Source: a virus
IMG/VR virus record: IMGVR_UViG_3300027969_000045
DNA: 64,000 bases
Strand: one strand, 5' to 3'
Numbering within the stretch: position 1 is the first letter of the stretch; every line of letters starts with the position of its first letter. The notes under the pieces are model-generated. The model saw only the letters and a program-made list of their open reading frames with translations. It ran no database searches and had not been told where the DNA came from. Made by a program: the position numbers and the translations under genes. Of this stretch, positions 1-64,000 are shown one piece after another.

Positions 1-26
1 AAGTTCTACGAAGTTTGATTAGTCCT

Positions 27-86
27 TGTGCCACTTCTTCTGGTGGCACACTACCCATTGCCTGACGGTCCAATCCGTGTTATGAT
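27..86 (+). promoter_or_regulatory. Palindrome-promoter cassette 1 (TGTGCCA-N10-TGGCACA + sigma70 promoter)
   Basis: TGTGCCA 27-33, TGGCACA 44-50, TTGCCT 58-63, 17-nt spacer, TGn-TATGAT 81-86. Confidence 0.85.
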
Positions 87-116
87 GACTACATCAACAG
101 TTAAAGAGGTGACACA

Positions 117-254
117 ATGATTGAAACTTCTCTCGTGCTTCACGAAGACCTTGAGTTCTTTGCTCATTATCTTGGTGTAGATTATGAAGACTATTATGAA
201 CTTTATCTTGGCATCGTTCAAGATGAAGAAGATGAAAGTCTAGTTGCTGTTTGA
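117..254 (+). CDS. Small acidic early protein (45 aa, ends SLVAV)
   Basis: Hand-translated MIETSLVLHEDLEFFAHYLGVDYEDYYELYLGIVQDEEDESLVAV; GAGG RBS; directly downstream of the promoter. Confidence 0.75.
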   Translation: MIETSLVLHEDLEFFAHYLGVDYEDYYELYLGIVQDEEDESLVAV

Positions 255-314
255 TGATTATAGTCCTGGGATGACTCAAAAAGCACCAAAACCCTTCACT
301 TTACTTTTTATATA

Positions 315-548
315 ATGACTGCTCCTGCTTCTTTGATTGCTCTTGCTGCTGAACTCGTGGATACGAATCCTGCTGCTTCTCAACTGATTGTGAATCTTGG
401 TAATGCTGAAACTGGTGATGAAGTGCTTGAAGCACTGAATACCTATGATGAATCCATTCTTGATTCTCTGGAATCTGTTGATGAAGATGAAGATGAAGAT
501 GAGACTGATGAAGTTGAAGTTGATGAAACTGAACTCGTTGCTGTCTGA
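315..548 (+). CDS. Highly acidic hypothetical protein (77 aa, ends ELVAV)
   Basis: ORF track; D/E-rich C-terminal half; followed by a terminator. Confidence 0.8.
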   Translation: MTAPASLIALAAELVDTNPAASQLIVNLGNAETGDEVLEALNTYDESILDSLESVDEDEDEDETDEVEVDETELVAV

Positions 549-560
549 TAAGTAATATCA

Positions 561-586
561 GGGAGAGAGAAATCTCTTCCTTTCTT
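561..586 (+). terminator. Probable intrinsic terminator
   Basis: GGGAGAGA-GAAA-TCTCTTCC followed by TTTCTT. Confidence 0.65.
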
Positions 587-660
587 GTCTCAGTAACTCA
601 GTGGATCAGAGTATCCGGTTTCTACCCGGTTAGTCGGGGGTTCGAATCCCTCCTGAGACG
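587..660 (+). tRNA. tRNA-Arg(UCU)
   Basis: Acceptor GTCTCAG/CTGAGAC; anticodon loop TT-TCT-AC; T-arm GGGGG-TTCGAAT-CCCTC; no encoded CCA. Confidence 0.92.
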
Positions 661-683
661 TTATACAAATACCCCTCAAGACA

Positions 684-1454
684 ATGAAACTGAAAATTTT
701 ATCGGACCTTCACCTTGAGCACTATTGTGCTGGACAATACTTTGACCCAGGAGAAGGTGATGTTTTAGTTCTTGCTGGTGATATTCTTTGTGCCAAGCAC
801 TTGAAGAAGAATGGTTATCTTGCCGAAGTGTATGAAAAGTTCCTGACTGATTGTAGCAAGAACTATCAAAAGGTTCTCTATGTGAAAGGAAATCACGAGG
901 CATATGGATATAATTACGAAGGAACACACAAAACCATTGAGGAGCATCTTCCTGATAACTTTCAGTTGATGGAGAATGATACAGTCAAAATTGGTGATTG
1001 GAACTTCATTGGATTTACATTCTGGACTGATTTTCGTAATGAGAATCCATTGGAAATGATGTATGCTCAACAGTATATGAATGATTACAAAGTCATTCGC
1101 ATTACTTCCAATTTCCGTAAGTTGAATACAAATGATACTCTTGGTTTTCATAAGAAGAGCAAGGAGTATCTTCTCAATCAACTTCAAGAATTAAATGAGA
1201 ATGTATTCGTCATTAGTCATATGGCACCGAGTTATCAATCGGTTGCTCCTCAATTCAAGAACACAGAAAATGGTGCTTTTGTAAGTGATTTGGATGATTT
1301 GATTTTAAGTTATCCTCAAATCAAATACTGGATTCATGGTCATGTCCATTCGTATTTTAACTATAATATTGGGGGATGTAAAATTCTATGTAATCCTGGT
1401 GGTTATCCTGGTCAAGACACAGGATTTAATCCAAATCTGGAAATTGAGATTTAG
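684..1454 (+). CDS. Calcineurin-like metallophosphoesterase
   Basis: Motifs SDLH, AGDI, GNHE, SH, HGHVH. Confidence 0.92.
   Translation: MKLKILSDLHLEHYCAGQYFDPGEGDVLVLAGDILCAKHLKKNGYLAEVYEKFLTDCSKNYQKVLYVKGNHEAYGYNYEGTHKTIEEHLPDNFQLMENDTVKIGDWNFIGFTFWTDFRNENPLEMMYAQQYMNDYKVIRITSNFRKLNTNDTLGFHKKSKEYLLNQLQELNENVFVISHMAPSYQSVAPQFKNTENGAFVSDLDDLILSYPQIKYWIHGHVHSYFNYNIGGCKILCNPGGYPGQDTGFNPNLEIEI
1389..1436 (+). repeat. 48-bp direct repeat, copy 1 (copy 2 at 2234-2281)
   Basis: TGTAATCCTGGTGGTTATCCTGGTCAAGACACAGGATTTAATCCAAAT is identical at both sites. Confidence 0.95.
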
Positions 1455-2142
1455 ATTTTTTAATTCTTCCCTTTTTATAGGAAGAATCTGGTGGCAATAA
1501 TGACATACACTCTATTGTGCCATTATTCCACCAGCAAGTTCCTTTATTTTTAAATCTCCCATTTCCCCCAGCAAAACATTTTGTCTTCAATCTTCCTTTG
1601 ATATATCCATCCGGAATTTTATCAAAATCAACCATAAATTCTTCAATTTGATTATTAACCCAAATTCTTCCTTTTTGTCTATCTGCCCCAACTTTTGCTC
1701 CTATATTATTATATTTTAATCTTCCTCTAACATAGGTTTCATCTGGTGAATTTGGAGAAAAAGTTTGAACTTTTCCATTATTCCACCATTTACTATTTCT
1801 TCCATTCTCAACCATTTTATGAAATGATTTAATATACCCTTCCGTTTTACTTGTATCACCACCATCCAAGGATTCTATTTTTAAATTTGCCCATTCTTTT
1901 GATTCTACTATATTATTTTCATTGCTGAATGTTATAGCATCTTTTAGGCATTTTTCTTTATCATAATAAACATCCAAAATCTCTGTGCTTATATCATTTC
2001 CGTATTTTTTCAAATGCCTTCTCCACACTTTTCCCGAACCAAGATATGAATATGGATTTTCTCTTATTGTTTTTCCAAAATATTTTAATCCAGTTTTATT
2101 GTGAGTTTTCACATAAAGATATATTGGTTTATTGCTTGACAT
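1426..2142 (-). CDS. Free-standing GIY-YIG-like (Seg-type) homing endonuclease
   Basis: N-terminal IYLYVKTHNKTGLKYFGKT...YLGSG; three W(W/V)NN(G)...Y.(R/K)GR repeats; own late promoter; the only convincing minus-strand gene in the region. Confidence 0.75.
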   Translation of the reverse strand: MSSNKPIYLYVKTHNKTGLKYFGKTIRENPYSYLGSGKVWRRHLKKYGNDISTEILDVYYDKEKCLKDAITFSNENNIVESKEWANLKIESLDGGDTSKTEGYIKSFHKMVENGRNSKWWNNGKVQTFSPNSPDETYVRGRLKYNNIGAKVGADRQKGRIWVNNQIEEFMVDFDKIPDGYIKGRLKTKCFAGGNGRFKNKGTCWWNNGTIECMSLLPPDSSYKKGRIKKSKSQFPDLD

Positions 2143-2166
2143 TTTGATTTGTATGAAATATAATAC

Positions 2167-2174
2167 TATTTATA
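2167..2174 (-). promoter_or_regulatory. T4-type late promoter for the endonuclease
   Basis: TATTTATA = TATAAATA on the minus strand, 24 nt before the ATG. Confidence 0.75.
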
Positions 2175-2176
2175 AA

Positions 2177-2299
2177 ACACACGGTCACACTCACAACTTC
2201 TTTGATTATAAAATTGGAGATTGCCGAGTGATTTGTAATCCTGGTGGTTATCCTGGTCAAGACACAGGATTTAATCCAAATTTGATTTTGGGCATCTAG
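2177..2299 (+). pseudogene. Orphan 3' end of a metallophosphoesterase gene
   Basis: Translates THGHTHNFFDYKIGDCRVICNPGGYPGQDTGFNPNLILGI*, homologous to the C-terminus of 684-1454; no start codon. Confidence 0.9.
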
Positions 2300-2348
2300 A
2301 TATAATGGGAATACTTATTCTCAATTACAAACATTACTAAAAAGGTCG

Positions 2349-2825
2349 ATGGATTACTTAAAGATTGAAAGTGGTTCTCAAGTTCTGCTACTTAACGCAG
2401 ACTACAACCCAATTAACATTTGCTCATACCGTAAGGCAGTTATTCTTTCACTGAAAAACAAAGTTCAGGTTCTATCCAAGAGAGTAATTAGACTGATAAA
2501 CTATGTGCGTCTTCCATTTTCACGTTTAATGAGCACAGCACCCACACGCAATCTCATTATGAAACGTGATGGATATATCTGTTCTTATTGTGGAGCAAAG
2601 GAACAATTAACGATTGACCACATTCTACCTACATCCAAAGGTGGGCAGAATACTTGGGAGAATATGACTACTTGTTGCTTGAAGTGCAATTCCAAGAAAG
2701 GGGATAAACTACTGAAAGAAACAAATATGATTCTTCATAATCCTCCAACTATTCCTTTTAGTAAGATTTCACTCACTGTCCGTCAAAGTAAAAATTTGGA
2801 ATGGACGCAGTATGATTATACTTAA
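2349..2825 (+). CDS. HNH endonuclease (McrA-like family with N-terminal VLLLNADY motif)
   Basis: RDGYICSYCG...LTIDHILPTSKGGQNTWENMTTCCLKCNSKKG. Confidence 0.9.
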   Translation: MDYLKIESGSQVLLLNADYNPINICSYRKAVILSLKNKVQVLSKRVIRLINYVRLPFSRLMSTAPTRNLIMKRDGYICSYCGAKEQLTIDHILPTSKGGQNTWENMTTCCLKCNSKKGDKLLKETNMILHNPPTIPFSKISLTVRQSKNLEWTQYDYT

Positions 2826-2919
2826 TATAAATAATAGTGCCTTGATTGGCTGACACTTTTTAGGGTAGAGAGGAGGCAGAAATGCCTCTTTTCTTGTATA
2901 AATACCTATGTCAGCCAAT
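2826..2919 (+). ncRNA. Candidate two-hairpin antisense sRNA/leader between tandem late promoters
   Basis: TATAAATA 2826-2833; stem TGCCTTGA/TTAGGGTA with loop TTGGCTGACAC; GAAA-capped terminator-like stem 2868-2893; TATAAATA 2897-2904; TGTCAGCCAAT 2909-2919 is the reverse complement of 2845-2855. Confidence 0.55.
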
Positions 2920-2931
2920 TTAAGAGTAGAA

Positions 2932-3747
2932 ATGATTTACTACACTTACGCATATTTGCGTGAAGATAAGACACCTTATTACATAGGCAAAGGAAAAGGT
3001 AATAGGGCATATAGAAGAAGCAAAACAGATATTAAACCACCAAAGGATAAATCAAGAATATTAATACTCAAAAAGAACTTAACAGAAGAAGAAGCATTTA
3101 AGCACGAAATCTATATGATTGCGGTGTTTGGCAGAAAAGATTTAGGAACTGGTATTCTTCATAATAAAACTAATGGGGGTGATGGGTTTTCTGGATTTGT
3201 TCCAAGTGAAGAAACCAGAAAAAAATTGAGTGAGGCAAATAAAGGAAGAACTTTTTCGCAAGAACATAAAGAAAAATTAAGTATAATAAGAAAAGGCATA
3301 AATCTTTCAGAAGATACTAGAAGAAAGATAGGAGAATCTGGAAGGGGGAGAACACCTTGGAATAAAGGTAAAACTCTTTCCGAGGAAACTAAAAGAAAAA
3401 TAAGTGAAGCACATACAGGAAAATCACTTTCGGAAGAAACTAAAAGAAAAATAAGTGAAATGAATAAAGGTAGAAGCAAACCTCCTCTTTCGGAAGATAC
3501 TAGAAGAAAAATAAGTGAGGCAAATAAAGGAAGAAAATATACAATCATCAACAAACCACAATACGAAATAACTTTTAATAATAATGAAAAAATCATTATA
3601 TATGGAAAATTAGAATGGTGCTTACATAATGGATACAATTCTTCTAGTTTATATAAAGTCCAAACCAAAAAATGGAAAAAGTATAAAAATATAATTTCTG
3701 TAATTAAACTTGATACTGCTGTGCCACTCGTAACACTGGCACACTAA
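2932..3747 (+). CDS. GIY-YIG-like homing endonuclease with NUMOD3 repeats
   Basis: YYTYAYLRED..PYYIGKG N-terminus; about six (L)SEET(K/R)RKISEA-type repeats; the track start is 2908 but ATG 2932 fits the late promoter better. Confidence 0.85.
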   Translation: MIYYTYAYLREDKTPYYIGKGKGNRAYRRSKTDIKPPKDKSRILILKKNLTEEEAFKHEIYMIAVFGRKDLGTGILHNKTNGGDGFSGFVPSEETRKKLSEANKGRTFSQEHKEKLSIIRKGINLSEDTRRKIGESGRGRTPWNKGKTLSEETKRKISEAHTGKSLSEETKRKISEMNKGRSKPPLSEDTRRKISEANKGRKYTIINKPQYEITFNNNEKIIIYGKLEWCLHNGYNSSSLYKVQTKKWKKYKNIISVIKLDTAVPLVTLAH

Positions 3748-3777
3748 ACGGGCACAGACCCCAAAATGTGGTATTCT
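3720..3777 (+). promoter_or_regulatory. Palindrome-promoter cassette 2
   Basis: TGTGCCA 3720-3726, TGGCACA 3737-3743, TGg-TATTCT 3772-3777. Confidence 0.85.
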
Positions 3778-3833
3778 TAAGGAGTGGAGGGCAAGCAAGC
3801 ACTTCAAGCACTCAAATCCAAACTGAATTTCAA

Positions 3834-4016
3834 ATGACTGACACCACACGATACAAAATTACTTTAGTTGTTGACACTGACATTCATCCTCGCAAATGGA
3901 TTGCCGATGTTATTAACGGCAATCTAAATGAAAAGGAAGAACTTGTAGACTGGGAAACCGAAGAAGTCTCTAATGATTTTGAATTGCTTTCTTCAATTAA
4001 CGACGTTCCTAACTGA
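3834..4016 (+). CDS. Hypothetical protein
   Basis: ORF track; ATG 3834 chosen because it lies downstream of the promoter. Confidence 0.7.
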   Translation: MTDTTRYKITLVVDTDIHPRKWIADVINGNLNEKEELVDWETEEVSNDFELLSSINDVPN

Positions 4017-4018
4017 TT

Positions 4019-4414
4019 ATGACTGAATCCACCAACGAAGTTCTTCATTACACTCAAGTTCTTTGCGAAGTTCTTCGTGAGAACTACAAGCAATATAGTA
4101 TTGACTCTCATCGTCATTACATCACAAAAGGTGAGAATGTAGAGTATCACCAAGAACAAATTGATAAACTCAATGAAGGTCAAGACCTTGCCGAATATAT
4201 CATTGATAAAGGTCGCAAATACTATAAGATTGTATTAAAGAATCACGGACAAAAACACGCACACTTGTTTGTTGATATGAATACTGGGGATTGTTACAAA
4301 CCAGCATCCTACAAGGCACCTGCCAAAGGTATTCGGTATAATCTCCTCAACGATAAATCTCGTGAGGAAATGTATAAGAGAGCAGATTGGAGTGGCGGAT
4401 ATACATACAAATAA
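4019..4414 (+). CDS. Conserved phage hypothetical protein (GRKYYKI...KPAS.KAPAKG.RYNL type)
   Basis: ORF track; motif recalled from myovirus early regions. Confidence 0.8.
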   Translation: MTESTNEVLHYTQVLCEVLRENYKQYSIDSHRHYITKGENVEYHQEQIDKLNEGQDLAEYIIDKGRKYYKIVLKNHGQKHAHLFVDMNTGDCYKPASYKAPAKGIRYNLLNDKSREEMYKRADWSGGYTYK

Positions 4415-4433
4415 CCTTCCCCAATCATTCTGG

Positions 4434-4441
4434 TATAAATA
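4434..4441 (+). promoter_or_regulatory. T4-type late promoter
   Basis: TATAAATA 24 nt before the HNH gene. Confidence 0.75.
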
Positions 4442-4465
4442 GAAATAGTTAGTATCCAATCAACT

Positions 4466-4966
4466 ATGAAACTTATACCAGAATATGAGGCATATAGTGT
4501 CACCGAAGACGGTGTAATTTATTCACACAAAAAACCAGGAGGAAAGGGAAAAGGCAAAATTGTTGATTATTCTTATAAAAGGCAACTAAAACCGCAAACC
4601 AACCACAAAGGATACTTAAATGTTATTTTGGAACAAGGTAGTTTTAATGCTAAAACTATGCTTATTCACAGAGCAGTAGCATTAGCATACATTCCAAATT
4701 CAAATAATTATGACACCATAAATCACATTGACGAAAACAAAACAAACAATCACGTATCAAATCTTGAATGGATGAGTAATGCTGACAACGTAGCATATTC
4801 ACAAGCAAAAACAAGACTAATACAAACACCAGAGGGTGATAAAATAGAAATTACTAATTTATCAAAATGGTGTCGTGAAGTTTTAGGACTAAAATCATCA
4901 GGGAATATGTTAAGGAGTTTGAGAAATCCTAATATGCCCTGTATGGGATATAAATTACTTAAATAA
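4466..4966 (+). CDS. NUMOD4-type HNH homing endonuclease
   Basis: YEAYSVTEDGVIYS N-terminus; IHRAVALAYIPN...INHIDENKTNNHVSNLEWMSNADN. Confidence 0.9.
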   Translation: MKLIPEYEAYSVTEDGVIYSHKKPGGKGKGKIVDYSYKRQLKPQTNHKGYLNVILEQGSFNAKTMLIHRAVALAYIPNSNNYDTINHIDENKTNNHVSNLEWMSNADNVAYSQAKTRLIQTPEGDKIEITNLSKWCREVLGLKSSGNMLRSLRNPNMPCMGYKLLK

Positions 4967-4982
4967 CCTTCTCATATAACTA

Positions 4983-5174
4983 ATGTCAAACATTTCTTTC
5001 ACCAAAGGTCTTGAAGTTTATTATGATGGAATGTATGGCATAGTTGATTTCATCTGCGATCAATATATTACTGTTTGTGTAAGAGTAATGGACCACAAAT
5101 CTATGAATGTTTGTGTATTAGTTTATCCGGACAGATTTAATTTAGTAAAACTAGCAAAAGAATCTCAAAAATGA
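4983..5174 (+). CDS. Hypothetical protein
   Basis: ORF track; in operon. Confidence 0.7.
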   Translation: MSNISFTKGLEVYYDGMYGIVDFICDQYITVCVRVMDHKSMNVCVLVYPDRFNLVKLAKESQK

Positions 5175-5398
5175 CCGAATTCACTCACGATCAAAGTCCT
5201 GTTAAGATGGAATTTACATATGAAGAACATGATTTTCTGAATAGTATTCTAAATCATGCTCAGGAATGTTACGATTTTGCTGTAGACTACGACTATCGTG
5301 ATCTTCCAGAAGATTCCGAGATTCTGAAGAGATACAAAATGCTAGAATCCCTAAGAAATCGTTCAAGGGAACTTTGGTGTGTGAGATTCAGCAAATGA
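5171..5398 (+). CDS. Hypothetical protein
   Basis: ORF track; ATGA overlap with the previous gene. Confidence 0.75.
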   Translation: MTEFTHDQSPVKMEFTYEEHDFLNSILNHAQECYDFAVDYDYRDLPEDSEILKRYKMLESLRNRSRELWCVRFSK

Positions 5399-5484
5399 TT
5401 CCCCCAGCAATCATATTACTCATCATGGGACAGTTATGGGTTCTTGTAGTTTTTATTCTTGCTCTTTCTAATTTTCTAAACTGA
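5395..5484 (+). CDS. Small hydrophobic peptide (29 aa)
   Basis: MIPPAIILLIMGQLWVLVVFILALSNFLN; start and stop overlap both neighbours. Confidence 0.55.
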   Translation: MIPPAIILLIMGQLWVLVVFILALSNFLN

Positions 5485-5825
5485 TGAATAAACTTCTATT
5501 CCTTCTGTTGCTGCTTCCTGCTCCCGTATTTGCCGGACAACCATTCAAGTATCAAACTCCTTGTATTTTAGAATCACAGAATGTTCTAACAGAAGATATT
5601 TGTACGGTAGTTGAAGTTCGTGAAAAAGGTGGAGCACTTAAATCACGGAACATCTATTCAAACAAGTTCTCATTGACAATCAAATCTTATTTCAGCAAGG
5701 AAAAAGGATTTATGACTTGGGATTCATTTAACAAAATAGAATATCCTTGGCAATATAAGATTGACCCACTCAAAGGAAGTCTGGTGATGCCTGGAGTGTA
5801 TCTCAAAGAAGTTTCTTGGGATTAG
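5484..5825 (+). CDS. Putative secreted/periplasmic protein
   Basis: Signal peptide MNKLLFLLLLLPAPVFA. Confidence 0.75.
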   Translation: MNKLLFLLLLLPAPVFAGQPFKYQTPCILESQNVLTEDICTVVEVREKGGALKSRNIYSNKFSLTIKSYFSKEKGFMTWDSFNKIEYPWQYKIDPLKGSLVMPGVYLKEVSWD

Positions 5826-5834
5826 TGATACTGG

Positions 5835-5892
5835 TGTGCCACTTGTAGCACTGGCACACTCAACCGGCACAGACCCCAAAACGTGGTATTCT
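5835..5892 (+). promoter_or_regulatory. Palindrome-promoter cassette 3
   Basis: TGTGCCA 5835-5841, TGGCACA 5852-5858, TATTCT 5887-5892; 5826-5902 matches 3711-3787 at 71 of 77 nt. Confidence 0.85.
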
Positions 5893-5943
5893 TAAGGAGT
5901 GGGAGACAGGTGCCCCCACTTCAAACTTCAACTCAACAAACAA

Positions 5944-6177
5944 ATGATTCTTGACGTTTTTCATTACACTACTTCCCGTTGGGATTGGCAGTCTGGTGAA
6001 GTAAATCAAATGTGGATTCAAGAGATTGAAGAAGCACCTGATGTTTATAGGTACGTTGCCGTTGCTTACAATCCTCGCAAGGATTCAAGTATGGTGATGT
6101 CTAATCCTCGTGGGTATTTTGATACTCTGCAATGGGTTCAAAACTTCTGTGGTTCCTTCTCACTTCTTCCTAACTGA
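5944..6177 (+). CDS. Hypothetical protein
   Basis: ORF track; ATG 5944. Confidence 0.7.
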   Translation: MILDVFHYTTSRWDWQSGEVNQMWIQEIEEAPDVYRYVAVAYNPRKDSSMVMSNPRGYFDTLQWVQNFCGSFSLLPN

Positions 6178-6179
6178 TT

Positions 6180-6338
6180 ATGACTAATCTCATTTCCCGT
6201 ATCTTTGTAAGTGTTGTAATTATTGCTATTGTGTCTCTGTTTCTTCAATTTGCATTTCCATCTCTTACTGATAAACAAGCAATTGTGATTGGAAGTTTGG
6301 TTAATTTTCTTTATGAACCGCTCGTTGAAAACAAATGA
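6180..6338 (+). CDS. Small membrane protein (52 aa)
   Basis: Hand-translated MTNLISRIFVSVVIIAIVSLFLQFAFP...; ATGA overlap with the next gene. Confidence 0.65.
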   Translation: MTNLISRIFVSVVIIAIVSLFLQFAFPSLTDKQAIVIGSLVNFLYEPLVENK

Positions 6339-6670
6339 CTTTTTCTTTTTATCGTGTCTCTGCTGGTCTCTACGAAGTCCAGAAACATTCTAACACAGTT
6401 GGATTCATTCGTAAAGTAAATGCCAGCAAATGGCTGGTTGTTGATGTTGTTGATACTCCTCAACACGTTTCCAAAAGTCTCAAAGATGCCAAAGATGCCT
6501 GTATCAATCTCATTATCTTTGATGTAGTTGACAACACCTCTGAACCTGTGTATAATAACTCTGTTAGGGTTGATAATCATCTTAACTCTATTGAACTTCA
6601 AAGGCAAATGCTGGAGAATATGTGTAATCTTCAAGTCAAAGTTCCTACACTTCAACCTATTTCTTTTTGA
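6335..6670 (+). CDS. Hypothetical protein
   Basis: ORF track. Confidence 0.7.
   Translation: MTFSFYRVSAGLYEVQKHSNTVGFIRKVNASKWLVVDVVDTPQHVSKSLKDAKDACINLIIFDVVDNTSEPVYNNSVRVDNHLNSIELQRQMLENMCNLQVKVPTLQPISF
6528..6575 (+). promoter_or_regulatory. Consensus sigma70 promoter inside a CDS, followed by the ACTCTGTTAGGGTTGATA motif
   Basis: TTGACA 6528-6533, 17 nt, TATAAT 6551-6556, motif 6558-6575. Confidence 0.8.
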
Positions 6671-6680
6671 GGACAATTAA

Positions 6681-7052
6681 ATGAGTAAAGATTGGGAAGT
6701 AACTGTAATTACAGACTCTGGATTTTTTAAGAAAGTAAGAGTTGATGATTGTATTACAAGACAAGATGCAGAAGCAACAGCACTAGGTATGACTGGTGGT
6801 AAAAGAGTTGCTATGAGCAATCCAAAGACATATAATGATGAACCAGAATTTGAATCTGATTATTCTTATAGTCAACCTATTCGGCAATCTTCCTACAGTG
6901 GAGGGACGAGTGAATTTGAAATGTATATGGGTTTGATTGGGTCTGTGGGATTTCTTTGTTGGCTTCTTTGGATATTTTCTCCGATTCTTTCTTGTCTTCT
7001 AGCAATAGGTGTTATTTTGTTTGTGATTGGTATTCATCTTAGGTATAAATAA
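6681..7052 (+). CDS. Hypothetical membrane protein
   Basis: ORF track; two C-terminal hydrophobic segments. Confidence 0.75.
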   Translation: MSKDWEVTVITDSGFFKKVRVDDCITRQDAEATALGMTGGKRVAMSNPKTYNDEPEFESDYSYSQPIRQSSYSGGTSEFEMYMGLIGSVGFLCWLLWIFSPILSCLLAIGVILFVIGIHLRYK

Positions 7053-7064
7053 AATACCTTTCTT

Positions 7065-7149
7065 GCTGGAGTTAGCATAGAGGTCGAATGCACCGCACTT
7101 GTAATGCGGCACTTAAAAGTCATCGCAGGTTCAAATCCTGTCTCCAGCT
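7065..7149 (+). tRNA. tRNA-Thr(UGU) with a long variable arm
   Basis: Acceptor GCTGGAG/CTCCAGC; D-stem GCAT/ATGC; anticodon arm CCGCA-CTTGTAA-TGCGG; variable region CACTTAAAAGTCATC; T-arm GCAGG-TTCAAAT-CCTGT. Confidence 0.88.
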
Positions 7150-7164
7150 TATAACATATAATGA

Positions 7165-7222
7165 TGTGTCAGTTGTAGCACTGTCCATATAATTCTCACA
7201 GGCACAGAGACCGTGCTATAAT
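7165..7222 (+). promoter_or_regulatory. Palindrome-promoter cassette 4 (degenerate)
   Basis: TGTGTCA-GTTGTAGCAC-TGTCCAT, 28 nt, TGc-TATAAT 7217-7222. Confidence 0.75.
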
Positions 7223-7253
7223 GACTTACAACCAACGTGAATCCCCTTTGTTT

Positions 7254-8477
7254 ATGAATCTGCGTCCTTATCAACTAACTGCTCTGGAAGCACTTAAACA
7301 GCACAACAAAGGTGTCTGCGTGTTGCCAACAGGTTCAGGAAAAACTACTATCTTTCTACAAGATGTAAAGACTCGTTTAGAGAGTGCTACGGGTCTGTTG
7401 AATATCGTTGTAGTTGCTCCAAAGATTCTTCTTGCTTCACAACTCGCATCTCAATTCAAATCTTATCTAAAAGACTTTGATAATATCTTTCTTACCGATG
7501 TTCATTCTGGTGAGAATGGTATTACCAATCCTTCTGCGATTCGTACCACCAATCGTATGATTCGTAGTATGAATCTTCATCACATTCTATTCACTACCTA
7601 TAAGTCTCTTCCTCGTATTCTGGAAGCAGGTATTGAGATTGATGTAGCAATCTTTGATGAAGCACATCACTCCACGATGGAAAGTAATTTTGTGGGTGTA
7701 GCACAAACATCTATGATGTCAAAGAATACTTACTTCTTTACTGCTACACCAAAGCACACTAAAACTAAAACATCTATGTGTAATAGTTCTGTGTATGGTG
7801 GAACGATTGTATCTGTTCCTGCCAATCAACTTGTGAAGGATGGATATATTCTTCCTCCTAAGGTGATGACATACAAATCAGAATCATTTCGCACAAAAGA
7901 TAATGCTTGCTTTGTGGATGCTGAGAATGTTCTGAACTTTCTGAATGAGATTGATGTCGTCAATCCAAAGGTTCTTGTTGCTTCACCTTCTACAAAGGTG
8001 ATTGCTGATATGCTGAGTCAAACTGATTTGATTCAACAACTAGAACGAATGGATTATCAGATTCTTCATATCACCAGCAAGTATGGTCCTGTTATCAATG
8101 GCAAGAAAGTTTCTCGTGAACTCTTCTTTGAAACTTTGAGTCAGTTGGGTAATGATGATACAGCAAAGTTTGTTGTGTTTCACTACTCAATCATTTCAGA
8201 AGGTATTGATGTTCCTGGTTTCAATGCTGCTCTATTGCTTCGTAATCTTCCATTCATTGAACTTGTTCAAACGATTGGTCGTATTCTGCGAATGAATAAA
8301 GAAGACTATCAGGACATTCAAAATGGTGTGATTGTTGCTGGTGATTTTGATAAATATCGCAAGTCTTGTGGTATTGTATCTGTTCCAGTGTCTAATAACT
8401 ATGGCGATGCAATCGCACAACGTCTTCAACAAGTTGTGGATGCCATTTTTGTAGAGGGAAAGATTCTGATTGTATAA
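7254..8477 (+). CDS. Superfamily 2 DExH helicase (Res/type III-like)
   Basis: LRPYQ Q-motif, LPTGSGKT, FDEAHH, FTATP, EGIDVP, QTIGRILR. Confidence 0.92.
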   Translation: MNLRPYQLTALEALKQHNKGVCVLPTGSGKTTIFLQDVKTRLESATGLLNIVVVAPKILLASQLASQFKSYLKDFDNIFLTDVHSGENGITNPSAIRTTNRMIRSMNLHHILFTTYKSLPRILEAGIEIDVAIFDEAHHSTMESNFVGVAQTSMMSKNTYFFTATPKHTKTKTSMCNSSVYGGTIVSVPANQLVKDGYILPPKVMTYKSESFRTKDNACFVDAENVLNFLNEIDVVNPKVLVASPSTKVIADMLSQTDLIQQLERMDYQILHITSKYGPVINGKKVSRELFFETLSQLGNDDTAKFVVFHYSIISEGIDVPGFNAALLLRNLPFIELVQTIGRILRMNKEDYQDIQNGVIVAGDFDKYRKSCGIVSVPVSNNYGDAIAQRLQQVVDAIFVEGKILIV

Positions 8478-8503
8478 ATCATATATGTCCCGCACATAAA
8501 CTA

Positions 8504-8668
8504 ATGGTATTTCAAAAAAAGTTCAGTAATTCAGGGGAAACCAAACATATGAGAGTTCCTGTTGTTTATGCTGATTTGATTGACGAGCTTATGGTTATCT
8601 TTGATAGAAAGTTTGAAGTTAGTAAAGGTAGGCACATTCTACGAATCTTTATAGATCGTTTCTTGTGA
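8504..8668 (+). CDS. Small putative ribbon-helix-helix-like DNA-binding protein (54 aa)
   Basis: Hand-translated MVFQKKFSNSGETKHMRVPVVYADLIDELMVIFDRKFEVSKGRHILRIFIDRFL; below the ORF track cutoff. Confidence 0.55.
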   Translation: MVFQKKFSNSGETKHMRVPVVYADLIDELMVIFDRKFEVSKGRHILRIFIDRFL

Positions 8669-8682
8669 GTCTAGTGTTGAGA

Positions 8683-8740
8683 TGTGCCACTTGTAGAGGT
8701 GGCACACTAAACGAGCACAGACCCTAGGACCTGCTATAAT
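8683..8740 (+). promoter_or_regulatory. Palindrome-promoter cassette 5
   Basis: TGTGCCA 8683-8689, TGGCACA 8700-8706, TGc-TATAAT 8735-8740. Confidence 0.88.
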
Positions 8741-8767
8741 AAGAGGACACAAGCAAAGAAAACTCAA

Positions 8768-8980
8768 ATGAACTTCAAAGACCGCGATTCCGTCATTGAT
8801 TCTTATGCACAATACATTCTGGATAGTCTGGATATGGACGCAGTATTGAACATTGCTTATGATACTCTTGTGGGAAATCTCACCGACTATACTAATGAAC
8901 AACTGGCAACAGAGATTGTTGAATGTCATGGTGAAGAATGGTTTGAAGACCATAATGTAGAAGTGAATGAGGCAGTATAG
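8768..8980 (+). CDS. Acidic hypothetical early protein
   Basis: ORF track; the only gene between cassettes 5 and 6. Confidence 0.8.
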   Translation: MNFKDRDSVIDSYAQYILDSLDMDAVLNIAYDTLVGNLTDYTNEQLATEIVECHGEEWFEDHNVEVNEAV

Positions 8981-8983
8981 TGC

Positions 8984-9042
8984 TGTGCCAGTTGTAGGGG
9001 TGGCACATAACACTCCCAAACGACCATAGGAGCTGCTATAAT
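8984..9042 (+). promoter_or_regulatory. Palindrome-promoter cassette 6
   Basis: TGTGCCA 8984-8990, TGGCACA 9001-9007, TGc-TATAAT 9037-9042. Confidence 0.88.
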
Positions 9043-9066
9043 AAGAAGACAAACAAACAAAGACAA

Positions 9067-9270
9067 ATGACCTGCACCATCACCAAAACTCTCACCTTTA
9101 TTGAGGAAACTGATTTGCTTGCGATGGCATATAGTTCTGTTGCTTATATGAAACTGTATGCCGAGCAATCTACCGATAACAAAGATTATTGGATGATGCG
9201 AGCAGAACAGTTTGAACGAGTTGCCAATAAATTGAATACTGAAATGCGTCAAACTATGGAGGCAAACTGA
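9067..9270 (+). CDS. Hypothetical protein
   Basis: ORF track. Confidence 0.75.
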   Translation: MTCTITKTLTFIEETDLLAMAYSSVAYMKLYAEQSTDNKDYWMMRAEQFERVANKLNTEMRQTMEAN

Positions 9271-9452
9271 TGACTGATTTGGAAAAAGTTTTATTGCTGG
9301 AAGAAATCTTGACTGAAAAGCAAATGTCTTCCTTGCGGGATATGTTGTCCCAATACAAAGAGTTTCAGGAAGAACTTTATCAGTATCCTGACCCCACTAC
9401 TTTATTCACAGAAACCCAGAGAGAACTCTTCACTCTTTTTGACATCGTATGA
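9270..9452 (+). CDS. Hypothetical protein
   Basis: ORF track; coupled stop/start. Confidence 0.72.
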   Translation: MTDLEKVLLLEEILTEKQMSSLRDMLSQYKEFQEELYQYPDPTTLFTETQRELFTLFDIV

Positions 9453-9634
9453 ACAACAACACAACTTGGTTTGAAGTTTTTATTGCTCTTGGTACTGGTA
9501 TTCTGCTTCTTGTAGTTGCTGCGGGTCTTCTTGCTATCACCAATCCAAGAATTGAAGCAAAATGTATCGCAAAAGGAGGGCAAGTTTTTGCTGTTCCTGG
9601 TCATCCTAGTTCCTGTCTTTATCCTGCAAAATGA
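9449..9634 (+). CDS. Small membrane protein
   Basis: N-terminal TM helix; ATGA overlaps. Confidence 0.72.
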   Translation: MNNNTTWFEVFIALGTGILLLVVAAGLLAITNPRIEAKCIAKGGQVFAVPGHPSSCLYPAK

Positions 9635-9780
9635 CTTACCTCACTTCTGATGATCTCAACAATCTGATTCGTTTGGTTGAAGAAAACAATCAATACAACG
9701 ATGATGACGACAAAGAGTTTTGGGATGATGTTATGATTCGTCTCAATCAAGAATACCGTCACTGTTTGGATGATTTCTAA
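9631..9780 (+). CDS. Small acidic protein (49 aa)
   Basis: Hand-translated MTYLTSDDLNNLIRLVEENNQYNDDDDKEFWDDVMIRLNQEYRHCLDDF; coupled to both neighbours. Confidence 0.68.
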   Translation: MTYLTSDDLNNLIRLVEENNQYNDDDDKEFWDDVMIRLNQEYRHCLDDF

Positions 9781-10028
9781 TGAACCGCACACTTCAACAA
9801 CTGAAAGAATCAGTAGAAAAACTGATTGAACAACAAGGAGCAAACGCATCTTGTGCTGCGTTCATCTTCACCAAAGAAGATGTATATGAGATGGATGATG
9901 ATGGTAATGATGTGTATTGTAGTGAGGAAATCACTAACAAAGTCCTCAACGATTTGGATGAGACTGATTATGTTTTAGCAAAAGCATTTGACTGCATTGA
10001 AGATTACATCAACCACCACACAAAATGA
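9780..10028 (+). CDS. Hypothetical protein
   Basis: ORF track. Confidence 0.75.
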   Translation: MNRTLQQLKESVEKLIEQQGANASCAAFIFTKEDVYEMDDDGNDVYCSEEITNKVLNDLDETDYVLAKAFDCIEDYINHHTK

Positions 10029-10231
10029 CTCAAATCTCTTTCACATCTGGTGAGTTGCTGGACATTATCTCTGCTCTTCAACTTGTAGAAGAAGGAGTGT
10101 ATGATGATGGAGACCATCAAGGTGCTGCTTATTATCAAAATATGATTCAACAATTTGAACTCATTTCTAATAAACTTCAGGAGTTTGTTCCTGAAGATCG
10201 TGTTGCCAATCTTGTTCTTGCTGTAAATTGA
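10025..10231 (+). CDS. Hypothetical protein
   Basis: ORF track. Confidence 0.72.
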   Translation: MTQISFTSGELLDIISALQLVEEGVYDDGDHQGAAYYQNMIQQFELISNKLQEFVPEDRVANLVLAVN

Positions 10232-10232
10232 A

Positions 10233-10643
10233 ATGTTGAAAACTAAAATGAATCCCGAAGTTAAGCAGAAGTGGATTGATGCTCTGCGTTCTGATAAGTA
10301 TGAGCAGGGCAGTGAGAAACTCCGCAGTGTGATTGGTTATTGTTGTCTTGGTGTTCTGTGTGACCTTTATTCGCAAGAACATAATGTTGAGTGGAAGTTT
10401 AGAGGAAATGAAGAAACCAATCTTCAACCTATGGACTATTGGTATTTTGATGGAGATAGTGAGTTTCTACCTGAATCTGTAATGAATTGGGCAGAACTGA
10501 AAACTCATAATCCTACTCTGCAAGTTGATGTTGAAGATAATGATCATGAAGATGGTTGGTGCTATGAAGATGGAATTTCAGGTATAAATGATTCTGGTTG
10601 TACTTTTTCACGAATTGCGAGTCTTATTGAAGCACATCTATGA
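10233..10643 (+). CDS. Conserved phage protein (W..ALRS..Y.QG...CCLGVLC motif)
   Basis: ORF track; recurrent phage motif; start could be 10248. Confidence 0.8.
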   Translation: MLKTKMNPEVKQKWIDALRSDKYEQGSEKLRSVIGYCCLGVLCDLYSQEHNVEWKFRGNEETNLQPMDYWYFDGDSEFLPESVMNWAELKTHNPTLQVDVEDNDHEDGWCYEDGISGINDSGCTFSRIASLIEAHL

Positions 10644-10661
10644 TTGAGTCTCGTGTTGAGA

Positions 10662-10720
10662 TGTGCCAGTAATCCTTCTGGCACATAACATCCCCAAACC
10701 CCTCCAATCCGTGCTATGAT
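10662..10720 (+). promoter_or_regulatory. Palindrome-promoter cassette 7
   Basis: TGTGCCA 10662-10668, TGGCACA 10679-10685, TGc-TATGAT 10715-10720. Confidence 0.88.
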
Positions 10721-10744
10721 TACGGAGTAATCAAGAGAAAACCA

Positions 10745-11164
10745 ATGTCTGTTCCTTTCACAATGAACTACAAAGAACTTTATTCTCAGGAAACTGTTGA
10801 TAAAATTGAAGAACTGATTGCTGATTCTTATGCTCTGGATGATATTGTAGATTTCATTGCTGAAACTTCGGAAGAATCTTTCCGCAGTTATTATCAAACC
10901 TATGTTGAAACTGGTGAAGAGTATTCTTATGAAGCAGTAGATGCTTTCATTGAAGAGTTTGGTCTTCATTCTTTGGTTGGTGATAACTTTCAAGACTCTT
11001 ATCGGGGTCAATATGATTCCAAAGCAGATTATGCGGAGAGTTATGTAAGTAAATGTTATTCTGTGGAAGTTCCTAGTTTTGTGGAAGTTGATTGGGAAGC
11101 ATCATTTGATAATATGGATGTTGTAATGAGTGATGCTGGTTATGTGTTTGACAATCAATTCTGA
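10745..11164 (+). CDS. ArdA-like acidic antirestriction (DNA-mimic) protein
   Basis: Very acidic; YRGQYDSKADYAE...VPSFVEVDWEA...GYVF resembles the ArdA C-terminal pattern. Confidence 0.6.
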   Translation: MSVPFTMNYKELYSQETVDKIEELIADSYALDDIVDFIAETSEESFRSYYQTYVETGEEYSYEAVDAFIEEFGLHSLVGDNFQDSYRGQYDSKADYAESYVSKCYSVEVPSFVEVDWEASFDNMDVVMSDAGYVFDNQF

Positions 11165-11170
11165 ATCATT

Positions 11171-11434
11171 ATGAAACTTCAATCGCAAGACAATACTTCG
11201 GTGGTTGATTTTTATCCCACCAAGACTTTCACTGGTAATGTATCCAAAGAGTGGTTTCTTAAAACTATCACCTTTCAAGGAAAGACATTATCCAAGCTGA
11301 TGCTCAACCGAATTGAAATGAATCTTGAAGTTCAAACTTATTTGAACAATGATTCAATTCCTTTTGAAGTTGTAGATTTCAATATACTTCCTCAATTTGT
11401 GGAAGATCATTTTGCTGAACCATTTTCTGCCTGA
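11171..11434 (+). CDS. Hypothetical protein
   Basis: ORF track. Confidence 0.72.
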   Translation: MKLQSQDNTSVVDFYPTKTFTGNVSKEWFLKTITFQGKTLSKLMLNRIEMNLEVQTYLNNDSIPFEVVDFNILPQFVEDHFAEPFSA

Positions 11435-11440
11435 ATCATT

Positions 11441-11623
11441 ATGGAAGTCTATGCTGTGATTGGTGGTATCAATTATGAGGGAGAACAATTTTATTCTCTC
11501 AAACTGTTTGATTGTTGGTCTTCTGCTGATGCTTACCGTGAGCATTTGATTGTGAATGATGGTTATGATTACGCAAAAATGGAACTGAGAGAAGTTAATA
11601 TGGAATCGGCAATCAAATTATAG
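11441..11623 (+). CDS. Hypothetical protein
   Basis: ORF track. Confidence 0.72.
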   Translation: MEVYAVIGGINYEGEQFYSLKLFDCWSSADAYREHLIVNDGYDYAKMELREVNMESAIKL

Positions 11624-11627
11624 TCGG

Positions 11628-11686
11628 TGTGCCACTTGTAGGGGTGGCACATAGAATGAGCACAGACCCCTCTGGGGTGCTATACT
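11628..11686 (+). promoter_or_regulatory. Palindrome-promoter cassette 8
   Basis: TGTGCCA 11628-11634, TGGCACA 11645-11651, TGc-TATACT 11681-11686. Confidence 0.88.
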
Positions 11687-11711
11687 GTAAGTATCAAAGG
11701 TTGAGAACCAA

Positions 11712-12386
11712 ATGGACCGCACTCAAGTCATCGCAAAGATTCAGTCTATTCTGAAACTTCAGAATGGAACTTCTTTTGATGGTGAGGCAGATGCTGCTGC
11801 AAAGATGATTGATAAACTTTGCAAGCAGTATGGTGTTACTATCACCGAAGCAACTGAAACTCAAGTATTTGATGAGTCCTTTATCAAATACAAACGTGTA
11901 AATTATGCACTTATCACTCTTCTCAATGCGATTGCAACTTTCTATGATGCAAAAGCATATATGAAGAATGGTGATGAAAAATCACTTCAAATCATTGGTA
12001 GTGATGCACAACAAATTCAAGTGCGTCTCTATTATGATTACCTGGTTCAGGTGATGGAGAAAGAAGCAGAACTTGCACATTCGGCAGAGAAGATTATGGC
12101 TGCTCTGACTGGTAAGAGTGTATCTCGTAGCTTCAAACTTAATTTCCGCAAAGCATTTGCCGATAAAGTAGCACTGCGTTTGTTTGAAATGAAGAAAGAA
12201 GAGAACCGAGTTCACGAAGATAAGAAAGCAGTGAGTGATAAACTTTCTACGATGCGATTTGGAAAATCGCGTAAATTTAATAGTCCTAATGGTTCTGGGG
12301 CAATCTCTGGTTCTAATGTGGGAGCGGGAGTTTCTTTACATAGACAAACAAGTGGTTCAGTTGCTAAACAACTTTGTGGAGTTTAA
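11712..12386 (+). CDS. DUF2786-like domain protein
   Basis: N-terminal KIQSILKL...EADAAAKMIDKLCKQYGV. Confidence 0.75.
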   Translation: MDRTQVIAKIQSILKLQNGTSFDGEADAAAKMIDKLCKQYGVTITEATETQVFDESFIKYKRVNYALITLLNAIATFYDAKAYMKNGDEKSLQIIGSDAQQIQVRLYYDYLVQVMEKEAELAHSAEKIMAALTGKSVSRSFKLNFRKAFADKVALRLFEMKKEENRVHEDKKAVSDKLSTMRFGKSRKFNSPNGSGAISGSNVGAGVSLHRQTSGSVAKQLCGV

Positions 12387-12488
12387 CTAAATATAAATGT
12401 CTGTTGGTACGGCAATACTCTACAGATAAGATTGGGTGCTCTTTTTGGGCACCTTTTCTATTATAAATAGTATTGCCGTACCAATAGA
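12387..12488 (+). ncRNA. Candidate two-hairpin antisense sRNA/leader between tandem late promoters
   Basis: CTAAATATAAAT 12387-12398; stem GTCTGT/ACAGAT enclosing TGGTACGGCAATACTCT; terminator-like GGGTGCTC-TTTTT-GGGCACCT-TTTC; TATAAATA 12462-12469; 12469-12488 is complementary to 12400-12419 (19 Watson-Crick + 1 GU). Confidence 0.6.
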
Positions 12489-12494
12489 ATAAAA

Positions 12495-13232
12495 ATGACT
12501 TCACAAAGTCCAAGAATTTACTTATATAAAATTACCTTTGAAGAAGTTCCATATTACTATTATGGAGTAAAAAAGGAAAAGAAATATAACGAAGAATATT
12601 GGGGTTCTCCATATACAAATAAATGGTGCTGGGAACTTTATACACCAAAGAAACAAATACTTCAACTCTTTGATTATACTGATAAAGGTTGGTTAGAAGC
12701 ACTTGGAGTTGAAAAAAGAGTAATCAAACAATTTTACAATACCGATAAATGGTGCTTGAACGAAAATGTTGGTGGTTTGATGTCATTAGAAATTAACAGG
12801 AAATCTGGGAAAAAATCAGCCAAAACAAATAAAAAACAAAATACTGCTATATTTGGATTAACTAAAAAACAGTTGAAAGAACAAGGAATACTTGGAGGAA
12901 AAAAATCTTATGAATTGGGTGTTGGTATTCACTCGTTAACAACAGAACAAATAAGAGAAAATAGCAAAAAGGGGGGGCAAAAAACAAAAGAACTTGGTAT
13001 TGGTGTTTGTGGATTATCTTTAGAACAAAGAATAGAAATTGGCAGAAAAAACTACAAAAATGGAATAGGTCTTGCTTCTATAACCAAAGAAAAAAGAAAA
13101 GAAATAGTGAAAACAACTAATTCTCAAAGATGGATGTGTCTTGAAACTGGTCATATAACAACATCTGGACCACTTACAAAATATCAAAGAGCAAGAGGAA
13201 TATCTACCTTAAAAAGAGTAAGGTTAGTATAA
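12495..13232 (+). CDS. GIY-YIG-like homing endonuclease
   Basis: IYLYKITF...YYYGVKKE...YWGS; repeated G(V/I)GI..LT.EQ..E..KKGG units; A-rich composition; late promoter. Confidence 0.75.
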   Translation: MTSQSPRIYLYKITFEEVPYYYYGVKKEKKYNEEYWGSPYTNKWCWELYTPKKQILQLFDYTDKGWLEALGVEKRVIKQFYNTDKWCLNENVGGLMSLEINRKSGKKSAKTNKKQNTAIFGLTKKQLKEQGILGGKKSYELGVGIHSLTTEQIRENSKKGGQKTKELGIGVCGLSLEQRIEIGRKNYKNGIGLASITKEKRKEIVKTTNSQRWMCLETGHITTSGPLTKYQRARGISTLKRVRLV

Positions 13233-13260
13233 TCTGTCTCGCACGAGTCCAATGATACGG

Positions 13261-13319
13261 TGTGCCAGTTGTAGCACTGGCACACTATATCCCCAAACCC
13301 CTCCAATCCGTGCTATGAT
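13261..13319 (+). promoter_or_regulatory. Palindrome-promoter cassette 9
   Basis: TGTGCCAGT-TGTAGC-ACTGGCACA 13261-13284, TGc-TATGAT 13314-13319; 13289-13335 is identical to 10690-10736. Confidence 0.88.
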
Positions 13320-13342
13320 TACGGAGTAATCAAGACAAAACG

Positions 13343-13618
13343 ATGAAGTTTCAAGTTACTCAAATTGAGTTTGACTTTGACAACTCTTGCCCGTATTGTG
13401 GTGGGGATTGTTACAACGATCACGACAATGCTTGTGATGGTTTTCTTGGTGATATTGACCATTTAGTTCAACAACAGCAACAAACTATTGATGAAACTAT
13501 CTCCCAAATCTGGGAGGTTGATGATGAAGAGCATCTGGTAGATAAAATTAGTGACGAAACTGGTTGGTGTATCAAGTCCATTCATTATACTGTCTTTATT
13601 CCCGGCGTTTATTCCTAG
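13343..13618 (+). CDS. Hypothetical protein with a CPYC...C...C segment
   Basis: ORF track. Confidence 0.75.
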   Translation: MKFQVTQIEFDFDNSCPYCGGDCYNDHDNACDGFLGDIDHLVQQQQQTIDETISQIWEVDDEEHLVDKISDETGWCIKSIHYTVFIPGVYS

Positions 13619-13650
13619 TCTTACACACAACTAACAAACAACAAAAACCG

Positions 13651-13815
13651 ATGACAACTTTCAATTACACCGTTGCTCTCTATCGTTTTGCTTATGATGT
13701 AGTTGGTATGTCCGAGCAAGACAACATTCGGTATAGTTATGGTGAGTGCCTTGATTGTAACATTGGAATTGATACTTTTTACGATAATGTAAACCGTGCC
13801 TTGTGTGCCGTCTAA
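13651..13815 (+). CDS. Hypothetical protein (54 aa)
   Basis: ORF track frame; ATG 13651 follows an A/C-rich leader. Confidence 0.65.
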   Translation: MTTFNYTVALYRFAYDVVGMSEQDNIRYSYGECLDCNIGIDTFYDNVNRALCAV

Positions 13816-13850
13816 TTCTCTCACATTCATACAAACCAACAAACAAACAA

Positions 13851-14156
13851 ATGTCTTATTCTGAAAAGTACCAGCAACTGGAAAATCAAATTCAAGAACT
13901 TCAAGCAGAAGTTAAAAGATTGAAGCAAGAAGAAACAAATAACAAACTTCCTCGTAACTTTGCGATTGATGTTGTCAAAAAAATCCTTGATGATGGTGAT
14001 ACTAATTACCTTGATGATGCCTTTGAATGGGCTTATACAGAACAAGGATATACTTATTGGAATGACATTCATGATGGCAATGAACCACTTCGTAAGAAAG
14101 ACATCATTCAACTTCAAAAATGGGTGATTATCTATCTGGAACAAAATCAAAAGTAA
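13851..14156 (+). CDS. Hypothetical protein with N-terminal coiled coil and AF.W..T.QG..YW domain
   Basis: ORF track frame; ATG 13851. Confidence 0.75.
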   Translation: MSYSEKYQQLENQIQELQAEVKRLKQEETNNKLPRNFAIDVVKKILDDGDTNYLDDAFEWAYTEQGYTYWNDIHDGNEPLRKKDIIQLQKWVIIYLEQNQK

Positions 14157-14198
14157 ATCATAATTCTTACTCATTCAAAACACATTACAAACAACTTT

Positions 14199-14396
14199 AT
14201 GAACTCTGACAAGCAACGCAATTCTCAAATTGAAGTTTCGGTTGATTATATGAATGACCAAGTTCTTCATCTCATTAACAACGATCAAGCAGAAAATGCG
14301 AAAGCAATTCTTATGGAATGGGAAGAATTGATGACACACGAAGATGGTGATGATTCAGTTACAGTCATTTGGATGAAGAACTTTATTTCAATCTAG
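14199..14396 (+). CDS. Hypothetical protein
   Basis: ORF track. Confidence 0.72.
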   Translation: MNSDKQRNSQIEVSVDYMNDQVLHLINNDQAENAKAILMEWEELMTHEDGDDSVTVIWMKNFISI

Positions 14397-14424
14397 TAGC
14401 ATCTCATTGAGACCAGTGTTGAGA

Positions 14425-14482
14425 TGTGCCACTTGTAGCACTGGCACAGTAAATGAGCACAGACCCCAATCCGTGCTATGAT
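14425..14482 (+). promoter_or_regulatory. Palindrome-promoter cassette 10
   Basis: TGTGCCA 14425-14431, TGGCACA 14442-14448, TGc-TATGAT 14477-14482. Confidence 0.88.
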
Positions 14483-14511
14483 AAAGGGACACAAGCAAAG
14501 AAAAGCACCTG

Positions 14512-14685
14512 ATGACAACTGCACAAAAACTAGAAAAAGCATTTCTTCTAAATGTGTTTGCTCTGGTGAATGAAGTTCAAGGTAAGCACAAACTTCCTTC
14601 GCAGTTTCATTCTAATTACAAATCTTCTTGGGTAAAGCAAAATCATAATCCCAAGCAAAAGAAAGATGCTCTTTCCCGTGTTTGA
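14512..14685 (+). CDS. Small basic protein (57 aa)
   Basis: Hand-translated MTTAQKLEKAFLLNVFALVNEVQGKHKLPSQ...KKDALSRV; first gene after the promoter. Confidence 0.65.
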   Translation: MTTAQKLEKAFLLNVFALVNEVQGKHKLPSQFHSNYKSSWVKQNHNPKQKKDALSRV

Positions 14686-14690
14686 ACTCA

Positions 14691-15095
14691 ATGAGTAAAC
14701 TTCTTGATCAAATTGATCTTTCAACTTGTATTATGGGTCAATTAGTTCAACTTCGCAGTGGTGATTTTGAGTATTACGAATATAAAGATGAGGCAGGTTT
14801 TTATATTGTTGGTGGTGATTATTATAATCAGGATGGAAGTTATTATGTTAAATATACTGAACCCCAGTATGATGTAGTCAAAGTCTTTCCTGCCGAGATT
14901 CCAGTTCCTGATTCATTTAGCGTTCGTTGGTCCAAAGAAGTTCTAAAAGGACGTATTTCTTATCTTGTTGTAGCATTTGATTTTGCTCAAACTCCGCAAG
15001 GAGAACAGTATTGGAGAGATATTTACACTGGTAAAACTAATCTCTCTTTTGGTGATATGATTCTCATTCAGAAGTGGGTCATTCAATCACTCTGA
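14691..15095 (+). CDS. Hypothetical protein; C-terminal domain paralogous to 13851-14156
   Basis: AFDFAQTPQGEQYWRDIY...LIQKWVI. Confidence 0.75.
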   Translation: MSKLLDQIDLSTCIMGQLVQLRSGDFEYYEYKDEAGFYIVGGDYYNQDGSYYVKYTEPQYDVVKVFPAEIPVPDSFSVRWSKEVLKGRISYLVVAFDFAQTPQGEQYWRDIYTGKTNLSFGDMILIQKWVIQSL

Positions 15096-15145
15096 ACGGT
15101 TAGCATACATAAGGGATGCTGATAGGTAGAAGAACCGTAGACCCC

Positions 15146-15174
15146 TTGACAACCACCCCCAAAGGTGCTATGAT
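15146..15174 (+). promoter_or_regulatory. Canonical sigma70 early promoter without the TGTGCCA palindrome
   Basis: TTGACA 15146-15151, 17 nt, TGc-TATGAT 15169-15174. Confidence 0.85.
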
Positions 15175-15198
15175 AAGGGGACAGACAAACAAAGGCAA

Positions 15199-15372
15199 AT
15201 GAGTGAGTTTCAAAAAATCATTCAAGAAGCAAACTTTCAATCAAACTCAAAGAACCAATTTATTCAAGAACTTTTGAAAGATAAAGTGTTCTGTTCATTG
15301 ATGATTGAATCTTGTTTGATTGGATTTGTAGATGGTGTGGTAGAAGCTATATTTCCCGATAAAGATAACTAA
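15199..15372 (+). CDS. Hypothetical protein (57 aa)
   Basis: Hand-translated MSEFQKIIQEANFQ...IFPDKDN; follows the promoter. Confidence 0.6.
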   Translation: MSEFQKIIQEANFQSNSKNQFIQELLKDKVFCSLMIESCLIGFVDGVVEAIFPDKDN

Positions 15373-15406
15373 TCTCTCTCTCACTCACTCACTTAAAACA
15401 CTCTAA

Positions 15407-15535
15407 ATGACAACTCGTTTCACTTACGACATTCAAACTCAACAACTTGTTTATGCTCTTGTTGATAAAGATGGTGTTTGTAAGTATCTAACTACTTCTA
15501 TTGTTGATGCTATTAAACTCACTCAAAAGAACTGA
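15407..15535 (+). CDS. Hypothetical protein (42 aa)
   Basis: Hand-translated MTTRFTYDIQTQQLVYALVDKDGVCKYLTTSIVDAIKLTQKN. Confidence 0.6.
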   Translation: MTTRFTYDIQTQQLVYALVDKDGVCKYLTTSIVDAIKLTQKN

Positions 15536-15536
15536 A

Positions 15537-15752
15537 ATGAAAAACTTTGATCTCTTTCAATTTCTTGTAGTTGTTGGAGTTGTTGTTATTTTTCTAGCAG
15601 CTCCTATTGTCGGTGCGGGTCGGGTGATTGTAACACAACAAGCAATCAATCAAGAATGTAAGACTAATTATTCTTTCATTCAAGTTGCTCTTGCTGGAAA
15701 TAATCTTTCACGCATTTGCCAAATCAAAAATCAAACCATCACCATCAAATAA
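15537..15752 (+). CDS. Small membrane protein
   Basis: ATG 15537; N-terminal TM segment. Confidence 0.7.
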   Translation: MKNFDLFQFLVVVGVVVIFLAAPIVGAGRVIVTQQAINQECKTNYSFIQVALAGNNLSRICQIKNQTITIK

Positions 15753-15757
15753 CTAAA

Positions 15758-15955
15758 ATGATTTTACTTTACAAAGAAGACCAAGGTGTTGTTTTTACTC
15801 TTGATGAGTTCAATGAGTTATTGTACGCTCCTATCTACACTGATGGTTCAATCAATCTGAATGAGTTTGATGTTGTGAAAGATGTGGATGGAAATGATGA
15901 ACTTGAAGAAATTCAAGATGACTTGATTTATATGACTGATTCTCAAGGATTATGA
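15758..15955 (+). CDS. Acidic hypothetical protein
   Basis: ORF track frame; ATG 15758. Confidence 0.7.
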   Translation: MILLYKEDQGVVFTLDEFNELLYAPIYTDGSINLNEFDVVKDVDGNDELEEIQDDLIYMTDSQGL

Positions 15956-16140
15956 TTACTATGCGGGTCACTTCTAACTATGGTTACATTCATACCAAGT
16001 TATTTTATCTTGGATGGAGTCATTGTCAGTCACAAGATGAAGAACAATTTGGTTTTTCTATTGGTAATTTGTATGTTGGAGTGTATAATCATCAATGGTT
16101 TGGTGGTATTTTGAATGAATATGGTGTATTAGATAATTAA
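15952..16140 (+). CDS. Hypothetical protein
   Basis: ORF track; ATGA overlap. Confidence 0.68.
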   Translation: MITMRVTSNYGYIHTKLFYLGWSHCQSQDEEQFGFSIGNLYVGVYNHQWFGGILNEYGVLDN

Positions 16141-16213
16141 ATTAAATGTATTAAAAAACATTATGTGTTGATTTGTTAATGATTTGTTAATTGTATCTTA
16201 ATGTGTGATTGAG

Positions 16214-16356
16214 TTCTTTTATCTGTTAATGCTTGATTGAACCTTCTACTTTATGTGTTGATGAATTCTTTTATCTGTTAATGCTTGATTGAACCTTCTA
16301 CTTTATGTGTTGATGAATTCTTTTATCTGTTAATGCTTGATTGAACCTTCTACTTT
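16214..16356. repeat. 52-bp tandem repeat, about 2.75 copies
   Basis: TTCTTTTATCTGTTAATGCTTGATTGAACCTTCTACTTTATGTGTTGATGAA starting at 16214, 16266 and 16318. Confidence 0.95.
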
Positions 16357-16376
16357 TTATGGGTCTAAGCCAGATA

Positions 16377-16405
16377 ATTATAACACAAACCATCTAAAAA
16401 GTCAA
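16377..16405 (-). promoter_or_regulatory. Leftward near-consensus sigma70 promoter with no downstream ORF
   Basis: Minus strand TTGACT-17 nt-TGt-TATAAT. Confidence 0.75.
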
Positions 16406-16411
16406 GTATTT

Positions 16412-16470
16412 CCAGACACTTGAACAACTGGCACAAGGCATCAACATTATATTCTGGGGTGTGTTATAGT
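16412..16470 (+). promoter_or_regulatory. Half-site palindrome-promoter cassette 11
   Basis: CCAGACA-CTTGAACAAC-TGGCACA 16412-16435, 29 nt, TGt-TATAGT 16465-16470. Confidence 0.65.
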
Positions 16471-16507
16471 ATAAGGGGAACGATTCTCTATAGGGGGAAC
16501 TGATAGG

Positions 16508-16670
16508 TTTTCCACAGGTTATACACAATAGTTTTCCACAGGCAATTAACAAATACCAGTGATTGCAATGGTTTATGATTTTTACCCTGTGGAAAACTTT
16601 TATACTTTTTCCACAGGTTATCATAAAGTTGTGGAAAACTTTTATACTTTTTCCACAACCCTGTGGAAAA
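16508..16670. other. Cluster of eight DnaA-box matches (candidate origin or DnaA-binding locus)
   Basis: TTTTCCACA at 16508, 16532, 16607, 16649; TTATACACA at 16519; TGTGGAAAA at 16588, 16630, 16662. Confidence 0.7.
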
Positions 16671-16757
16671 CTATCATAAGAACATCTAATTCGTGATATC
16701 AAACACTTCGTGTATTCCTATACTATCAGTTATTCTTATAACTTTTCGTCTTTTACA

Positions 16758-17119
16758 TACCTGGGGATATGTTTCGTGTATTAGAATCAAGCAGTACTAA
16801 ATGGTTCTTAATAAGCACCACTGTTTGATACTTAACAAATAGCAAAATATACCCAGCATGGATCCCAGGGCAGTTAGCTATACTTTGCAATTTCGTCAAT
16901 ACTATAAAGTATTAGACAGTGCTTCGTGTTATAGTATAGCTTACTCATTCGTTTATACAGGGAGGATAATGTTCTTAAATATAATATACCTGGGGGTATG
17001 TTTCGTGTATTAGAATCAAATTACACTAAATGGACAGTTATATCGTCGCCTTCGTTATAGCGTACCTGGGGGTATGTTTCGTTTATTAGAATAAAGCAGT
17101 ACTAAATGGACAGTTATAT
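16758..17119. repeat. Three dispersed 47-57 bp iteron-like repeats
   Basis: TACCTGGGG(G/A)TATGTTTCGT(G/T)TATTAGAAT(C/A)AA.....ACTAAATGG at 16758, 16987 and 17063. Confidence 0.9.
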
Positions 17120-17380
17120 TTGGGTCGTGGGGGTTATTTATACGCCCCGTTGCCCGCCCTTAAGGCGTAAAAGGCGTCCTAACCCTAAAAGCTAATTTAA
17201 AGGGTCCCTGTAACCTACAAAACTTTGAAAACGCTCGAACATATACACGTTAATTAAAAAAAATTTCCAGGATTTAAAATGTCCCAAAAGGTTGATAGTA
17301 CAAATAAAAAAATTCCCCAGAAAAAAAACACTCACAAAAGGACAAAAAATACTATATAAAAAGAAACACACATTTCAAAT

Positions 17381-17533
17381 ATGAAACTGGAATTTGACAA
17401 TTACGAAAAAGATCTATTACTGGAAACAATTCAGCATAGATTATACACAGATAAAATATTAGTGATCAATAATACTCTTAGAGAAGAAATTGAAGATCTT
17501 CTCAGAAAAGTAGAAGAAGATGAATACTTATAA
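17381..17533 (+). CDS. Hypothetical protein (50 aa)
   Basis: Hand-translated MKLEFDNYEKDLLLETIQHRLY...EEDEYL. Confidence 0.6.
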   Translation: MKLEFDNYEKDLLLETIQHRLYTDKILVINNTLREEIEDLLRKVEEDEYL

Positions 17534-17690
17534 TATTTCAGTCAAAGGCACGAATATTATAAGTCAATTACCTCAGAGTGATTTGCAGGAAAATCTGAAA
17601 CTTATCAGAGGACTTGTATGGACTTCTGGGGGCAATGATGATGATATCAAGATCACACTAAATAAAGCAGAACCACCTTGCAATAAATGA
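17520..17690 (+). CDS. Hypothetical protein (56 aa)
   Basis: Hand-translated MNTYNISVKGTNIISQLPQ...PPCNK. Confidence 0.55.
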   Translation: MNTYNISVKGTNIISQLPQSDLQENLKLIRGLVWTSGGNDDDIKITLNKAEPPCNK

Positions 17691-17706
17691 GTTGTGGTGG
17701 TAGAAT
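17678..17706 (+). promoter_or_regulatory. Sigma70-type promoter
   Basis: TTGCAA-17 nt-TGg-TAGAAT. Confidence 0.7.
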
Positions 17707-17737
17707 AATAAAGGCACTATTTTAAAATTTTATACTT

Positions 17738-18493
17738 ATGGCAAAAGGTTTTACGGTAAAGGCAGCGGCACCCAAATCTTCAAATAACAATGAAGATGAT
17801 TTTGATTTAGCATTAGCAAAACAAGCAATACAAGGAAAGTCAATTGTATTTTGTCTTCCTGGACGAGGAGTATCATATACTTTTCTAAAAAACTTCGTTC
17901 AATTGTGTTTTGATTTAGTTCAGTCTGGAGCAAGTATTCAGATTTCACAAGATTATAGTTCAATGGTGAACTTTGCTCGTTGTAAAGTTCTTGGGGCAAA
18001 TGTTCTCAGAGGACCAAAGCAAGTTCCTTGGGATGGTCGTTTGAAGTATGATTATCAATTATGGATTGATAGTGATATTGTATTTGATACTGAAAAGTTT
18101 TATCGTCTTGTTTCAATGAATAAGGACATTGCAGCGGGATGGTATTGTACTGAGGACGGAATGACCACTTCAGTTGCCCATTGGTTAGATGAAGATGATT
18201 TCAGAGGCAATGGTGGAGTGATGAATCACGAAACCTTAGAAACGATGAGCAAACGTCGCAAGATGTTTACAGTTGATTACACAGGTTTTGGATGGGTACT
18301 CATTAAGAATGGAGTCTTTGAGAATCTTGAATATCCCTGGTTTGCACCGAAGATGCAAGTCTTTGAATCTGGTGAAGTTCAGGACATGTGTGGCGAGGAT
18401 GTCTCATTCTGTCTAGATGCAAAAGAAGCAGGATTTGAGATTTGGTGTGATCCAAAGATTCGTGTTGGACATGAAAAGACTAGAGTCATCTGA
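17738..18493 (+). CDS. GT-A fold glycosyltransferase-like protein
   Basis: LWIDSDIVF (DxD), VDYTGFGWVLI, GEDVSFC...GFEIWCDP.IRVGH. Confidence 0.75.
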   Translation: MAKGFTVKAAAPKSSNNNEDDFDLALAKQAIQGKSIVFCLPGRGVSYTFLKNFVQLCFDLVQSGASIQISQDYSSMVNFARCKVLGANVLRGPKQVPWDGRLKYDYQLWIDSDIVFDTEKFYRLVSMNKDIAAGWYCTEDGMTTSVAHWLDEDDFRGNGGVMNHETLETMSKRRKMFTVDYTGFGWVLIKNGVFENLEYPWFAPKMQVFESGEVQDMCGEDVSFCLDAKEAGFEIWCDPKIRVGHEKTRVI

Positions 18494-18514
18494 GGTACTT
18501 CTCTCGGGCATTTC

Positions 18515-18580
18515 TTGACTTTTTCAACTGAATAATGATAGAATGCCTCTGTAAGATTCAAAACCTCTTACAGAGGCATT
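18515..18580 (+). promoter_or_regulatory. Sigma70-type promoter overlapped by a perfect 15-bp inverted repeat
   Basis: TTGACT 18515-18520, 18 nt, TAGAAT 18539-18544; AATGCCTCTGTAAGA 18542-18556 pairs with TCTTACAGAGGCATT 18566-18580. Confidence 0.6.
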
Positions 18581-18669
18581 TTCAATGTTCTCAGAAGGTC
18601 TTAAAGATTATAAGACTTCTTAAAAAACCGTACAAAAACCGTTTTATAAACAAATTGGGAGAAAATTAA

Positions 18670-18804
18670 ATGGCTGTTTCAAAAAAAGAGATGAAGATTG
18701 GGAGTAATCCAAAGAATACTCGTCAAGGTGAAGGAAAAAATACAAAGTACGCGAAATCAAGTAGCAATGGTGCTCGAAAAAAGTATAGAGGTCAAGGTCG
18801 TTGA
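18670..18804 (+). CDS. Small basic protein (44 aa, ends KKYRGQGR)
   Basis: Hand-translated; GGAG RBS; C-terminal motif recalled from cyanomyophages. Confidence 0.7.
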   Translation: MAVSKKEMKIGSNPKNTRQGEGKNTKYAKSSSNGARKKYRGQGR

Positions 18805-18819
18805 TTTAATTGAATCTTC

Positions 18820-18865
18820 AAATCCCAGTTATTGCCCCAAAAGGCAATGGTTGGGATTTCTTTTT
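18820..18865 (+). terminator. Probable intrinsic terminator
   Basis: AAATCCCAGTTATTGCC-CCAAAA-GGCAATGGTTGGGATTT followed by CTTTTT. Confidence 0.7.
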
Positions 18866-19014
18866 GGAATTTAGATATTCGAATTCAGAAAAATTTAACA
18901 TTTAATAGAGATTCTATTCTAAATTTTAATGGAAAGATCAAAAAATAAAATAATATAGATAAAATATGGGATAGAAACCCCAAAAAAAGTTCTGATTTTC
19001 AATCAGGAGACAAA

Positions 19015-19254
19015 ATGTCAAACAAAAAAACAGATAGAGATCAAGAATATATGAGAAAAATGTGGGGGACCACGAAATTGATTACAGATTATCAGGTAGA
19101 TCCTGCAAAAAGAGTCATTCAAGAGTTTATGTATGATGTTGCGCCCAAACATGACTTAAAAAAACAGACTGATCTTCACGAAAAAATTCGTAATGATGAA
19201 GACTATGATGATTGGTCTTATGGAACTGAACCTGCTTACGGAAAAAGTTGGTAA
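19015..19254 (+). CDS. Hypothetical protein
   Basis: ORF track; AGGAG RBS. Confidence 0.75.
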   Translation: MSNKKTDRDQEYMRKMWGTTKLITDYQVDPAKRVIQEFMYDVAPKHDLKKQTDLHEKIRNDEDYDDWSYGTEPAYGKSW

Positions 19255-19290
19255 AAAGTATTATAGATATATAAAAGTGCAAAAATTTGA

Positions 19291-19692
19291 ATGGCAGTAA
19301 CAATTTCTCGCAGTTTTAAAGATATTAGTTTGTCTTTTGCGAGACATCCAGTTACAAATGATGTAACCATTCTCAAAAATGAGGATGCAATCAAAAGATC
19401 TGTCATAAATTTGGTTAGAACTCGTATTAATGAAAGATTTTTTAATTCTTTATTGGGTTCTTCTGTAGATAATTCATTATTTGAACTCCAATCTTCTGGG
19501 ATATCTTCATTTTTACAAGAAGAAATCACAACACTTCTCAAAAACTTTGAACCTAGAATTAGATTAAGAAGTGTTGTGATTGATACTCCAGAAGATTCTA
19601 ATGATTTAAATATTCGTATTTCTTATGATATTGTTGGTTTACCATTTCCAACTCAAAATATAGAATTCATCTTACAACCAACTAGAGTATAA
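19291..19692 (+). CDS. gp25: Baseplate wedge subunit gp25
   Basis: FKDISLSF...NEDAIKRSVINLV.T...ERFF...FEPRI; synteny with gp6. Confidence 0.92.
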   Translation: MAVTISRSFKDISLSFARHPVTNDVTILKNEDAIKRSVINLVRTRINERFFNSLLGSSVDNSLFELQSSGISSFLQEEITTLLKNFEPRIRLRSVVIDTPEDSNDLNIRISYDIVGLPFPTQNIEFILQPTRV

Positions 19693-21560
19693 TGGCATTC
19701 AATCAGTTTACCAACTTAGATTTTGGCGATCTACGAACTCAGATTAAAGATTATCTGAGAACAAATTCTAATTTTACTGATTTTGATTTTGAAGGATCCA
19801 ACTTTTCGGTCCTGATTGATATTCTTGCTTATAATAGTTATATTACTGCATATAACACCAATATGCAGGCAAATGAGGCGTTCCTTGATAGTGCAACGCT
19901 CAGAGAAAATGTAATCTCACATGCACGAAATATTGGATATGTTCCCCGCTCAAAGAGAGCATCAAAAGCAAAAATTAGTTTTTCTGTAGATAGTACAGGA
20001 TTTAACTCCAAAACGATTACTTTGAATGCAGGAGTAATTGCATTGGGTGCAGTTCAAGGTGGAAATTACATATTCTCAATACCATCCAGTATTACAACTG
20101 CAGTAGATGGTTCAAATATTGCATTTTTTGATAATATTGACATTTATGAAGGGTCATATTTAACAAAAACATTTACAGTTGATTATAGTCAAGCAAATCA
20201 AAGATTTATTATTCCTAATGCTGGAGTAGATTCTACAACAATTCGTGTAAATATCACTAATTCTACTACAGAAACATATACATTATATGAAAATATTTTA
20301 AATGTTGACAATACCTCAAGATTATTTTTACTTCAAGAAATTGAAGATGAAAAATATGAAATTTTATTTGGAGATAATATTTTAGGAAAAAAACCAACTC
20401 ACGGAAGTGTAATTACTGTTTCATATATCGTAACAAATGGAAAATCGGCAGATGGATCTGCAAATTTTACTTTTTCTGGAAATTTAAAAGATAATAATTC
20501 AGTAAGTATTACAAGTGGAATTTCGTTACTGACAACTATTTCTTCATCACAAAATGGCGATGATATTGAAACCATAGATTCGGTCAAATATCTTGCTCCA
20601 AGAGTATATGCTTCGCAATATAGAGCAGTTACTGCAAATGACTATAAAGGATTGATTCCTTATATTTACTCAAATATAGATTCAGTAAGTGCATATGGCG
20701 GAGATGAATTAAATCCTCCAGAATATGGAAAAGTATTCATATCCATCAAACCAAGAAATGGAAATTACTTATCTCAAATCACAAAAGATGATATTTTAAA
20801 AAAATTAAGACAATATTCAATTGCTGGGATCAAACCAGAAATTATAGATTTAAAATACTTATATGTTGAACTTGATACAACAATTTATTATAATACTTCA
20901 TTCACTTCTGATGTAATTTTATTAAAAAATCAAGTTATTAATACAATAAAATCATACTCCGTTTCTTCTGATGTGAATAGTTTTGGTGGAAGGTTCAAAT
21001 ATAGTAAAATAAATGCATTAATTGACAATACAAATAAGGCAATTACTTCGAATATAACAAAAGTGAAAATGAGAAGAGATTTGCAAGCTCAAATAAACAA
21101 ATTTGCTACTTATGAATTGTGTTTTGGGAATAAATTTCACCAAAAAACAGAAAATTATAATATAAAATCTTCCGGGTTCAATATTCAAGGAATATCTGAT
21201 ATATTATACTTGACAGATTCGCCTTTAGATAGTTCAAAAGGAAAAATTTTATTCTTTAAACTTGTAAATAATATTCCTGTTGTTGTTAGTGGTAATGCAG
21301 GTACAGTTAATTACACAGATGGAGAAATTTTGTTAAATATAGTAAATATTACATCAACTTCTCTACCAAATAACACTATCCAAATTCAGGCAATGCCAGA
21401 ATCAAATGATGTAATTGCACTGAAAGAATTATATTTACAAATAGACACTTCAAATACCATAGTAAATACTATAGAAGATATTATTACTTCTGGTGAAAAT
21501 ACTTCTGCTACTTCTTACATAACAACTTCAAGTTATATCAACGGAAATTATACAAGATAA
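19692..21560 (+). CDS. gp6: Baseplate wedge subunit gp6
   Basis: LDF......IKDYL..NSNFTDFDFEGSNFSVLIDILAYN; QYRAVTANDY. Confidence 0.95.
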   Translation: MAFNQFTNLDFGDLRTQIKDYLRTNSNFTDFDFEGSNFSVLIDILAYNSYITAYNTNMQANEAFLDSATLRENVISHARNIGYVPRSKRASKAKISFSVDSTGFNSKTITLNAGVIALGAVQGGNYIFSIPSSITTAVDGSNIAFFDNIDIYEGSYLTKTFTVDYSQANQRFIIPNAGVDSTTIRVNITNSTTETYTLYENILNVDNTSRLFLLQEIEDEKYEILFGDNILGKKPTHGSVITVSYIVTNGKSADGSANFTFSGNLKDNNSVSITSGISLLTTISSSQNGDDIETIDSVKYLAPRVYASQYRAVTANDYKGLIPYIYSNIDSVSAYGGDELNPPEYGKVFISIKPRNGNYLSQITKDDILKKLRQYSIAGIKPEIIDLKYLYVELDTTIYYNTSFTSDVILLKNQVINTIKSYSVSSDVNSFGGRFKYSKINALIDNTNKAITSNITKVKMRRDLQAQINKFATYELCFGNKFHQKTENYNIKSSGFNIQGISDILYLTDSPLDSSKGKILFFKLVNNIPVVVSGNAGTVNYTDGEILLNIVNITSTSLPNNTIQIQAMPESNDVIALKELYLQIDTSNTIVNTIEDIITSGENTSATSYITTSSYINGNYTR

Positions 21561-21561
21561 A

Positions 21562-24500
21562 ATGTCAGAAATTAAAAGAATAAAAATCAATCACATTCTT
21601 GATTCACAAATTCCTGAGTTTTTGAATGAAGAATCTCCTCTTTTTCAAGAATTTTTAACTCAGTATTATATTTCACAAGAACACCAAACTGGTGTTGTAG
21701 ATTTATCAACAAATTTACAAAAATATAAGAGTATAGAAAATTTCAATCAAGAAACACTTATTGATATTCAACTTCCATCTGTTTTACTTTCCAATATTTT
21801 ATCATTTGATGATGTAATTTCCGTATCGCACACAATTGGTTATCCGGATACTTATGGTCTTATTAAAATTGATGATGAAATTATTACATACACTTCAAAA
21901 ACTTCCAATTCATTTTTAGGATGTATTCGTGGTTTTAGTGGTATTGATAGTTTAGAAAAAGATAATAATCCAGAATTTTTAAATTTTTCAGTAACTGAAG
22001 CATCTGATCACACCCAAGGATCTACTTTAAATAATTTAAGTTATATTTTCTTCTTTGAATTTTTCAAAAAATTCAAATATCAATTTTTACCTGGATTTGA
22101 AGAAAGAAATTTTACAACTGGAATCTCTTTAACTAATATTTTATCAAGAGCAAAAGACTTTTATAAAGCAAAAGGAACAGATCAATCATTTAAACTTCTT
22201 TTTTCTGCTTTATATGGAAAAGAAGTAGATGTATTAAAGCCTCAAAATTATATGTTGAGGCCATCTGACAATAATTATCTTACAACTAAAAATATTTTAG
22301 TTGAAAAAGTTTCTGGTGGTGATCCAATTCTTCTTAAGGGATCTACATTAAATCAATATGTAAGTGGAATTGGTACAGTTTCTGCATCAATCTATAACGT
22401 AGAATATAGACCAATAGAAAATAAAGATTTATATGAAATATCTTTAGATTCCACATCATTTACTGGTAATTTTGAAACCACAGGAACAACAAAAGTAATA
22501 GAACCAACCCAATCATCTGCATCTTCAATTACAGTTGATTCCACTATTGGATTTGCACATTCTGGTGCTTTGATTGCAAGAACAACAGATTTGACAACAT
22601 TGAATCTAAGATATACAGACAAAACCAATAATCAATTATTGAATATTAGTGGACTATCAACAGATTTAAATTTTGGAAATTTAATATATGAAGATAAATT
22701 AGCTTATTCATATATTGATACCGAATCATCATCTTTAGTTGAATTTAGAGTTATTAATGTTATTGATAATATTGATTTTGAAAATTCATCAGGACTGAAA
22801 AAGGGGGATAAAATTTCTCTTAGTTCTTTTGGTGCTAATTTATTTGATAATGTCAATTTTAATAAATGGATTTACAATATTCCAACTTATCACAACATAG
22901 TTGGCATTTCAACTGTAAGTTCAAATACTTATCGTGTAGTATTGGAAGATAATATTAAATTTTACAAAAATGATAAAATTTACATTACAGATAGTACAGA
23001 TATATCAGCTACTGTAACAGAAATTGAATCCGATAATCAAATTATTGTAGATTCAGATATTTCTGTAAATACTTCAAATGTAATTAGAATTAAAAAACAA
23101 GTTTCAAAAGCAAACTCTGATTATTTTGGTTCTGCATCATCCATAAATGGATTAATTCAAAATACTTATATTGATAAGGACGAAAAATATTCTTATGTTG
23201 CCTCTTCTGGATTTCCAAACTATAAATTTACCTCCACAGATACAAAAATTATAGTTTCTACAGTAGGAACTGGACAAACATCAATTCTATATGCGTCAAA
23301 TCACAATTTATTAACCGGAGATAAAATTTATTATAATTCATCTTCTTCTTCTGGAATTACAACCGGATATTATTTTGTAAAAAAAATAGATGAAAATTCT
23401 ATATCATTATCATATAGCAACACCGATTTATTTGTAAATAAATACATTTCTTTAAATTCTGGAATAACTTCTGATTATATTTACAAATTTGGATATGAAA
23501 ATAAAACCATTAAGGATCAAAAATTCTTAAGAAAATTCAATCTTCAAGAAAATATTAATTATTTTGACAAAAAGGAAGATAGAACTACATTTAATAGAAG
23601 AATTGGATTACTGATTAATGGAGTGGATTTATACTCTCCAACATTATTTGATGAAAACATTTATTATGGAAAATTAGATTCTATTTTAATTACAAATAAA
23701 GGATCAAATTATGACGTAATAAATTCACCAGAAATAGTGATTAAAGATACTAATGGAAATGGTGGCAAAGCAAGATTGATCCTTTCTGGGTCATTGAAAG
23801 AAGTAAAAATAAATTCTCCTGGTATTGGATATGACAGAAAACCAAAAATTACTTTAACTGGTGGCAATGGGAATGGAGCAATACTAGAATCAAATTTAGT
23901 CAAATCAAGAATTATTGCAAAATTCAGAGCAGATTTGACGGCTATTAATACATCTCTTGAAACTATAACTTTTATTGATAATCATAACTTTGATAACTAT
24001 GAAGAAGTAACTTATTATACAAATGGAAACTCCAATGTTCCTGGTTTGATTGATAATGCAAATTATTTCGTAAATGTAATAAATTTAAAAACAATTAAAC
24101 TTCATAAAAATAGAGTTGATGTTTTATCAGGTATCAATACTGTAAATATTACTGGAATTAGTTCTGGTTTTCATGAATTCAGAACACTAAAGAGTAAAAA
24201 TACAATTACAAAAGTATATGTTAAAAATGAAGGATCTAATTACTCTAATAGATTTGTAAATGTATCATCAAATTTATATCCGTCATTGGATTATCAAACT
24301 TCTGGAATTAGTACTTTTGATAATTATATTTACGCTAAACAGCACGGTTTTAAAGATGGAGATTTAGTTTTATATTCAAATACAAATACTTCAATTTCTG
24401 GTCTTTCAACTAATATTCAATATTGCGTTACGACTATTGACGAAAATAAATTTAAACTGTCTGATGTTGGAATTGGAACAACATCATCAAATTCCAATTA

Positions 24501-27500
24501 TATTAACAAAAAATACATCAATTTAGAATCATTGGGAATTGGAACTCATACTTTTGCATATCCTCCAATTCAAATTCAAATTGAAACGACATCTGCTATA
24601 GGATCTAGTTCTATTGTTACACCTATTTTGACTCCAGTAGTTCTTGGATCTGCTGAAAATGTTTATATTGAAGATGGTGGAGTTTCTTATGGATGCTCTG
24701 ATATTCTTAATTATCATAGAAGACCTTATGTTGGACTATCTTCAATTTCTTCTGCGTTATTAAAACCAGTAATAATAAATGGTGCTATTACTGATGTTCA
24801 AATCATCTATGGTGGTTTTGGGTATGACAATGGAACTAAAATAGAAATTTATGGTGATGGTAAATATGCAGATCTAAAACCAATCATTACAAATGGAAGT
24901 ATAACCTCATTTATTGTTGTTGATAGTGGAGTTGGATATTCATCTTCAAATACTACTTTAAATGCAATAAGAAGAGGAAAAGATTTACAATTTATTGCAA
25001 ATGTTTTTGAATGGAAAATTAATCAAATTGAAAGAAATAAAAATTTAATTTCATATTATTCAGGAGACGATGAAACTATAACTTATCCTAACATAGATCA
25101 AAATCTTGAATTGGGAGTAATTAATTTTTATCTACCGAGACAATTAAGAAAAAATATCAATGATAATATTCAAGACAATAATCAGGAAATATTAAACGAT
25201 TTTAAACATTCGCCAATTATTGGATGGGCATATGACGGAAATCCAATATATGGACCCTATGGTTATACAAGTCTTACAGATAAAACTGTAAAGATTATTT
25301 CCACAAGTTATAATAAAAAATCAATATCTTCATCTTTACTTAGACCATCTTCTTTTGTGAATGGATTTTTTGTGCAAGATTATCAATATAATGCATCTGA
25401 AGATTTAGATGAATATAATGGAAGATTTTGCATAACACCAGAATATCCATATGGAACATATGCTTATTTTGCAACATATGATTTGATTAGTGGGCAATTA
25501 TATCCAAAATATCCATATATTGTTTCTGATTATTTCAAAGACACTCCCATTTTTGAAAATTTTGATCCAAGTTTCACTCAAGATGTAAATATTTCAAAAT
25601 ATAATTTGACAAGAAATATTGGAAATTATTTTCTAGATTCAACAAATTCTGGATATGAAATTTTAGAAAAAACTTCCCCATCTTTAAAGCAAGAATTCTA
25701 TGTAAATCAAATTAAAAAATCTGGAATATCTTCAATTTTTATAGATTCTTCTGGTGATGGATATAATGTGGGCGATCTGATTAATTTTAATAAAGCACAA
25801 GAAGGAACAGGAATTAGTGCTGAAATTAGTAGATTAAAAGGAAAACCAATATCAAATATGGTAGTTGGTGTGACTACATTTTCTGATGTTATTTTTGGTT
25901 CAAGAGGGAATATTATTATTGGTATTACTTCTTATCCTCATTCATTATTGAATGGTGATAAAGTTGTCATTTCTGGCGTATCAACAGTTTCTTTATCACA
26001 ATTAGAAGGCACAAAAACTATATTTGTAACTCAAAAAACAACTGGATTAACAACTAGTCTTCAAAATTCTTCCACTACTGGTCTTTCTACTAATATAAAA
26101 GTAACTGATACGTTTGGATTTGAAATTAACGATTCCATTGGAATTGGAACCGAAACAATGACTATCACCGGAATAGTTCCAGAAACTTCACAACTATTAG
26201 TGAATAGGTCTGCTTCTGGTGGAATTCATACCGCAGGAATTGAAAATGTTATATTACTATCAAATAAATTTCAGTTTGCAGAAACAGACCCAATTCCAAC
26301 AGCACTTCCTGAAAATAAAATGATTTATTTTGATCCAACCAATACTATTGGATTTGGATTATCGGGAACTAATTATGCTGTTGTTGGTATCGGCACTAGT
26401 ACTATAGTTAATAGATTTGTTCCAACAAAATCAATCTATATTCCAAATCATAAGTTTTATACTGGTCAGCAATTAATTTATAATTATTCTGCTGGTATCG
26501 GATTGAGCGTTTATGATTCTCCATCCAATGTATTCAGTTTAGTACAAAATCAAACAATCTATGCTGTAAATTATGGAAATGATTATCTTGGAATTTCAAC
26601 AATTGGATTTACATCTTCGGTTGGAATTGGAACAACTTTAAATTCATTACTATTTGCATATAATTCAGCTGTCGGATATTCGCATTCAATAAGATCTACA
26701 TATCAAACTGTAACTGCAAGGGTTGAAAGTTATTCGGGAATTGTAACAACTTCGCAAAATCATAATCTTCTTGATGGGGATAAAATTAAATTTACAATTA
26801 TACCTTCAAGATCAGAAAATATATCATTTAGATTTGATACAAAAAATAGAAAAATTACAACAAATTTAATAGGTTTTTCTGCAAGTTCAGTATCTTTTGG
26901 CAATACTTCTACAATCAATTTAGGGACAAATAATCTTAAAAGTGGCGATAAAATAATTTATTATTCTGGCACTTCACCTATTGGTGGATTAATAGATAAT
27001 TCGATATATTATGTCCTAAAACAAAATCCAGATAAAATACAACTTTGCCAATATGCATATGATGTAAAAGTTGGTGTTGCATTGTCATTTACAAATTCTG
27101 GAGTTGGTAATCACAATATTGCACTTATAAATCCACCATTATTATTTTCAAAAGGAAATCAAATAATATTTGATATTTCCGATTCATCATTAGAAAATAC
27201 TAGATTAGAATTTTATATAGATCCCACATATACAAAGAAATTTGAAATTGACAAAAAAGAAATTAATAATCTTGCAATTACAAGATCGGATAGTTCTGTA
27301 ATTATAGAAACTAATAATAGAAATATTCCACCAGTTTTATATTATAATTTTGTTTCAACATCGTTGACCGATTTAGAAAAACTTCAATTATCTTCCGATG
27401 ATGAAGTTATTGGACATAATAAAATTGATATTCGTTCTAGTATTCTTTCTTCCGAACAATCTATCATTGGAATTGGAGTATCTGCGTTTAAATTCAATTT

Positions 27501-30500
27501 AGACCAAAAACCAGAATATACAGCATACACACAAGTATTGGGAATTTCTTCTGTGTTTTATGATACCAATTCTAAAAATACATCTGGACCAATATCACAA
27601 ATAAGAATAAATTCATACGGAAAATCATATGGTGTTTTACCATCAATAAGTTCTATTGGAAGTACTTCTGGAAGTGGTGCTATTTTATATCCTATTTCAA
27701 AAGAAATAGGAAAAGTATTATCATTTGATAGAGTTAAAGACGGATTTGATTACCCAACGGATCCAACAATGCTCCCTCAATTGAGTGTTCCTGCTGTTTG
27801 TATTATTAAAGAAATATCCAGAGTAGATTCGGTTGGCATTTTGACGGGTGGAAAAAAATATAATACTCCACCAAGATTAAAAGTAATTGGAAGTGATGAA
27901 ATAAAATTAATAGCAGGAATTCAAGGTGGATCTGTGAATAATGTATCAATATATACGAATTCATCCAATTTAAAAGATCCCCTTAGAATTGTGCCTTATA
28001 ATAATTCAAATGGATATGAAATTGATAATATATACGCAAATGAATTAACTGGTCTTGGTACAATCGAATTAGTTGATGATCCAACACAATTTCCATACAT
28101 TTCAACTGGATATGGTTCATCTATTTCTATTTTCCCATTTAAAGTGGGGGATCAAATATTCATAGAAAAATGTAGATTATCTGTCGGAACTGCAAGTTCT
28201 GCAAATTACAACTCAAGAAATTATGGTTATAATTTTTTCACGGTAACTGGAATCAATACTACAAATAAAACTTTAAATTATAGTATGGTTGGTTTGCAGA
28301 CTGGAAAGTTTGGTACATATAACCAAGATTTGACTCTTGGTTATGTTGTAAACAGAAAAGATATGCCAGAATTTGAAATGAAATTAATTGATGATGCCGA
28401 ATATTTTTCTGGGGAAAAAGTTTCATCTACTAATTTTTCAGCTAAAGTAATGGAAAATGGTTGGGATAATGATATTAATCAATTGAGAATGATAGATGTG
28501 AAAGGAACATTAAATACTGGCGATAAACTTTATGGTGAAATTTCAAAATTAAATGGAGTTGTGAAATTTGTAAGTCAGTTTAACCTTCCTGCTTCAATTG
28601 GAGTCACAAGAGATAAGATCCACAATCTTAATGATAATGTTGGATATTTAAATGATTATCAGCAAAGAATATCCGATAATAATTATTATCAGAAGTTTTC
28701 ATATTCAATTAAAGGAGAAGTTCCATATTCAACTTGGAAAGAATCTGTTAAGTCTATCATTCATCCTTCTGGATTTAAAGAGTTTTCAGATTTAAATATA
28801 ATTGGGGTAGCTACTACCGAATCTGTAAATCTTGGTATTGCAAAATCTACCAATATGAAAGTAAATATTTCATCATCAGAACCATCATTACTTGTAGAAA
28901 TTGATAGTACAAGTTCTCTTTATACAAAAAATAATTTTTCAATGGTTTATGAAGATGATGTATTGGATGATGGTTCAGTGGAAAGAGTATATTTCCCACA
29001 AGGAATTGCACTAAAAACATATATTTTAAATAAAACTAATAAAGTATTACAAATTGATGATATCAGTTCTCAATTTACTGGAATTACAAGTACAATTGGA
29101 GGTTCAATTGTAGGTCTTTCATCATTCAAACTTGCATCTTCTGGTTATCCACTATTTTATAGAGAATTTGTTGGTTCTGCAACTACAGTTGTGGATTTAA
29201 CAAATGACAAATTCATCATTCCAAATCATGGATTCCAATCTGGTCAACAAATTGTTTATAATTCTGGAGTTGGAAGTACGATTGGAATTGCTACAACATC
29301 ATATGCCCAAGGACAATTGGATGTAATAATGGCAGTTGGTGCAGGAATTGGAAGTGCAATATTCGAAAATGGGTATAACAAATATGTTCCATATAGTGGA
29401 ATTGTTACTGGAATTAGTACAACATTAGTACCTGCTGGTCCATCTATTCAATATTTTGGTTTTGGTGCTCCTATTCCATCAACAGTAAATACTGGAATTG
29501 GAACTGGAGCATTATTCCAAGTATTAATTAATTATAATGCTGGAACTGGAATTCCCATTGGAACATCAATTCAGTTAGTTGATGGTGGAAGAGGATATTC
29601 TGTTGGACAGCAAATTTCTATTGCAGGCACATATATTGGCGGATCTACTCCTACTAATAACTTATATTTCACAGTATCTAAAGTTTCTTCAACTAGAACT
29701 GGAACTGCCAATGCTTCTTATGTAAGTGTTGCTTCATCTTCTTCTGGAATTGGAACTGGAGCACTATTTAATGTTTATAGGGATTCAAACAAAGATATTA
29801 GTTTAGTAACTGTAATTGAAGGTGGTACTGGATATGCTTCTACAGATCAAATTATCATTTCTGGTGGAAATATTGGTGGATCTACTCCAGCAGATAATCT
29901 TTACTTATCCCCAACAATATTGGGAACAAAAAAATTACCAACAAATCTTTTTGTTCGTAGGATAGACGTAAATAGTTTTCAACTTTCTGGTTTATCTACA
30001 ACAATTTCATCTCCATTTAATTTAATTTCGCTTGGATCTGGAACACAATCATTCAGTCTACAAGAATCAAATCAAAATGTAATTGTTTCTATAGATAATA
30101 TCATCCAAAGTGCAATTCATAGAAAAAATATTACAATAGGTCTTTCTTCATCTATTGGAATTGGTTCTACATCAATATATGTTTCTTCTGGAATCAATTC
30201 AATAACAGCAAGTGACATATTAAAAATTGATAATGAATACCTAAAAATTAATTCTATCGGAATTGGATCCACGAATAGTATTAGTGTTAGTCGTTCATTT
30301 ATGGGTTCAGTTGCATCTGCACATACTATAGGTGCGGCAGTTACAGTATATACTGGAGATTTTAATATTGTGAGAGATTCGATCTATTTCTCTACCCCAC
30401 CATATGGACCAGCAATAGCATCAACTGATCCACAATTTGCATCTTCTTCATCATTTAATGGAAGAGTATTCTCAAGAGCATATGATTCATCACAACCAAA

Positions 30501-33500
30501 TGATGTAAATTTAATTTTAGATGATATCTCAACAGATTTCACTGGAATTGCTGCAACTCAATTTGGATTAAAATCTAATGGAAATTCTGTTGTGGGTCTT
30601 TATACAAATACAAATAATAGCACTGATATCAATAATAATCCAATTATTCTTATAAACAATGTGTTCCAAGTTCCAGGAGTAGATTATTCAATTGATACTA
30701 CCGGAACTAACACAATTAAATTCTTATCTGGAATTCCAAATGCCGGAAAAATTGTTAATGTTGCAATCACAACTGGTTATGGATACCAACCACTCCTAGG
30801 TGCATCTGCAACAGCATCTGTTTCTGCTGGTGGAACTATAAACGCAATTACTATAAATGGTGCTGGAAGCGGTTATAGGACCTCCCCAAGCATTAGTATT
30901 GCATCCACTGTGGGATCTGGGGTTTCAATTACTTCAACTATTGGTGCAGGAGGAACAATATCAAATATTAATATTATTAATGGAGGTATTGGATATACAT
31001 CAACATCTCCAATTTATGTAAATATAGATCTTCCTCTTGCGTATAGCAATCTTGGAATTGCTTATACTAATGGTTCGAGTGGATCTGGAATTAATGCAAA
31101 GGTTTCCGTTCAAGTTGGATCTGGTTCTAGTATTATTCAATTTAATTTAGATAATCCTGGAACTGCATATAAAGTTGGGGATATTCTTAAAGTAGTAGGA
31201 TTAACGACAAATCCAAATGCTGGAGTATCATTTAAAGAATTTAAAATTACAGTGACAGAAGTTTTGAATGATAAATTTAGTGGTTTTTATCCAGGACAAT
31301 TTATTTTCTTTGATGATTTTTCACAATATTTCAATGATTCTCGTAAGAAATTTACTTTAACCCAAACAAAACTCGATGGAACTATAGAGATAGTAGATCT
31401 CAAGAAAATGCCTGGTTCTGATTTGAATCTTCAAAATAATTTATTTGTATATTTAAATGATATACTTCAAGAACCAAATTATTCTTACACATTTACTGGA
31501 ACAAGAATTGTATTCAACGAAGCACCAAAAATAAATTCAAAATGTTCTGTTTTATTTTATAGAGGTTCTTCACTTGATGTCGAAACAATTACTCCTCCAA
31601 AAACAATTAAAGAAGGAGATACAATTACAATTGGAGAAAATATTTACGATAATTTAGACAGAGAACAATTTGAAAGAGTAGTCAAGCAAATAGTATCTTC
31701 CGATCAACTTGATACTTACAATTATGATAGCATTGGAATCAACACAGATCCCAATAATCTTAGACCTTTAAAATGGTCCAAGCAAACTCAAGATAGAATC
31801 ATCAAAGGTTCTTTAGTATCAAAAGCAAGACCAAGTTTAATATCAACAATTAGACCAACAACTAGAATTATTAATCAAGTGAATTCTACTGACTCATCAA
31901 TATATGTAAATAATGCTTATCCTCTATTCACTGATGTTGATAACCTTTCGGAAGAAGATAGAAGTATATTAATAATTGAAAATAAAGATACATCATCATC
32001 AATATCAACAGCAGTCGTTTCAGTTTCCAGTACAATTTCTTCGATTGACGTAACAGATGGTGGTATAGGATATGCTGCTACAACTTCACCAAAAGTTTCA
32101 ATATCTACGGTTTCGGTTCAAAGTAAAGATCCAATTTTGAATTGGACAATAACTAGTGGATTATCCACTACTGCATCATTTTTGTCTGTAGTTGTTTCAA
32201 ATCCAATTGTAGCAGTTGGAAGTTTTGGAGTTGTTGCTATTACAACTGATGCCAAAACATTACAATCATTGACTAATATCGGATATGCAAAAACAATAAC
32301 ATTTAATTCTATTGGTATTGGATCTACAAATAAGTATATTGCTGTTGGTCAAGGTGGAAAAATTGTATCCGCAATTGGATTTGGAACCACAATATCTTCT
32401 TGGACTGAAATTAATAAGTATGAGGAAACTTCTGTATTTGGAATTGTAACTAGATCTGCAAGTACATACATATCATCTTTATCTGATATCAAATATTCTC
32501 AAACTTTAGATAAATGGTTTTCTGTTGGTTATTCTGGAGCAATTTTTTCTGCAATTGGTGTAGGTAGTACTTCATTTGTAAAAATTCCTTCAAATACTTC
32601 AGAGAATTTGAATTCAATCGCATTTGGTAATATTATTGTTGCTGTTGGAAATAATGGCGCAATTATCACTTCTGGAATTGGAACTTTCTGGAGTTCCAAT
32701 AATGTGACATCGCAAAATTTAAATAAAATAATTTGGACTGGAACAAGGTTTGTAGTGGTTGGCAACAATAATACAATACTTATTTCTTATGATGGTAATA
32801 GCTGGAATGCTATAACACCAAATATTGCAGGTTCTTTTACAAATATTCATTATAATAGTTCATATGATTTATACACACTATTAGATTCTAGTGGAATTTT
32901 ATATTATTCTAAAGATCTTCAAAATTGGATTCAAAGATCATCAAATCAATCAAAAATATTAAAATCCATTGATTATTCTTCAAATTTAGATAGATATATT
33001 TCTGTTGGAATTGGTGCTACGATGGTTTATTGCGATTCAGTTTATAATTTTGCCACAGCAACTTCAAATACAACATCTGGAATAATAACTTCAATTACTA
33101 TAATAAATCCTGGATTTGGTTATAATCCAAATAATGTGCCAAAAGTATTAATTGAACCAGAAAAAACAAAAATTGAAGAGATAGTATCAATTAAAGCGAG
33201 GGGTGATTTTGGAATTATTGTAGGAATTGATACAAGTGTTGGAACTGGTTCTACTATTCCCAAAATTAAATTCAATTTAAAATCTGAAAATTATGATAAT
33301 AGTACTTTGGGTATTGGATATTCTTCTCTAAATGCATATGGAGTGACAATTAGTGGCATTTCAATTGGAGATTATTTTGTAATTTATAATAGTAATGTCC
33401 AATGCGGACATGCTTTAACTGGAATTACTACAAGTTCTACTCCTTGGGTAGTTGTTGGAACTGCTAATACATTTATTGATGGTGTTTATCGTGCAGAAAA

Positions 33501-33768
33501 TGTAGAATCATCTGGAGTTGGAATTGTCACAGTAACTTGTAGTTTTAATCCTGGACCTGGATTGACCAATTCAATTAATTTTGTAACAAATACACAATCA
33601 ATAACAAATGGATTCTATGGAAATTATAGTTGGGGCAAAATATATGATTATCAAAATAGAGCACTTGGTTCGCCAAAACAATTCACATTAAATTCAAATA
33701 ATGGTTTGATTGGACTCTCGACCTCTCCTGAAGTCACAAGAACTAGAGGATTATTTAAAAGTAAATAA
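21562..33768 (+). CDS. gp7: Giant baseplate wedge protein (gp7-like, 4068 aa)
   Basis: Lies between gp6 and gp8; KDFYKAKGT..SF..LF..LYG and YYQKFSYSIK...IIHPSGF gp7-type motifs; many inserted repeat domains. Confidence 0.8.
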   Translation: MSEIKRIKINHILDSQIPEFLNEESPLFQEFLTQYYISQEHQTGVVDLSTNLQKYKSIENFNQETLIDIQLPSVLLSNILSFDDVISVSHTIGYPDTYGLIKIDDEIITYTSKTSNSFLGCIRGFSGIDSLEKDNNPEFLNFSVTEASDHTQGSTLNNLSYIFFFEFFKKFKYQFLPGFEERNFTTGISLTNILSRAKDFYKAKGTDQSFKLLFSALYGKEVDVLKPQNYMLRPSDNNYLTTKNILVEKVSGGDPILLKGSTLNQYVSGIGTVSASIYNVEYRPIENKDLYEISLDSTSFTGNFETTGTTKVIEPTQSSASSITVDSTIGFAHSGALIARTTDLTTLNLRYTDKTNNQLLNISGLSTDLNFGNLIYEDKLAYSYIDTESSSLVEFRVINVIDNIDFENSSGLKKGDKISLSSFGANLFDNVNFNKWIYNIPTYHNIVGISTVSSNTYRVVLEDNIKFYKNDKIYITDSTDISATVTEIESDNQIIVDSDISVNTSNVIRIKKQVSKANSDYFGSASSINGLIQNTYIDKDEKYSYVASSGFPNYKFTSTDTKIIVSTVGTGQTSILYASNHNLLTGDKIYYNSSSSSGITTGYYFVKKIDENSISLSYSNTDLFVNKYISLNSGITSDYIYKFGYENKTIKDQKFLRKFNLQENINYFDKKEDRTTFNRRIGLLINGVDLYSPTLFDENIYYGKLDSILITNKGSNYDVINSPEIVIKDTNGNGGKARLILSGSLKEVKINSPGIGYDRKPKITLTGGNGNGAILESNLVKSRIIAKFRADLTAINTSLETITFIDNHNFDNYEEVTYYTNGNSNVPGLIDNANYFVNVINLKTIKLHKNRVDVLSGINTVNITGISSGFHEFRTLKSKNTITKVYVKNEGSNYSNRFVNVSSNLYPSLDYQTSGISTFDNYIYAKQHGFKDGDLVLYSNTNTSISGLSTNIQYCVTTIDENKFKLSDVGIGTTSSNSNYINKKYINLESLGIGTHTFAYPPIQIQIETTSAIGSSSIVTPILTPVVLGSAENVYIEDGGVSYGCSDILNYHRRPYVGLSSISSALLKPVIINGAITDVQIIYGGFGYDNGTKIEIYGDGKYADLKPIITNGSITSFIVVDSGVGYSSSNTTLNAIRRGKDLQFIANVFEWKINQIERNKNLISYYSGDDETITYPNIDQNLELGVINFYLPRQLRKNINDNIQDNNQEILNDFKHSPIIGWAYDGNPIYGPYGYTSLTDKTVKIISTSYNKKSISSSLLRPSSFVNGFFVQDYQYNASEDLDEYNGRFCITPEYPYGTYAYFATYDLISGQLYPKYPYIVSDYFKDTPIFENFDPSFTQDVNISKYNLTRNIGNYFLDSTNSGYEILEKTSPSLKQEFYVNQIKKSGISSIFIDSSGDGYNVGDLINFNKAQEGTGISAEISRLKGKPISNMVVGVTTFSDVIFGSRGNIIIGITSYPHSLLNGDKVVISGVSTVSLSQLEGTKTIFVTQKTTGLTTSLQNSSTTGLSTNIKVTDTFGFEINDSIGIGTETMTITGIVPETSQLLVNRSASGGIHTAGIENVILLSNKFQFAETDPIPTALPENKMIYFDPTNTIGFGLSGTNYAVVGIGTSTIVNRFVPTKSIYIPNHKFYTGQQLIYNYSAGIGLSVYDSPSNVFSLVQNQTIYAVNYGNDYLGISTIGFTSSVGIGTTLNSLLFAYNSAVGYSHSIRSTYQTVTARVESYSGIVTTSQNHNLLDGDKIKFTIIPSRSENISFRFDTKNRKITTNLIGFSASSVSFGNTSTINLGTNNLKSGDKIIYYSGTSPIGGLIDNSIYYVLKQNPDKIQLCQYAYDVKVGVALSFTNSGVGNHNIALINPPLLFSKGNQIIFDISDSSLENTRLEFYIDPTYTKKFEIDKKEINNLAITRSDSSVIIETNNRNIPPVLYYNFVSTSLTDLEKLQLSSDDEVIGHNKIDIRSSILSSEQSIIGIGVSAFKFNLDQKPEYTAYTQVLGISSVFYDTNSKNTSGPISQIRINSYGKSYGVLPSISSIGSTSGSGAILYPISKEIGKVLSFDRVKDGFDYPTDPTMLPQLSVPAVCIIKEISRVDSVGILTGGKKYNTPPRLKVIGSDEIKLIAGIQGGSVNNVSIYTNSSNLKDPLRIVPYNNSNGYEIDNIYANELTGLGTIELVDDPTQFPYISTGYGSSISIFPFKVGDQIFIEKCRLSVGTASSANYNSRNYGYNFFTVTGINTTNKTLNYSMVGLQTGKFGTYNQDLTLGYVVNRKDMPEFEMKLIDDAEYFSGEKVSSTNFSAKVMENGWDNDINQLRMIDVKGTLNTGDKLYGEISKLNGVVKFVSQFNLPASIGVTRDKIHNLNDNVGYLNDYQQRISDNNYYQKFSYSIKGEVPYSTWKESVKSIIHPSGFKEFSDLNIIGVATTESVNLGIAKSTNMKVNISSSEPSLLVEIDSTSSLYTKNNFSMVYEDDVLDDGSVERVYFPQGIALKTYILNKTNKVLQIDDISSQFTGITSTIGGSIVGLSSFKLASSGYPLFYREFVGSATTVVDLTNDKFIIPNHGFQSGQQIVYNSGVGSTIGIATTSYAQGQLDVIMAVGAGIGSAIFENGYNKYVPYSGIVTGISTTLVPAGPSIQYFGFGAPIPSTVNTGIGTGALFQVLINYNAGTGIPIGTSIQLVDGGRGYSVGQQISIAGTYIGGSTPTNNLYFTVSKVSSTRTGTANASYVSVASSSSGIGTGALFNVYRDSNKDISLVTVIEGGTGYASTDQIIISGGNIGGSTPADNLYLSPTILGTKKLPTNLFVRRIDVNSFQLSGLSTTISSPFNLISLGSGTQSFSLQESNQNVIVSIDNIIQSAIHRKNITIGLSSSIGIGSTSIYVSSGINSITASDILKIDNEYLKINSIGIGSTNSISVSRSFMGSVASAHTIGAAVTVYTGDFNIVRDSIYFSTPPYGPAIASTDPQFASSSSFNGRVFSRAYDSSQPNDVNLILDDISTDFTGIAATQFGLKSNGNSVVGLYTNTNNSTDINNNPIILINNVFQVPGVDYSIDTTGTNTIKFLSGIPNAGKIVNVAITTGYGYQPLLGASATASVSAGGTINAITINGAGSGYRTSPSISIASTVGSGVSITSTIGAGGTISNINIINGGIGYTSTSPIYVNIDLPLAYSNLGIAYTNGSSGSGINAKVSVQVGSGSSIIQFNLDNPGTAYKVGDILKVVGLTTNPNAGVSFKEFKITVTEVLNDKFSGFYPGQFIFFDDFSQYFNDSRKKFTLTQTKLDGTIEIVDLKKMPGSDLNLQNNLFVYLNDILQEPNYSYTFTGTRIVFNEAPKINSKCSVLFYRGSSLDVETITPPKTIKEGDTITIGENIYDNLDREQFERVVKQIVSSDQLDTYNYDSIGINTDPNNLRPLKWSKQTQDRIIKGSLVSKARPSLISTIRPTTRIINQVNSTDSSIYVNNAYPLFTDVDNLSEEDRSILIIENKDTSSSISTAVVSVSSTISSIDVTDGGIGYAATTSPKVSISTVSVQSKDPILNWTITSGLSTTASFLSVVVSNPIVAVGSFGVVAITTDAKTLQSLTNIGYAKTITFNSIGIGSTNKYIAVGQGGKIVSAIGFGTTISSWTEINKYEETSVFGIVTRSASTYISSLSDIKYSQTLDKWFSVGYSGAIFSAIGVGSTSFVKIPSNTSENLNSIAFGNIIVAVGNNGAIITSGIGTFWSSNNVTSQNLNKIIWTGTRFVVVGNNNTILISYDGNSWNAITPNIAGSFTNIHYNSSYDLYTLLDSSGILYYSKDLQNWIQRSSNQSKILKSIDYSSNLDRYISVGIGATMVYCDSVYNFATATSNTTSGIITSITIINPGFGYNPNNVPKVLIEPEKTKIEEIVSIKARGDFGIIVGIDTSVGTGSTIPKIKFNLKSENYDNSTLGIGYSSLNAYGVTISGISIGDYFVIYNSNVQCGHALTGITTSSTPWVVVGTANTFIDGVYRAENVESSGVGIVTVTCSFNPGPGLTNSINFVTNTQSITNGFYGNYSWGKIYDYQNRALGSPKQFTLNSNNGLIGLSTSPEVTRTRGLFKSK

Positions 33769-33791
33769 ATAAAGATAAACATTTAGTAAAA

Positions 33792-35375
33792 ATGCCTGCT
33801 ATTATATCTGACCAATTTAGAATATTAAATGCTGAAACTTTTGTGAAAAGTTTTATTGGGGTAGGTCAAACTTTAAATAAATATTATACTTTTATAGGTC
33901 AACCCAATTCTACAAATCCATTGGCTGGTGGTTCTTCTTCTTGGGGGACAGGACCATCCCCTCTAGATGGATTTAAAGAAGAAAATGATATTAAAGATAC
34001 TATAATTGCAATGAAGCAAATTACTACGGATGATGTTCGTAGAATGATCAGAAAAGTTTCTTGGACTGCAGGAACAACTTATGAAATGTATAAAAATAAT
34101 TATAGTATTTACAATTTAACTCCAGTAACTAATCAATCAAGTTTATATGAATCAAATTATTATGTAATAAATGAAGATTTGAGAGTTTATATTTGTATCC
34201 AAAACGGATCAAATCCAGAAAATCCAACAGGAAGATCATCATACGATCAACCAACTTTTATTGATTTAGAACCAAGAGCTGCGGGAACTAGCGGTGATGG
34301 TTATATTTGGAAATATCTTTATACTATTAAACCATCAGAAATTGTAAAATTTGATTCCATTGAATTTATTCCAGTTCCTGAAAATTGGGGAACATCTGGA
34401 GAAAGTATAGCAACTCAATCAAATGCTATAGATGGAAAAATTAATTCAGTAATAATCAACCAAAGGGGAGTTGGATACAATCCAACATCATCTACTTTTA
34501 CAAATATTCCAATTTTAGGTAATGGTAGTGGCGGAAAAGTTACAATAACAACAGATTCTTTTGGAAAAGTCTCTGAAGTTTATGTTACTGATGGTGGGCA
34601 AGGATATACTTATGGATCTATTCAATTTTATCCTGGAGCACCAGGAATAACATCATCATTGACTAATGTTGGTGTTGGAGCCACTTCTTTTGCCACATTT
34701 GATGTAATCATACCACCAAAAGGTGGTCACGGATATGATATTTACAGAGAACTTGGTGCATATCGTGTTCTTGTGTATTCTAGATATGAAACTTTAGAAT
34801 CAAACCCAGATATAATTACGGGAAATGATTTTTCAAGAGTTGGAATTATAAAAAATCCTTTGACACTTGGGAGCAACACACAACTTTTAAATACATCTTT
34901 AATAAGTGGTCTTAGTGCAATCAAATTTACTGGTTCCGCAACTACTGCTACTACTTATGCTGTAGATTCCGTCATTACTCAAACTGTTGGTGTTGGTTCT
35001 ACGGCAATTGGTTTTGTTGCATCTTGGGATAATGTTACTGGCGTTTTGAAATATTATCAACCAGTAGGATTATCTACAATTGGTGTTGGATATAAAATAA
35101 ATCAATTTACATCATCTCCATCTTCTGGTGGAAGTTTGCTTATAAATGGTTCCTCAATGAACGGCACATCACCGCTATCAATTGATAGTGGATTTAGTGG
35201 TGTATCTACAACAATATACAACAGAACATACCAATTGGGAATGACATTCAATGCAGGTATTGCATCTGCAGAATATAATAAAAGGTCCGGTGAGGTCATA
35301 TACATAGATAATAGATCAGCAATCCCGAGATCTTCCAGCCAAAAAGAAGATATTAAAATTGTATTGGAATTCTAA
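33792..35375 (+). CDS. gp8: Baseplate wedge subunit gp8
   Basis: RVYICI.NG, DGYIWKYLYTI, GEVIYIDNR..I.R...QKEDIKIVLEF. Confidence 0.93.
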   Translation: MPAIISDQFRILNAETFVKSFIGVGQTLNKYYTFIGQPNSTNPLAGGSSSWGTGPSPLDGFKEENDIKDTIIAMKQITTDDVRRMIRKVSWTAGTTYEMYKNNYSIYNLTPVTNQSSLYESNYYVINEDLRVYICIQNGSNPENPTGRSSYDQPTFIDLEPRAAGTSGDGYIWKYLYTIKPSEIVKFDSIEFIPVPENWGTSGESIATQSNAIDGKINSVIINQRGVGYNPTSSTFTNIPILGNGSGGKVTITTDSFGKVSEVYVTDGGQGYTYGSIQFYPGAPGITSSLTNVGVGATSFATFDVIIPPKGGHGYDIYRELGAYRVLVYSRYETLESNPDIITGNDFSRVGIIKNPLTLGSNTQLLNTSLISGLSAIKFTGSATTATTYAVDSVITQTVGVGSTAIGFVASWDNVTGVLKYYQPVGLSTIGVGYKINQFTSSPSSGGSLLINGSSMNGTSPLSIDSGFSGVSTTIYNRTYQLGMTFNAGIASAEYNKRSGEVIYIDNRSAIPRSSSQKEDIKIVLEF

Positions 35376-35381
35376 AAGAAA

Positions 35382-38300
35382 ATGCCACAAAACACTAATT
35401 TAAATGTATCTCCATATTTTGATGATTTTTCTGATTCGAAAAATTACCAAAGAGTTTTATTTAAACCTGGGACTCCAATACAGGCTAGAGAATTAACAAC
35501 TCTACAATCCATTTTACAGAATCAAATTGAAAAGTTTGGAAAAAATCTTTTTAAAGAAGGTTCAATGGTCATTCCTGGTCAAATTGCATATGACCCAGAA
35601 TATACTTGTGTTCAAATTGATGAAGTCCATTTAGGTATTCCAATTTCTCTCTATATTGAGAGCCTTTTGGGTAAATTGATTCAGGGAGAAACAAGTGGCG
35701 TTAAGGCAAAAGTAGAAAATTATATCACTAATTCAGAATCAGAAAGAAATACCTATACTCTTTATATTAAATACCAAAGTTCTAGTAATAATGATTTTTC
35801 GACAAAAACATTTGTTGATGGTGAAAATTTAATTGCATTAGAAGATATTTCATATTCTTTATCTGCAATAAGATCCGGATCTACATTTGCGACATCTATT
35901 CTTTCAAATTCAACCTCTATCGGATCTGCCGCTAAAATTGTATCTGGAGTATATTTTATTCGTGGTTTCTTTATAACTGTAAATTCAGAAACAGTTATAT
36001 TGGATCAATATACTAATATCCCAAGCTATAGAGTTGGTTTATTGATTAATGAAGAAATTGTTGTGGCATCAAATGAATATGTTGATTTATTTGATAATGC
36101 TCAAGGATTTTCAAATTATGCTGCCCCAGGTGCAGATAGGTTAAAAATATCCACATCATTGATTAAAAAAAGTATTAATGATTTTAATGATGAGAATTTT
36201 ATTGAATTACTAAGAGTAGAAAATGGTTCATTGCAAAAGTTTGTAAAAGAAACAAATTACAATTTAATTCGTGATGAACTTGCAAGAAGAACTTATGATG
36301 AGGCAGGGGATTATTATATAACCCCATTTGATATTACAGCAAAAGAATGTTTAAATGACAGAATAGGAAATAATGGTATATATTTTGAAAATCAAGTAAC
36401 AAAACAAGGAAATCCAGTATCTAAAGATTTACTCTGCTTATCAGTAAGTCCAGGAAAAGCATACGTTAGGGGTTATGAAGTTGAAACTATTAATAATACT
36501 ATTATTGATTTAAATAAACCAAGAACTACTGATAATGATTACAATCAAGCAATTCCATTTAATCTAGGAAGACAAATCAATTTAAATAATGTAACTGGGA
36601 CACTTCCAGTTGGATTTGGAACAACTTCATATGTTAATTTATACAATGGAAGAACTGGAATTGCTGGAATTTTTTCCGGAACTCAAATTGGTGTTGCTAG
36701 AGTATATGATTTAAAATTAAAAAATAGTGTTTATGTAGATAATACAACACAATTTGAAACTTCTTTATATGATATTCAAACTTATACAAATCTTACATTA
36801 AATACATCATTAACACAATCCATTCCTGCATTTATTCAAGGAAATAGTAGTGGAGCAAGTGGTTATCTCGTAAATAGTGTTTCATCATCTAATACTTTAT
36901 CATTATATCAAGTTTCTGGTTCATTTGTAAATAATGAAACTATCAATATAAACGGAAATACTAATGTAAGAACGATCATTGGAGTTAGAGATTATAATTT
37001 CTCTGATATTCACCAAATAGTTGGAAATGGAGTAAGTTTCACAGCGGATCCAGTACTTTCAAATCAATCATATATTTCACAACCAGGAACAGTATTTACA
37101 ATTTCAATTGCTTCTGCTGGAATTAGTACAATTACTACTACTGACCAGAATTTTTATGTTGGCATAAACACTGGAGATATTATTTCATATACAAAACAAG
37201 GAGATACACTTCCAACATATAATCAAGTATATCAAGTTAGTACATCATCAAAAAGTATTCAAATTGTTTCGTTACCTTCCATTTCTGGTGTTTGTGTTGG
37301 AACATTGCCAACATCCACATCCACAAATACTGATATTAAAAAATCCACTCTTGATGTTTTAAATACAACAGATGTTTCTTTATATTCCAAATTAAATAAA
37401 TCAAATATTTCAAATTTAACCTTGACCGGTTCTAATATTACAATAAAGAGAAGTTATAATGTAACTATTTCTAATGGTGCTGCAACTCAAGTACTTGAAA
37501 CGGATACTAGTTTAACACTATTACCATTCAATGAACAAGATTATAATTTAGCATTTGCTAATGGAACTATAGAATCATTAAGCGACCAAAAATTAACCGT
37601 TTCTGGAAGAACCGTCAATTTGCAAAATATTAGCCAAAATGGATCTGCAGTTTTGACTGTCAGTTTCAATAAAATTAATGCTTCCACCAAAAAGAAAATT
37701 TTTAATAGATGTTCATCTTTAATTATAGACAAATCGACATCTCAAGGATCTGGTATTGGATCTACAACGTTCAATGATGGATTATCTTACAGTCAAATAT
37801 ATGGTACTAGAGTACAAGATAAAGAAATTTCTTTAAATGTGCCTGATGTATCAAATATTATTGCAATCATTGAATCTTCCACATCTGGGGATCCATCCCT
37901 ATCGTACTTACAACTTATAAATTTATCCTCTAATATTTTAAATTCGGTAAAGGGAGAATTAATCATTGGAGCAAACAGTAAAGCTGTAGCAACATTAGTT
38001 TCATCCACTGGAACAAATCAAATTGATATTGTTTATTTGAATGAGAATATATTTACTATTGGCGAACTCGTTACATTTCAAGAATCAAAAATACAGGCAA
38101 CAATAACAACAGTATTTCCTGGTGATAAAAATATTAAAAATAATTTTATCTTTGATGATGGACAAAGATCCGAATACTTAGATTATTCTAGAATTATAAG
38201 AAAGCCAAACAATTCTTCTCCTACTAGAAAAATTAGAATAATTTTCAATAATTATACAATCAGTTCTTCTGATAATGGAGATTTTGTTGGAGTGAATTCA

Positions 38301-41300
38301 TATGATAAGGATCGTTATGATGATTATATCCCATCAGTTGATGGTCTGAGAGTTACAGATCTTTTAGATTGCAGACCAAGAGTTTCTCAATTCAACAGTA
38401 CAGTTGCGTCTCCATTTGAATTCAAATCAAGAATTTTCCAAAATACAAATGGATCCGCAACTGATATTTTTGCTAAAAATAAAAATATTAATCTTTCATA
38501 TGATTATTATTTACCAAGAATAGATAGAATCTTTTTAGATAAAGATGGCGCATTTATTGTCAATAAAGGAATTCCTTCCCTTTCCCCAAAAGTTCCCAAT
38601 AGTCTAGATTCATCATTAGAAATCGGAACTGTATATTTACCTGCATATTTATTTGATGCCTCTAGTGTCAAAATATCTTTAACAACACACAAAAGATATA
38701 GAATGCAGGATATTTCTAGTTTAGATAGAAGAATTACCAATATAGAATACTACACTTCACTATCTTTACTTGAAACTGATACTCAAAATTTAACAATAAG
38801 AGATTCTACTACTCAACTTGATAGATTCAAATGTGGTTTCTTTGTAGATAATTTCAAATCTTCCAATGGTGGAGATATTTCAAATCGTTTATATAAATCT
38901 AGTATTGATAAAGATGCTGGAACATTAAATCCACAACCATATTCAACAAGTATTGATCTTCTTATTGGTTCAGAATCAATACTTGGAATAGGGACAACAT
39001 CAAATGTAGATGCAGATTTGAGATTTGTGAATGATCTAGGGTCACCAAATCTAACAAGAGTTGGTGATGTTGTATGTTTGAAATATTCTGATGTTGAATA
39101 TGTAAAAAATCCATATGCAACAAGAACCGAAAATGTAAATCCATTTAATGTCGTAAATTGGATAGGGACAATACAACTAAGTCCTTCTTCAGATACTTGG
39201 GTAGAAACAAGAAAAACTGAAAAAATATCTGACATTGAAGGATCTTATAATTCTGCCATTCAGCAATTGGGAGTTGATACTAATACTGGTCTTTCTCCAG
39301 TTGATTGGGGATCTTGGGAAACAACTTGGACTGGAGCACAAGTAACAAATGGTCCAGCACTATTCACACAGCAGACTGGATCCAATTTAACATCTTCAAC
39401 TGATTGGGTTGCTACTTCAGGATTGTGGCAATCTCGCAACCCTGAAAATGGTGTGATGATGCAAAGTCAAGATAGAACTACTACCTATCAAGACAGTTTT
39501 ATTAATTTTTCAAATCAAACTACAATTACATCAAGAAATCAGACTAGACAGGGAATACAATATGGAGTCAACCAAAGATTTGATACAACAAATCTTGGCG
39601 ATAGAGTAGTTTCTAGGGACATCTTGACTTATATGAGATCAAGAAATATTGAAGTTATTGCAAAAAGACTAAAACCAAATAGTCAATTTTATGCATTCTT
39701 TGATAATGTTGATATGACAAATTATATCATTCCTAAACTTCTAGAAGTTTCGATGATAAGTGGAACATTTTCTGTTGGGGAAACTGTTATAGGTATTTTG
39801 GGTTCAAAATCAATTAAATTTAGATTAGCATCCCAAAATCATAAGTATGGACCATATAATGCACCATCCGAATACTATTCAACCAATCCATATGATTCAT
39901 CAAGCACAATTTCATCAAGTTATTCTTCAACTACTGGTTTATTGAATCTTGATACTGCAAGTTTAGAATTGCAATCAAATTCTAGTTTTTATGGTTGTGT
40001 TTCCAATGGAATGCGTTTAATTGGACAAACTAGTGGAGCAATTGCAGACATAAAAAATCTTAGATTGATTAGTGATAATTCTGGATCTTTTATTGGATCA
40101 CTATTTATTCCAGATCCAACTTCACCATCAACTCCAGTATTTACTACAGGAAATAAAACATTTACACTCACTACAAGCTCAACAAATTCTACAATTTCTG
40201 GATTTGCTCAAAGTTCTGCGGAAACTAATTTCTCATCAAGTGGCACATTAGATAATGTAGAATCAACTACTCTTCGCATTCGTAATGCAAATATTTCTAG
40301 AGATGTAAAAACTGATGACAGAAAAACATCAGAAACAGACACAAGACTTGTGGCAAGCACATCATTCATAAACAGAACTGTAACTCAGACTAGATGGGTA
40401 GATCCACTTGCAGAATCATTTGAAGTATCGGATCCGAATGGAGTATATGTAACAAAATGTGATATTTTCTTCAAGTCAAAATCTACAAATAATCTTCCAG
40501 TTACTCTACAAGTAAGAACAATGAGTACTGGTTTGCCAACACAAACCATTCTACCATTTGCCGAAGTTATTTTGGATCCAGACAAAGTTTATATTTCAAA
40601 TGATGCTTCTGTTCCAACTACCTTTACATTCCCATCTCCTGTTTATCTTGAGACTGCAAATTCATATGCAATTGTTCTCCTTTCTGCTTCAGATGAGTAT
40701 AATGTTTGGATTTCGAGAATGACTGAAACTGATATTTCAACTTTAACTAGGCCAGAAGCAGAAAGAATTGTAGTTGCACAACAACCACTTCTTGGTTCTT
40801 TATTTAAATCACAAAATGGTTCTACTTGGGATGCAAGTCAACTTGAAGATTTAAAAATGACACTTTATCGTGCAAATTTTGTGACAAGTTCTGCGTCTGT
40901 GAGATTCTATAATCCAAATTTAGATATTGGAAATAATCAAATTGCAGCACTGAGACCAAATCCAATCCAAATGTATTCCAAATCAAGTCTAGTTGGAATT
41001 GGAACTAGTATTTCTGCTGCCAATCAAGCAAATCTAATTAATGGAGTTCAAATTTTACAAAAAAATAATTCCAATTTCTCTGGAAAATTAAGATCAGTTT
41101 TGGGTGGAATCAGCACTGGAGCAACAGGGACATTAACAATAACAAATACCGGAAGTGGTTATACAAGTGGATCTGTTACATTCCAAAATAAAAATTTAGT
41201 CGCTGTCAGTGGTTATGGTCAAGGTGCCAAAGCAAATCTTACTATAATTGGTGGTGTTGCAGTAGCTGCAACAGTTTCGGTCGGAGGAACTGGTTATGCA

Positions 41301-42899
41301 ATTGGTGATGTATTAAGTATTGCTTCCACGGATACCGGAAATCTGGGAAAAAATCTTCTTATTACAATTCCAAATACTGCTGGTATTATCACTTCAATAA
41401 ATTCTTTAATTATAGATAACATTCAAGGAAAAATTGATTCCACAGATTCGACAAAATATATTACCTATAATGGACAAACTGGTATTGTCACAATGGCGAA
41501 TGCAAGTGTAACCTCACTTATTGATATTACTACTGGTCTGAGAATTAAAGTGAATCATAATAATCACGGAATGTATTCTCCACAGAACAAAGTTACTTTA
41601 AGTGGAATTGAGCCTGATTTGTCGCCATTAAAATTATCTTCATCATATAGTTCTTCTTCAACTTCAGATCTTCCATTATCATCTTCTGCTGCAATATTTA
41701 CAATTTTTGAAAATATTGCAGTCAGTTCAGCAAATACTGGTTATATTAGTATTAAAAATGAAATAATAGGTTATACGGGGGTAAATACTTCGACTAATAG
41801 TTTGACAGGAATCACTAGAGGTCAAATTGCCGGATCGTACTCCGCAAATGATTTGGTATTTAAATATGAACTTAATGGAGTATCTTTAAAGAGAATCAAT
41901 AAAACTCACACAATTTCTGATTTATATAATATTGATTTAGATGAATATAACCTAATATTAGATACATCTTCTGATGGTGCGGATAGAACTACTTCTAATG
42001 TAAATGGATATCCAGAACTATTTTTCTCTCAAAGAAAATCTGGGGGAACATATGAATCAACAAGTCCAGTAGTTGGATTTGAAAAAGGTCCCAAAGCATC
42101 ACAAAATATTCCATTCAGTATCATAAGACCAAATATACAAACGTTATTACCACAAACTACTGAAATTAGTGCCAGAATTAGAACTTTCTCTGGAACAAGT
42201 GCTGACGGAACTGAGGCATCATTTGTGGATCAAGGATTTGAAGATATTTCATTAAATTCAAATAATATTTTAAATTCTACTAGAATTATTGCTTCTAAAA
42301 TAAATGAATCCAATAATCTTGGAAATTATCCAGGAGCAAAATCATTTACATTAGAAATGATACTTTCTACTGGAGATCCAAAAGTATCTCCAATGATTGA
42401 TTTGGATAGAGTAAATATTATTACTATTATGTCTAGATTAAATTCTCCAGTATCAAATTATGCTGCAGATTCTAGTGTTAATAGTTTAACTGATGATCCA
42501 CATGCTGCAATTTATGTGTCAAAAATTATTAAATTGAAGCAATCTGCAGATAATTTGATGGTATTATTTGATGCATATAGAGATGCTTCTAGTGATATTA
42601 GAGTAATGTATAGATTGATGAGAGATGATACCTCATCTCAACAACAAGGATTTGAATTGTTCCCAGGTTACCCAAACTTAAATAATAATGGGGATGTAAT
42701 TGATCCAAAAGACAATAATGGCCTTCCGGATAAATTTATAATACCTTCTGTTAATTTTAATGACTTAGGTAGTTATGAATTTACTGCTCATAATTTAGCA
42801 CCTTTTAATGGATTCCAAATCAAAATTTTAATGTCTGGAACAAATCAAGCACTTTATCCAAAAATTAAAGACTTGAGAGCAATCGCAACAAAATCATGA
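35382..42899 (+). CDS. Large virion structural protein (VrlC/DUF4815-like, 2505 aa)
   Basis: MPQNTNLNVSPYFDDF...RVLFKPG.PIQARELTTLQSILQNQIEKFG; DPLAESF; typical position after gp8. Confidence 0.85.
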   Translation: MPQNTNLNVSPYFDDFSDSKNYQRVLFKPGTPIQARELTTLQSILQNQIEKFGKNLFKEGSMVIPGQIAYDPEYTCVQIDEVHLGIPISLYIESLLGKLIQGETSGVKAKVENYITNSESERNTYTLYIKYQSSSNNDFSTKTFVDGENLIALEDISYSLSAIRSGSTFATSILSNSTSIGSAAKIVSGVYFIRGFFITVNSETVILDQYTNIPSYRVGLLINEEIVVASNEYVDLFDNAQGFSNYAAPGADRLKISTSLIKKSINDFNDENFIELLRVENGSLQKFVKETNYNLIRDELARRTYDEAGDYYITPFDITAKECLNDRIGNNGIYFENQVTKQGNPVSKDLLCLSVSPGKAYVRGYEVETINNTIIDLNKPRTTDNDYNQAIPFNLGRQINLNNVTGTLPVGFGTTSYVNLYNGRTGIAGIFSGTQIGVARVYDLKLKNSVYVDNTTQFETSLYDIQTYTNLTLNTSLTQSIPAFIQGNSSGASGYLVNSVSSSNTLSLYQVSGSFVNNETININGNTNVRTIIGVRDYNFSDIHQIVGNGVSFTADPVLSNQSYISQPGTVFTISIASAGISTITTTDQNFYVGINTGDIISYTKQGDTLPTYNQVYQVSTSSKSIQIVSLPSISGVCVGTLPTSTSTNTDIKKSTLDVLNTTDVSLYSKLNKSNISNLTLTGSNITIKRSYNVTISNGAATQVLETDTSLTLLPFNEQDYNLAFANGTIESLSDQKLTVSGRTVNLQNISQNGSAVLTVSFNKINASTKKKIFNRCSSLIIDKSTSQGSGIGSTTFNDGLSYSQIYGTRVQDKEISLNVPDVSNIIAIIESSTSGDPSLSYLQLINLSSNILNSVKGELIIGANSKAVATLVSSTGTNQIDIVYLNENIFTIGELVTFQESKIQATITTVFPGDKNIKNNFIFDDGQRSEYLDYSRIIRKPNNSSPTRKIRIIFNNYTISSSDNGDFVGVNSYDKDRYDDYIPSVDGLRVTDLLDCRPRVSQFNSTVASPFEFKSRIFQNTNGSATDIFAKNKNINLSYDYYLPRIDRIFLDKDGAFIVNKGIPSLSPKVPNSLDSSLEIGTVYLPAYLFDASSVKISLTTHKRYRMQDISSLDRRITNIEYYTSLSLLETDTQNLTIRDSTTQLDRFKCGFFVDNFKSSNGGDISNRLYKSSIDKDAGTLNPQPYSTSIDLLIGSESILGIGTTSNVDADLRFVNDLGSPNLTRVGDVVCLKYSDVEYVKNPYATRTENVNPFNVVNWIGTIQLSPSSDTWVETRKTEKISDIEGSYNSAIQQLGVDTNTGLSPVDWGSWETTWTGAQVTNGPALFTQQTGSNLTSSTDWVATSGLWQSRNPENGVMMQSQDRTTTYQDSFINFSNQTTITSRNQTRQGIQYGVNQRFDTTNLGDRVVSRDILTYMRSRNIEVIAKRLKPNSQFYAFFDNVDMTNYIIPKLLEVSMISGTFSVGETVIGILGSKSIKFRLASQNHKYGPYNAPSEYYSTNPYDSSSTISSSYSSTTGLLNLDTASLELQSNSSFYGCVSNGMRLIGQTSGAIADIKNLRLISDNSGSFIGSLFIPDPTSPSTPVFTTGNKTFTLTTSSTNSTISGFAQSSAETNFSSSGTLDNVESTTLRIRNANISRDVKTDDRKTSETDTRLVASTSFINRTVTQTRWVDPLAESFEVSDPNGVYVTKCDIFFKSKSTNNLPVTLQVRTMSTGLPTQTILPFAEVILDPDKVYISNDASVPTTFTFPSPVYLETANSYAIVLLSASDEYNVWISRMTETDISTLTRPEAERIVVAQQPLLGSLFKSQNGSTWDASQLEDLKMTLYRANFVTSSASVRFYNPNLDIGNNQIAALRPNPIQMYSKSSLVGIGTSISAANQANLINGVQILQKNNSNFSGKLRSVLGGISTGATGTLTITNTGSGYTSGSVTFQNKNLVAVSGYGQGAKANLTIIGGVAVAATVSVGGTGYAIGDVLSIASTDTGNLGKNLLITIPNTAGIITSINSLIIDNIQGKIDSTDSTKYITYNGQTGIVTMANASVTSLIDITTGLRIKVNHNNHGMYSPQNKVTLSGIEPDLSPLKLSSSYSSSSTSDLPLSSSAAIFTIFENIAVSSANTGYISIKNEIIGYTGVNTSTNSLTGITRGQIAGSYSANDLVFKYELNGVSLKRINKTHTISDLYNIDLDEYNLILDTSSDGADRTTSNVNGYPELFFSQRKSGGTYESTSPVVGFEKGPKASQNIPFSIIRPNIQTLLPQTTEISARIRTFSGTSADGTEASFVDQGFEDISLNSNNILNSTRIIASKINESNNLGNYPGAKSFTLEMILSTGDPKVSPMIDLDRVNIITIMSRLNSPVSNYAADSSVNSLTDDPHAAIYVSKIIKLKQSADNLMVLFDAYRDASSDIRVMYRLMRDDTSSQQQGFELFPGYPNLNNNGDVIDPKDNNGLPDKFIIPSVNFNDLGSYEFTAHNLAPFNGFQIKILMSGTNQALYPKIKDLRAIATKS

Positions 42900-43117
42900 T
42901 TCCTGTTGAAAATAATAAATCATTATTTCGTGATGAAAAATCCGGAGCAATTATAAATTGCTCCGATAGTGATTATGAAAGATATTTGAGAGCAAAAGAA
43001 AATAAATTAAAAGAAATAGAAAAATCAAAACAACTGGAAACTGATATGGAGAATATCAAAAAAGACATTGATATGATAAAGGATTTATTGATTCAATTAG
43101 TTTTTAACAAAACCTAA
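42896..43117 (+). CDS. Hypothetical protein (LFRD..SGAIIN type)
   Basis: ORF track; ATGA overlap. Confidence 0.8.
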   Translation: MIPVENNKSLFRDEKSGAIINCSDSDYERYLRAKENKLKEIEKSKQLETDMENIKKDIDMIKDLLIQLVFNKT

Positions 43118-43147
43118 ATATATTAGAAAGTATTAAAATTTTAAATA

Positions 43148-43492
43148 ATGGCAGCTTCTTATGTTAGTAATATCATAATTAATTCGGGAACTGATTTTAC
43201 CCAAACATTTGATTTTGAAACCACTTCAAATACTCCATTGGATTTGACTGGATATACTGCATATTCCTCCATTAAAAAAAGTCCAGCATCATCAAAAACT
43301 ACTGCCAATTTTGTCGTTTCATTTACCAATAGAGCTTTTGGTAAATTGACAATTTCTTTAGGATCTTCAATAACATCTACAATAAGATCAGGAAGATATT
43401 CCTATGATATTTTACTGGTAGATCCCCTTTCCATTAAAACCAGAGTTGTAGAAGGGAGTGCGATTGTTGCTGCTGGTATTACTACGGTATAA
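43148..43492 (+). CDS. Virion structural protein (Ig-like, DLTGYT...GRY.YDI)
   Basis: ORF track; CTAAATA late promoter upstream. Confidence 0.75.
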   Translation: MAASYVSNIIINSGTDFTQTFDFETTSNTPLDLTGYTAYSSIKKSPASSKTTANFVVSFTNRAFGKLTISLGSSITSTIRSGRYSYDILLVDPLSIKTRVVEGSAIVAAGITTV

Positions 43493-43494
43493 AA

Positions 43495-44130
43495 ATGGCA
43501 GATATAAGAGTAAGACTTGGATCGGAAAACGCAATTAAAGTTCCCGCTACATCTATTGTAGCGGGAGGAAAATTATATCAACTTTCTGATGTTGATGTAA
43601 GTAATGGACAAGTTGGTGGAATGGTTTTGGTGTTCAATTCCACTACATTAAAATGGCAGGCAACTAGCAATCCGGTTTTAGTTGGAACATTGACTGTAAA
43701 TGGAAATACTACACTTGGGCAAGTAAGTACAAATTTAAACACTTTTATTGGAATATCTTCTTTTTTGGGGAAGGTAAATATCGCTGGATCTATTACAAAT
43801 GCTGGTGGTGCAATATTTGATAACGTTAAAATTGATTCAAATATAATTTCATCTTTGCCTGGATCTGGAGATACTTTATATATTGATCCCTATCCAGTTG
43901 GAATAAACACCGGAGGTAAGGTAATAATTAAAGGAGATCTTCAAATTTATGGAGATACTATTTTTTCTGGAATTAGCACTAGAGGATCTGCGTATTTTAA
44001 TTCTGCTGGCAAATTGATTAGTACTAATTCTCCAGAAGTTGGATATGCGTCTACTTCAAATTATATTTTGACAACAGATAATTCAAATGTTCCGGTTTGG
44101 ACAAACATAATAGATGGAGGGCAATATTAA
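43495..44130 (+). CDS. Probable virion/fibre protein
   Basis: LSDVD...MVLVFN....KW; ends IDGGQY. Confidence 0.7.
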   Translation: MADIRVRLGSENAIKVPATSIVAGGKLYQLSDVDVSNGQVGGMVLVFNSTTLKWQATSNPVLVGTLTVNGNTTLGQVSTNLNTFIGISSFLGKVNIAGSITNAGGAIFDNVKIDSNIISSLPGSGDTLYIDPYPVGINTGGKVIIKGDLQIYGDTIFSGISTRGSAYFNSAGKLISTNSPEVGYASTSNYILTTDNSNVPVWTNIIDGGQY

Positions 44131-44131
44131 A

Positions 44132-44323
44132 ATGAATAATGAAAATGATATTGATGTAACAATTCTAATAAATACATATTCGCAAAAAATATCTTCACTT
44201 TCAATTGAAAATATTGTATTGGAATCAAAAATTCAATCTTTAATTAAAGATTTTGAAAAAGAAAGATGTGAATTATTGGAAAAAATAAAAGAATTAAAAG
44301 AAGAAACTACTGATAAATATTAA
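44132..44323 (+). CDS. Small coiled-coil protein
   Basis: ORF track frame; ATG 44132. Confidence 0.7.
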   Translation: MNNENDIDVTILINTYSQKISSLSIENIVLESKIQSLIKDFEKERCELLEKIKELKEETTDKY

Positions 44324-44341
44324 AAGGAAGGTATTCAAATA

Positions 44342-45157
44342 ATGGCACAACCATCATCTCGCCAAGGATTAATTGATTATTGTTTAAGAAGACTTGGTTA
44401 TCCCGTTCTAGAAATTAATATTGAAGATGATCAAATTGATGATTTGGTAGATGATGCTATTCAATATTTTAATGAAAGGCATTATGATGGCATTGAAAAA
44501 GTATTTCTAAAGCACAAATTAGACCAAACACAATTAGATACAATAAGAACTGGTGTTACAACTTCAACTGCATCTTCGGTAGTAGGAATAACAACCGTAA
44601 GATATACGGAAACAAATAACTTTTTGCAGTTGCCAGATCACGTAATTGGTGTGAATAATGTATTTAAAGTAGATTCTAGTACAATATCCAGTGGTCTATT
44701 TAATATCAAATACCAACTGTTCTTGAATGATTTGTATTATTATGGAGCACTCGATCTATTAAACTATGCAATGGTAAAAACATATCTTGAAGATTTGAGT
44801 AGAATTATTACTCCAGATATTCAAATTAGATTCAATAAAAAAAATCATAGATTATATATGGATATTGATTGGAGCCAAATGGGTCCAAATAATTATTTAA
44901 TTTTTGATTGCTATAGATTAATAGATCCTTCAGATGCACCAAGCATTTATAACGATTGGTGGTTAAAAAAATATTTAACTGCTTTGATGAAAAGACAATG
45001 GGGTGTCAATTTAACTAAGTTTAATAATGTATCTCTTCCTGGTGGTATTCAATTTAATGGAGAAAGAATTTTAAATGATGGAATAAGGGAAGTAGAAGAA
45101 GCTGAAAAACAACTCAAGGATGAGTATGAAACTCCTCCAATGGATATGATAGGTTGA
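44342..45157 (+). CDS. gp13: Neck protein gp13
   Basis: LIDYCLRRLG.PVLEIN...DQIDD.VDDAIQYF; KRQWG.NL.KF. Confidence 0.95.
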   Translation: MAQPSSRQGLIDYCLRRLGYPVLEINIEDDQIDDLVDDAIQYFNERHYDGIEKVFLKHKLDQTQLDTIRTGVTTSTASSVVGITTVRYTETNNFLQLPDHVIGVNNVFKVDSSTISSGLFNIKYQLFLNDLYYYGALDLLNYAMVKTYLEDLSRIITPDIQIRFNKKNHRLYMDIDWSQMGPNNYLIFDCYRLIDPSDAPSIYNDWWLKKYLTALMKRQWGVNLTKFNNVSLPGGIQFNGERILNDGIREVEEAEKQLKDEYETPPMDMIG

Positions 45158-45161
45158 TAAT

Positions 45162-46577
45162 ATGTCTCCACTTAATCCTTATTTTTTAAATGGAACTGTC
45201 GGTGAGCAAAGATTAGTACAAGATTTAATCAATGAGCAGTTAAAAATGTTTGGGCAAGATATTGTCTATATGCCCAGAAAGATAGTAAATAAAAGTAATA
45301 TATTAAAAGAAGTAACTGTATCCAACTTTGATGATTCATATAGATTAGAAGCTTATATAATGAATTATCAAGGATTTGGTGGAAGGGGAGATATATTATC
45401 AAAATTTGGAGTTCAAACTACTGATGAATTAACTTTAATTATATCCAGAGAAAGATATGAAGACTTTGTTAGTACTTTTATTGTAAGTAGTGAAGAAATA
45501 GAGGTATCCACAAGACCTGAAGAAGGTGATATAATTTATTTACCTTTAGATAATACAATATTTGAAATTAAATATGTAGAGGCAAAGTCTTCATTTTATC
45601 AATTAAATAATCTTTATATTTATGAATTAAGATGCGAGGTATTTGATTATGAAGCAGATGAAAATATCAACACAGGCATCAGTGAAGTTGATGAATCTGT
45701 GAAAGATTTTGGATACATTACAACTTTAAATATGGTTAAATCTGATGCTGCACCAGCATCTGCAAATATCAATCTCGCATCTAGTCTTGCTGCCGTGTAT
45801 GGTGGTTCAGTTTCTAAAATTGATCTAATCAATGATGGTACTGGTTATTTGGCAACTCCAACAATTTCAATTTCTCGCGCAATTGTTGGGGGGATAAATG
45901 CAACTGCAGTTGCAATTATGACAAGTCGTTCCAATCAAACTGGAAAATCTATTGATAAAATAATGATTATAAATCCAGGAATTGGATATACAGTTATACC
46001 ATCAGTTACAATTGTGAGTTCAAGTGGTTCTGGTGCAATAGCAACAGCAATCGTATCATCTGGTTCTCTGAGTCCATTTGAAATTGTTAGTGGTGGTGTA
46101 GGGTATTCTACGAGTCCTATAGTAGCAATATCAACAGCACCTTCTGGCGGAACAAACGCAATAGCAGAATGTGTAATCAATTCTCTAGGAATAGTAACTG
46201 CCATTAGATATAGTAATGCTGGATCTGGATATACATCAATACCCTCAATTTCTTTCTCTTCACCTATTGGAGTTTCTACTGGAAATTATGTATTTAATGA
46301 AGTAGTTAAAGGTGTTTCTACAGGAACAACTGCACACGTTGCTGATTGGGATTATGATACAAGGATACTTAAAGTTAAAATAGCAAGTGGGTCTTTTGCT
46401 TTAGGTGAATCCATAGTTGGAATTGGAACTACTTTTGGTGGTTCCAATTCCAATTATAAACTTCTTTCAGTTAATACACAAGATGAATATGATCCATATG
46501 CAGAGAACATTCCTATTGAATCAGAAGCAGATGAATTTTTGGATTTTAGTGAGCGCAACCCCTTTGGAGATTTTTAA
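45162..46577 (+). CDS. gp14: Neck protein gp14 with internal insertion
   Basis: EQRLVQDLINEQLKMFG.DI.YMPR; RPEEGDIIYLP; ends DFSERNPFGDF. Confidence 0.92.
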   Translation: MSPLNPYFLNGTVGEQRLVQDLINEQLKMFGQDIVYMPRKIVNKSNILKEVTVSNFDDSYRLEAYIMNYQGFGGRGDILSKFGVQTTDELTLIISRERYEDFVSTFIVSSEEIEVSTRPEEGDIIYLPLDNTIFEIKYVEAKSSFYQLNNLYIYELRCEVFDYEADENINTGISEVDESVKDFGYITTLNMVKSDAAPASANINLASSLAAVYGGSVSKIDLINDGTGYLATPTISISRAIVGGINATAVAIMTSRSNQTGKSIDKIMIINPGIGYTVIPSVTIVSSSGSGAIATAIVSSGSLSPFEIVSGGVGYSTSPIVAISTAPSGGTNAIAECVINSLGIVTAIRYSNAGSGYTSIPSISFSSPIGVSTGNYVFNEVVKGVSTGTTAHVADWDYDTRILKVKIASGSFALGESIVGIGTTFGGSNSNYKLLSVNTQDEYDPYAENIPIESEADEFLDFSERNPFGDF

Positions 46578-46606
46578 ATCTAAATACTTAATAAAAGGAC
46601 ATTATT

Positions 46607-47659
46607 ATGCTAGGAGAATACTATTACCACGAAATAGTCAAAAAAACTATAATTGCATTTGGCACCTTATTTAATAATATTAACATTAAACACAAAAAAC
46701 AAGATGGCAGTGATTATAGTACAATAAAAGTTCCTATTGCATATGGTCCAGTAGAGAAGTTTACGGCAAGATTAGAACAAAAACCAGATTTGAGAAATAG
46801 GGTTTCTATCGTTCTCCCAAGATTAGCATTTGAGATGACTAGCATTCAATACGATAATACTAGAAAAGTCTCTACTATGCAAACTTTTAAAGCATTAAGT
46901 TCTACAGATAATCAGGTAGTAAAGAAAGTTTTTATGCCTGCTCCATATAATATTGGCATTCAACTTTCTATTATGACTCAATATAATGATGATGCTTTGC
47001 AAATTATTGAGCAAATTCTTCCGTATTTCCAACCATCTTTCAATTTAACAATAAATTTGGTTTCCTCTATAGGGGAAAAAAGAGACATTCCTATGATACT
47101 TGAAAATATTAATTTTAAAGATAATTATGATAGTGGTTATGAAGAAAAAAGAATTATAATTTATGATTTAAGTTTTACTGCTAAAACTTATTTGTTTGGT
47201 CCCATTCCAGACAATACAGAAGGCTTTATCAAAAAAGTCCAGGTAGATTATTATTCTGATACAGAAACCAAAAATGCATCTAGGCAACTTCGTTATGTTG
47301 CAGAACCAAGAGCAATTAAAGATTATAATTCAGACAATACAACCTCTCTTGCACAAGATGTAGATGATAAAATTACTAAATTTATTGTAAATAATGCAAC
47401 TTCTCTTGTAGAAGATACATATATACAAATTGATGACGAAGAAATGTATATTAAATCTATATCTGGAAATACTATTACTGTATTAAGAGGTAGAGATGAT
47501 TCTTCTGTAGTTTCACATTTAAATGGTTCATCTGTAAATCTCATCAATGCTGCAGATGATAATTTGATTGAACAAACAGATGATTTTGGGTTTGACGAAT
47601 ATCGTTTTGATTATGGTGATGGTAAAATTTATAGTCCATCTAAAGGTATTGATGTATGA
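46607..47659 (+). CDS. gp15: Tail sheath stabilizer/terminator gp15
   Basis: YYYHEI.KKTIIAFGTLFNNI; KVPIAYGP; LPRLAFEM; QIIEQILPYFQP. Confidence 0.95.
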   Translation: MLGEYYYHEIVKKTIIAFGTLFNNINIKHKKQDGSDYSTIKVPIAYGPVEKFTARLEQKPDLRNRVSIVLPRLAFEMTSIQYDNTRKVSTMQTFKALSSTDNQVVKKVFMPAPYNIGIQLSIMTQYNDDALQIIEQILPYFQPSFNLTINLVSSIGEKRDIPMILENINFKDNYDSGYEEKRIIIYDLSFTAKTYLFGPIPDNTEGFIKKVQVDYYSDTETKNASRQLRYVAEPRAIKDYNSDNTTSLAQDVDDKITKFIVNNATSLVEDTYIQIDDEEMYIKSISGNTITVLRGRDDSSVVSHLNGSSVNLINAADDNLIEQTDDFGFDEYRFDYGDGKIYSPSKGIDV

Positions 47660-48078
47660 ATAACAAATTTGACGATATAAATCAAGCATTGGATATAGAA
47701 GCAACTTCTATAGAAAAAGAAATTGTAAAAAGATCTCCATCAAAATTATCTAGACCAACAGATAAGAATGATTTAGATGCTGATTATGAATATGCAAGAG
47801 GGCATTATTATGCCTTATTGGAAAAAGGCCAGGAAGCAATTGATAGTATATTAGAATTAGCACAAAGTTCAGAAAAAGCAAGAGATTTTGAAGTCGCTCT
47901 TCAAGGAATTAAAAGTATGGCCGATGTGGTAGATAAACTTATGGAGTTACAGCAAAAAAATAAAAAAATAAGAGAAGAAGATAAATCTAATCCAAAGAAT
48001 GTTACGAATGCACTTTTTATTGGTTCTACTGCAGAATTGCAAAAATTACTCAAGAAAGGAATCATAGATTCTAAATAG
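47656..48078 (+). CDS. gp16: Terminase small subunit gp16
   Basis: DYEYAR...LLEKGQEAID; NALFIGSTAELQKLLK. Confidence 0.92.
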   Translation: MNNKFDDINQALDIEATSIEKEIVKRSPSKLSRPTDKNDLDADYEYARGHYYALLEKGQEAIDSILELAQSSEKARDFEVALQGIKSMADVVDKLMELQQKNKKIREEDKSNPKNVTNALFIGSTAELQKLLKKGIIDSK

Positions 48079-48092
48079 TTAGAAAGTTTTAT

Positions 48093-49265
48093 ATGAAAAA
48101 TTTTAAAGAGTTTATAGATGAAACTAAAGTAATAAAATTAAAATCACATAAAACTGTAGATGAAATAGCAAAAAAACACAGACTTGATATTTCTTTTATA
48201 CAAAATCAACTTGAGATGGGAATACCAATCGAGCACGAACATACTCGTGATAAAGTTTTAGCAACTGATATTGCTTTGCAGCATTTAAATGAAATTCCGG
48301 ATTATTATACTCGTCTGAAAAAAATGGAGGCATCTGCAAAGAAAGAGCACAAAAAATTTAGAGATGTGGTAGAAGAAAAAGAGGAAAAAAGATATTGCAA
48401 TCTCTGTAAAAAAGAAGAATCGCAAAAAGAATGTAAATATGGTCCTGTTATGTGGAATATAAACACGGGAGGATTGACACAAAATCAAATTAAATTTAAT
48501 ACTACTAGAATACATCCTGCAAATGAATCAGTGACCATTGAAGATGCAAATGGCAATACTTTTTTGGAAGTTATTGATTTAATTAAACCAGAAAAAATGA
48601 AAGGTGTTAGTGAAGAAACAAAATCTGGTGACTCATCTCTTCACGATTGGTTTTCAAAAAGCAAGTCAAGTGACGGAAAACCAGGATGGGTTCAGTTGGG
48701 GGGCAGATATGCAGGGAAACCTTGTGCCAAACAACCAGGACAAAATACTAAACCAAAATGTGGTTCATCAAAAATGGCTGCAAATATGTCCGATGAGGAA
48801 GAAGATGCAGCAGCAAGAAGAAAAAGAAAAGAAGACCCAAACCCAGAAAGAATCGGGAAAGCAAAAAACGTTGCAACCGAAGAATTTGTAAATGAAGATG
48901 CTTGTAAAGAAAAAGTAAAATCTCGTTATAAGATTTGGCCTTCTGCATATGCATCTGGAGCAGTTGTTAAATGCCGTAAAGTTGGTGCGGCAAACTGGGG
49001 AAATAAGACAGAAAAAAATAATGTCTCGGAAAACTATCTGAGGATACAGACTCGCGGAACAACTTATAGTATAGTTCTCAATTGGAGAGGTAAATATATT
49101 ACAACTCAAATGTTCTTCCAACAATTTACTAGACCAACAAAATTAGAAGTAACAAGAGAAGTTAGAAAAGTTTATCCAAATGCGATTGTATTAGCATTCA
49201 ATCCATCATTAAAAGATCCAACAAAACCATTATTATTTACAGGACAAACCAATGAACCCAGATAA
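48093..49265 (+). CDS. Multidomain protein, candidate internal head protein
   Basis: Starts MKNFKEFIDE; modules separated by xxE linkers; CTAAATA upstream. Confidence 0.7.
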   Translation: MKNFKEFIDETKVIKLKSHKTVDEIAKKHRLDISFIQNQLEMGIPIEHEHTRDKVLATDIALQHLNEIPDYYTRLKKMEASAKKEHKKFRDVVEEKEEKRYCNLCKKEESQKECKYGPVMWNINTGGLTQNQIKFNTTRIHPANESVTIEDANGNTFLEVIDLIKPEKMKGVSEETKSGDSSLHDWFSKSKSSDGKPGWVQLGGRYAGKPCAKQPGQNTKPKCGSSKMAANMSDEEEDAAARRKRKEDPNPERIGKAKNVATEEFVNEDACKEKVKSRYKIWPSAYASGAVVKCRKVGAANWGNKTEKNNVSENYLRIQTRGTTYSIVLNWRGKYITTQMFFQQFTRPTKLEVTREVRKVYPNAIVLAFNPSLKDPTKPLLFTGQTNEPR

Positions 49266-49440
49266 TATTGAACTTGACAATTTAAGTAAAATTTTTGAAT
49301 ATGAAAAAATATCAAGAGAATTAGAATCTTGCACTAATATTGATTTACTAAAAAATATTTGTAGGTGCTATGTGAAACTTTATTTAAAGCAACAAGAAAC
49401 ACTAACCTTACTGGATATGAAAGAATTTGAGGTAAAATAA
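49252..49440 (+). CDS. Hypothetical protein
   Basis: ORF track. Confidence 0.75.
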   Translation: MNPDNIELDNLSKIFEYEKISRELESCTNIDLLKNICRCYVKLYLKQQETLTLLDMKEFEVK

Positions 49441-49442
49441 GT

Positions 49443-51140
49443 ATGAGTAGTGGTGATCAGTATCTAGGAAATCCTTTACTAAAAAAGGCGAATACGCCAA
49501 TAGAGTTTACTAAGGATAATATTGAACAATACATAAAATGTAAAGAAGATCCTGTATATTTTGCAAGAAATTATATAAAAATTGTTTCTCTTGATCATGG
49601 TCTTGTGCCATTTGATATGTATAAGTTTCAAGAAAAACTTATCAGTAATTTCCATGATCATAGATTTAATATCTGCAAAATGCCAAGGCAGTCTGGAAAA
49701 TCCACTACTGTAGTTTCCTATTTGCTCCATTACGCAATATTTAATGATAATGTCAATATTGCAATTCTTGCCAATAAAGCGTCTACTGCCAGAGATCTTC
49801 TTGGGAGACTTCAATTAGCATACGAAAATCTCCCCAAATGGATGCAGCAAGGCGTCTTGATATGGAACAAAGGTTCACTAGAACTTGAGAATGGTTCCAA
49901 AATTGTTGCTGCTTCTACTAGTGCATCTGCTGTTCGTGGTGGATCATATAATATTGTATTTTTGGACGAATTTGCGTTCGTTCCAAATAATGTTGCAGAA
50001 GAATTTTTTAGTTCAGTATATCCTGTTATATCATCTGGTAAATCCACCAAGATGATTATTGTTTCTACCCCTCACGGGATGAATCATTTTTATAAAATTT
50101 GGCACGATGCCGAAAGAAAAAAGAACGAATATATACCAACCGAAGTTCATTGGAGTGACGTTCCTGGTAGGGATGAGGAATGGAAGCGCCAAACAATAGC
50201 AAATACTAGCGACCAACAATTTGAAGTTGAATTTGAGTGTGAGTTTCTTGGTTCTGTTGGAACTTTAATCAGTGCATCAAAATTGAAAAACTTAGTTTAT
50301 GACGATCCAATAGAAAGAAGTGGAGGATTGGATGTATATGAAGAACCACAAGAAGATCATACTTATATAATGACTGTGGATGTTTCAAGGGGATTAAATA
50401 ATGATTACTCTGCTTTTGTTGTTTTTGATATAACTACGTTTCCATATAGAATAGTTTCAAAATATAGAAATAATGAAATTAAACCTATGCTTTTTCCAAA
50501 TATTATTTTGGACGTAGCAAAAGCATATAATAAAGCATTTGTTTTGGCAGAAGTTAATGATATTGGAGAGCAAGTAACAAGTATTTTACATTTTGATTTA
50601 GAATATGATAATATTCTAATGTGTGCGATGAGAGGTAGAGCTGGACAATTGGTTGGACAAGGATTTTCTGGAAAGAAAACTCAATTGGGCGTCAAAATGT
50701 CCAAAACAGTAAAGAAAGTTGGTTGCTCTAATTTAAAAACGATTGTAGAAGATAATAAATTAATATTCAATGATTATGATATTATTAGTGAACTGACGAC
50801 CTTTATCCAAAAAAATCAATCATTTGAAGCTGAAGAGGGATCAAATGATGACTTGGTAATGTGTTTAGTTATCTTTGCTTGGTTGGTTGTCCAGGATTAT
50901 TTCAAGGAGATGACTGAAAATGATGTTCGTAAAAGAATATATGAAGACCAAAAAGAACAAATAGAACAAGATATGTCTCCTTTTGGATTCATTACTGATG
51001 GTCTAAATAATGAAAATACTTTTGTTGATACTGAAGGAGATACTTGGAAAGTTATTGGTGGCAATCAAGTTCAAGGTGATGAAAATGGATGGCATCTTGA
51101 TGAGTATGGGGATAGTTCATATATGTGGGAATATAGGTAA
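49443..51140 (+). CDS. gp17: Terminase large subunit gp17
   Basis: YLGNPLLK; PRQSGKSTT; FLDEFAFV; STPHGMNHFY; DDLVM. Confidence 0.97.
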   Translation: MSSGDQYLGNPLLKKANTPIEFTKDNIEQYIKCKEDPVYFARNYIKIVSLDHGLVPFDMYKFQEKLISNFHDHRFNICKMPRQSGKSTTVVSYLLHYAIFNDNVNIAILANKASTARDLLGRLQLAYENLPKWMQQGVLIWNKGSLELENGSKIVAASTSASAVRGGSYNIVFLDEFAFVPNNVAEEFFSSVYPVISSGKSTKMIIVSTPHGMNHFYKIWHDAERKKNEYIPTEVHWSDVPGRDEEWKRQTIANTSDQQFEVEFECEFLGSVGTLISASKLKNLVYDDPIERSGGLDVYEEPQEDHTYIMTVDVSRGLNNDYSAFVVFDITTFPYRIVSKYRNNEIKPMLFPNIILDVAKAYNKAFVLAEVNDIGEQVTSILHFDLEYDNILMCAMRGRAGQLVGQGFSGKKTQLGVKMSKTVKKVGCSNLKTIVEDNKLIFNDYDIISELTTFIQKNQSFEAEEGSNDDLVMCLVIFAWLVVQDYFKEMTENDVRKRIYEDQKEQIEQDMSPFGFITDGLNNENTFVDTEGDTWKVIGGNQVQGDENGWHLDEYGDSSYMWEYR

Positions 51141-51151
51141 GTTTAGCAATT

Positions 51152-51159
51152 TATAAATA
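51152..51159 (+). promoter_or_regulatory. T4-type late promoter for gp18
   Basis: TATAAATA. Confidence 0.8.
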
Positions 51160-51196
51160 CTTCTAGACAAAATGAAACTTCTTTAGAGGGAAAGAC

Positions 51197-53599
51197 ATGT
51201 CGCTAAACTTAGTATCTCCAGGGGTCAATATAAGAGAAGTTGACTTAACTATTGGGGGAATTACTGCATCAAATGAGCAGGTTGGCGCAATAGCAGGTCC
51301 ATTTTCAAAAGGACCAGTCAATGTACCTATTTTAATTCAGAATGAGAATGATCTTCTCAATACATTTGGAAAACCACTTTCTACCGATTCTCAATACGAG
51401 TATTGGTTGAGTGCTTCTTCATACTTATCATATGGAGGAATTCTCAGAGTTCTTAGAACAGATGGAACTACATTAAATAATTCAAACGCTTCAACAGTTG
51501 GCAGTGGTTCAACTACTTTGAAAATTTCTTCATATGAAGATTATATCAATAGCTATTCAACAGCATCTTCTTGGTCCTATGCATCAAGAGATCCAGGAAG
51601 TTGGGCAAATAATTTAAAAGTATGTGTAATTGATGCTGCTGCAGATCAAAGAGTTGCAATTGGAACTTTTGGAATGTCAGTTGGGTATGGCATTACTGTT
51701 GGATTGAATACTTCATATGCTAATACAGATGGTACTGTTGGTTCATCTGTTGGTTATTTGAGAGGAATTATTACTAATGTTGGAAATCAATATGTTGATG
51801 TAAAAGTAACTGACAGATACGATAATGCTGCTGGAACCTCAAGTTTAGTTTCATATTCGCAAAATAGCATCAATTCTTTCCAATCTGGTGTTGGTGTAGC
51901 TTATATCAAAACATCTTCTGGAGTTTCAACTTCAATTGAAGTAAATAGATTCTATGGATCTATTGGTTCTGGTTCTACAATTATCCTACCACCTTCAATT
52001 TCAGTATCACTTCCTACTGTTGCTATTGGCAATTTAGTTCAAACAATATCTAATGGTATTGTAAATGAATCTACTATCGTAGGATTAAGTACAACTCTTG
52101 TGAATGGATCACTACAGACAACTATTGTAACCAATACTGCTTCTGTTGGTGTAGGGACAAATGTTGAGTTTGTAGTAAAATCTCCAGCAGCATCTGGAAT
52201 TAATTTTACGACTGGTCCATCAACTCCAACTGTTGTTTCCGATTGGTACAATCTTCAAACTCTTGGACTTACAAATTCAACAGTTTATTGGAAGACAATT
52301 GCAGAAAGACCTTCCACTTCACAATATGTAAATGATAGAAGCGGAAAAAATGATGAGATTCACATTGTAGTTGTAGATGATAGTGGTTCTGTTACCGGAG
52401 TTGCTGGTAATATTGTAGAGAAATTTACATATTTGACAAAAGCATTTGATGGTAAAATTTCACCTACACAATCTGTATATTATAAAGATTTTATTTCTGC
52501 AAATTCAGAGTATATTTTTGCGGGTGCTGCACCAACTGGTTCTGCTACTGGATTCACAAGCACTACTGGATATACAAATACTAATATTGGTAACTGGGCA
52601 CAAAATGCTCAAGGCACAACCTTCTCTGGCGTAGGAAATATTACTTATAATTTGACTGGTGGTGTTGATTATTCTTCTTCTGGGGGAATGGGCGCTACTC
52701 TTGCTAATATTATTACTTCTTATAATGTTTTATCCAATCCAGCAGAATATCAAGTCAATTTCTTAATTAATGGTCCTTCTGGTGGTGCAACAATCTACGA
52801 ATCTCAAGCAAAAGCAAATGCTTTAATTGGAATTGCCGAAGCAAGAAAAGATTGTGTTGCTGTAATTTCCCCACATAAATCCGGAATTGTAAATATTACA
52901 AATTCCGATACTCAAACCACTAATGTTATTAATTTCTTTGATCCAATCACATCCAGTTCTTATGCTGTATTTGATAGTGGTTATAAGTATATGTTTGACA
53001 GATTCAATAATACTTTCAGATACATTCCCTGCAATGCCGATGTTGCCGGTCTGATGGCTAGAACATCTATTAACCAATACTCTTGGTTCTCTCCTGCTGG
53101 TGCCTCTAGAGGGGCAATTAATGGTGCCGTAAAGCTTGCTTACAATCCATCAAAAGCACAAAGAGATCTATTGTATCCTAAGAGAATTAATCCAATTATT
53201 TTCTCTCCTGGTGCTGGCATTATTCTTTATGGAGACAAAACTGCACTTTCATATACTTCTGCTTTTGATAGAATTAACGTTCGTCGTTTATTCCTCACAA
53301 TTGAATCTACAATTGAAAGAGCAGCAAGAGCGCAGTTATTTGAATTCAATGACATAATTACAAGATCAAATTTTGTAAATATTGTTGAACCATATCTTCG
53401 TGATGTAAAATCAAAGAGAGGCATTATTGACTTCTTGGTTGTTTGTGATGAAACAAATAACACTCCCGACGTGATTGATGGAAATCAGTTTAGAGCTGAT
53501 ATCTTTGTTAAACCTGCAAGATCAATTAACTTCATCGGACTTACCTTTGTTGCTACACGCACAGGTGTAAGTTTTGAAGAAGTTGTTGGAAACGTTTAA
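51197..53599 (+). CDS. gp18: Tail sheath protein gp18
   Basis: LVSPGV.IREVDLT; WFSPAG..RG; FDRINVRRLF; KPARSINFI.L.FVATRTGV.FEE. Confidence 0.97.
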   Translation: MSLNLVSPGVNIREVDLTIGGITASNEQVGAIAGPFSKGPVNVPILIQNENDLLNTFGKPLSTDSQYEYWLSASSYLSYGGILRVLRTDGTTLNNSNASTVGSGSTTLKISSYEDYINSYSTASSWSYASRDPGSWANNLKVCVIDAAADQRVAIGTFGMSVGYGITVGLNTSYANTDGTVGSSVGYLRGIITNVGNQYVDVKVTDRYDNAAGTSSLVSYSQNSINSFQSGVGVAYIKTSSGVSTSIEVNRFYGSIGSGSTIILPPSISVSLPTVAIGNLVQTISNGIVNESTIVGLSTTLVNGSLQTTIVTNTASVGVGTNVEFVVKSPAASGINFTTGPSTPTVVSDWYNLQTLGLTNSTVYWKTIAERPSTSQYVNDRSGKNDEIHIVVVDDSGSVTGVAGNIVEKFTYLTKAFDGKISPTQSVYYKDFISANSEYIFAGAAPTGSATGFTSTTGYTNTNIGNWAQNAQGTTFSGVGNITYNLTGGVDYSSSGGMGATLANIITSYNVLSNPAEYQVNFLINGPSGGATIYESQAKANALIGIAEARKDCVAVISPHKSGIVNITNSDTQTTNVINFFDPITSSSYAVFDSGYKYMFDRFNNTFRYIPCNADVAGLMARTSINQYSWFSPAGASRGAINGAVKLAYNPSKAQRDLLYPKRINPIIFSPGAGIILYGDKTALSYTSAFDRINVRRLFLTIESTIERAARAQLFEFNDIITRSNFVNIVEPYLRDVKSKRGIIDFLVVCDETNNTPDVIDGNQFRADIFVKPARSINFIGLTFVATRTGVSFEEVVGNV

Positions 53600-53619
53600 T
53601 TCAATAGAGGAAACCCACA

Positions 53620-54255
53620 ATGGCTAACTTAAACATTCCAAATACAAAAGACAGAACCCTTGATCAATTCAAGGGAAGAATGCTCGGGGGTGGAGCGAGA
53701 CCTAATTTATTTGAATGTGAATTGTTTTTTCCTTCCGATTCAATTCCAGTAGGAACTACCGAAGATGCGCTTTCGGATAAAACTAGATTTTTAGTCAAAG
53801 CTGCAAATCTTCCTGCTTCTACTCTTGGAGTTATTGATGTTCCATTTAGAGGAAGAAACCTCAAAATTGCTGGAGATAGAACATTTGACCCTTGGACCAT
53901 TACCGTAATTAATGATTCCGATTTCATAATTAGAACTGCTTTTGAAAGATGGATGAATCTTATCAACAAGCACGAGGATAATGCCGGAAAAAATAATCCA
54001 GTAGATTACCAAAAAGAAGTTTATGTGAAGCAATTTGGAAGAGCTTTAACTAATGGTTCAACTCCAACAAGTGCAACTCAAATTCCAGTATTGAAGCAAT
54101 ATAAATTCTACGGAGTTTTCCCAACTTCAGTAAGTGATATTGCTCTTTCGTATGATTCTTCAGATACAATTGAAGAATTCACTGTAGATCTTCAAGTTCA
54201 ATGGTGGGATGCTCTTGATCCTTCTGGCGCAACTCAACTTGGAACTGGAGCATAA
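53620..54255 (+). CDS. gp19: Tail tube protein gp19
   Basis: GGGARPNLF; VPFRGR.LKIAGDRTFDPWTITVIND; IEEFTV. Confidence 0.96.
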   Translation: MANLNIPNTKDRTLDQFKGRMLGGGARPNLFECELFFPSDSIPVGTTEDALSDKTRFLVKAANLPASTLGVIDVPFRGRNLKIAGDRTFDPWTITVINDSDFIIRTAFERWMNLINKHEDNAGKNNPVDYQKEVYVKQFGRALTNGSTPTSATQIPVLKQYKFYGVFPTSVSDIALSYDSSDTIEEFTVDLQVQWWDALDPSGATQLGTGA

Positions 54256-54280
54256 ATAGTAGAAACTGATTTAATTATTG

Positions 54281-55990
54281 ATGGCTAAATTATTTGGATT
54301 TAAAATACAAGATACTACTGGAGCAGATAAGTCCAAAAGCATTATCTCTCCAGTACCTCCTAATGAGGAAGATAAGTCAGATTTTTATCTTCAAAGTGGA
54401 TTTTATGGCCAGTATGTAGATATTGAAGGTGTTTATAAAAGTGAGCAAGATTTAGTAAGAAGATATCGTGAGATGGCACTTCACCCAGAATGTGATAGTG
54501 CCATTGAAGATGTAGTAAATGAAGCAATCGTATCAGATTTGAATGATTCTCCCGTAGAGATTGAACTTTCAAATCTTCCAGCTTCAGATAAACTAAAACA
54601 AATTATTAGAGACGAATTCAAAACAATTAAAGATATTTTAGATTTTGATAGAAAATCACACGAAATATTCAGAAATTGGTATATTGATGGAAGAATCTTT
54701 TATCATAAAGTAATTGATTTTAAAAAACCAGAAGAAGGAATCAAAGAAATAAGATATATTGATCCTCTTAAAATTAGATTTATTCGTAGAGCAGAACAAT
54801 CTGGACCAAATGCAAATTTCCCAACTCCTATGGGGACAAGTAAGGATCCAATTGATATCTACCAAGCACCAAAAATAGAAGAATATTATCTATATGATCC
54901 AAATTCTTCTATGGGTACTGGAGGAACTACATCATTCAGGAATGAATCAAAAAGTGTAAAAATCACAAAAGATGCGATTACATTTATCACTTCTGGTCTT
55001 GTAGATCGCAACAAACAAACAGTTCTTTCATATCTCCATAAAGCAATTAAAGCACTCAATCAATTAAGAATGATTGAAGATAGTCTTGTAATTTATAGAC
55101 TATCTCGTGCTCCAGAACGTAGAATTTTCTATATTGATGTTGGCAATCTACCAAAAATTAAAGCTGAGCAATATCTTCGTGATGTGATGAATCGTTATAG
55201 AAACAAACTTGTCTATAACGCAGATACAGGAGAAATTCGTGATGATCGTAAGTATATGGCGATGCTTGAAGATTTTTGGTTGCCACGTAGAGAAGGTGGT
55301 CGTGGAACAGAGATCACTACACTTCCTGGTGGACAAAATCTTGGAGAACTTGCTGATATTGAATATTTCCAAAAGAAACTTTACAAATCTCTAAATGTCC
55401 CATCAAGTAGAATTGATGTTGGTGGTGGTGGCTTTAATCTCGGAAGATCTTCTGAAATTTTAAGAGATGAACTTAAATTTACAAAGTTTGTAGGAAGACT
55501 GAGAAAAAGATTTTCTCAGATGTTTAATGATTTTCTAAAAACACAACTGATTTTAAAAAATATTATTACTCCGGAAGATTGGGAATCATTATCAGAACAT
55601 ATTCAATATGATTTTATTTACGATAATCATTTTTCCGACTTAAAAAATAATGAACTTTTAAATGACCAATTGGGAGTTGTTGCCGCTATGCAACCATATA
55701 TTGGTACTTATTTCTCAACACAATATGTGAGACAGAAAGTTCTCAAACATTCCGATACTCTTATGGGAGAAATTGATAACCAAATCAAAAAAGAAATTGA
55801 AAAAGGAATTATACCAGATCCAGCAACTATTGATCCATCCACTGGTATGCCTTTTCAAGATAATTCTGCAGGAATGCAACCCCAAAATAATGCTGGAGGA
55901 ATGGATTTGGGGCAACCAATGATGGAACCAGACTTAACAAAACAAGCAAAATCCACTGAAATCAAGATGCCCAAAGGTGGAGAGATATAA
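54281..55990 (+). CDS. gp20: Portal protein gp20
   Basis: RAPERRIFYIDVGNLPK.KAEQY; EDFWLPRREGGRGTEITTLPGGQ. Confidence 0.98.
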   Translation: MAKLFGFKIQDTTGADKSKSIISPVPPNEEDKSDFYLQSGFYGQYVDIEGVYKSEQDLVRRYREMALHPECDSAIEDVVNEAIVSDLNDSPVEIELSNLPASDKLKQIIRDEFKTIKDILDFDRKSHEIFRNWYIDGRIFYHKVIDFKKPEEGIKEIRYIDPLKIRFIRRAEQSGPNANFPTPMGTSKDPIDIYQAPKIEEYYLYDPNSSMGTGGTTSFRNESKSVKITKDAITFITSGLVDRNKQTVLSYLHKAIKALNQLRMIEDSLVIYRLSRAPERRIFYIDVGNLPKIKAEQYLRDVMNRYRNKLVYNADTGEIRDDRKYMAMLEDFWLPRREGGRGTEITTLPGGQNLGELADIEYFQKKLYKSLNVPSSRIDVGGGGFNLGRSSEILRDELKFTKFVGRLRKRFSQMFNDFLKTQLILKNIITPEDWESLSEHIQYDFIYDNHFSDLKNNELLNDQLGVVAAMQPYIGTYFSTQYVRQKVLKHSDTLMGEIDNQIKKEIEKGIIPDPATIDPSTGMPFQDNSAGMQPQNNAGGMDLGQPMMEPDLTKQAKSTEIKMPKGGEI

Positions 55991-55993
55991 ATA
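55986..55993 (+). promoter_or_regulatory. T4-type late promoter
   Basis: TATAAATA. Confidence 0.75.
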
Positions 55994-56022
55994 GTTTTTA
56001 GTTATTAATATATTATAACAGT

Positions 56023-56238
56023 ATGGACGATTTAATAGATATGATTGCTGCTGGTGATTCTCAATCACAAGTATCTGATCGGATTAAAGATCTTCTTTTT
56101 TCTAAAAGCGCAGAAAGAATAGATGCAGTAAGACCATATGCTGCTGCTAGTCTTTTTGGTGAAGAAGATTCAGAATCTTATGAAGATGATGAGTCCGATG
56201 AAGACGATGAAGATGAATATGAAGAAGAGGAAGACTGA
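56023..56238 (+). CDS. Small acidic protein (prohead core-like position)
   Basis: Between gp20 and gp21; D/E-rich tail. Confidence 0.75.
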   Translation: MDDLIDMIAAGDSQSQVSDRIKDLLFSKSAERIDAVRPYAAASLFGEEDSESYEDDESDEDDEDEYEEEED

Positions 56239-56759
56239 TGAGTTTTAGAATTGTACAAACAGTCAGTGCAGTAAATGCTGCCGCTGCAACTACCGCAACA
56301 TCTAATCCCATCGCCCTCCAATCTGGATATATTCGTGTTTCCTGTGGAACAACTGCTGCTTACATTCAAATTTCTGAAAACCCAGTGGCAACCGCAAATG
56401 ATTTTATGATTGTTCCAAATAGTTCAGAAATTTTAAAGCAAAGAGTTGCTAGACAAAGAATTTCTGGTATTACTACAGGAGCAACAACCGTTATAGATTT
56501 TGGCGAAAATAATGGAAATCCATTTATTGTTGGTGATTATGTAACAATTCAAAATGCACATCCCGCAGGAATTAATACAGTTCATTCACAAGTGACCGTA
56601 TCAACTCCATCAAATATTACTTTGAATTATAATAGTTCTTCAGTTGTTGGAGTTGCATTAACAAATGCTTCCATTTCTAGAAGTGTGAAGGTTTCTGTAT
56701 TTGCTCCAGTGGCAGCATCTGTAAGTATTGCAGAAGTTCAAACCGCATCACTAAACTAA
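56238..56759 (+). CDS. Hypothetical virion-associated protein
   Basis: ORF track; coupled to neighbours. Confidence 0.75.
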   Translation: MSFRIVQTVSAVNAAAATTATSNPIALQSGYIRVSCGTTAAYIQISENPVATANDFMIVPNSSEILKQRVARQRISGITTGATTVIDFGENNGNPFIVGDYVTIQNAHPAGINTVHSQVTVSTPSNITLNYNSSSVVGVALTNASISRSVKVSVFAPVAASVSIAEVQTASLN

Positions 56760-56760
56760 A

Positions 56761-57411
56761 ATGAAACTAATCACAGAAGAAGTTCAAAAAGTAGAATTTA
56801 TTGTTGAGGGGACTGGATCCTCCAAAAGAATGTTCATTGAAGGTATATACCTTCAAGGAAATATGAGGAATCGTAATGGAAGAGAATATCCACTCGAAAT
56901 TCTTGACCGCGAAGTACGTCGTTACAACGAGTCTTTTATTCAAAAAGGTCGTGCTCTTGGTGAACTTGGTCATCCAGATGGACCAACAATCAATTTAGAT
57001 CGTGTTTCTCATAAAATTACTTCACTTATTCGTGAAGGAAATAACTTTAAGGGAAGGTCACAACTACTTTCTACCCCTATGGGCAAAATTGCACAATCAC
57101 TTATTGGTGAAGGTGTGACTCTTGGGGTTTCTTCTCGTGGTGTTGGTTCATTAATTCAAACGAATGAAGGACATAAAGTTGTTGGTGAAGATTTTATGTT
57201 AGCAACTGCTGCGGATATTGTTGCCGATCCATCTGCTCCTGATGCTTTTGTTCAGGGAATTATGGAAGGGAAAGAATGGGTATGGGATGGTGGAATTTTG
57301 AGAGAGCAATTTGCAGAAAAGACATATAAAACAATAAATACATTAGTTGACAAAAAAATGCTCAATGAGCATAAAGTAAAATTATTTGATAATTTTCTTT
57401 CAAATCTTTAA
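56761..57411 (+). CDS. gp21: Prohead protease gp21
   Basis: MKLITE; NRNGR.Y; ALGELGHP; GVSSRG.GS; DIVADPSAPDAFV. Confidence 0.97.
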   Translation: MKLITEEVQKVEFIVEGTGSSKRMFIEGIYLQGNMRNRNGREYPLEILDREVRRYNESFIQKGRALGELGHPDGPTINLDRVSHKITSLIREGNNFKGRSQLLSTPMGKIAQSLIGEGVTLGVSSRGVGSLIQTNEGHKVVGEDFMLATAADIVADPSAPDAFVQGIMEGKEWVWDGGILREQFAEKTYKTINTLVDKKMLNEHKVKLFDNFLSNL

Positions 57412-57413
57412 AT

Positions 57414-57421
57414 TATAAATA
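57414..57421 (+). promoter_or_regulatory. T4-type late promoter for gp22/gp23
   Basis: TATAAATA. Confidence 0.8.
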
Positions 57422-57457
57422 AATATAGATTTAACAAAGGTAAATCGGAGAGTTCAA

Positions 57458-58648
57458 ATGTCCCGTGGTAAAAACTTACAAGAAATGGAAACAGGCACTA
57501 CACAATCTCGTACTGCTGTAAATGCCAATGCAAAGGCAGCAGAACCAATGCAAAAGTTGAGCACAGGCATTCCTGATGGTCAAACTGGTAGTTGGGAAGA
57601 TCTTGGTGGACCAACACCAGAGAATTACAGATCAGATGATGATTCTGCTAAACTTAAAACTCCTGGTGCAACCCTTAAGCAAGTTAAGGATGTTGTAAAT
57701 AAAGGAGCAAAGCCAGCAGAAGCAATGAAAACTGGTGCGGTAAAAGAAGATTCTGAATATGATGATGAAGATGAAGAACTCCTAGAAGCTGCCGAAGAAG
57801 AAGATACCGAAGATGAAGACGAAAAGGCAGAAAAGAAAAAATCTTCCAAAAAATCTGAAAAAGATGATGATGATGAAGAAGATGAAGATGACGAAGAAGA
57901 TGGCAAGAAAAAAATGGATGAATCCATTAGCATCGAAGAAGATGTTGATGCTCTTCTTGCCGGTGAAGAACTATCTGAAGAATTTAGAGATAAAGCAAAG
58001 TTAATTTTTGAAGCAGCAATCAATTCAAAGATTTCTGAAATATATGAATCTCTAGAATCACATTATGAAAATCAACTTGTTGAGCAAGTTGAAGAAATCA
58101 AATCAGAATTGACTGAAAGAGTTGATTCTTATCTTGAGTATGTAGCCGATGAGTGGCTACAAGAAAATGCCCTTGTTGTAGAGCAAGGACTTAAAACTGA
58201 AATGACCGAATCATTCCTTCAAGGAATGAAGGGTCTTTTTGAAGAACATTATGTAACAATCCCTGAAGATAAATATGATGTAATCGAGAGTATGGTAGAT
58301 AAACTTGATGAAATGGAGACCAAACTCAATGAGCAAATCGAAAGAAATATTGCTCTAAACCAAAGACTAGCAGAATCGGTTGCCGATGTAATTTTAAGTG
58401 ATGTTTCTGAAGGTCTTGCGACCTCCCAGAAAGATAAACTCGCTTCCCTATCTGAAAGTGTTGAGTTTGAAAGTGAGGCAGACTATCGTGAGAAGTTAGC
58501 AACATTGAGGGAAGCATACTTTCCAAGAAATGCTGGCGCTCAAAGAGGGTATTCGGAAGTAATTTCTGAAGAAGCTGATTATACTCAACCAGTTTCTGGT
58601 GCGATGGAATCTTATCTTCAGACACTTTCCAGAGTTTCTAAAAAGTGA
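57458..58648 (+). CDS. gp22: Prohead core scaffold gp22
   Basis: LSEEF..KA..IFEAA; VDSYLEYV.DEW..EN; synteny. Confidence 0.95.
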   Translation: MSRGKNLQEMETGTTQSRTAVNANAKAAEPMQKLSTGIPDGQTGSWEDLGGPTPENYRSDDDSAKLKTPGATLKQVKDVVNKGAKPAEAMKTGAVKEDSEYDDEDEELLEAAEEEDTEDEDEKAEKKKSSKKSEKDDDDEEDEDDEEDGKKKMDESISIEEDVDALLAGEELSEEFRDKAKLIFEAAINSKISEIYESLESHYENQLVEQVEEIKSELTERVDSYLEYVADEWLQENALVVEQGLKTEMTESFLQGMKGLFEEHYVTIPEDKYDVIESMVDKLDEMETKLNEQIERNIALNQRLAESVADVILSDVSEGLATSQKDKLASLSESVEFESEADYREKLATLREAYFPRNAGAQRGYSEVISEEADYTQPVSGAMESYLQTLSRVSKK

Positions 58649-58696
58649 TTTTTAAATCATAAATCAAACTAACAATTTCCAAAAGAGGTAAAACAA

Positions 58697-60094
58697 ATGC
58701 AAATGTTCAATGCAGAACAATTGCAGGAGAAGTGGGCACCACTCCTTAATTATGAGGGTCTTGATAAAATCAAGGACTCACATCGCAGAATGGTAACCGC
58801 AGTCCTGCTCGAAAACCAAGAAAAATTCCAAAGAGAGGAGCGCGAGTTCCTTTATGAAGCCCCAACCAACTCAGCTGGTACTGGTGGTTTCTCAAATACT
58901 GGTACTGGAGCTGTTGCTACTGGACCTGTTGCTGGTTTTGACCCCGTTCTAATCAGCTTGATTCGTCGTTCTATGCCCAACTTGGTCGCTTATGACCTCG
59001 CTGGCGTACAACCAATGAACGGTCCTACTGGACTTATCTTTGCGATGCGTTCACGTTACACCAACCAAACTGGAACTGAAGCATTCTTCAACGAAGTAGA
59101 TACTTCATTCTCTGGTGAGAATGCAGGTCAGAACCTCACTGGTTCCTTCACTGATGGTGTTGCTGGTTTCGGTACTACTTCAAATCCAGCAGGTACAAAC
59201 CCAGGTCTTCTTAACCCAGTAGGAGTTGCGGCAACCAACACCTATGCTACTGGTCAAGGCATGAACACTGGCGATGCCGAAAATCTTGATGGTAGTGGCG
59301 CTAGTGCGTTCAACCAGATGGCGTTCTCAATTGAGAAAGTCACCGTTACTGCAAAGTCACGCGCATTGAAAGCTGAGTATTCACTAGAACTCGCTCAAGA
59401 CCTCAAGGCTATCCACGGTCTAAACGCAGAAGCAGAACTTGCTAACATTCTCTCAACTGAAATCCTTGCGGAAATCAACAGAGAAGTTATTCGTACAATC
59501 TACAAGATTGCTGAGCAAGGCGCTGCTGTTAATACTGCAACCGCTGGTATCTTTGACCTTGACGTTGACTCCAACGGTCGTTGGTCTGTTGAGAAGTTCA
59601 AGGGTCTTCTTTTCCAAATCGAGCGCGATGCTAACGCAATCGCACAAAGAACTCGTCGTGGAAAGGGCAACATGATCCTCTGCTCTGCTGACGTTGCTTC
59701 TGCACTCACCATGGCAGGTGTTCTTGATTACACCCCTGCTCTTAACGCTAATCTTAACGTTGATGACACCGGAAGCACCTTCGCTGGTGTTCTCCAAGGC
59801 AAGTATAAGGTCTATATTGATCCTTATTCTGCAAACGTATCTGCTAACCAGTACTACGTTGTAGGTTATAAGGGTTCTTCACCTTATGATGCTGGTCTCT
59901 TCTATTGTCCTTATGTTCCTCTCCAAATGGTTCGTGCCGTTGGTGAGAACAGCTTCCAACCAAAAATTGGATTCAAGACTCGTTACGGAATCGTTGCTAA
60001 CCCATTTGCTGAAGGCACCGCTCAAGGTTCAGGTCGTCTTCTTGCTAATGCTAACCGTTACTACCGTCGTGTACGTGTTGACAATTTAATGTAA
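58697..60094 (+). CDS. gp23: Major capsid protein gp23
   Basis: DPVLISLIRR.MP.L.AYD..GVQPM.GPTGLIFAMR; KSRALKAEYS.ELAQDLKAIHG; FQPKIGFKTRYG. Confidence 0.99.
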   Translation: MQMFNAEQLQEKWAPLLNYEGLDKIKDSHRRMVTAVLLENQEKFQREEREFLYEAPTNSAGTGGFSNTGTGAVATGPVAGFDPVLISLIRRSMPNLVAYDLAGVQPMNGPTGLIFAMRSRYTNQTGTEAFFNEVDTSFSGENAGQNLTGSFTDGVAGFGTTSNPAGTNPGLLNPVGVAATNTYATGQGMNTGDAENLDGSGASAFNQMAFSIEKVTVTAKSRALKAEYSLELAQDLKAIHGLNAEAELANILSTEILAEINREVIRTIYKIAEQGAAVNTATAGIFDLDVDSNGRWSVEKFKGLLFQIERDANAIAQRTRRGKGNMILCSADVASALTMAGVLDYTPALNANLNVDDTGSTFAGVLQGKYKVYIDPYSANVSANQYYVVGYKGSSPYDAGLFYCPYVPLQMVRAVGENSFQPKIGFKTRYGIVANPFAEGTAQGSGRLLANANRYYRRVRVDNLM

Positions 60095-60119
60095 GTCTTT
60101 CTCGCATCTCTTTTACAAG

Positions 60120-60145
60120 GGACCCCAATATGGGGTCCTTTTTTT
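60120..60145 (+). terminator. Intrinsic terminator after gp23
   Basis: GGACCCCA-ATA-TGGGGTCC-TTTTTTT. Confidence 0.9.
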
Positions 60146-60167
60146 ATGAAAATAAATAGAAATAAAA

Positions 60168-60716
60168 ATGTCCCAAACTCCTTGGTCTAAGCAATTATCA
60201 AATAGAAATTTTTTATCTCCAGTTGGATTCAAATTTTCTGTCACAAAATTGCCAAAAGTAGACTTCTTTTCAAATACAGCAGAAATTCCAGGAATTAATC
60301 TTGGTGTTGCGATGCAACCAACATACCTCAAAGACATTCCAGTTCCAGGTGATAAAATATCTTATGATGATTTTTCTTTAGAATTTTTTATAGATGAAAA
60401 TTTGGAAAACTATCTTGAAGTTCATAAGTGGTTAAGGGGACTTGGATATCCATATAGTATTCAAGAATTTATAGATTTAAAATCTAATGATGAGTATTTG
60501 CCAGATAATGCTGCCAAAAATTCATATAATGAATACTCCGATGCCACTTTATTCATCTACAATAGTAATTTTAATATCATATCGCAAGTTCATTTTAAAG
60601 ACTTATTTCCAATAAGTTTATCTACCGTTCAATTTAATTCAAAAGAATCTGACATCAATTATGTGACCGCAAGCGTCCAATTTAAGTATTCTATATATGA
60701 TATAGTTGTTTTATGA
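60168..60716 (+). CDS. gp3: Tail completion/sheath stabilizer gp3
   Basis: NRNFLSPVGFKF...PKVDFF...IPGI.LG; F.IDENLENY.E...WL. Confidence 0.9.
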   Translation: MSQTPWSKQLSNRNFLSPVGFKFSVTKLPKVDFFSNTAEIPGINLGVAMQPTYLKDIPVPGDKISYDDFSLEFFIDENLENYLEVHKWLRGLGYPYSIQEFIDLKSNDEYLPDNAAKNSYNEYSDATLFIYNSNFNIISQVHFKDLFPISLSTVQFNSKESDINYVTASVQFKYSIYDIVVL

Positions 60717-60719
60717 TTT

Positions 60720-61148
60720 ATGAATCTTGATGAAATTCAATCGTTATGGGAAGAAGACGCAAAGATAGATCCAGATAATTTACACGAAGAATCTATTAAG
60801 ATTCCTTCACTTCACGCAAAATATTATAAAATTTATAATAATATTCTTCTTCTTAAAAAATTAGAAGAAAACAAATTTAAAATATTAAAAAAAGAAAAAT
60901 GGATGTACTTTTCCGGAAAATCAGATCCGGAAGTTTATATAAAAAATCCATTTGATTATAAGGTATTGAGACAGGATATAGATAAGTATATGGATGCCGA
61001 TGAGGACATTTTAAAATCCATATCCAAAATGGAATACTACCAAACGATGTTAAGTTATTTGGATAGTATTCTGAAAACAATAATGAATAGGTCTTATCAA
61101 ATTAAAAATAGTATTGAATATATGAGGTTCACTGCAGGTTATGGTTGA
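60720..61148 (+). CDS. uvsY: Recombination mediator UvsY
   Basis: W.ED.KID...L..ES.KIP.LHAKY; I.NRSYQIKN.IE..RF.AG. Confidence 0.92.
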   Translation: MNLDEIQSLWEEDAKIDPDNLHEESIKIPSLHAKYYKIYNNILLLKKLEENKFKILKKEKWMYFSGKSDPEVYIKNPFDYKVLRQDIDKYMDADEDILKSISKMEYYQTMLSYLDSILKTIMNRSYQIKNSIEYMRFTAGYG

Positions 61149-62604
61149 TTTAATTATACAAAAAAAGAATGAAATTTATCTAAAGATAGAAGCAGAACCC
61201 CATATACATCAAGAGTTATTTGATTATTTTACTTTTGAAGTTCCTGGCGCAAAATTTATGCCTCAGTATAGAAACAAATACTGGGATGGAAAAATTCATT
61301 TATACAGCAATCACACTGGGGAAATTTATGCTGGACTACTTGATAAAGTTGTATCTTGGGCAAAAAAATCCGATTACAAAGTAGAGTTCAAACATAATAA
61401 ATTCTATGGAGATCCATTTGAAGAAAATGAAAATATATCCAAAGAAGGTGTAAAAGATTATATCAATTCAATTTGTAAATATTCTCCAAGAGACTATCAA
61501 ATTGATGGTGTTTATGATGCTTTGAAATATAATCGCAAACTTTTAATCTCTCCAACTGGAAGTGGAAAGAGTTTGATGATTTATTCTTTGGTTCGTTATT
61601 ATACTGACAAAGATCTAAACACTTTAATTATTGTTCCGACTACTTCTCTCGTAAGTCAAATCTATAAAGATTTTGAAGATTATGGATGGGATGTAGATAA
61701 GCATTGTCATCAAATTTATTCAGGAAAAGAAAAACAAACAGATAAAAGTGTAACTATTTCAACTTGGCAAAGTCTCTATAAGATGGATAGAAAGTTCTTT
61801 AATACTTTTGATACTGTCATCATAGATGAATGCCATCTTGCCCGTAGCAAGTCTATTACAGGCATTATGACAAAGATGGACGATACCAAATACAGATACG
61901 GATTCACGGGCACTCTGGATGGGTCTCAGACGCATAAATGGGTTCTTGAAGGATTGTTTGGTCCTTCTTACAAAGTCACACAAACAAAAGAACTCATAGA
62001 AAAGGGTCATCTATCAAAATTAGATATTAAAGTTCTTTTATTGAAGCATAATCCACAAAAATTTGATGAATATGAAGACGAAATTCAGTATTTGATTACT
62101 CACGAAAAAAGAAATAAATTTATCAAAAATCTGACTTTGGATCTAAAAGGAAATAGTTTAGTTCTTTTTAATCGTGTGGAAACTCACGGACAACCTCTCT
62201 ATGAACTTATAAATAGTTCAGCATCAGATGAAAGAAAAATATTTTTTGTTCATGGTGGAGTGGATGCTGAGGAAAGAGAGCAAGTAAGAGCAATTACTGA
62301 AAAAGAAGATAATGCAATTATTGTTGCGTCTTATGGTACATTCTCTACTGGAATTAACATTAAAAACCTACATAATGTTATTTTTGCTTCCCCCTCAAAA
62401 TCCAGAGTTAGAAATTTACAATCAATTGGTAGAGTTCTAAGGACAAGTGAAAGTAAAACAAAAGCAGTATTATATGATATAGCGGATGATACTACTTACA
62501 AATCAAAGAAAAATTATACATTGAATCATCTTGTAGAAAGAATTCGAATTTATAATGAAGAAAAATTTAATTATGAAATTATTCAAATAGACTTTAAAAA
62601 TTAA
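61141..62604 (+). CDS. uvsW: DNA helicase UvsW
   Basis: PRDYQ; SPTGSGKS; IDECH; FTGTL; ASYGTFSTGINI; LQSIGRVLR. Confidence 0.96.
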   Translation: MVDLIIQKKNEIYLKIEAEPHIHQELFDYFTFEVPGAKFMPQYRNKYWDGKIHLYSNHTGEIYAGLLDKVVSWAKKSDYKVEFKHNKFYGDPFEENENISKEGVKDYINSICKYSPRDYQIDGVYDALKYNRKLLISPTGSGKSLMIYSLVRYYTDKDLNTLIIVPTTSLVSQIYKDFEDYGWDVDKHCHQIYSGKEKQTDKSVTISTWQSLYKMDRKFFNTFDTVIIDECHLARSKSITGIMTKMDDTKYRYGFTGTLDGSQTHKWVLEGLFGPSYKVTQTKELIEKGHLSKLDIKVLLLKHNPQKFDEYEDEIQYLITHEKRNKFIKNLTLDLKGNSLVLFNRVETHGQPLYELINSSASDERKIFFVHGGVDAEEREQVRAITEKEDNAIIVASYGTFSTGINIKNLHNVIFASPSKSRVRNLQSIGRVLRTSESKTKAVLYDIADDTTYKSKKNYTLNHLVERIRIYNEEKFNYEIIQIDFKN

Positions 62605-62605
62605 A

Positions 62606-63004
62606 ATGTACGAAGAAGAATTTTACGCAGCTATAAAAATGGTATCCGGAGAAGAAGTTTTCTCAAAAGTTTGTCCTTGTGAAGAAGAAGATAGAACTAT
62701 CTTAATTTTAGACAATCCAGTTGTAATGGAAACTATTACCATGAAACAACTTGGAATGACCGCACTTAAAGTTGTTCCTTGGATGAAACTTACAGATGAC
62801 ACAATGTTTATTGTGGATATGGAAAAAATTATCACTATGACGGAAGTAAATGAATCTTCAATTATTAAAGTATATGAAAAATATATTAAAGATGTAAATA
62901 AAAAAACTAATAAATCAAAAATAAGTCCTAATATGGGATATATTTCTTCCATTTCTGAAGCTAGAATATCTTTGGAAAAACTTTATAAATCATCTAATAC
63001 TTAA
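62606..63004 (+). CDS. Conserved T4-like hypothetical protein
   Basis: IKMVSGEEVF; conserved position between uvsW and gp55. Confidence 0.8.
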   Translation: MYEEEFYAAIKMVSGEEVFSKVCPCEEEDRTILILDNPVVMETITMKQLGMTALKVVPWMKLTDDTMFIVDMEKIITMTEVNESSIIKVYEKYIKDVNKKTNKSKISPNMGYISSISEARISLEKLYKSSNT

Positions 63005-63018
63005 AGATATAACTTATC

Positions 63019-63066
63019 TATCAACCCTAACAGAGTGATTCTAACTGTTATCAAAACTAATGTCAA
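63019..63066 (-). promoter_or_regulatory. Leftward sigma70 promoter followed by ACTCTGTTAGGGTTGATA
   Basis: Minus strand TTGACA (63066-63061)-17 nt-TAGAAT (63043-63038)-C-motif (63036-63019). Confidence 0.75.
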
Positions 63067-63069
63067 GTC

Positions 63070-63099
63070 TTTACAGATAAAGAAATATTATGGTATAAT
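63070..63099 (+). promoter_or_regulatory. Sigma70-type promoter for gp55
   Basis: TTTACA-18 nt-TGg-TATAAT. Confidence 0.7.
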
Positions 63100-63125
63100 A
63101 GAGATAAATCAAAATTCATAAAATA

Positions 63126-63632
63126 ATGAAAGAAAGAAAAAATCCACATTATGTAAATAATAAAGATTTTCATGATGCCTTAATTGTATACAAAATGAAA
63201 ATTGATATTGCAAAGGAAAAATATTTCCAAAAATATGATAAGTATCCTCCAAACAATGGACCCTGGGAAGGAAAACCAAGAATACCAAATTATTTGGGAG
63301 ATTGCTTTTTGAAAATTGCTACACACCTTTCATATCGTCCGAACTTTGTAAATTATATGTTCCGCGAAGATATGATAAGTGATGGAGTGGAAAATGCAGT
63401 TCAATACATTCATAATTTTGATGTAGAAAGAACTAATCCATTTGCTTACTTTACTCAGATTGTTTATTATGCTTTTCTTCGCAGAATTCAAAGGGAGAAG
63501 AGGCAAATGGAAATTAAAGATAAACTAATTGAACGTAGTGGATTTGAAGAAGTATTTACATCAGATGAAAGTGGTTTTAATTCTGATTACAATACGATTA
63601 AAGATAATGTACATATTAAGATGAATCAATGA
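63126..63632 (+). CDS. gp55: Late-transcription sigma factor gp55
   Basis: HYVNNK.F; YLG.CFLKIATHLSYRPNFVNY..REDMI.DG.EN; NPFAYFTQI.YYAFLRRI.REK. Confidence 0.97.
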   Translation: MKERKNPHYVNNKDFHDALIVYKMKIDIAKEKYFQKYDKYPPNNGPWEGKPRIPNYLGDCFLKIATHLSYRPNFVNYMFREDMISDGVENAVQYIHNFDVERTNPFAYFTQIVYYAFLRRIQREKRQMEIKDKLIERSGFEEVFTSDESGFNSDYNTIKDNVHIKMNQ

Positions 63633-63732
63633 AACTTGGATTAAATAGAATCTTTATCCTAAGCATTGTCATTAATTATTTCTAACCGCAAAATATTATA
63701 AATATTTGTGATACTATGCAGTTAGAAAAACA

Positions 63733-64000
63733 ATGAAAACAGGAAAATACGCAAAATATACACCCGAAGAACGCAAAAAAATACAAGCAGAAAATTTGCG
63801 AAAAAATAAAGAAACAGCAAAAGAAAGAGGATACACTAGAAGAAATGCTGCTCGTGAAGAAGCAATTGAAGAAGGCAAAAAAACTTATGAAGGTCCTATT
63901 GCTTGTAAAAAATGTGGTAGTTATGAAAAGTATGTGTCTAGTAGGAATTGTGCTCCTTGTGCTATAAAATCTGGTTTAGAAAAACTTAATAATAAAGAGT
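63733..64000 (+). CDS. Partial ORF running off the window, probable zinc-binding (HNH-type) endonuclease
   Basis: MKTGKYAKYTPEERKK...KKTYEGPIACKKCGSYEKYVSSRNCAPCAIK; TATAAATA 63697-63704 upstream. Confidence 0.55.
   Translation, partial: MKTGKYAKYTPEERKKIQAENLRKNKETAKERGYTRRNAAREEAIEEGKKTYEGPIACKKCGSYEKYVSSRNCAPCAIKSGLEKLNNKE

Follow-up and report, generated by a model that had tools for sequence, protein, structure and literature searches.

T4-like cyanophages are among the most abundant marine viruses. In T4 middle promoters, a MotA box at -30 replaces the -35 element, and both MotA and AsiA are encoded by the phage. Doron et al. 2016 (ISME J 10:1437) reportedly described a 'novel regulatory element' of T4-like cyanophage early genes in Syn9 and P-TIM40, which these phages are said to carry widely, in abundance and in conserved form. 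Cyanomyoviruses lack motA and asiA, and how T4-like cyanophage transcription starts without Alt, Mod, MotA and AsiA has been an open point (PMC2984593). Cyanophages borrow the host PhoB protein (PMC10976474), and their genomes have predicted NtcA promoter sites (PMC3037559). Promoter-stem-loop (PeSL) cassettes are known from the RB49/phi1, PST/T4 and nt-1/KVP40 phage pairs (PMC2839356, PMC4122927), and were judged sparse in S-PM2 by one study (PMC4503421). On the host side, the regulator PlmA (PMM1637) binds the CGRE1 palindrome and raises output of the yfr2 promoter in E. coli; CGRE1 starts at -55 to -57, with its centre near -46 by the numbers given in that paper (PMC6191309).

We analyzed a 64,000-nucleotide stretch of viral DNA (the window), which comes from a T4-like cyanomyovirus. 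The repeated array of TGTGCCA-N10-TGGCACA palindromes that had been proposed for this region was recovered as nine exact dyads (starting at 27, 3720, 5835, 8683, 8984, 10662, 11628, 13261 and 14425), one decayed copy and one half-site, together spanning 27-16435. Shuffled versions of the window contained a mean of 0.10 dyads and a maximum of 2, against the nine observed, and a motif scan of the 64-kb window beyond 1-16.5 kb returned zero copies with fewer than three mismatches. In the decayed copy at 7165, 5 of 14 arm bases are changed, and the distance to the -10 box is kept; its 10-nt spacer matches that of other copies. The copy at 16412 has a perfect promoter-proximal arm, with all four mismatches in the distal arm. 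Each dyad lies directly downstream of the previous gene, in agreement with the placement at gene boundaries noted earlier, and copy 2 does fall within the final codons of an endonuclease ORF, of the NUMOD3 type. The features of the region are as follows.

27..86, + strand: cassette 1; dyad 27-50, -35-like TTGCCT 58-63, extended -10 hexamer 81-86; the next ATG, at 117, belongs to a 45-aa ORF
3720..3777, + strand: cassette 2; dyad 3720-3743 inside the end of endonuclease ORF 2908-3747, hexamer 3772-3777; downstream, a longer leader, the first ATG at 3834 (60-aa ORF), then the DUF7717 gene 4019-4414
5835..5892, + strand: cassette 3; dyad 5835-5858, hexamer 5887-5892; spacer and leader of the cassette 2 type
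7165..7222, + strand: decayed cassette immediately after tRNA-Thr; one mismatch in the distal and four in the proximal arm, hexamer 7217-7222; downstream, a helicase gene, for which an in-frame ATG near 7251 suits the usual leader length better than ATG 7221
8683..8740, + strand: cassette 5; dyad 8683-8706, hexamer 8735-8740, ATG 8768
8984..9042, + strand: cassette 6; dyad 8984-9007, hexamer 9037-9042, ATG 9067; heads seven small ORFs, to 10643
10662..10720, + strand: cassette 7; dyad 10662-10685, hexamer 10715-10720, ATG 10745
11628..11686, + strand: cassette 8; dyad 11628-11651, hexamer 11681-11686, ATG 11712 (DUF2786 protein)
11652..13260, + strand: two-gene module; ORFs 11712-12386 and 12495-13232 with the flanking parts of cassettes 8 and 9
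13261..13319, + strand: cassette 9; dyad 13261-13284, hexamer 13314-13319, ATG 13343
14425..14482, + strand: cassette 10; dyad 14425-14448, hexamer 14477-14482, ATG 14512
15146..15174, + strand: host-type promoter without a dyad; TTGACA, 17-nt spacer, TG-extended TATGAT
16412..16470, + strand: half cassette; intact proximal arm only (16426-16435 when the AA-S extension is counted), hexamer 16465-16470

The spacing within these cassettes is fixed, as originally proposed. The dyad end is followed by the TAnnnT hexamer after 28-30 nt and by the TG after 25-27 nt in 11 of 11 copies, and a TGn-extended -10 box was found in all 11. A generic sigma-70 scan bore out the rarity of -35 elements, detecting one among the cassettes in copy 1 only (TTGCCT, 17-nt spacer), and it recovered the promoter at 15146-15174, which has a -35 element and no palindrome. 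Within the window, GCACAGRC occurs in five cassette spacers and CCCAAACS in three. At related sites the dyad-to--10 distance peaks at 29-30 nt (503 of 687), and it is exactly 29 nt in all 12 plus-strand sites of S-SSM7. The orientation of the dyad relative to the genes is constant, conservation is higher in the promoter-proximal arm, and the cassettes head gene modules of small genes, most of which have no family assignment. The window repeats are very probably genuine promoter cassettes in which the dyad is bound by a protein. The proposal of a dimeric activator site replacing the -35 element is retained as a putative two-fold protein site in fixed phase with the -10 box, which in the window would stand in for the -35; in related phages, 32% of dyad sites match a -35 at four or more of six positions.

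A motif search extended the observation to related cyanophages, with dyad clusters in Syn9, S-PM2, P-SSM2, S-SSM7 and S-SRM01 (five of five cyanomyovirus isolates). The reversed motif, used as a control, gave zero matches in the same isolates. The dyad was present in at least 120 IMG/VR stretches and was essentially absent from five phages that are not cyanomyoviruses (T4, RB49, the SAR11 phage HTVC008M and the cyanopodovirus P-SSP7, none; KVP40, one). The five isolates and the IMG/VR stretches contradict the idea of a regulon private to one phage, and identify the dyad as a common promoter type of T4-like cyanophages. In 10 host genomes searched, the phage-type dyad showed no enrichment. We infer that the cassettes are most likely early promoters of T4-like cyanophages, because the genes they head in the hyperplastic region are ORFans and anti-defence genes. 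The first gene of cassette 7, for instance, matches an anti-restriction protein family (phrog_36653, E 2.3e-26). Late promoters of the TATAAATA type occur elsewhere. The window dyad is probably the early element described by Doron et al. 2016: both lie in T4-like cyanophages ahead of small early-region genes, and the dyad is found in Syn9 as well as four other isolates. For the early element itself we know of no reported binding protein.

Taken together, these features favor, with reasonable though not strong confidence, a joint account of promoter cassettes of about 110 nt that would carry a dimeric activator on the dyad, drive an early class of genes, have PlmA as the best candidate reader and serve as patches of homology. 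Each cassette would begin with a 24-bp two-fold DNA site of consensus TGTGCCAGTT-N4-AACTGGCACA, spanning about -64 to -41 and centred near -53 if transcription starts 7 nt past the hexamer. A variable spacer of 28-30 nt would lead to the -10 hexamer, TGn-extended in the window, and then to a short leader carrying a ribosome-binding site and the first of one to seven small genes. A dimeric or higher-order protein would occupy the dyad, always on the same face of the helix, and recruit host RNA polymerase to a promoter lacking a -35 element, so that initiation would be activator-dependent. The reader of the dyad may be the host GntR regulator PlmA (PMM1637 in Prochlorococcus MED4), and the repeated cassettes may, like PeSLs, provide patches of homology for the gain, loss or relocation of gene modules.

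The motif, originally not recognized, can be identified: its 10-nt half-site is the half-site of CGRE1, the host PlmA site (PMC6191309). Comparison of phage position weights with host sites upstream of Yfr2-family genes gave the shared half-site (A/T)GTG(C/A)CAGTT(G), with the C/A wobble at the same position in phage and host. In the upstream regions of the picocyanobacterial Yfr2 family (Rfam Cyano-1), this half-site occurs at 6.5 per kb, compared to 0.098 per kb in flanking DNA; it is carried by 17 of 42 Yfr2-family promoters, at positions that vary between host promoters. GntR genes were found once per genome in five of five hosts. To our knowledge, PlmA is the one member of the GntR family that all cyanobacteria have and that occurs only in them. 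PlmA is thereby a tentative candidate for the protein binding the dyad, suggested by the half-site match.

The phage site and CGRE1 share the 10-nt half-site with its wobble, and both are palindromes upstream of the core promoter, but they differ in geometry. The host halves are inverted with 1-2 nt between them (21-22 nt in total), whereas in the phage the extended halves are everted and separated by 4 nt (24 nt). CAAC and GTTG are 13-14 nt apart in the host, whereas the 7-nt phage arms are 10 nt apart; the half-sites themselves are inverted at a distance of about 8 bp in CGRE1 and everted at about 15 bp in the phage, and the predicted centre of the phage dyad lies about 7 bp farther from the start site. 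The host-type inverted arrangement was searched for in the window and gave no match. The everted phage spacing and the inverted CGRE1 spacing would not be expected to suit one rigid GntR dimer, a point against PlmA, as is the fact that no promoter in the 10 host genomes, where the phage-type arrangement is not enriched, shows that this arrangement works.

A somewhat less likely reading is that the dyad is read by a protein other than PlmA, either a different host factor or a phage protein that enters with the virion or is synthesized very early; the half-site preferred by this protein would overlap CGRE1 by chance. Such a reader could activate the early promoters, or repress them and later shut them off. 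This would accommodate the everted order of the half-sites and a spacing unlike that of CGRE1, the phage arrangement that no host promoter in the 10 genomes carries, and the lack of a shift in vitro with the yfr5 promoter, which holds only half of CGRE1 (PMC6191309). However, a chance overlap would have to extend over 10 nt of half-site including the C/A wobble, and a GntR-type domain search of the five cyanomyovirus isolates found none. An activator made by the phage would have to be packaged to serve in the first round of transcription. In addition, the SAR11 T4-like phage is listed in the same virus family as the cyanomyoviruses (Kyanoviridae, NCBI taxonomy) and lacks the dyad, which fits a cyanobacterium-specific host factor. 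PlmA remains our best candidate.

The dyad is very probably a DNA site for a protein and not a selected hairpin, as indicated by the sequence variation at 595 sites, because its arms vary independently and show no compensatory changes. Arm variants are one-sided, and the number of Watson-Crick matches at each arm pair is the one expected for independence; at pair 5:20, for example, 395 were observed and 399.9 expected, and pair 8:17 is in fact anti-correlated (191 observed, 260.7 expected). These data bear directly on the proposal that the palindrome acts as an RNA or DNA hairpin, either as a PeSL-type terminator or attenuator or as a stabilizer or processing site at the 3' end of the upstream transcript, merely adjoining the next promoter. 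That proposal has some appeal, as the dyad lies immediately 3' of stop codons, its RNA has folding energies of -9 to -19 kcal/mol with z < -4 in 5 of 9 copies, and PeSLs do join a stem-loop to a promoter (PMC2839356, PMC4122927). We consider it very improbable: beyond the frequent pair-breaking changes, the arm sequence itself is kept across very divergent phages with the loop left free, no U tract follows the dyad, an Rfam search of the dyad returned no family match, and a terminator would need no fixed distance to a -10 box. As for known regulator sites, CRP/NtcA-type sites were compared with the dyad and rejected: they read TGTGA-N6-TCACA or GTA-N8-TAC, and the dyad has 10 nt between its arms, with GCCA in place of GA.

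Relatives of the window provide a view of how the cassettes move. At the position of the two-gene module (11652..13260) and its two cassettes, the relative L075 has a single chimeric cassette, composed of the left part of cassette 11628 and the right part of cassette 13261 and joined at the dyad. From this alignment, the difference is a PeSL-type indel. The first gene of the cassette 10 module is placed differently in L075 and in a second relative, L116. Homology endpoints fall at dyads in 8 of 72 cases, against 3.1% expected (p = 0.0017). The analogy to PeSLs thus stands with respect to shuffling, with at least one module boundary exactly in a dyad, and fails with respect to a terminator stem-loop, as pairing is not selected and the U tract is missing. 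Most homology breakpoints lie at plain gene boundaries and not at cassettes. That the dyad chiefly serves recombination, as the target of a phage recombinase or endonuclease in an integron-like movement of cassettes with the promoter role secondary, is the least probable reading, for although the chimeric junction, the relocated module and three to four nearby homing-endonuclease genes would agree with it, the strict phasing to the -10 box and the single orientation to genes point to transcription, homologous recombination over a conserved patch of 24 bp or more suffices for the junction, and just 8 of the 72 endpoints lie at dyads.

In its broadest form, the promoter-cassette account would have the whole early class of T4-like cyanophages fired via PlmA on an everted version of the yfr2-promoter site, with the cassettes doubling as homology linkers for shuffling; we put this forward as a speculative extension of the sequence comparisons. 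The half-site match has the merit of naming one already purified host protein, for which reagents and assays to test it on these promoters are already published (PMC6191309). Should the match hold, early phage expression would depend on a host regulator linked to nitrogen and light status, which would matter for the course of infection in nutrient-poor oceans. The start of infection would be wired to the PII-PipX-PlmA nitrogen and light-stress circuit of the host, which would account for one early programme working in the various hosts of broad-host-range cyanophages. The chimeric cassette also extends PeSL-type modular shuffling, previously seen in enterobacterial and Vibrio T4-like phages, to cyanophages.

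Compared to known systems, the cassettes resemble T4 middle promoters in combining a -10 box with an upstream protein site instead of a -35 element, and probably in timing a gene class in a T4-like phage. They differ in that T4 uses the phage-encoded MotA/AsiA, whereas the cyanophage dyad likely has a host reader, and in that the MotA box lies at -30 and the dyad at about -53. The borrowed PhoB and NtcA sites are likewise host-regulator sites in phage promoters, but they serve a few stress-linked genes, whereas the dyad heads a class of 10-20 promoters per genome. With PeSLs the cassettes share an intergenic layout of about 100 nt (palindrome, promoter, ribosome-binding site and ATG), a high density in the hyperplastic region ahead of ORFans (here 11 copies in 16.4 kb) and a chimeric cassette marking the deletion or insertion of a module between relatives. 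Unlike PeSLs, whose stems are sequence-variable, G/C-rich terminators and whose promoters have both -35 and -10 elements, the dyad has arms that are fixed across the family with no selection for pairing, and the window cassettes have a -10 box in 11 of 11 copies and a -35 element in copy 1 only.

The right two-thirds of the window encodes T4-type virion proteins (baseplate wedge, head closure protein, large terminase, sheath, Gp20 portal and Gp23 capsid), and its Gp23 shares 77-79.5% identity with its counterparts in myoviruses of Synechococcus and Prochlorococcus, S-SSM7 and P-SSM2 among them. Megablast of the early region against isolate phages revealed no close relative at the DNA level; the sole match, ~266 nt at 80.8% identity to the freshwater Synechococcus phage S-SRM01, fell within the NUMOD3 endonuclease gene. 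Taken together, these features place the window in the genome of an uncultured T4-like cyanophage. The first 17 kb form the usual hyperplastic region, with small plus-strand ORFs, three to four homing-endonuclease-like genes and two tRNAs, and an Rfam scan of 1-17 kb found nothing besides these tRNAs. Within the virion module, the baseplate wedge and head closure genes flank two giant ORFs of 4068 and 2505 aa (21562-33768 and 35382-42899).

The array of dyads noted originally in the early region is real. Nine exact copies of TGTGCCA-N10-TGGCACA were found (at 27, 3720, 5835, 8683, 8984, 10662, 11628, 13261 and 14425, heading cassettes 1, 2, 3 and 5-10), against 0.10 expected, and the sites at 7165 and 16412 were recognisable from context as a decayed copy and a copy retaining the proximal arm only. 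The claimed spacing was also borne out, with a TGn-extended -10 in 11/11 copies and the hexamer starting 28-30 nt past the dyad; an ATG follows 23-30 nt 3' of the hexamer in 8/11. Dyads begin 4-29 nt past the preceding stop codon or tRNA, in keeping with the proposed placement at gene boundaries, and copy 2 indeed lies within the final codons of ORF 2908-3747. A generic sigma-70 scan for -35/-10 pairs picked up only the promoter of copy 1 and the one at 15146 that has no dyad, as anticipated from the absence of a -35 element elsewhere; it missed the other cassette promoters, and its total count was no higher than in shuffles. The recurring spacer boxes were recovered as two types, GCACAGRC and CCCAAACS, which cover eight copies. 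A reading of GAGCACAGACC in the spacer as a decayed third half-site was unconvincing, as the common part is GCACAG only and the box is present in just part of the related phages.

Individual cassettes showed further features. Two of them (3772-3833 and 5887-5944) carry a TGGTATTCT -10, and their leaders, which start with TAAGGAGTGGRAG, are longer than the others at about 52-56 nt. This long leader is kept in several related contigs (L016, L026, L032 and L034), and may act as a structured 5' region or represent a small RNA. Cassettes 7 and 9 (10686-10744 and 13285-13342) are near-identical in spacer, -10 and leader, and share a GATTAC-GGA-GTAATC inverted repeat overlapping both the -10 and the probable start of transcription. 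Behind cassette 7, the first gene (10745-11164) matched an anti-restriction family (phrog_36653, E 2.3e-26), with a weak match to ArdA in Pfam. The endonuclease genes and the T4-type late promoter boxes are as follows.

Homing-endonuclease-like genes and late promoter boxes in the window
2349-2825, plus strand: homing-endonuclease-like gene, HNH
2908-3747, plus strand: homing-endonuclease-like gene, NUMOD3
4466-4966, plus strand: homing-endonuclease-like gene, NUMOD4 and HNH_3
1426-2142, minus strand: possible fourth endonuclease gene, weak HNH PHROG match
2826-2833, 2897-2904, 4434-4441, 7044-7051, 12462-12469: TATAAATA boxes, early region
51152, 55986, 57414, 63697: further TATAAATA boxes, elsewhere in the window

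The three plus-strand genes and the possible fourth thus occupy 3.5 kb. The late boxes lie directly 5' of two homing-endonuclease genes, the tRNA-Thr, ORF 12495 and structural genes. Since they directly precede ATG 2908 and ATG 4466, the endonucleases are apparently expressed late, as passengers between the early cassettes.

The dyads could act as RNA hairpins or as binding sites for a protein. As RNA, they are predicted to fold with -9 to -19 kcal/mol. We analyzed covariation in 595 oriented unique sites across the family and saw no sign of selected pairing, with Watson-Crick counts at every arm pair as expected from independence (395 observed vs 399.9 expected for pair 5:20), and pairing at 8:17 was rarer than expected (191 vs 260.7). 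A C-to-A change at position 5, the most frequent variant, was present in a single arm in 230 sites and in both arms in 19, compared with ~23 by chance. There was neither a U tract 3' of the dyad nor a matching Rfam family. Even very different phages keep the arm sequence, with free variation at the four central bases, and the better conserved arm is the promoter-proximal one. The uncoupled variation of the arms, their conserved sequence and a strictly kept helical phase relative to the -10 are the hallmark of a sequence-specific DNA-binding protein in contact with RNA polymerase. Such a protein would activate transcription, given a dyad centre near -53 and the missing -35.

An exact-pattern scan found the dyad in at least 120 IMG/VR stretches, many of them multi-copy. 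Allowing ≤1 mismatch, it was present and clustered in the isolates Syn9, S-PM2, P-SSM2, S-SSM7 and S-SRM01, where the reversed-pattern control gave zero matches. With ≤3 mismatches and a -10 required, S-SSM7 had 12 plus-strand sites, all with a spacing of 29 nt, and P-SSM2, S-SRM01 and Syn9 had about ten, seven and three sites, respectively; dyads of Syn9 are located at 48558, 51000 and 52996. The counts in T4, RB49, KVP40, the cyanopodovirus P-SSP7 and the SAR11 T4-like phage HTVC008M were 0, 0, 1, 0 and 0. The occurrence in IMG/VR and in five isolates, against 0-1 in five controls, indicates that the dyad-plus-(-10) unit characterises the T4-like phages of cyanobacteria as a family. The pooled sites gave the consensus TGTGCCAGTT-N4-AACTGGCACA, 29 nt, TAnnAT. 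In other lineages the spacer often contains a -35-like hexamer (32% of sites match at ≥4/6 positions), and only 30% carry the TG extension; the constant part is the dyad, and the window lineage is a '-35-less, extended -10' version. Another cyanophage lineage (IMG/VR loci L007, L010, L025, L038 and others) has a -35-like TTGCAA in the spacer inside a G5-6...C5-6 inverted repeat, reminiscent of the GGGG...CCCC stem-loops of RB49 PeSLs, the promoter-stem-loop cassettes of other T4-like phages.

The half-site suggested a host protein. The GntR-family protein PMM1637 (PlmA) of Prochlorococcus MED4 was pulled down with CGRE1, a palindromic 21-22-nt element of yfr2 promoters; binding was confirmed by gel shift, a half CGRE1 gave no shift in vitro, and the effect on the promoter was positive in E. 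coli (Lambrecht et al., 2018; PMC6191309). We located Yfr2-family genes as Rfam Cyano-1 (Cyano-2 was rejected as this family) in 44/45 picocyanobacterial genomes searched, and took the CGRE1 sequence from the DNA upstream. CAACTGKCAC-N1-GTGMCAGTTG precedes many of these genes, others having a single half. At one host locus (L245, genome G043), the direct repeat GTGACAGTT-AT-GTGCCAGTT places two PlmA-type half-sites before the gene instead of the inverted CGRE1, so that hosts, too, vary in how the half-sites are arranged. The half-site occurred 6.5 times per kb within 110 nt upstream of these genes vs 0.098 times per kb in 82 kb of flanking DNA, and the host consensus, (A/T)GTG(C/A)CAGTT(G), equals the phage half-site, wobble included. 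Each of 5/5 host genomes had one GntR-domain ORF, of 331-343 aa in open-frame length (328 aa for the called ORF at L261) and with no named C-terminal family, which fits the PlmA subfamily; five cyanomyoviruses had no GntR-domain ORF.

The half-site is common to both elements, but the architecture is not. Phage halves are everted and ~15 bp apart, compared with ~8 bp in the host, and the CGRE1 centre lies ~7 bp closer to the promoter by published coordinates (PMC6191309). That host and phage half-sites share the same register was rejected, as this holds under one of two host -10 assignments only and conflicts with published start positions (PMC6191309). The motif search proposed originally, positive in related cyanophages, revealed no clear excess of the phage-type dyad in ten host genomes: five Synechococcus genomes did not exceed the reversed-pattern control, five Prochlorococcus-like genomes had at most a slight, non-significant excess (0-2 vs 0-1 matches), and no RNA gene was found close to four host sites that resemble the dyad by chance. 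Our literature search found no text describing the dyad, and none tying PlmA or CGRE1 to cyanophages. In view of the everted order, the lack of host enrichment, the unshifted half CGRE1 and the ~7-bp offset, PlmA is a specific but tentative candidate for the binder of the phage dyad, and not a conclusion.

Homologues of window proteins are spread over many contigs, in changing order. The cleanest module case is L075 (contig IMGVR_UViG_3300032286_000510), whose homology to the window spans the gene at 11441-11623 and the dyad at 11628-11651, and restarts at the dyad at 13261. In a three-way alignment, the left part of the single L075 cassette, dyad spacer included, equals window cassette 8, and the right part, from the first base past the dyad, equals cassette 9. 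Thus, two dyads in the window enclose a two-gene module of 1.6 kb, and L075 has one chimeric cassette in its place, the topology described for excision and insertion by PeSLs (PMC2839356). Cassette 10 heads a module whose first gene occupies a different place in L075 and in a second related contig (L116). Across all relatives, 8/72 homology endpoints lay ≤15 bp from a dyad (3.1% expected, p = 0.0017) and most were at ordinary gene boundaries, so the cassettes are one shuffling route among others.

Doron et al. 2016 reportedly found a novel regulatory element that drives early genes of Syn9 and P-TIM40 and is conserved among T4-like cyanophages. The dyad fits this description and is probably the same element. 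It does not define a regulon private to this phage, as the dyad-plus-(-10) unit is common to T4-like cyanophages, and the motif can be recognised, its half-site being that of CGRE1; the array is a new member of a promoter class that has probably been published before. The worthwhile new points are the identity with the PlmA half-site and the clean dyad-bounded indel. The analogy to PeSLs survives in part: the dyad cassettes lack the two defining features, a terminator stem-loop and a -35, but they head ORFans and mediate indels, as in the chimeric L075 cassette, and are functional cousins of PeSLs.

Follow-up and report, generated by a model that had tools for sequence, protein, structure and literature searches.

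The window analysed here is a stretch of 64,000 nucleotides (64 kb) from IMG/VR virus record IMGVR_UViG_3300027969_000045, and it belongs to a T4-like cyanomyovirus with 33% G+C in which Pfam recognises gp23, the prohead scaffold, the tail sheath, the large terminase and gp6. A compact control module occupies positions 12387-12494 and is followed without a break by an open reading frame (ORF) for a 245-aa probable homing-endonuclease-type protein, the two together forming an inserted cassette (Table 1). This copy is referred to as case 2, and a second copy nearer the start of the window as case 1. In addition, the window holds two tRNA genes, at 587-660 and 7066-7148; the latter starts 15 nt past an exact TATAAATA at 7044-7051, which suggests that its expression may be driven by a late promoter. 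The ORF at 10745-11164 encodes an acidic protein of 139 aa with a weak match to the antirestriction protein ArdA (E = 0.001, below the curated cut-off).

Table 1. Parts of the control cassette in the window, with the basis for each assignment
Feature	Position	Strand	Basis
Inserted cassette, control module plus nuclease-type ORF	12387..13232	+	Empty-site comparison with L203
P1, upstream late-type promoter motif CTAAATA	12387..12393	+	Match to NATAAATA; putative activity
SL1, local stem with variable complementary bases in the loop	12399..12427	+	Fold of the predicted 60-nt RNA, covariation
5' arm of the long-range helix	12400..12419	+	Complementarity, fold, compensatory change across the family
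Candidate sRNA, predicted ~60-nt P1-to-terminator RNA	12399..12458	+	Fold; putative
Intrinsic-terminator-like hairpin (8 bp, 5-nt loop) plus TTTTCT	12434..12459	+	Fold, terminator scan
P2, nested late promoter TATAAATA	12462..12469	+	Exact T4 late consensus; predicted start ~12475
3' arm AGTATTGCCGTACCAATAGA, leader of the nuclease mRNA	12470..12489	+	Complement of 12400-12419
Probable homing-endonuclease-type gene, 245 aa	12495..13232	+	Divergent GIY-YIG-like N-terminus, repeat-type DNA-binding C-terminus
Second cassette copy (case 1), before the GIY-YIG-like/NUMOD3 gene starting at 2932	2826..2934	+	

The module opens with CTAAATATAAAT (12387-12398), which carries P1. The stem of SL1 is formed by GTCTGT (12399-12404) and ACAGAT (12422-12427) with one G-U pair, and the strands of the terminator-like hairpin are GGGTGCTC (12434-12441) and GGGCACCT (12447-12454), followed by TTTTCT; this terminator was also called by an independent terminator scan. 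The two arms of the long-range helix pair over 20 bp with a single G-U, enclosing both the terminator and P2 in the loop, and 5 nt (ATAAA) separate the 3' arm from the ATG at 12495. Along the path of read-through transcription, P1 precedes the 5' arm and the terminator sits between the arms. As a sigma-70-like (early-type) promoter was found ahead of the gene upstream of the cassette, read-through into the cassette is plausible. No clear Shine-Dalgarno sequence was found before the 12495 ORF, and the AUG itself is unpaired in the fold. The sequence-only reading from which this analysis set out had listed these parts, and all of them are present at or within 1-2 nt of where it placed them, with the gap between arm and ATG coming to the 5 nt given here.

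The structure stands out strongly within the window. The module RNA folds at -51.6 kcal/mol compared to -19.7 +/- 3.1 for shuffled sequences (z = -10.3; none of 200 equally good), and the module is the longest inverted repeat of the 64 kb. When the leader was compared with the upstream 110 nt at each of the 124 TAAATA sites on both strands, case 2 had the best arm pairing and case 1 the second best. Taken separately, the predicted 12399-12458 RNA forms SL1 and the terminator (-21.7 kcal/mol, z = -4.4), whereas a leader beginning at P2 would be unstructured (-3 kcal/mol). Within the window, the only good complement of the SL1 loop is its own leader, and further targets for the loop were ruled out, none having been found there. 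A search with the covariance models of Rfam 15 yielded no family for the module, and at E <= 1 returned only the two tRNAs from the whole window.

The 245-aa product of the downstream ORF has relatives in the Synechococcus phages S-SRM01, B3 and B23 at 46-52% identity. It had no match in Pfam (for the N-terminal 102 aa, none even at E <= 10), in PHROGs or in a PDB sequence search with a 26-member profile. Foldseek returned nothing significant, the best GIY-YIG match being 1yd3 (UvrC GIY-YIG) at E = 4.8, and hhalign against the W1-type family of cassette-linked nucleases gave nothing significant for the catalytic domain. The 26-member alignment nevertheless contains an RIY...YYYYG motif with invariant E73 and N89, and the N-terminus of the AlphaFold model has the beta-beta-alpha-beta-alpha topology of GIY-YIG domains, at a pLDDT of 50-68. 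For residues 103-245, hhalign showed homology (99.9%) with the C-terminal part of another cassette-linked nuclease family, and the Atlas neighbours are NUMOD3 proteins with GIY-YIG or SegE_GIY-YIG (scores 0.94-0.95). The gene also behaves as a mobile element, being present or absent at a conserved site, found in many contexts and present in two copies on five contigs. The contigs encoding the exact 245-aa protein, examined for transcript-like ends, are ordinary DNA contigs. Motif, weak fold topology, C-terminal homology and mobility, with no family match, point to a probable homing-endonuclease-type gene whose GIY-YIG identity is putative.

Relatives of the ORF were found in 210 stretches of IMG/VR contigs, 80 of which were fetched, and essentially all relatives share one upstream order: (A/C)TAAATA, 5-6 nt, a stem-loop, a terminator hairpin with a T run, TATAAATA, a complementary leader, 5-8 nt and the ATG. 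A second pattern search, which used only the 3' half of the terminator and TATAAATA, yielded more than 119 additional loci. The 96 new unique modules from this search all have an upstream TAAATA and a cognate arm, pairing at about -23 kcal/mol in each gene class. Together, 71 + 96 loci gave 144 unique modules with a constant order of parts, from uncultured T4-like cyanophage contigs and the isolate S-SRM01. P1 is present as TAAATA in 143 of the 144, placed 5-6 nt before the stem-loop (ATAAATA in 101, CTAAATA in 40), the 5' arm starts 5-7 nt past P1 across the family, and P2 reads TATAAATA in 139 of 144. Megablast of the region against isolate phages gave no match, and isolate relatives were found by protein search and sensitive DNA search only; among isolate genomes, the cassette occurs only in S-SRM01, at four places. 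In about ten modules (L004, L007, L023, L027, L055, L061, L065, L066 and L078 among them), a short duplication between terminator and P2 yields a degenerate extra promoter box, arranged as TTATAAAC, 4-6 nt and TATAAATA.

Cases 1 and 2 had been described as lacking any primary similarity. This holds for the arms only, as promoters, T run and leader are common to both and the two belong to one homologous family. Case 1 resembles members of its subfamily, such as L052, over the whole length, and L052-like intermediates link it to case 2.

Pairing of the arms is maintained across this family by compensatory change. On a MAFFT alignment, the variable arms of the long helix fell one column out of register and the slid control scored higher; cognate and non-cognate duplexes were therefore compared without an alignment. 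Cognate arms pair at -22.9 +/- 1.7 kcal/mol compared to -9.7 +/- 4.4 for 4970 non-cognate combinations, and in 56 of 71 modules the cognate arm is the best partner. The helices of the 144 modules contain 148 G-U pairs and no A-C mismatch, an asymmetry showing that selection acts on the plus-strand RNA and not on the DNA or the other strand. The local SL1 helix is likewise under selection, as 82% of its positions are paired in 71 modules against 12-54% when slid, and the same modules give 47 double-change cells where shuffles give 21 +/- 3 (0/500). The terminator helix is 93% paired in the 71 modules, and its sequence is highly conserved. Per-column entropy, used as a test of faster arm evolution, was blurred by mixed subfamilies, and diversifying selection of the arms is for that reason not claimed.

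Late transcripts of T4-type phages start about nt 5-6 past the late promoter motif. In the family, pairing of the leader sets in sharply at this position, with 65-71 of 71 modules paired at nt 5-6 past TATAAATA compared to 8-21 of 71 in the four preceding bases.

The cassette is not tied to one gene. It precedes at least five families of nuclease genes, three of them GIY-YIG-like (the W1 type with NUMOD3, the W2 type and a YYSYEE type) and two HNH-like, where classes were judged from N-terminal motifs, with a Pfam NUMOD3 match on the W1 copy in the window and the two HNH-like types resting on the motif. Identical arm sequences recur before different nuclease families, and the arms do not track the family. 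These results bear out the proposal of the sequence-only reading that the module is general, portable and conserved in structure, and the contig scan it called for, with the downstream genes tabulated, returned a nuclease-type gene in all classifiable cases. Its further claim that the module travels with free-standing endonucleases stands for at least five families, with the qualification that two of the four nuclease-like genes in the window lack it. These are the HNH-type ORFs at 2349-2825 and 4466-4966.

The first of these ORFs (HNH_5/HNH) lies directly upstream of case 1, so that two nuclease genes stand in tandem; the second (NUMOD4 and HNH_3) has TATAAATA at 4434 and no masking helix. 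Seven modules of the family have no ORF and appear relic-like. In one such relic, L133, the arms are still complementary (-22.4 kcal/mol), and in another, L119, arm pairing has been lost (-8.6 kcal/mol), which fits decay following gene loss.

The boundaries of the insertion can be read from a relative with an empty site (L203), in which the stop of the upstream gene (87% identical) adjoins the sequence found past 13232 in the window. As this empty site has no TAAATA, P1 arrived with the inserted cassette, and the insert, 12387-13232, begins at P1. The possibility that P1 is a pre-existing promoter of the target site was rejected on the same comparison. Other occupants are found at this insertion site in relatives, and since these include different nuclease ORFs, the site is a recurrent landing place for mobile nucleases. 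In L220, L221 and L253, a different GIY-YIG-like ORF (YYYVYATFF..GNFYIGSR) occupies the intergenic site, starting ~40 nt past the stop of the upstream-gene homologue and lacking the two-promoter cassette. A palindrome, GTGTGCCAG-N-CTGGCACAC followed by ATCCCCAAAC, forms an intergenic repeat at 13233-13300 and 10648-10699, past the nuclease stop and past the ORF at 10233-10643, respectively; it is found at the same gene boundary in relatives and directly follows the insertion site where this is empty.

Taken together, these observations make it probable that the module is a portable cassette for 5' control of free-standing homing-endonuclease-type genes, carried by freshwater T4-like cyanophages and acting through a layered cis mechanism of terminator, mask and nested late promoter. 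Such a cassette would keep the nuclease silent on RNA entering from upstream and would allow limited late expression. Transcripts from the early-type upstream gene or from P1 would mostly end at the internal terminator. Any read-through RNA would form the 20-bp helix between 12400-12419 and 12470-12489, ending 5 nt short of the AUG, and this helix should block ribosome loading. With P2 inside the loop of the helix, late transcripts would begin at approximately the first base of the 3' arm, and so would lack the 5' arm and have an unstructured, translatable leader. Finally, the joint conservation of P1, the local stem-loop and the terminator makes it probable that a ~60-nt RNA with the 5' arm is produced as well, and this RNA may damp the late mRNA in trans.

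The read-through hairpin acting in cis, which the sequence-only reading had set against its own proposal, is the better-established part of this mechanism. With the terminator in the loop, few read-through RNAs can form the long helix, and a cis mask alone therefore explains neither the conservation of P1 nor the co-varying local stem-loop. Such a mask does not readily account for a terminator within the loop together with what appears to be a dedicated promoter. A principal role in trans was weighed alongside the layered cis mechanism. The cis mechanism is ranked first, as the likelier of the two, with the trans role second; they are not mutually exclusive.

In the trans account, which is possible and which we consider less probable, the P1-to-terminator unit would chiefly be the gene for a ~60-nt antisense-like RNA, made late beside the nuclease mRNA. 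Its 9-15 variable bases would pair with the P2 mRNA over the ~15 nt at its 5' end, blocking ribosome loading or triggering decay. Nuclease output would thereby be held low at any genome copy number, and as the arms differ, each RNA would control its own gene. Stated more generally, and tentatively, the unit may be a regulatory RNA acting in trans on the late nuclease mRNA that is encoded on the same strand through an inverted repeat, is "antitoxin-like" with a variable specificity loop, and belongs to a cassette mobile between unrelated homing endonuclease families. The sRNA-like architecture recognised in the sequence-only reading agrees with this, the family having a conserved late-type promoter motif, a co-varying stem-loop displaying the complementary bases, and a predicted terminator.

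Several results favour a trans-acting RNA. P1 is almost invariant and came with the cassette, the 5' arm follows it at a fixed spacing of 5-7 nt, the local stem-loop shows covariation of its own, separate from that of the long helix, and the predicted RNA folds into just these two hairpins. The base predicted to be the first of the P2 mRNA is exactly where pairing sets in, and the 4 nt preceding it seldom pair. After the cost of opening the stem-loop, the net energy of trans pairing is -18.2 kcal/mol for case 2 and -9.1 for case 1, with -15.2 +/- 2.1 across the 144 modules, and the two window copies are orthogonal, cross-pairing at only about -2 kcal/mol. A trans-acting sRNA of this kind would also not be redundant with known biology, as none is known in T4-type phages according to the reviews (PMC3014915, PMC12197685).

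Against this account, the ~60-nt RNA is itself a prediction from sequence, and the start sites and termination efficiency that it presumes are carried over from T4 and not from cyanobacteria. No orphan small-RNA halves were found: all 83 of the 83 units detected from the stem-loop/terminator side have P2 and the cognate arm, and orphan small-RNA genes were rejected on this count. As the halves are never apart, cis linkage is obligate, and the pairing is accounted for just as well by a role in cis. Nor is orthogonality strict. L009 and L017, which lie on one 284-kb contig (IMGVR_UViG_3300027541_000009), share the same leader arm and cross-pair like cognates (-23.9 and -24.4 kcal/mol); the other four same-contig pairs show no full cross-pairing. 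In the window copy, furthermore, complementarity extends five bases upstream of the predicted P2 start, into sequence that only read-through RNA would contain.

An improbable third account places the action of P1 at the level of DNA or transcription, such that polymerases from P1 stopping at the terminator would occlude P2, or the tandem late promoters would capture the late machinery. In nearly all modules, only ~3-5 nt separate the end of the T run from the P2 motif, a geometry that would favour interference, and P1 and P2 have a common motif in similar downstream contexts. However, this account leaves the co-varying local stem-loop unexplained, offers no reason for the leader complement that the P1 transcript has to contain, and has no precedent in the literature searched. 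The last account, that the inverted repeat acts as DNA (as a cruciform, or as a site for recombination or for recognition by the nuclease) or arose by chance as a palindrome in AT-rich sequence, draws on the mobility of the nuclease, the frequency of repeats at element ends and the binding of I-TevI to an operator overlapping its own late promoter (PMC2988022), yet was rejected as very improbable, since the z-score of the fold, the cognate duplex test with its family-wide covariation and the occurrence of the same arms with different nuclease families all speak against it, and pairing kept on the plus-strand RNA only, as seen in the G-U/A-C asymmetry, excludes both chance and a DNA-level repeat.

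Homing endonucleases are selfish genes that need near silence to be tolerated. T4 solves this by combining a hairpin with a late promoter, and the known examples have up to now been regarded as having evolved one by one. In the phages examined here, control lies in a standard mobile part common to at least five nuclease families in hundreds of uncultured lake cyanophages, in which the paired bases vary freely at a pairing energy constant to within ~2 kcal/mol. Should the small RNA act in trans, it would be the first class of trans-acting regulatory sRNA in T4-type phages, closing a gap that the T4 review points out, and would be the first RNA-based dosage control of homing endonucleases and a compact set of orthogonal RNA-leader pairs. 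If the cassette acts in cis only, it would still be a clear natural case of layered fail-safe control by terminator, mask and timed promoter.

The genes for the trans-acting antisense RNAs of type I toxin-antitoxin systems and of plasmid copy control usually lie on the opposite strand or run divergently. The candidate RNA resembles these RNAs in being short, in combining a recognition loop with a terminator hairpin and in its complementarity to the region where translation of a potentially harmful gene starts; a variable loop would set its specificity. It differs in that its partners are always adjacent on one strand and in that trans action is, in this case, a prediction.

Among phage RNAs, the T4 review knows of no trans-acting regulatory RNA in T4-type phages (PMC3014915), and a 2025 review of phage small RNAs has CfrI as its sole entry for cyanophage endonucleases (PMC12197685). 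CfrI of cyanophage S-PM2 (Millard et al. 2010), as outlined in these sources, is an RNA of ~225 nt on the opposite strand that overlaps F-CphI and psbA (PMC2984593, PMC12197685). By that outline, it shares with the candidate RNA its link as a non-coding RNA to a cyanophage homing endonuclease gene; the candidate differs in being ~60 nt long, in lying upstream of its target and on the same strand, and in owing its complementarity to an inverted repeat. S-PM2 has in common with the 245-aa protein only the C-terminal region of a neighbouring ORF.

Closer to the cassette are the 5' UTR hairpins described by Dassa et al. (2009) for metagenomic free-standing endonuclease genes, where 15 of 16 genes had one and ten of the hairpins contained TATAAATA; two conserved motifs pair on the stem, and the arrangement was read as Aeh1-type control (PMC2677866). 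Compared by description, the likeness extends to a 5' UTR hairpin of endonuclease genes, in many cases with TATAAATA. The published account mentions no terminator, second upstream promoter or separate small RNA (PMC2677866), and it concerns marine loci that split host genes, whereas the cassette sits between genes of lake cyanophages.

The core logic of the cassette is that of T4 and Aeh1. A stable RNA structure sequesters the ribosome-binding site on upstream-promoter transcripts of I-TevI, I-TevII, I-TevIII, segB and Aeh1 mobE, and the position of the late promoter in the T4 and Aeh1 cases leaves the 5' strand out of late transcripts (PMC2988022, PMC3014915). The T4 genes e, soc and 49 also combine a translational mask with a nested late promoter (PMC2988022, PMC3014915). 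I-TevI in addition binds an operator overlapping its late promoter (PMC2988022). In cyanomyoviruses, the late motif is NATAAATA (PMC2984593). As this logic is established for T4/Aeh1 and was proposed for the Dassa hairpins, the central mechanism of mask and nested late promoter is known control and not new. The suggestion that this is an undescribed system therefore has to be narrowed: a hairpin with a nested late promoter was already known from T4 and Aeh1 and noted before metagenomic endonuclease genes (PMC2677866, PMC2988022), and what was not described in the literature searched is the upstream late-type promoter motif at fixed spacing (143 of 144 modules), the co-varying local stem-loop and the internal terminator.

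Like the T4/Aeh1 masks, the cassette has a stable helix over the start region of a nuclease gene and a TATAAATA late promoter that would free late transcripts of the 5' strand, so that expression would be confined to late infection by several layers of control. Unlike them, it has no clear Shine-Dalgarno sequence. The 5' strand of the T4 masks comes from long early or middle transcripts, whereas that of the cassette has its own late-type promoter motif, a co-varying stem-loop and a terminator. Finally, the T4 cases evolved individually, whereas the cassette is a portable unit of ~105 nt common to several nuclease families.
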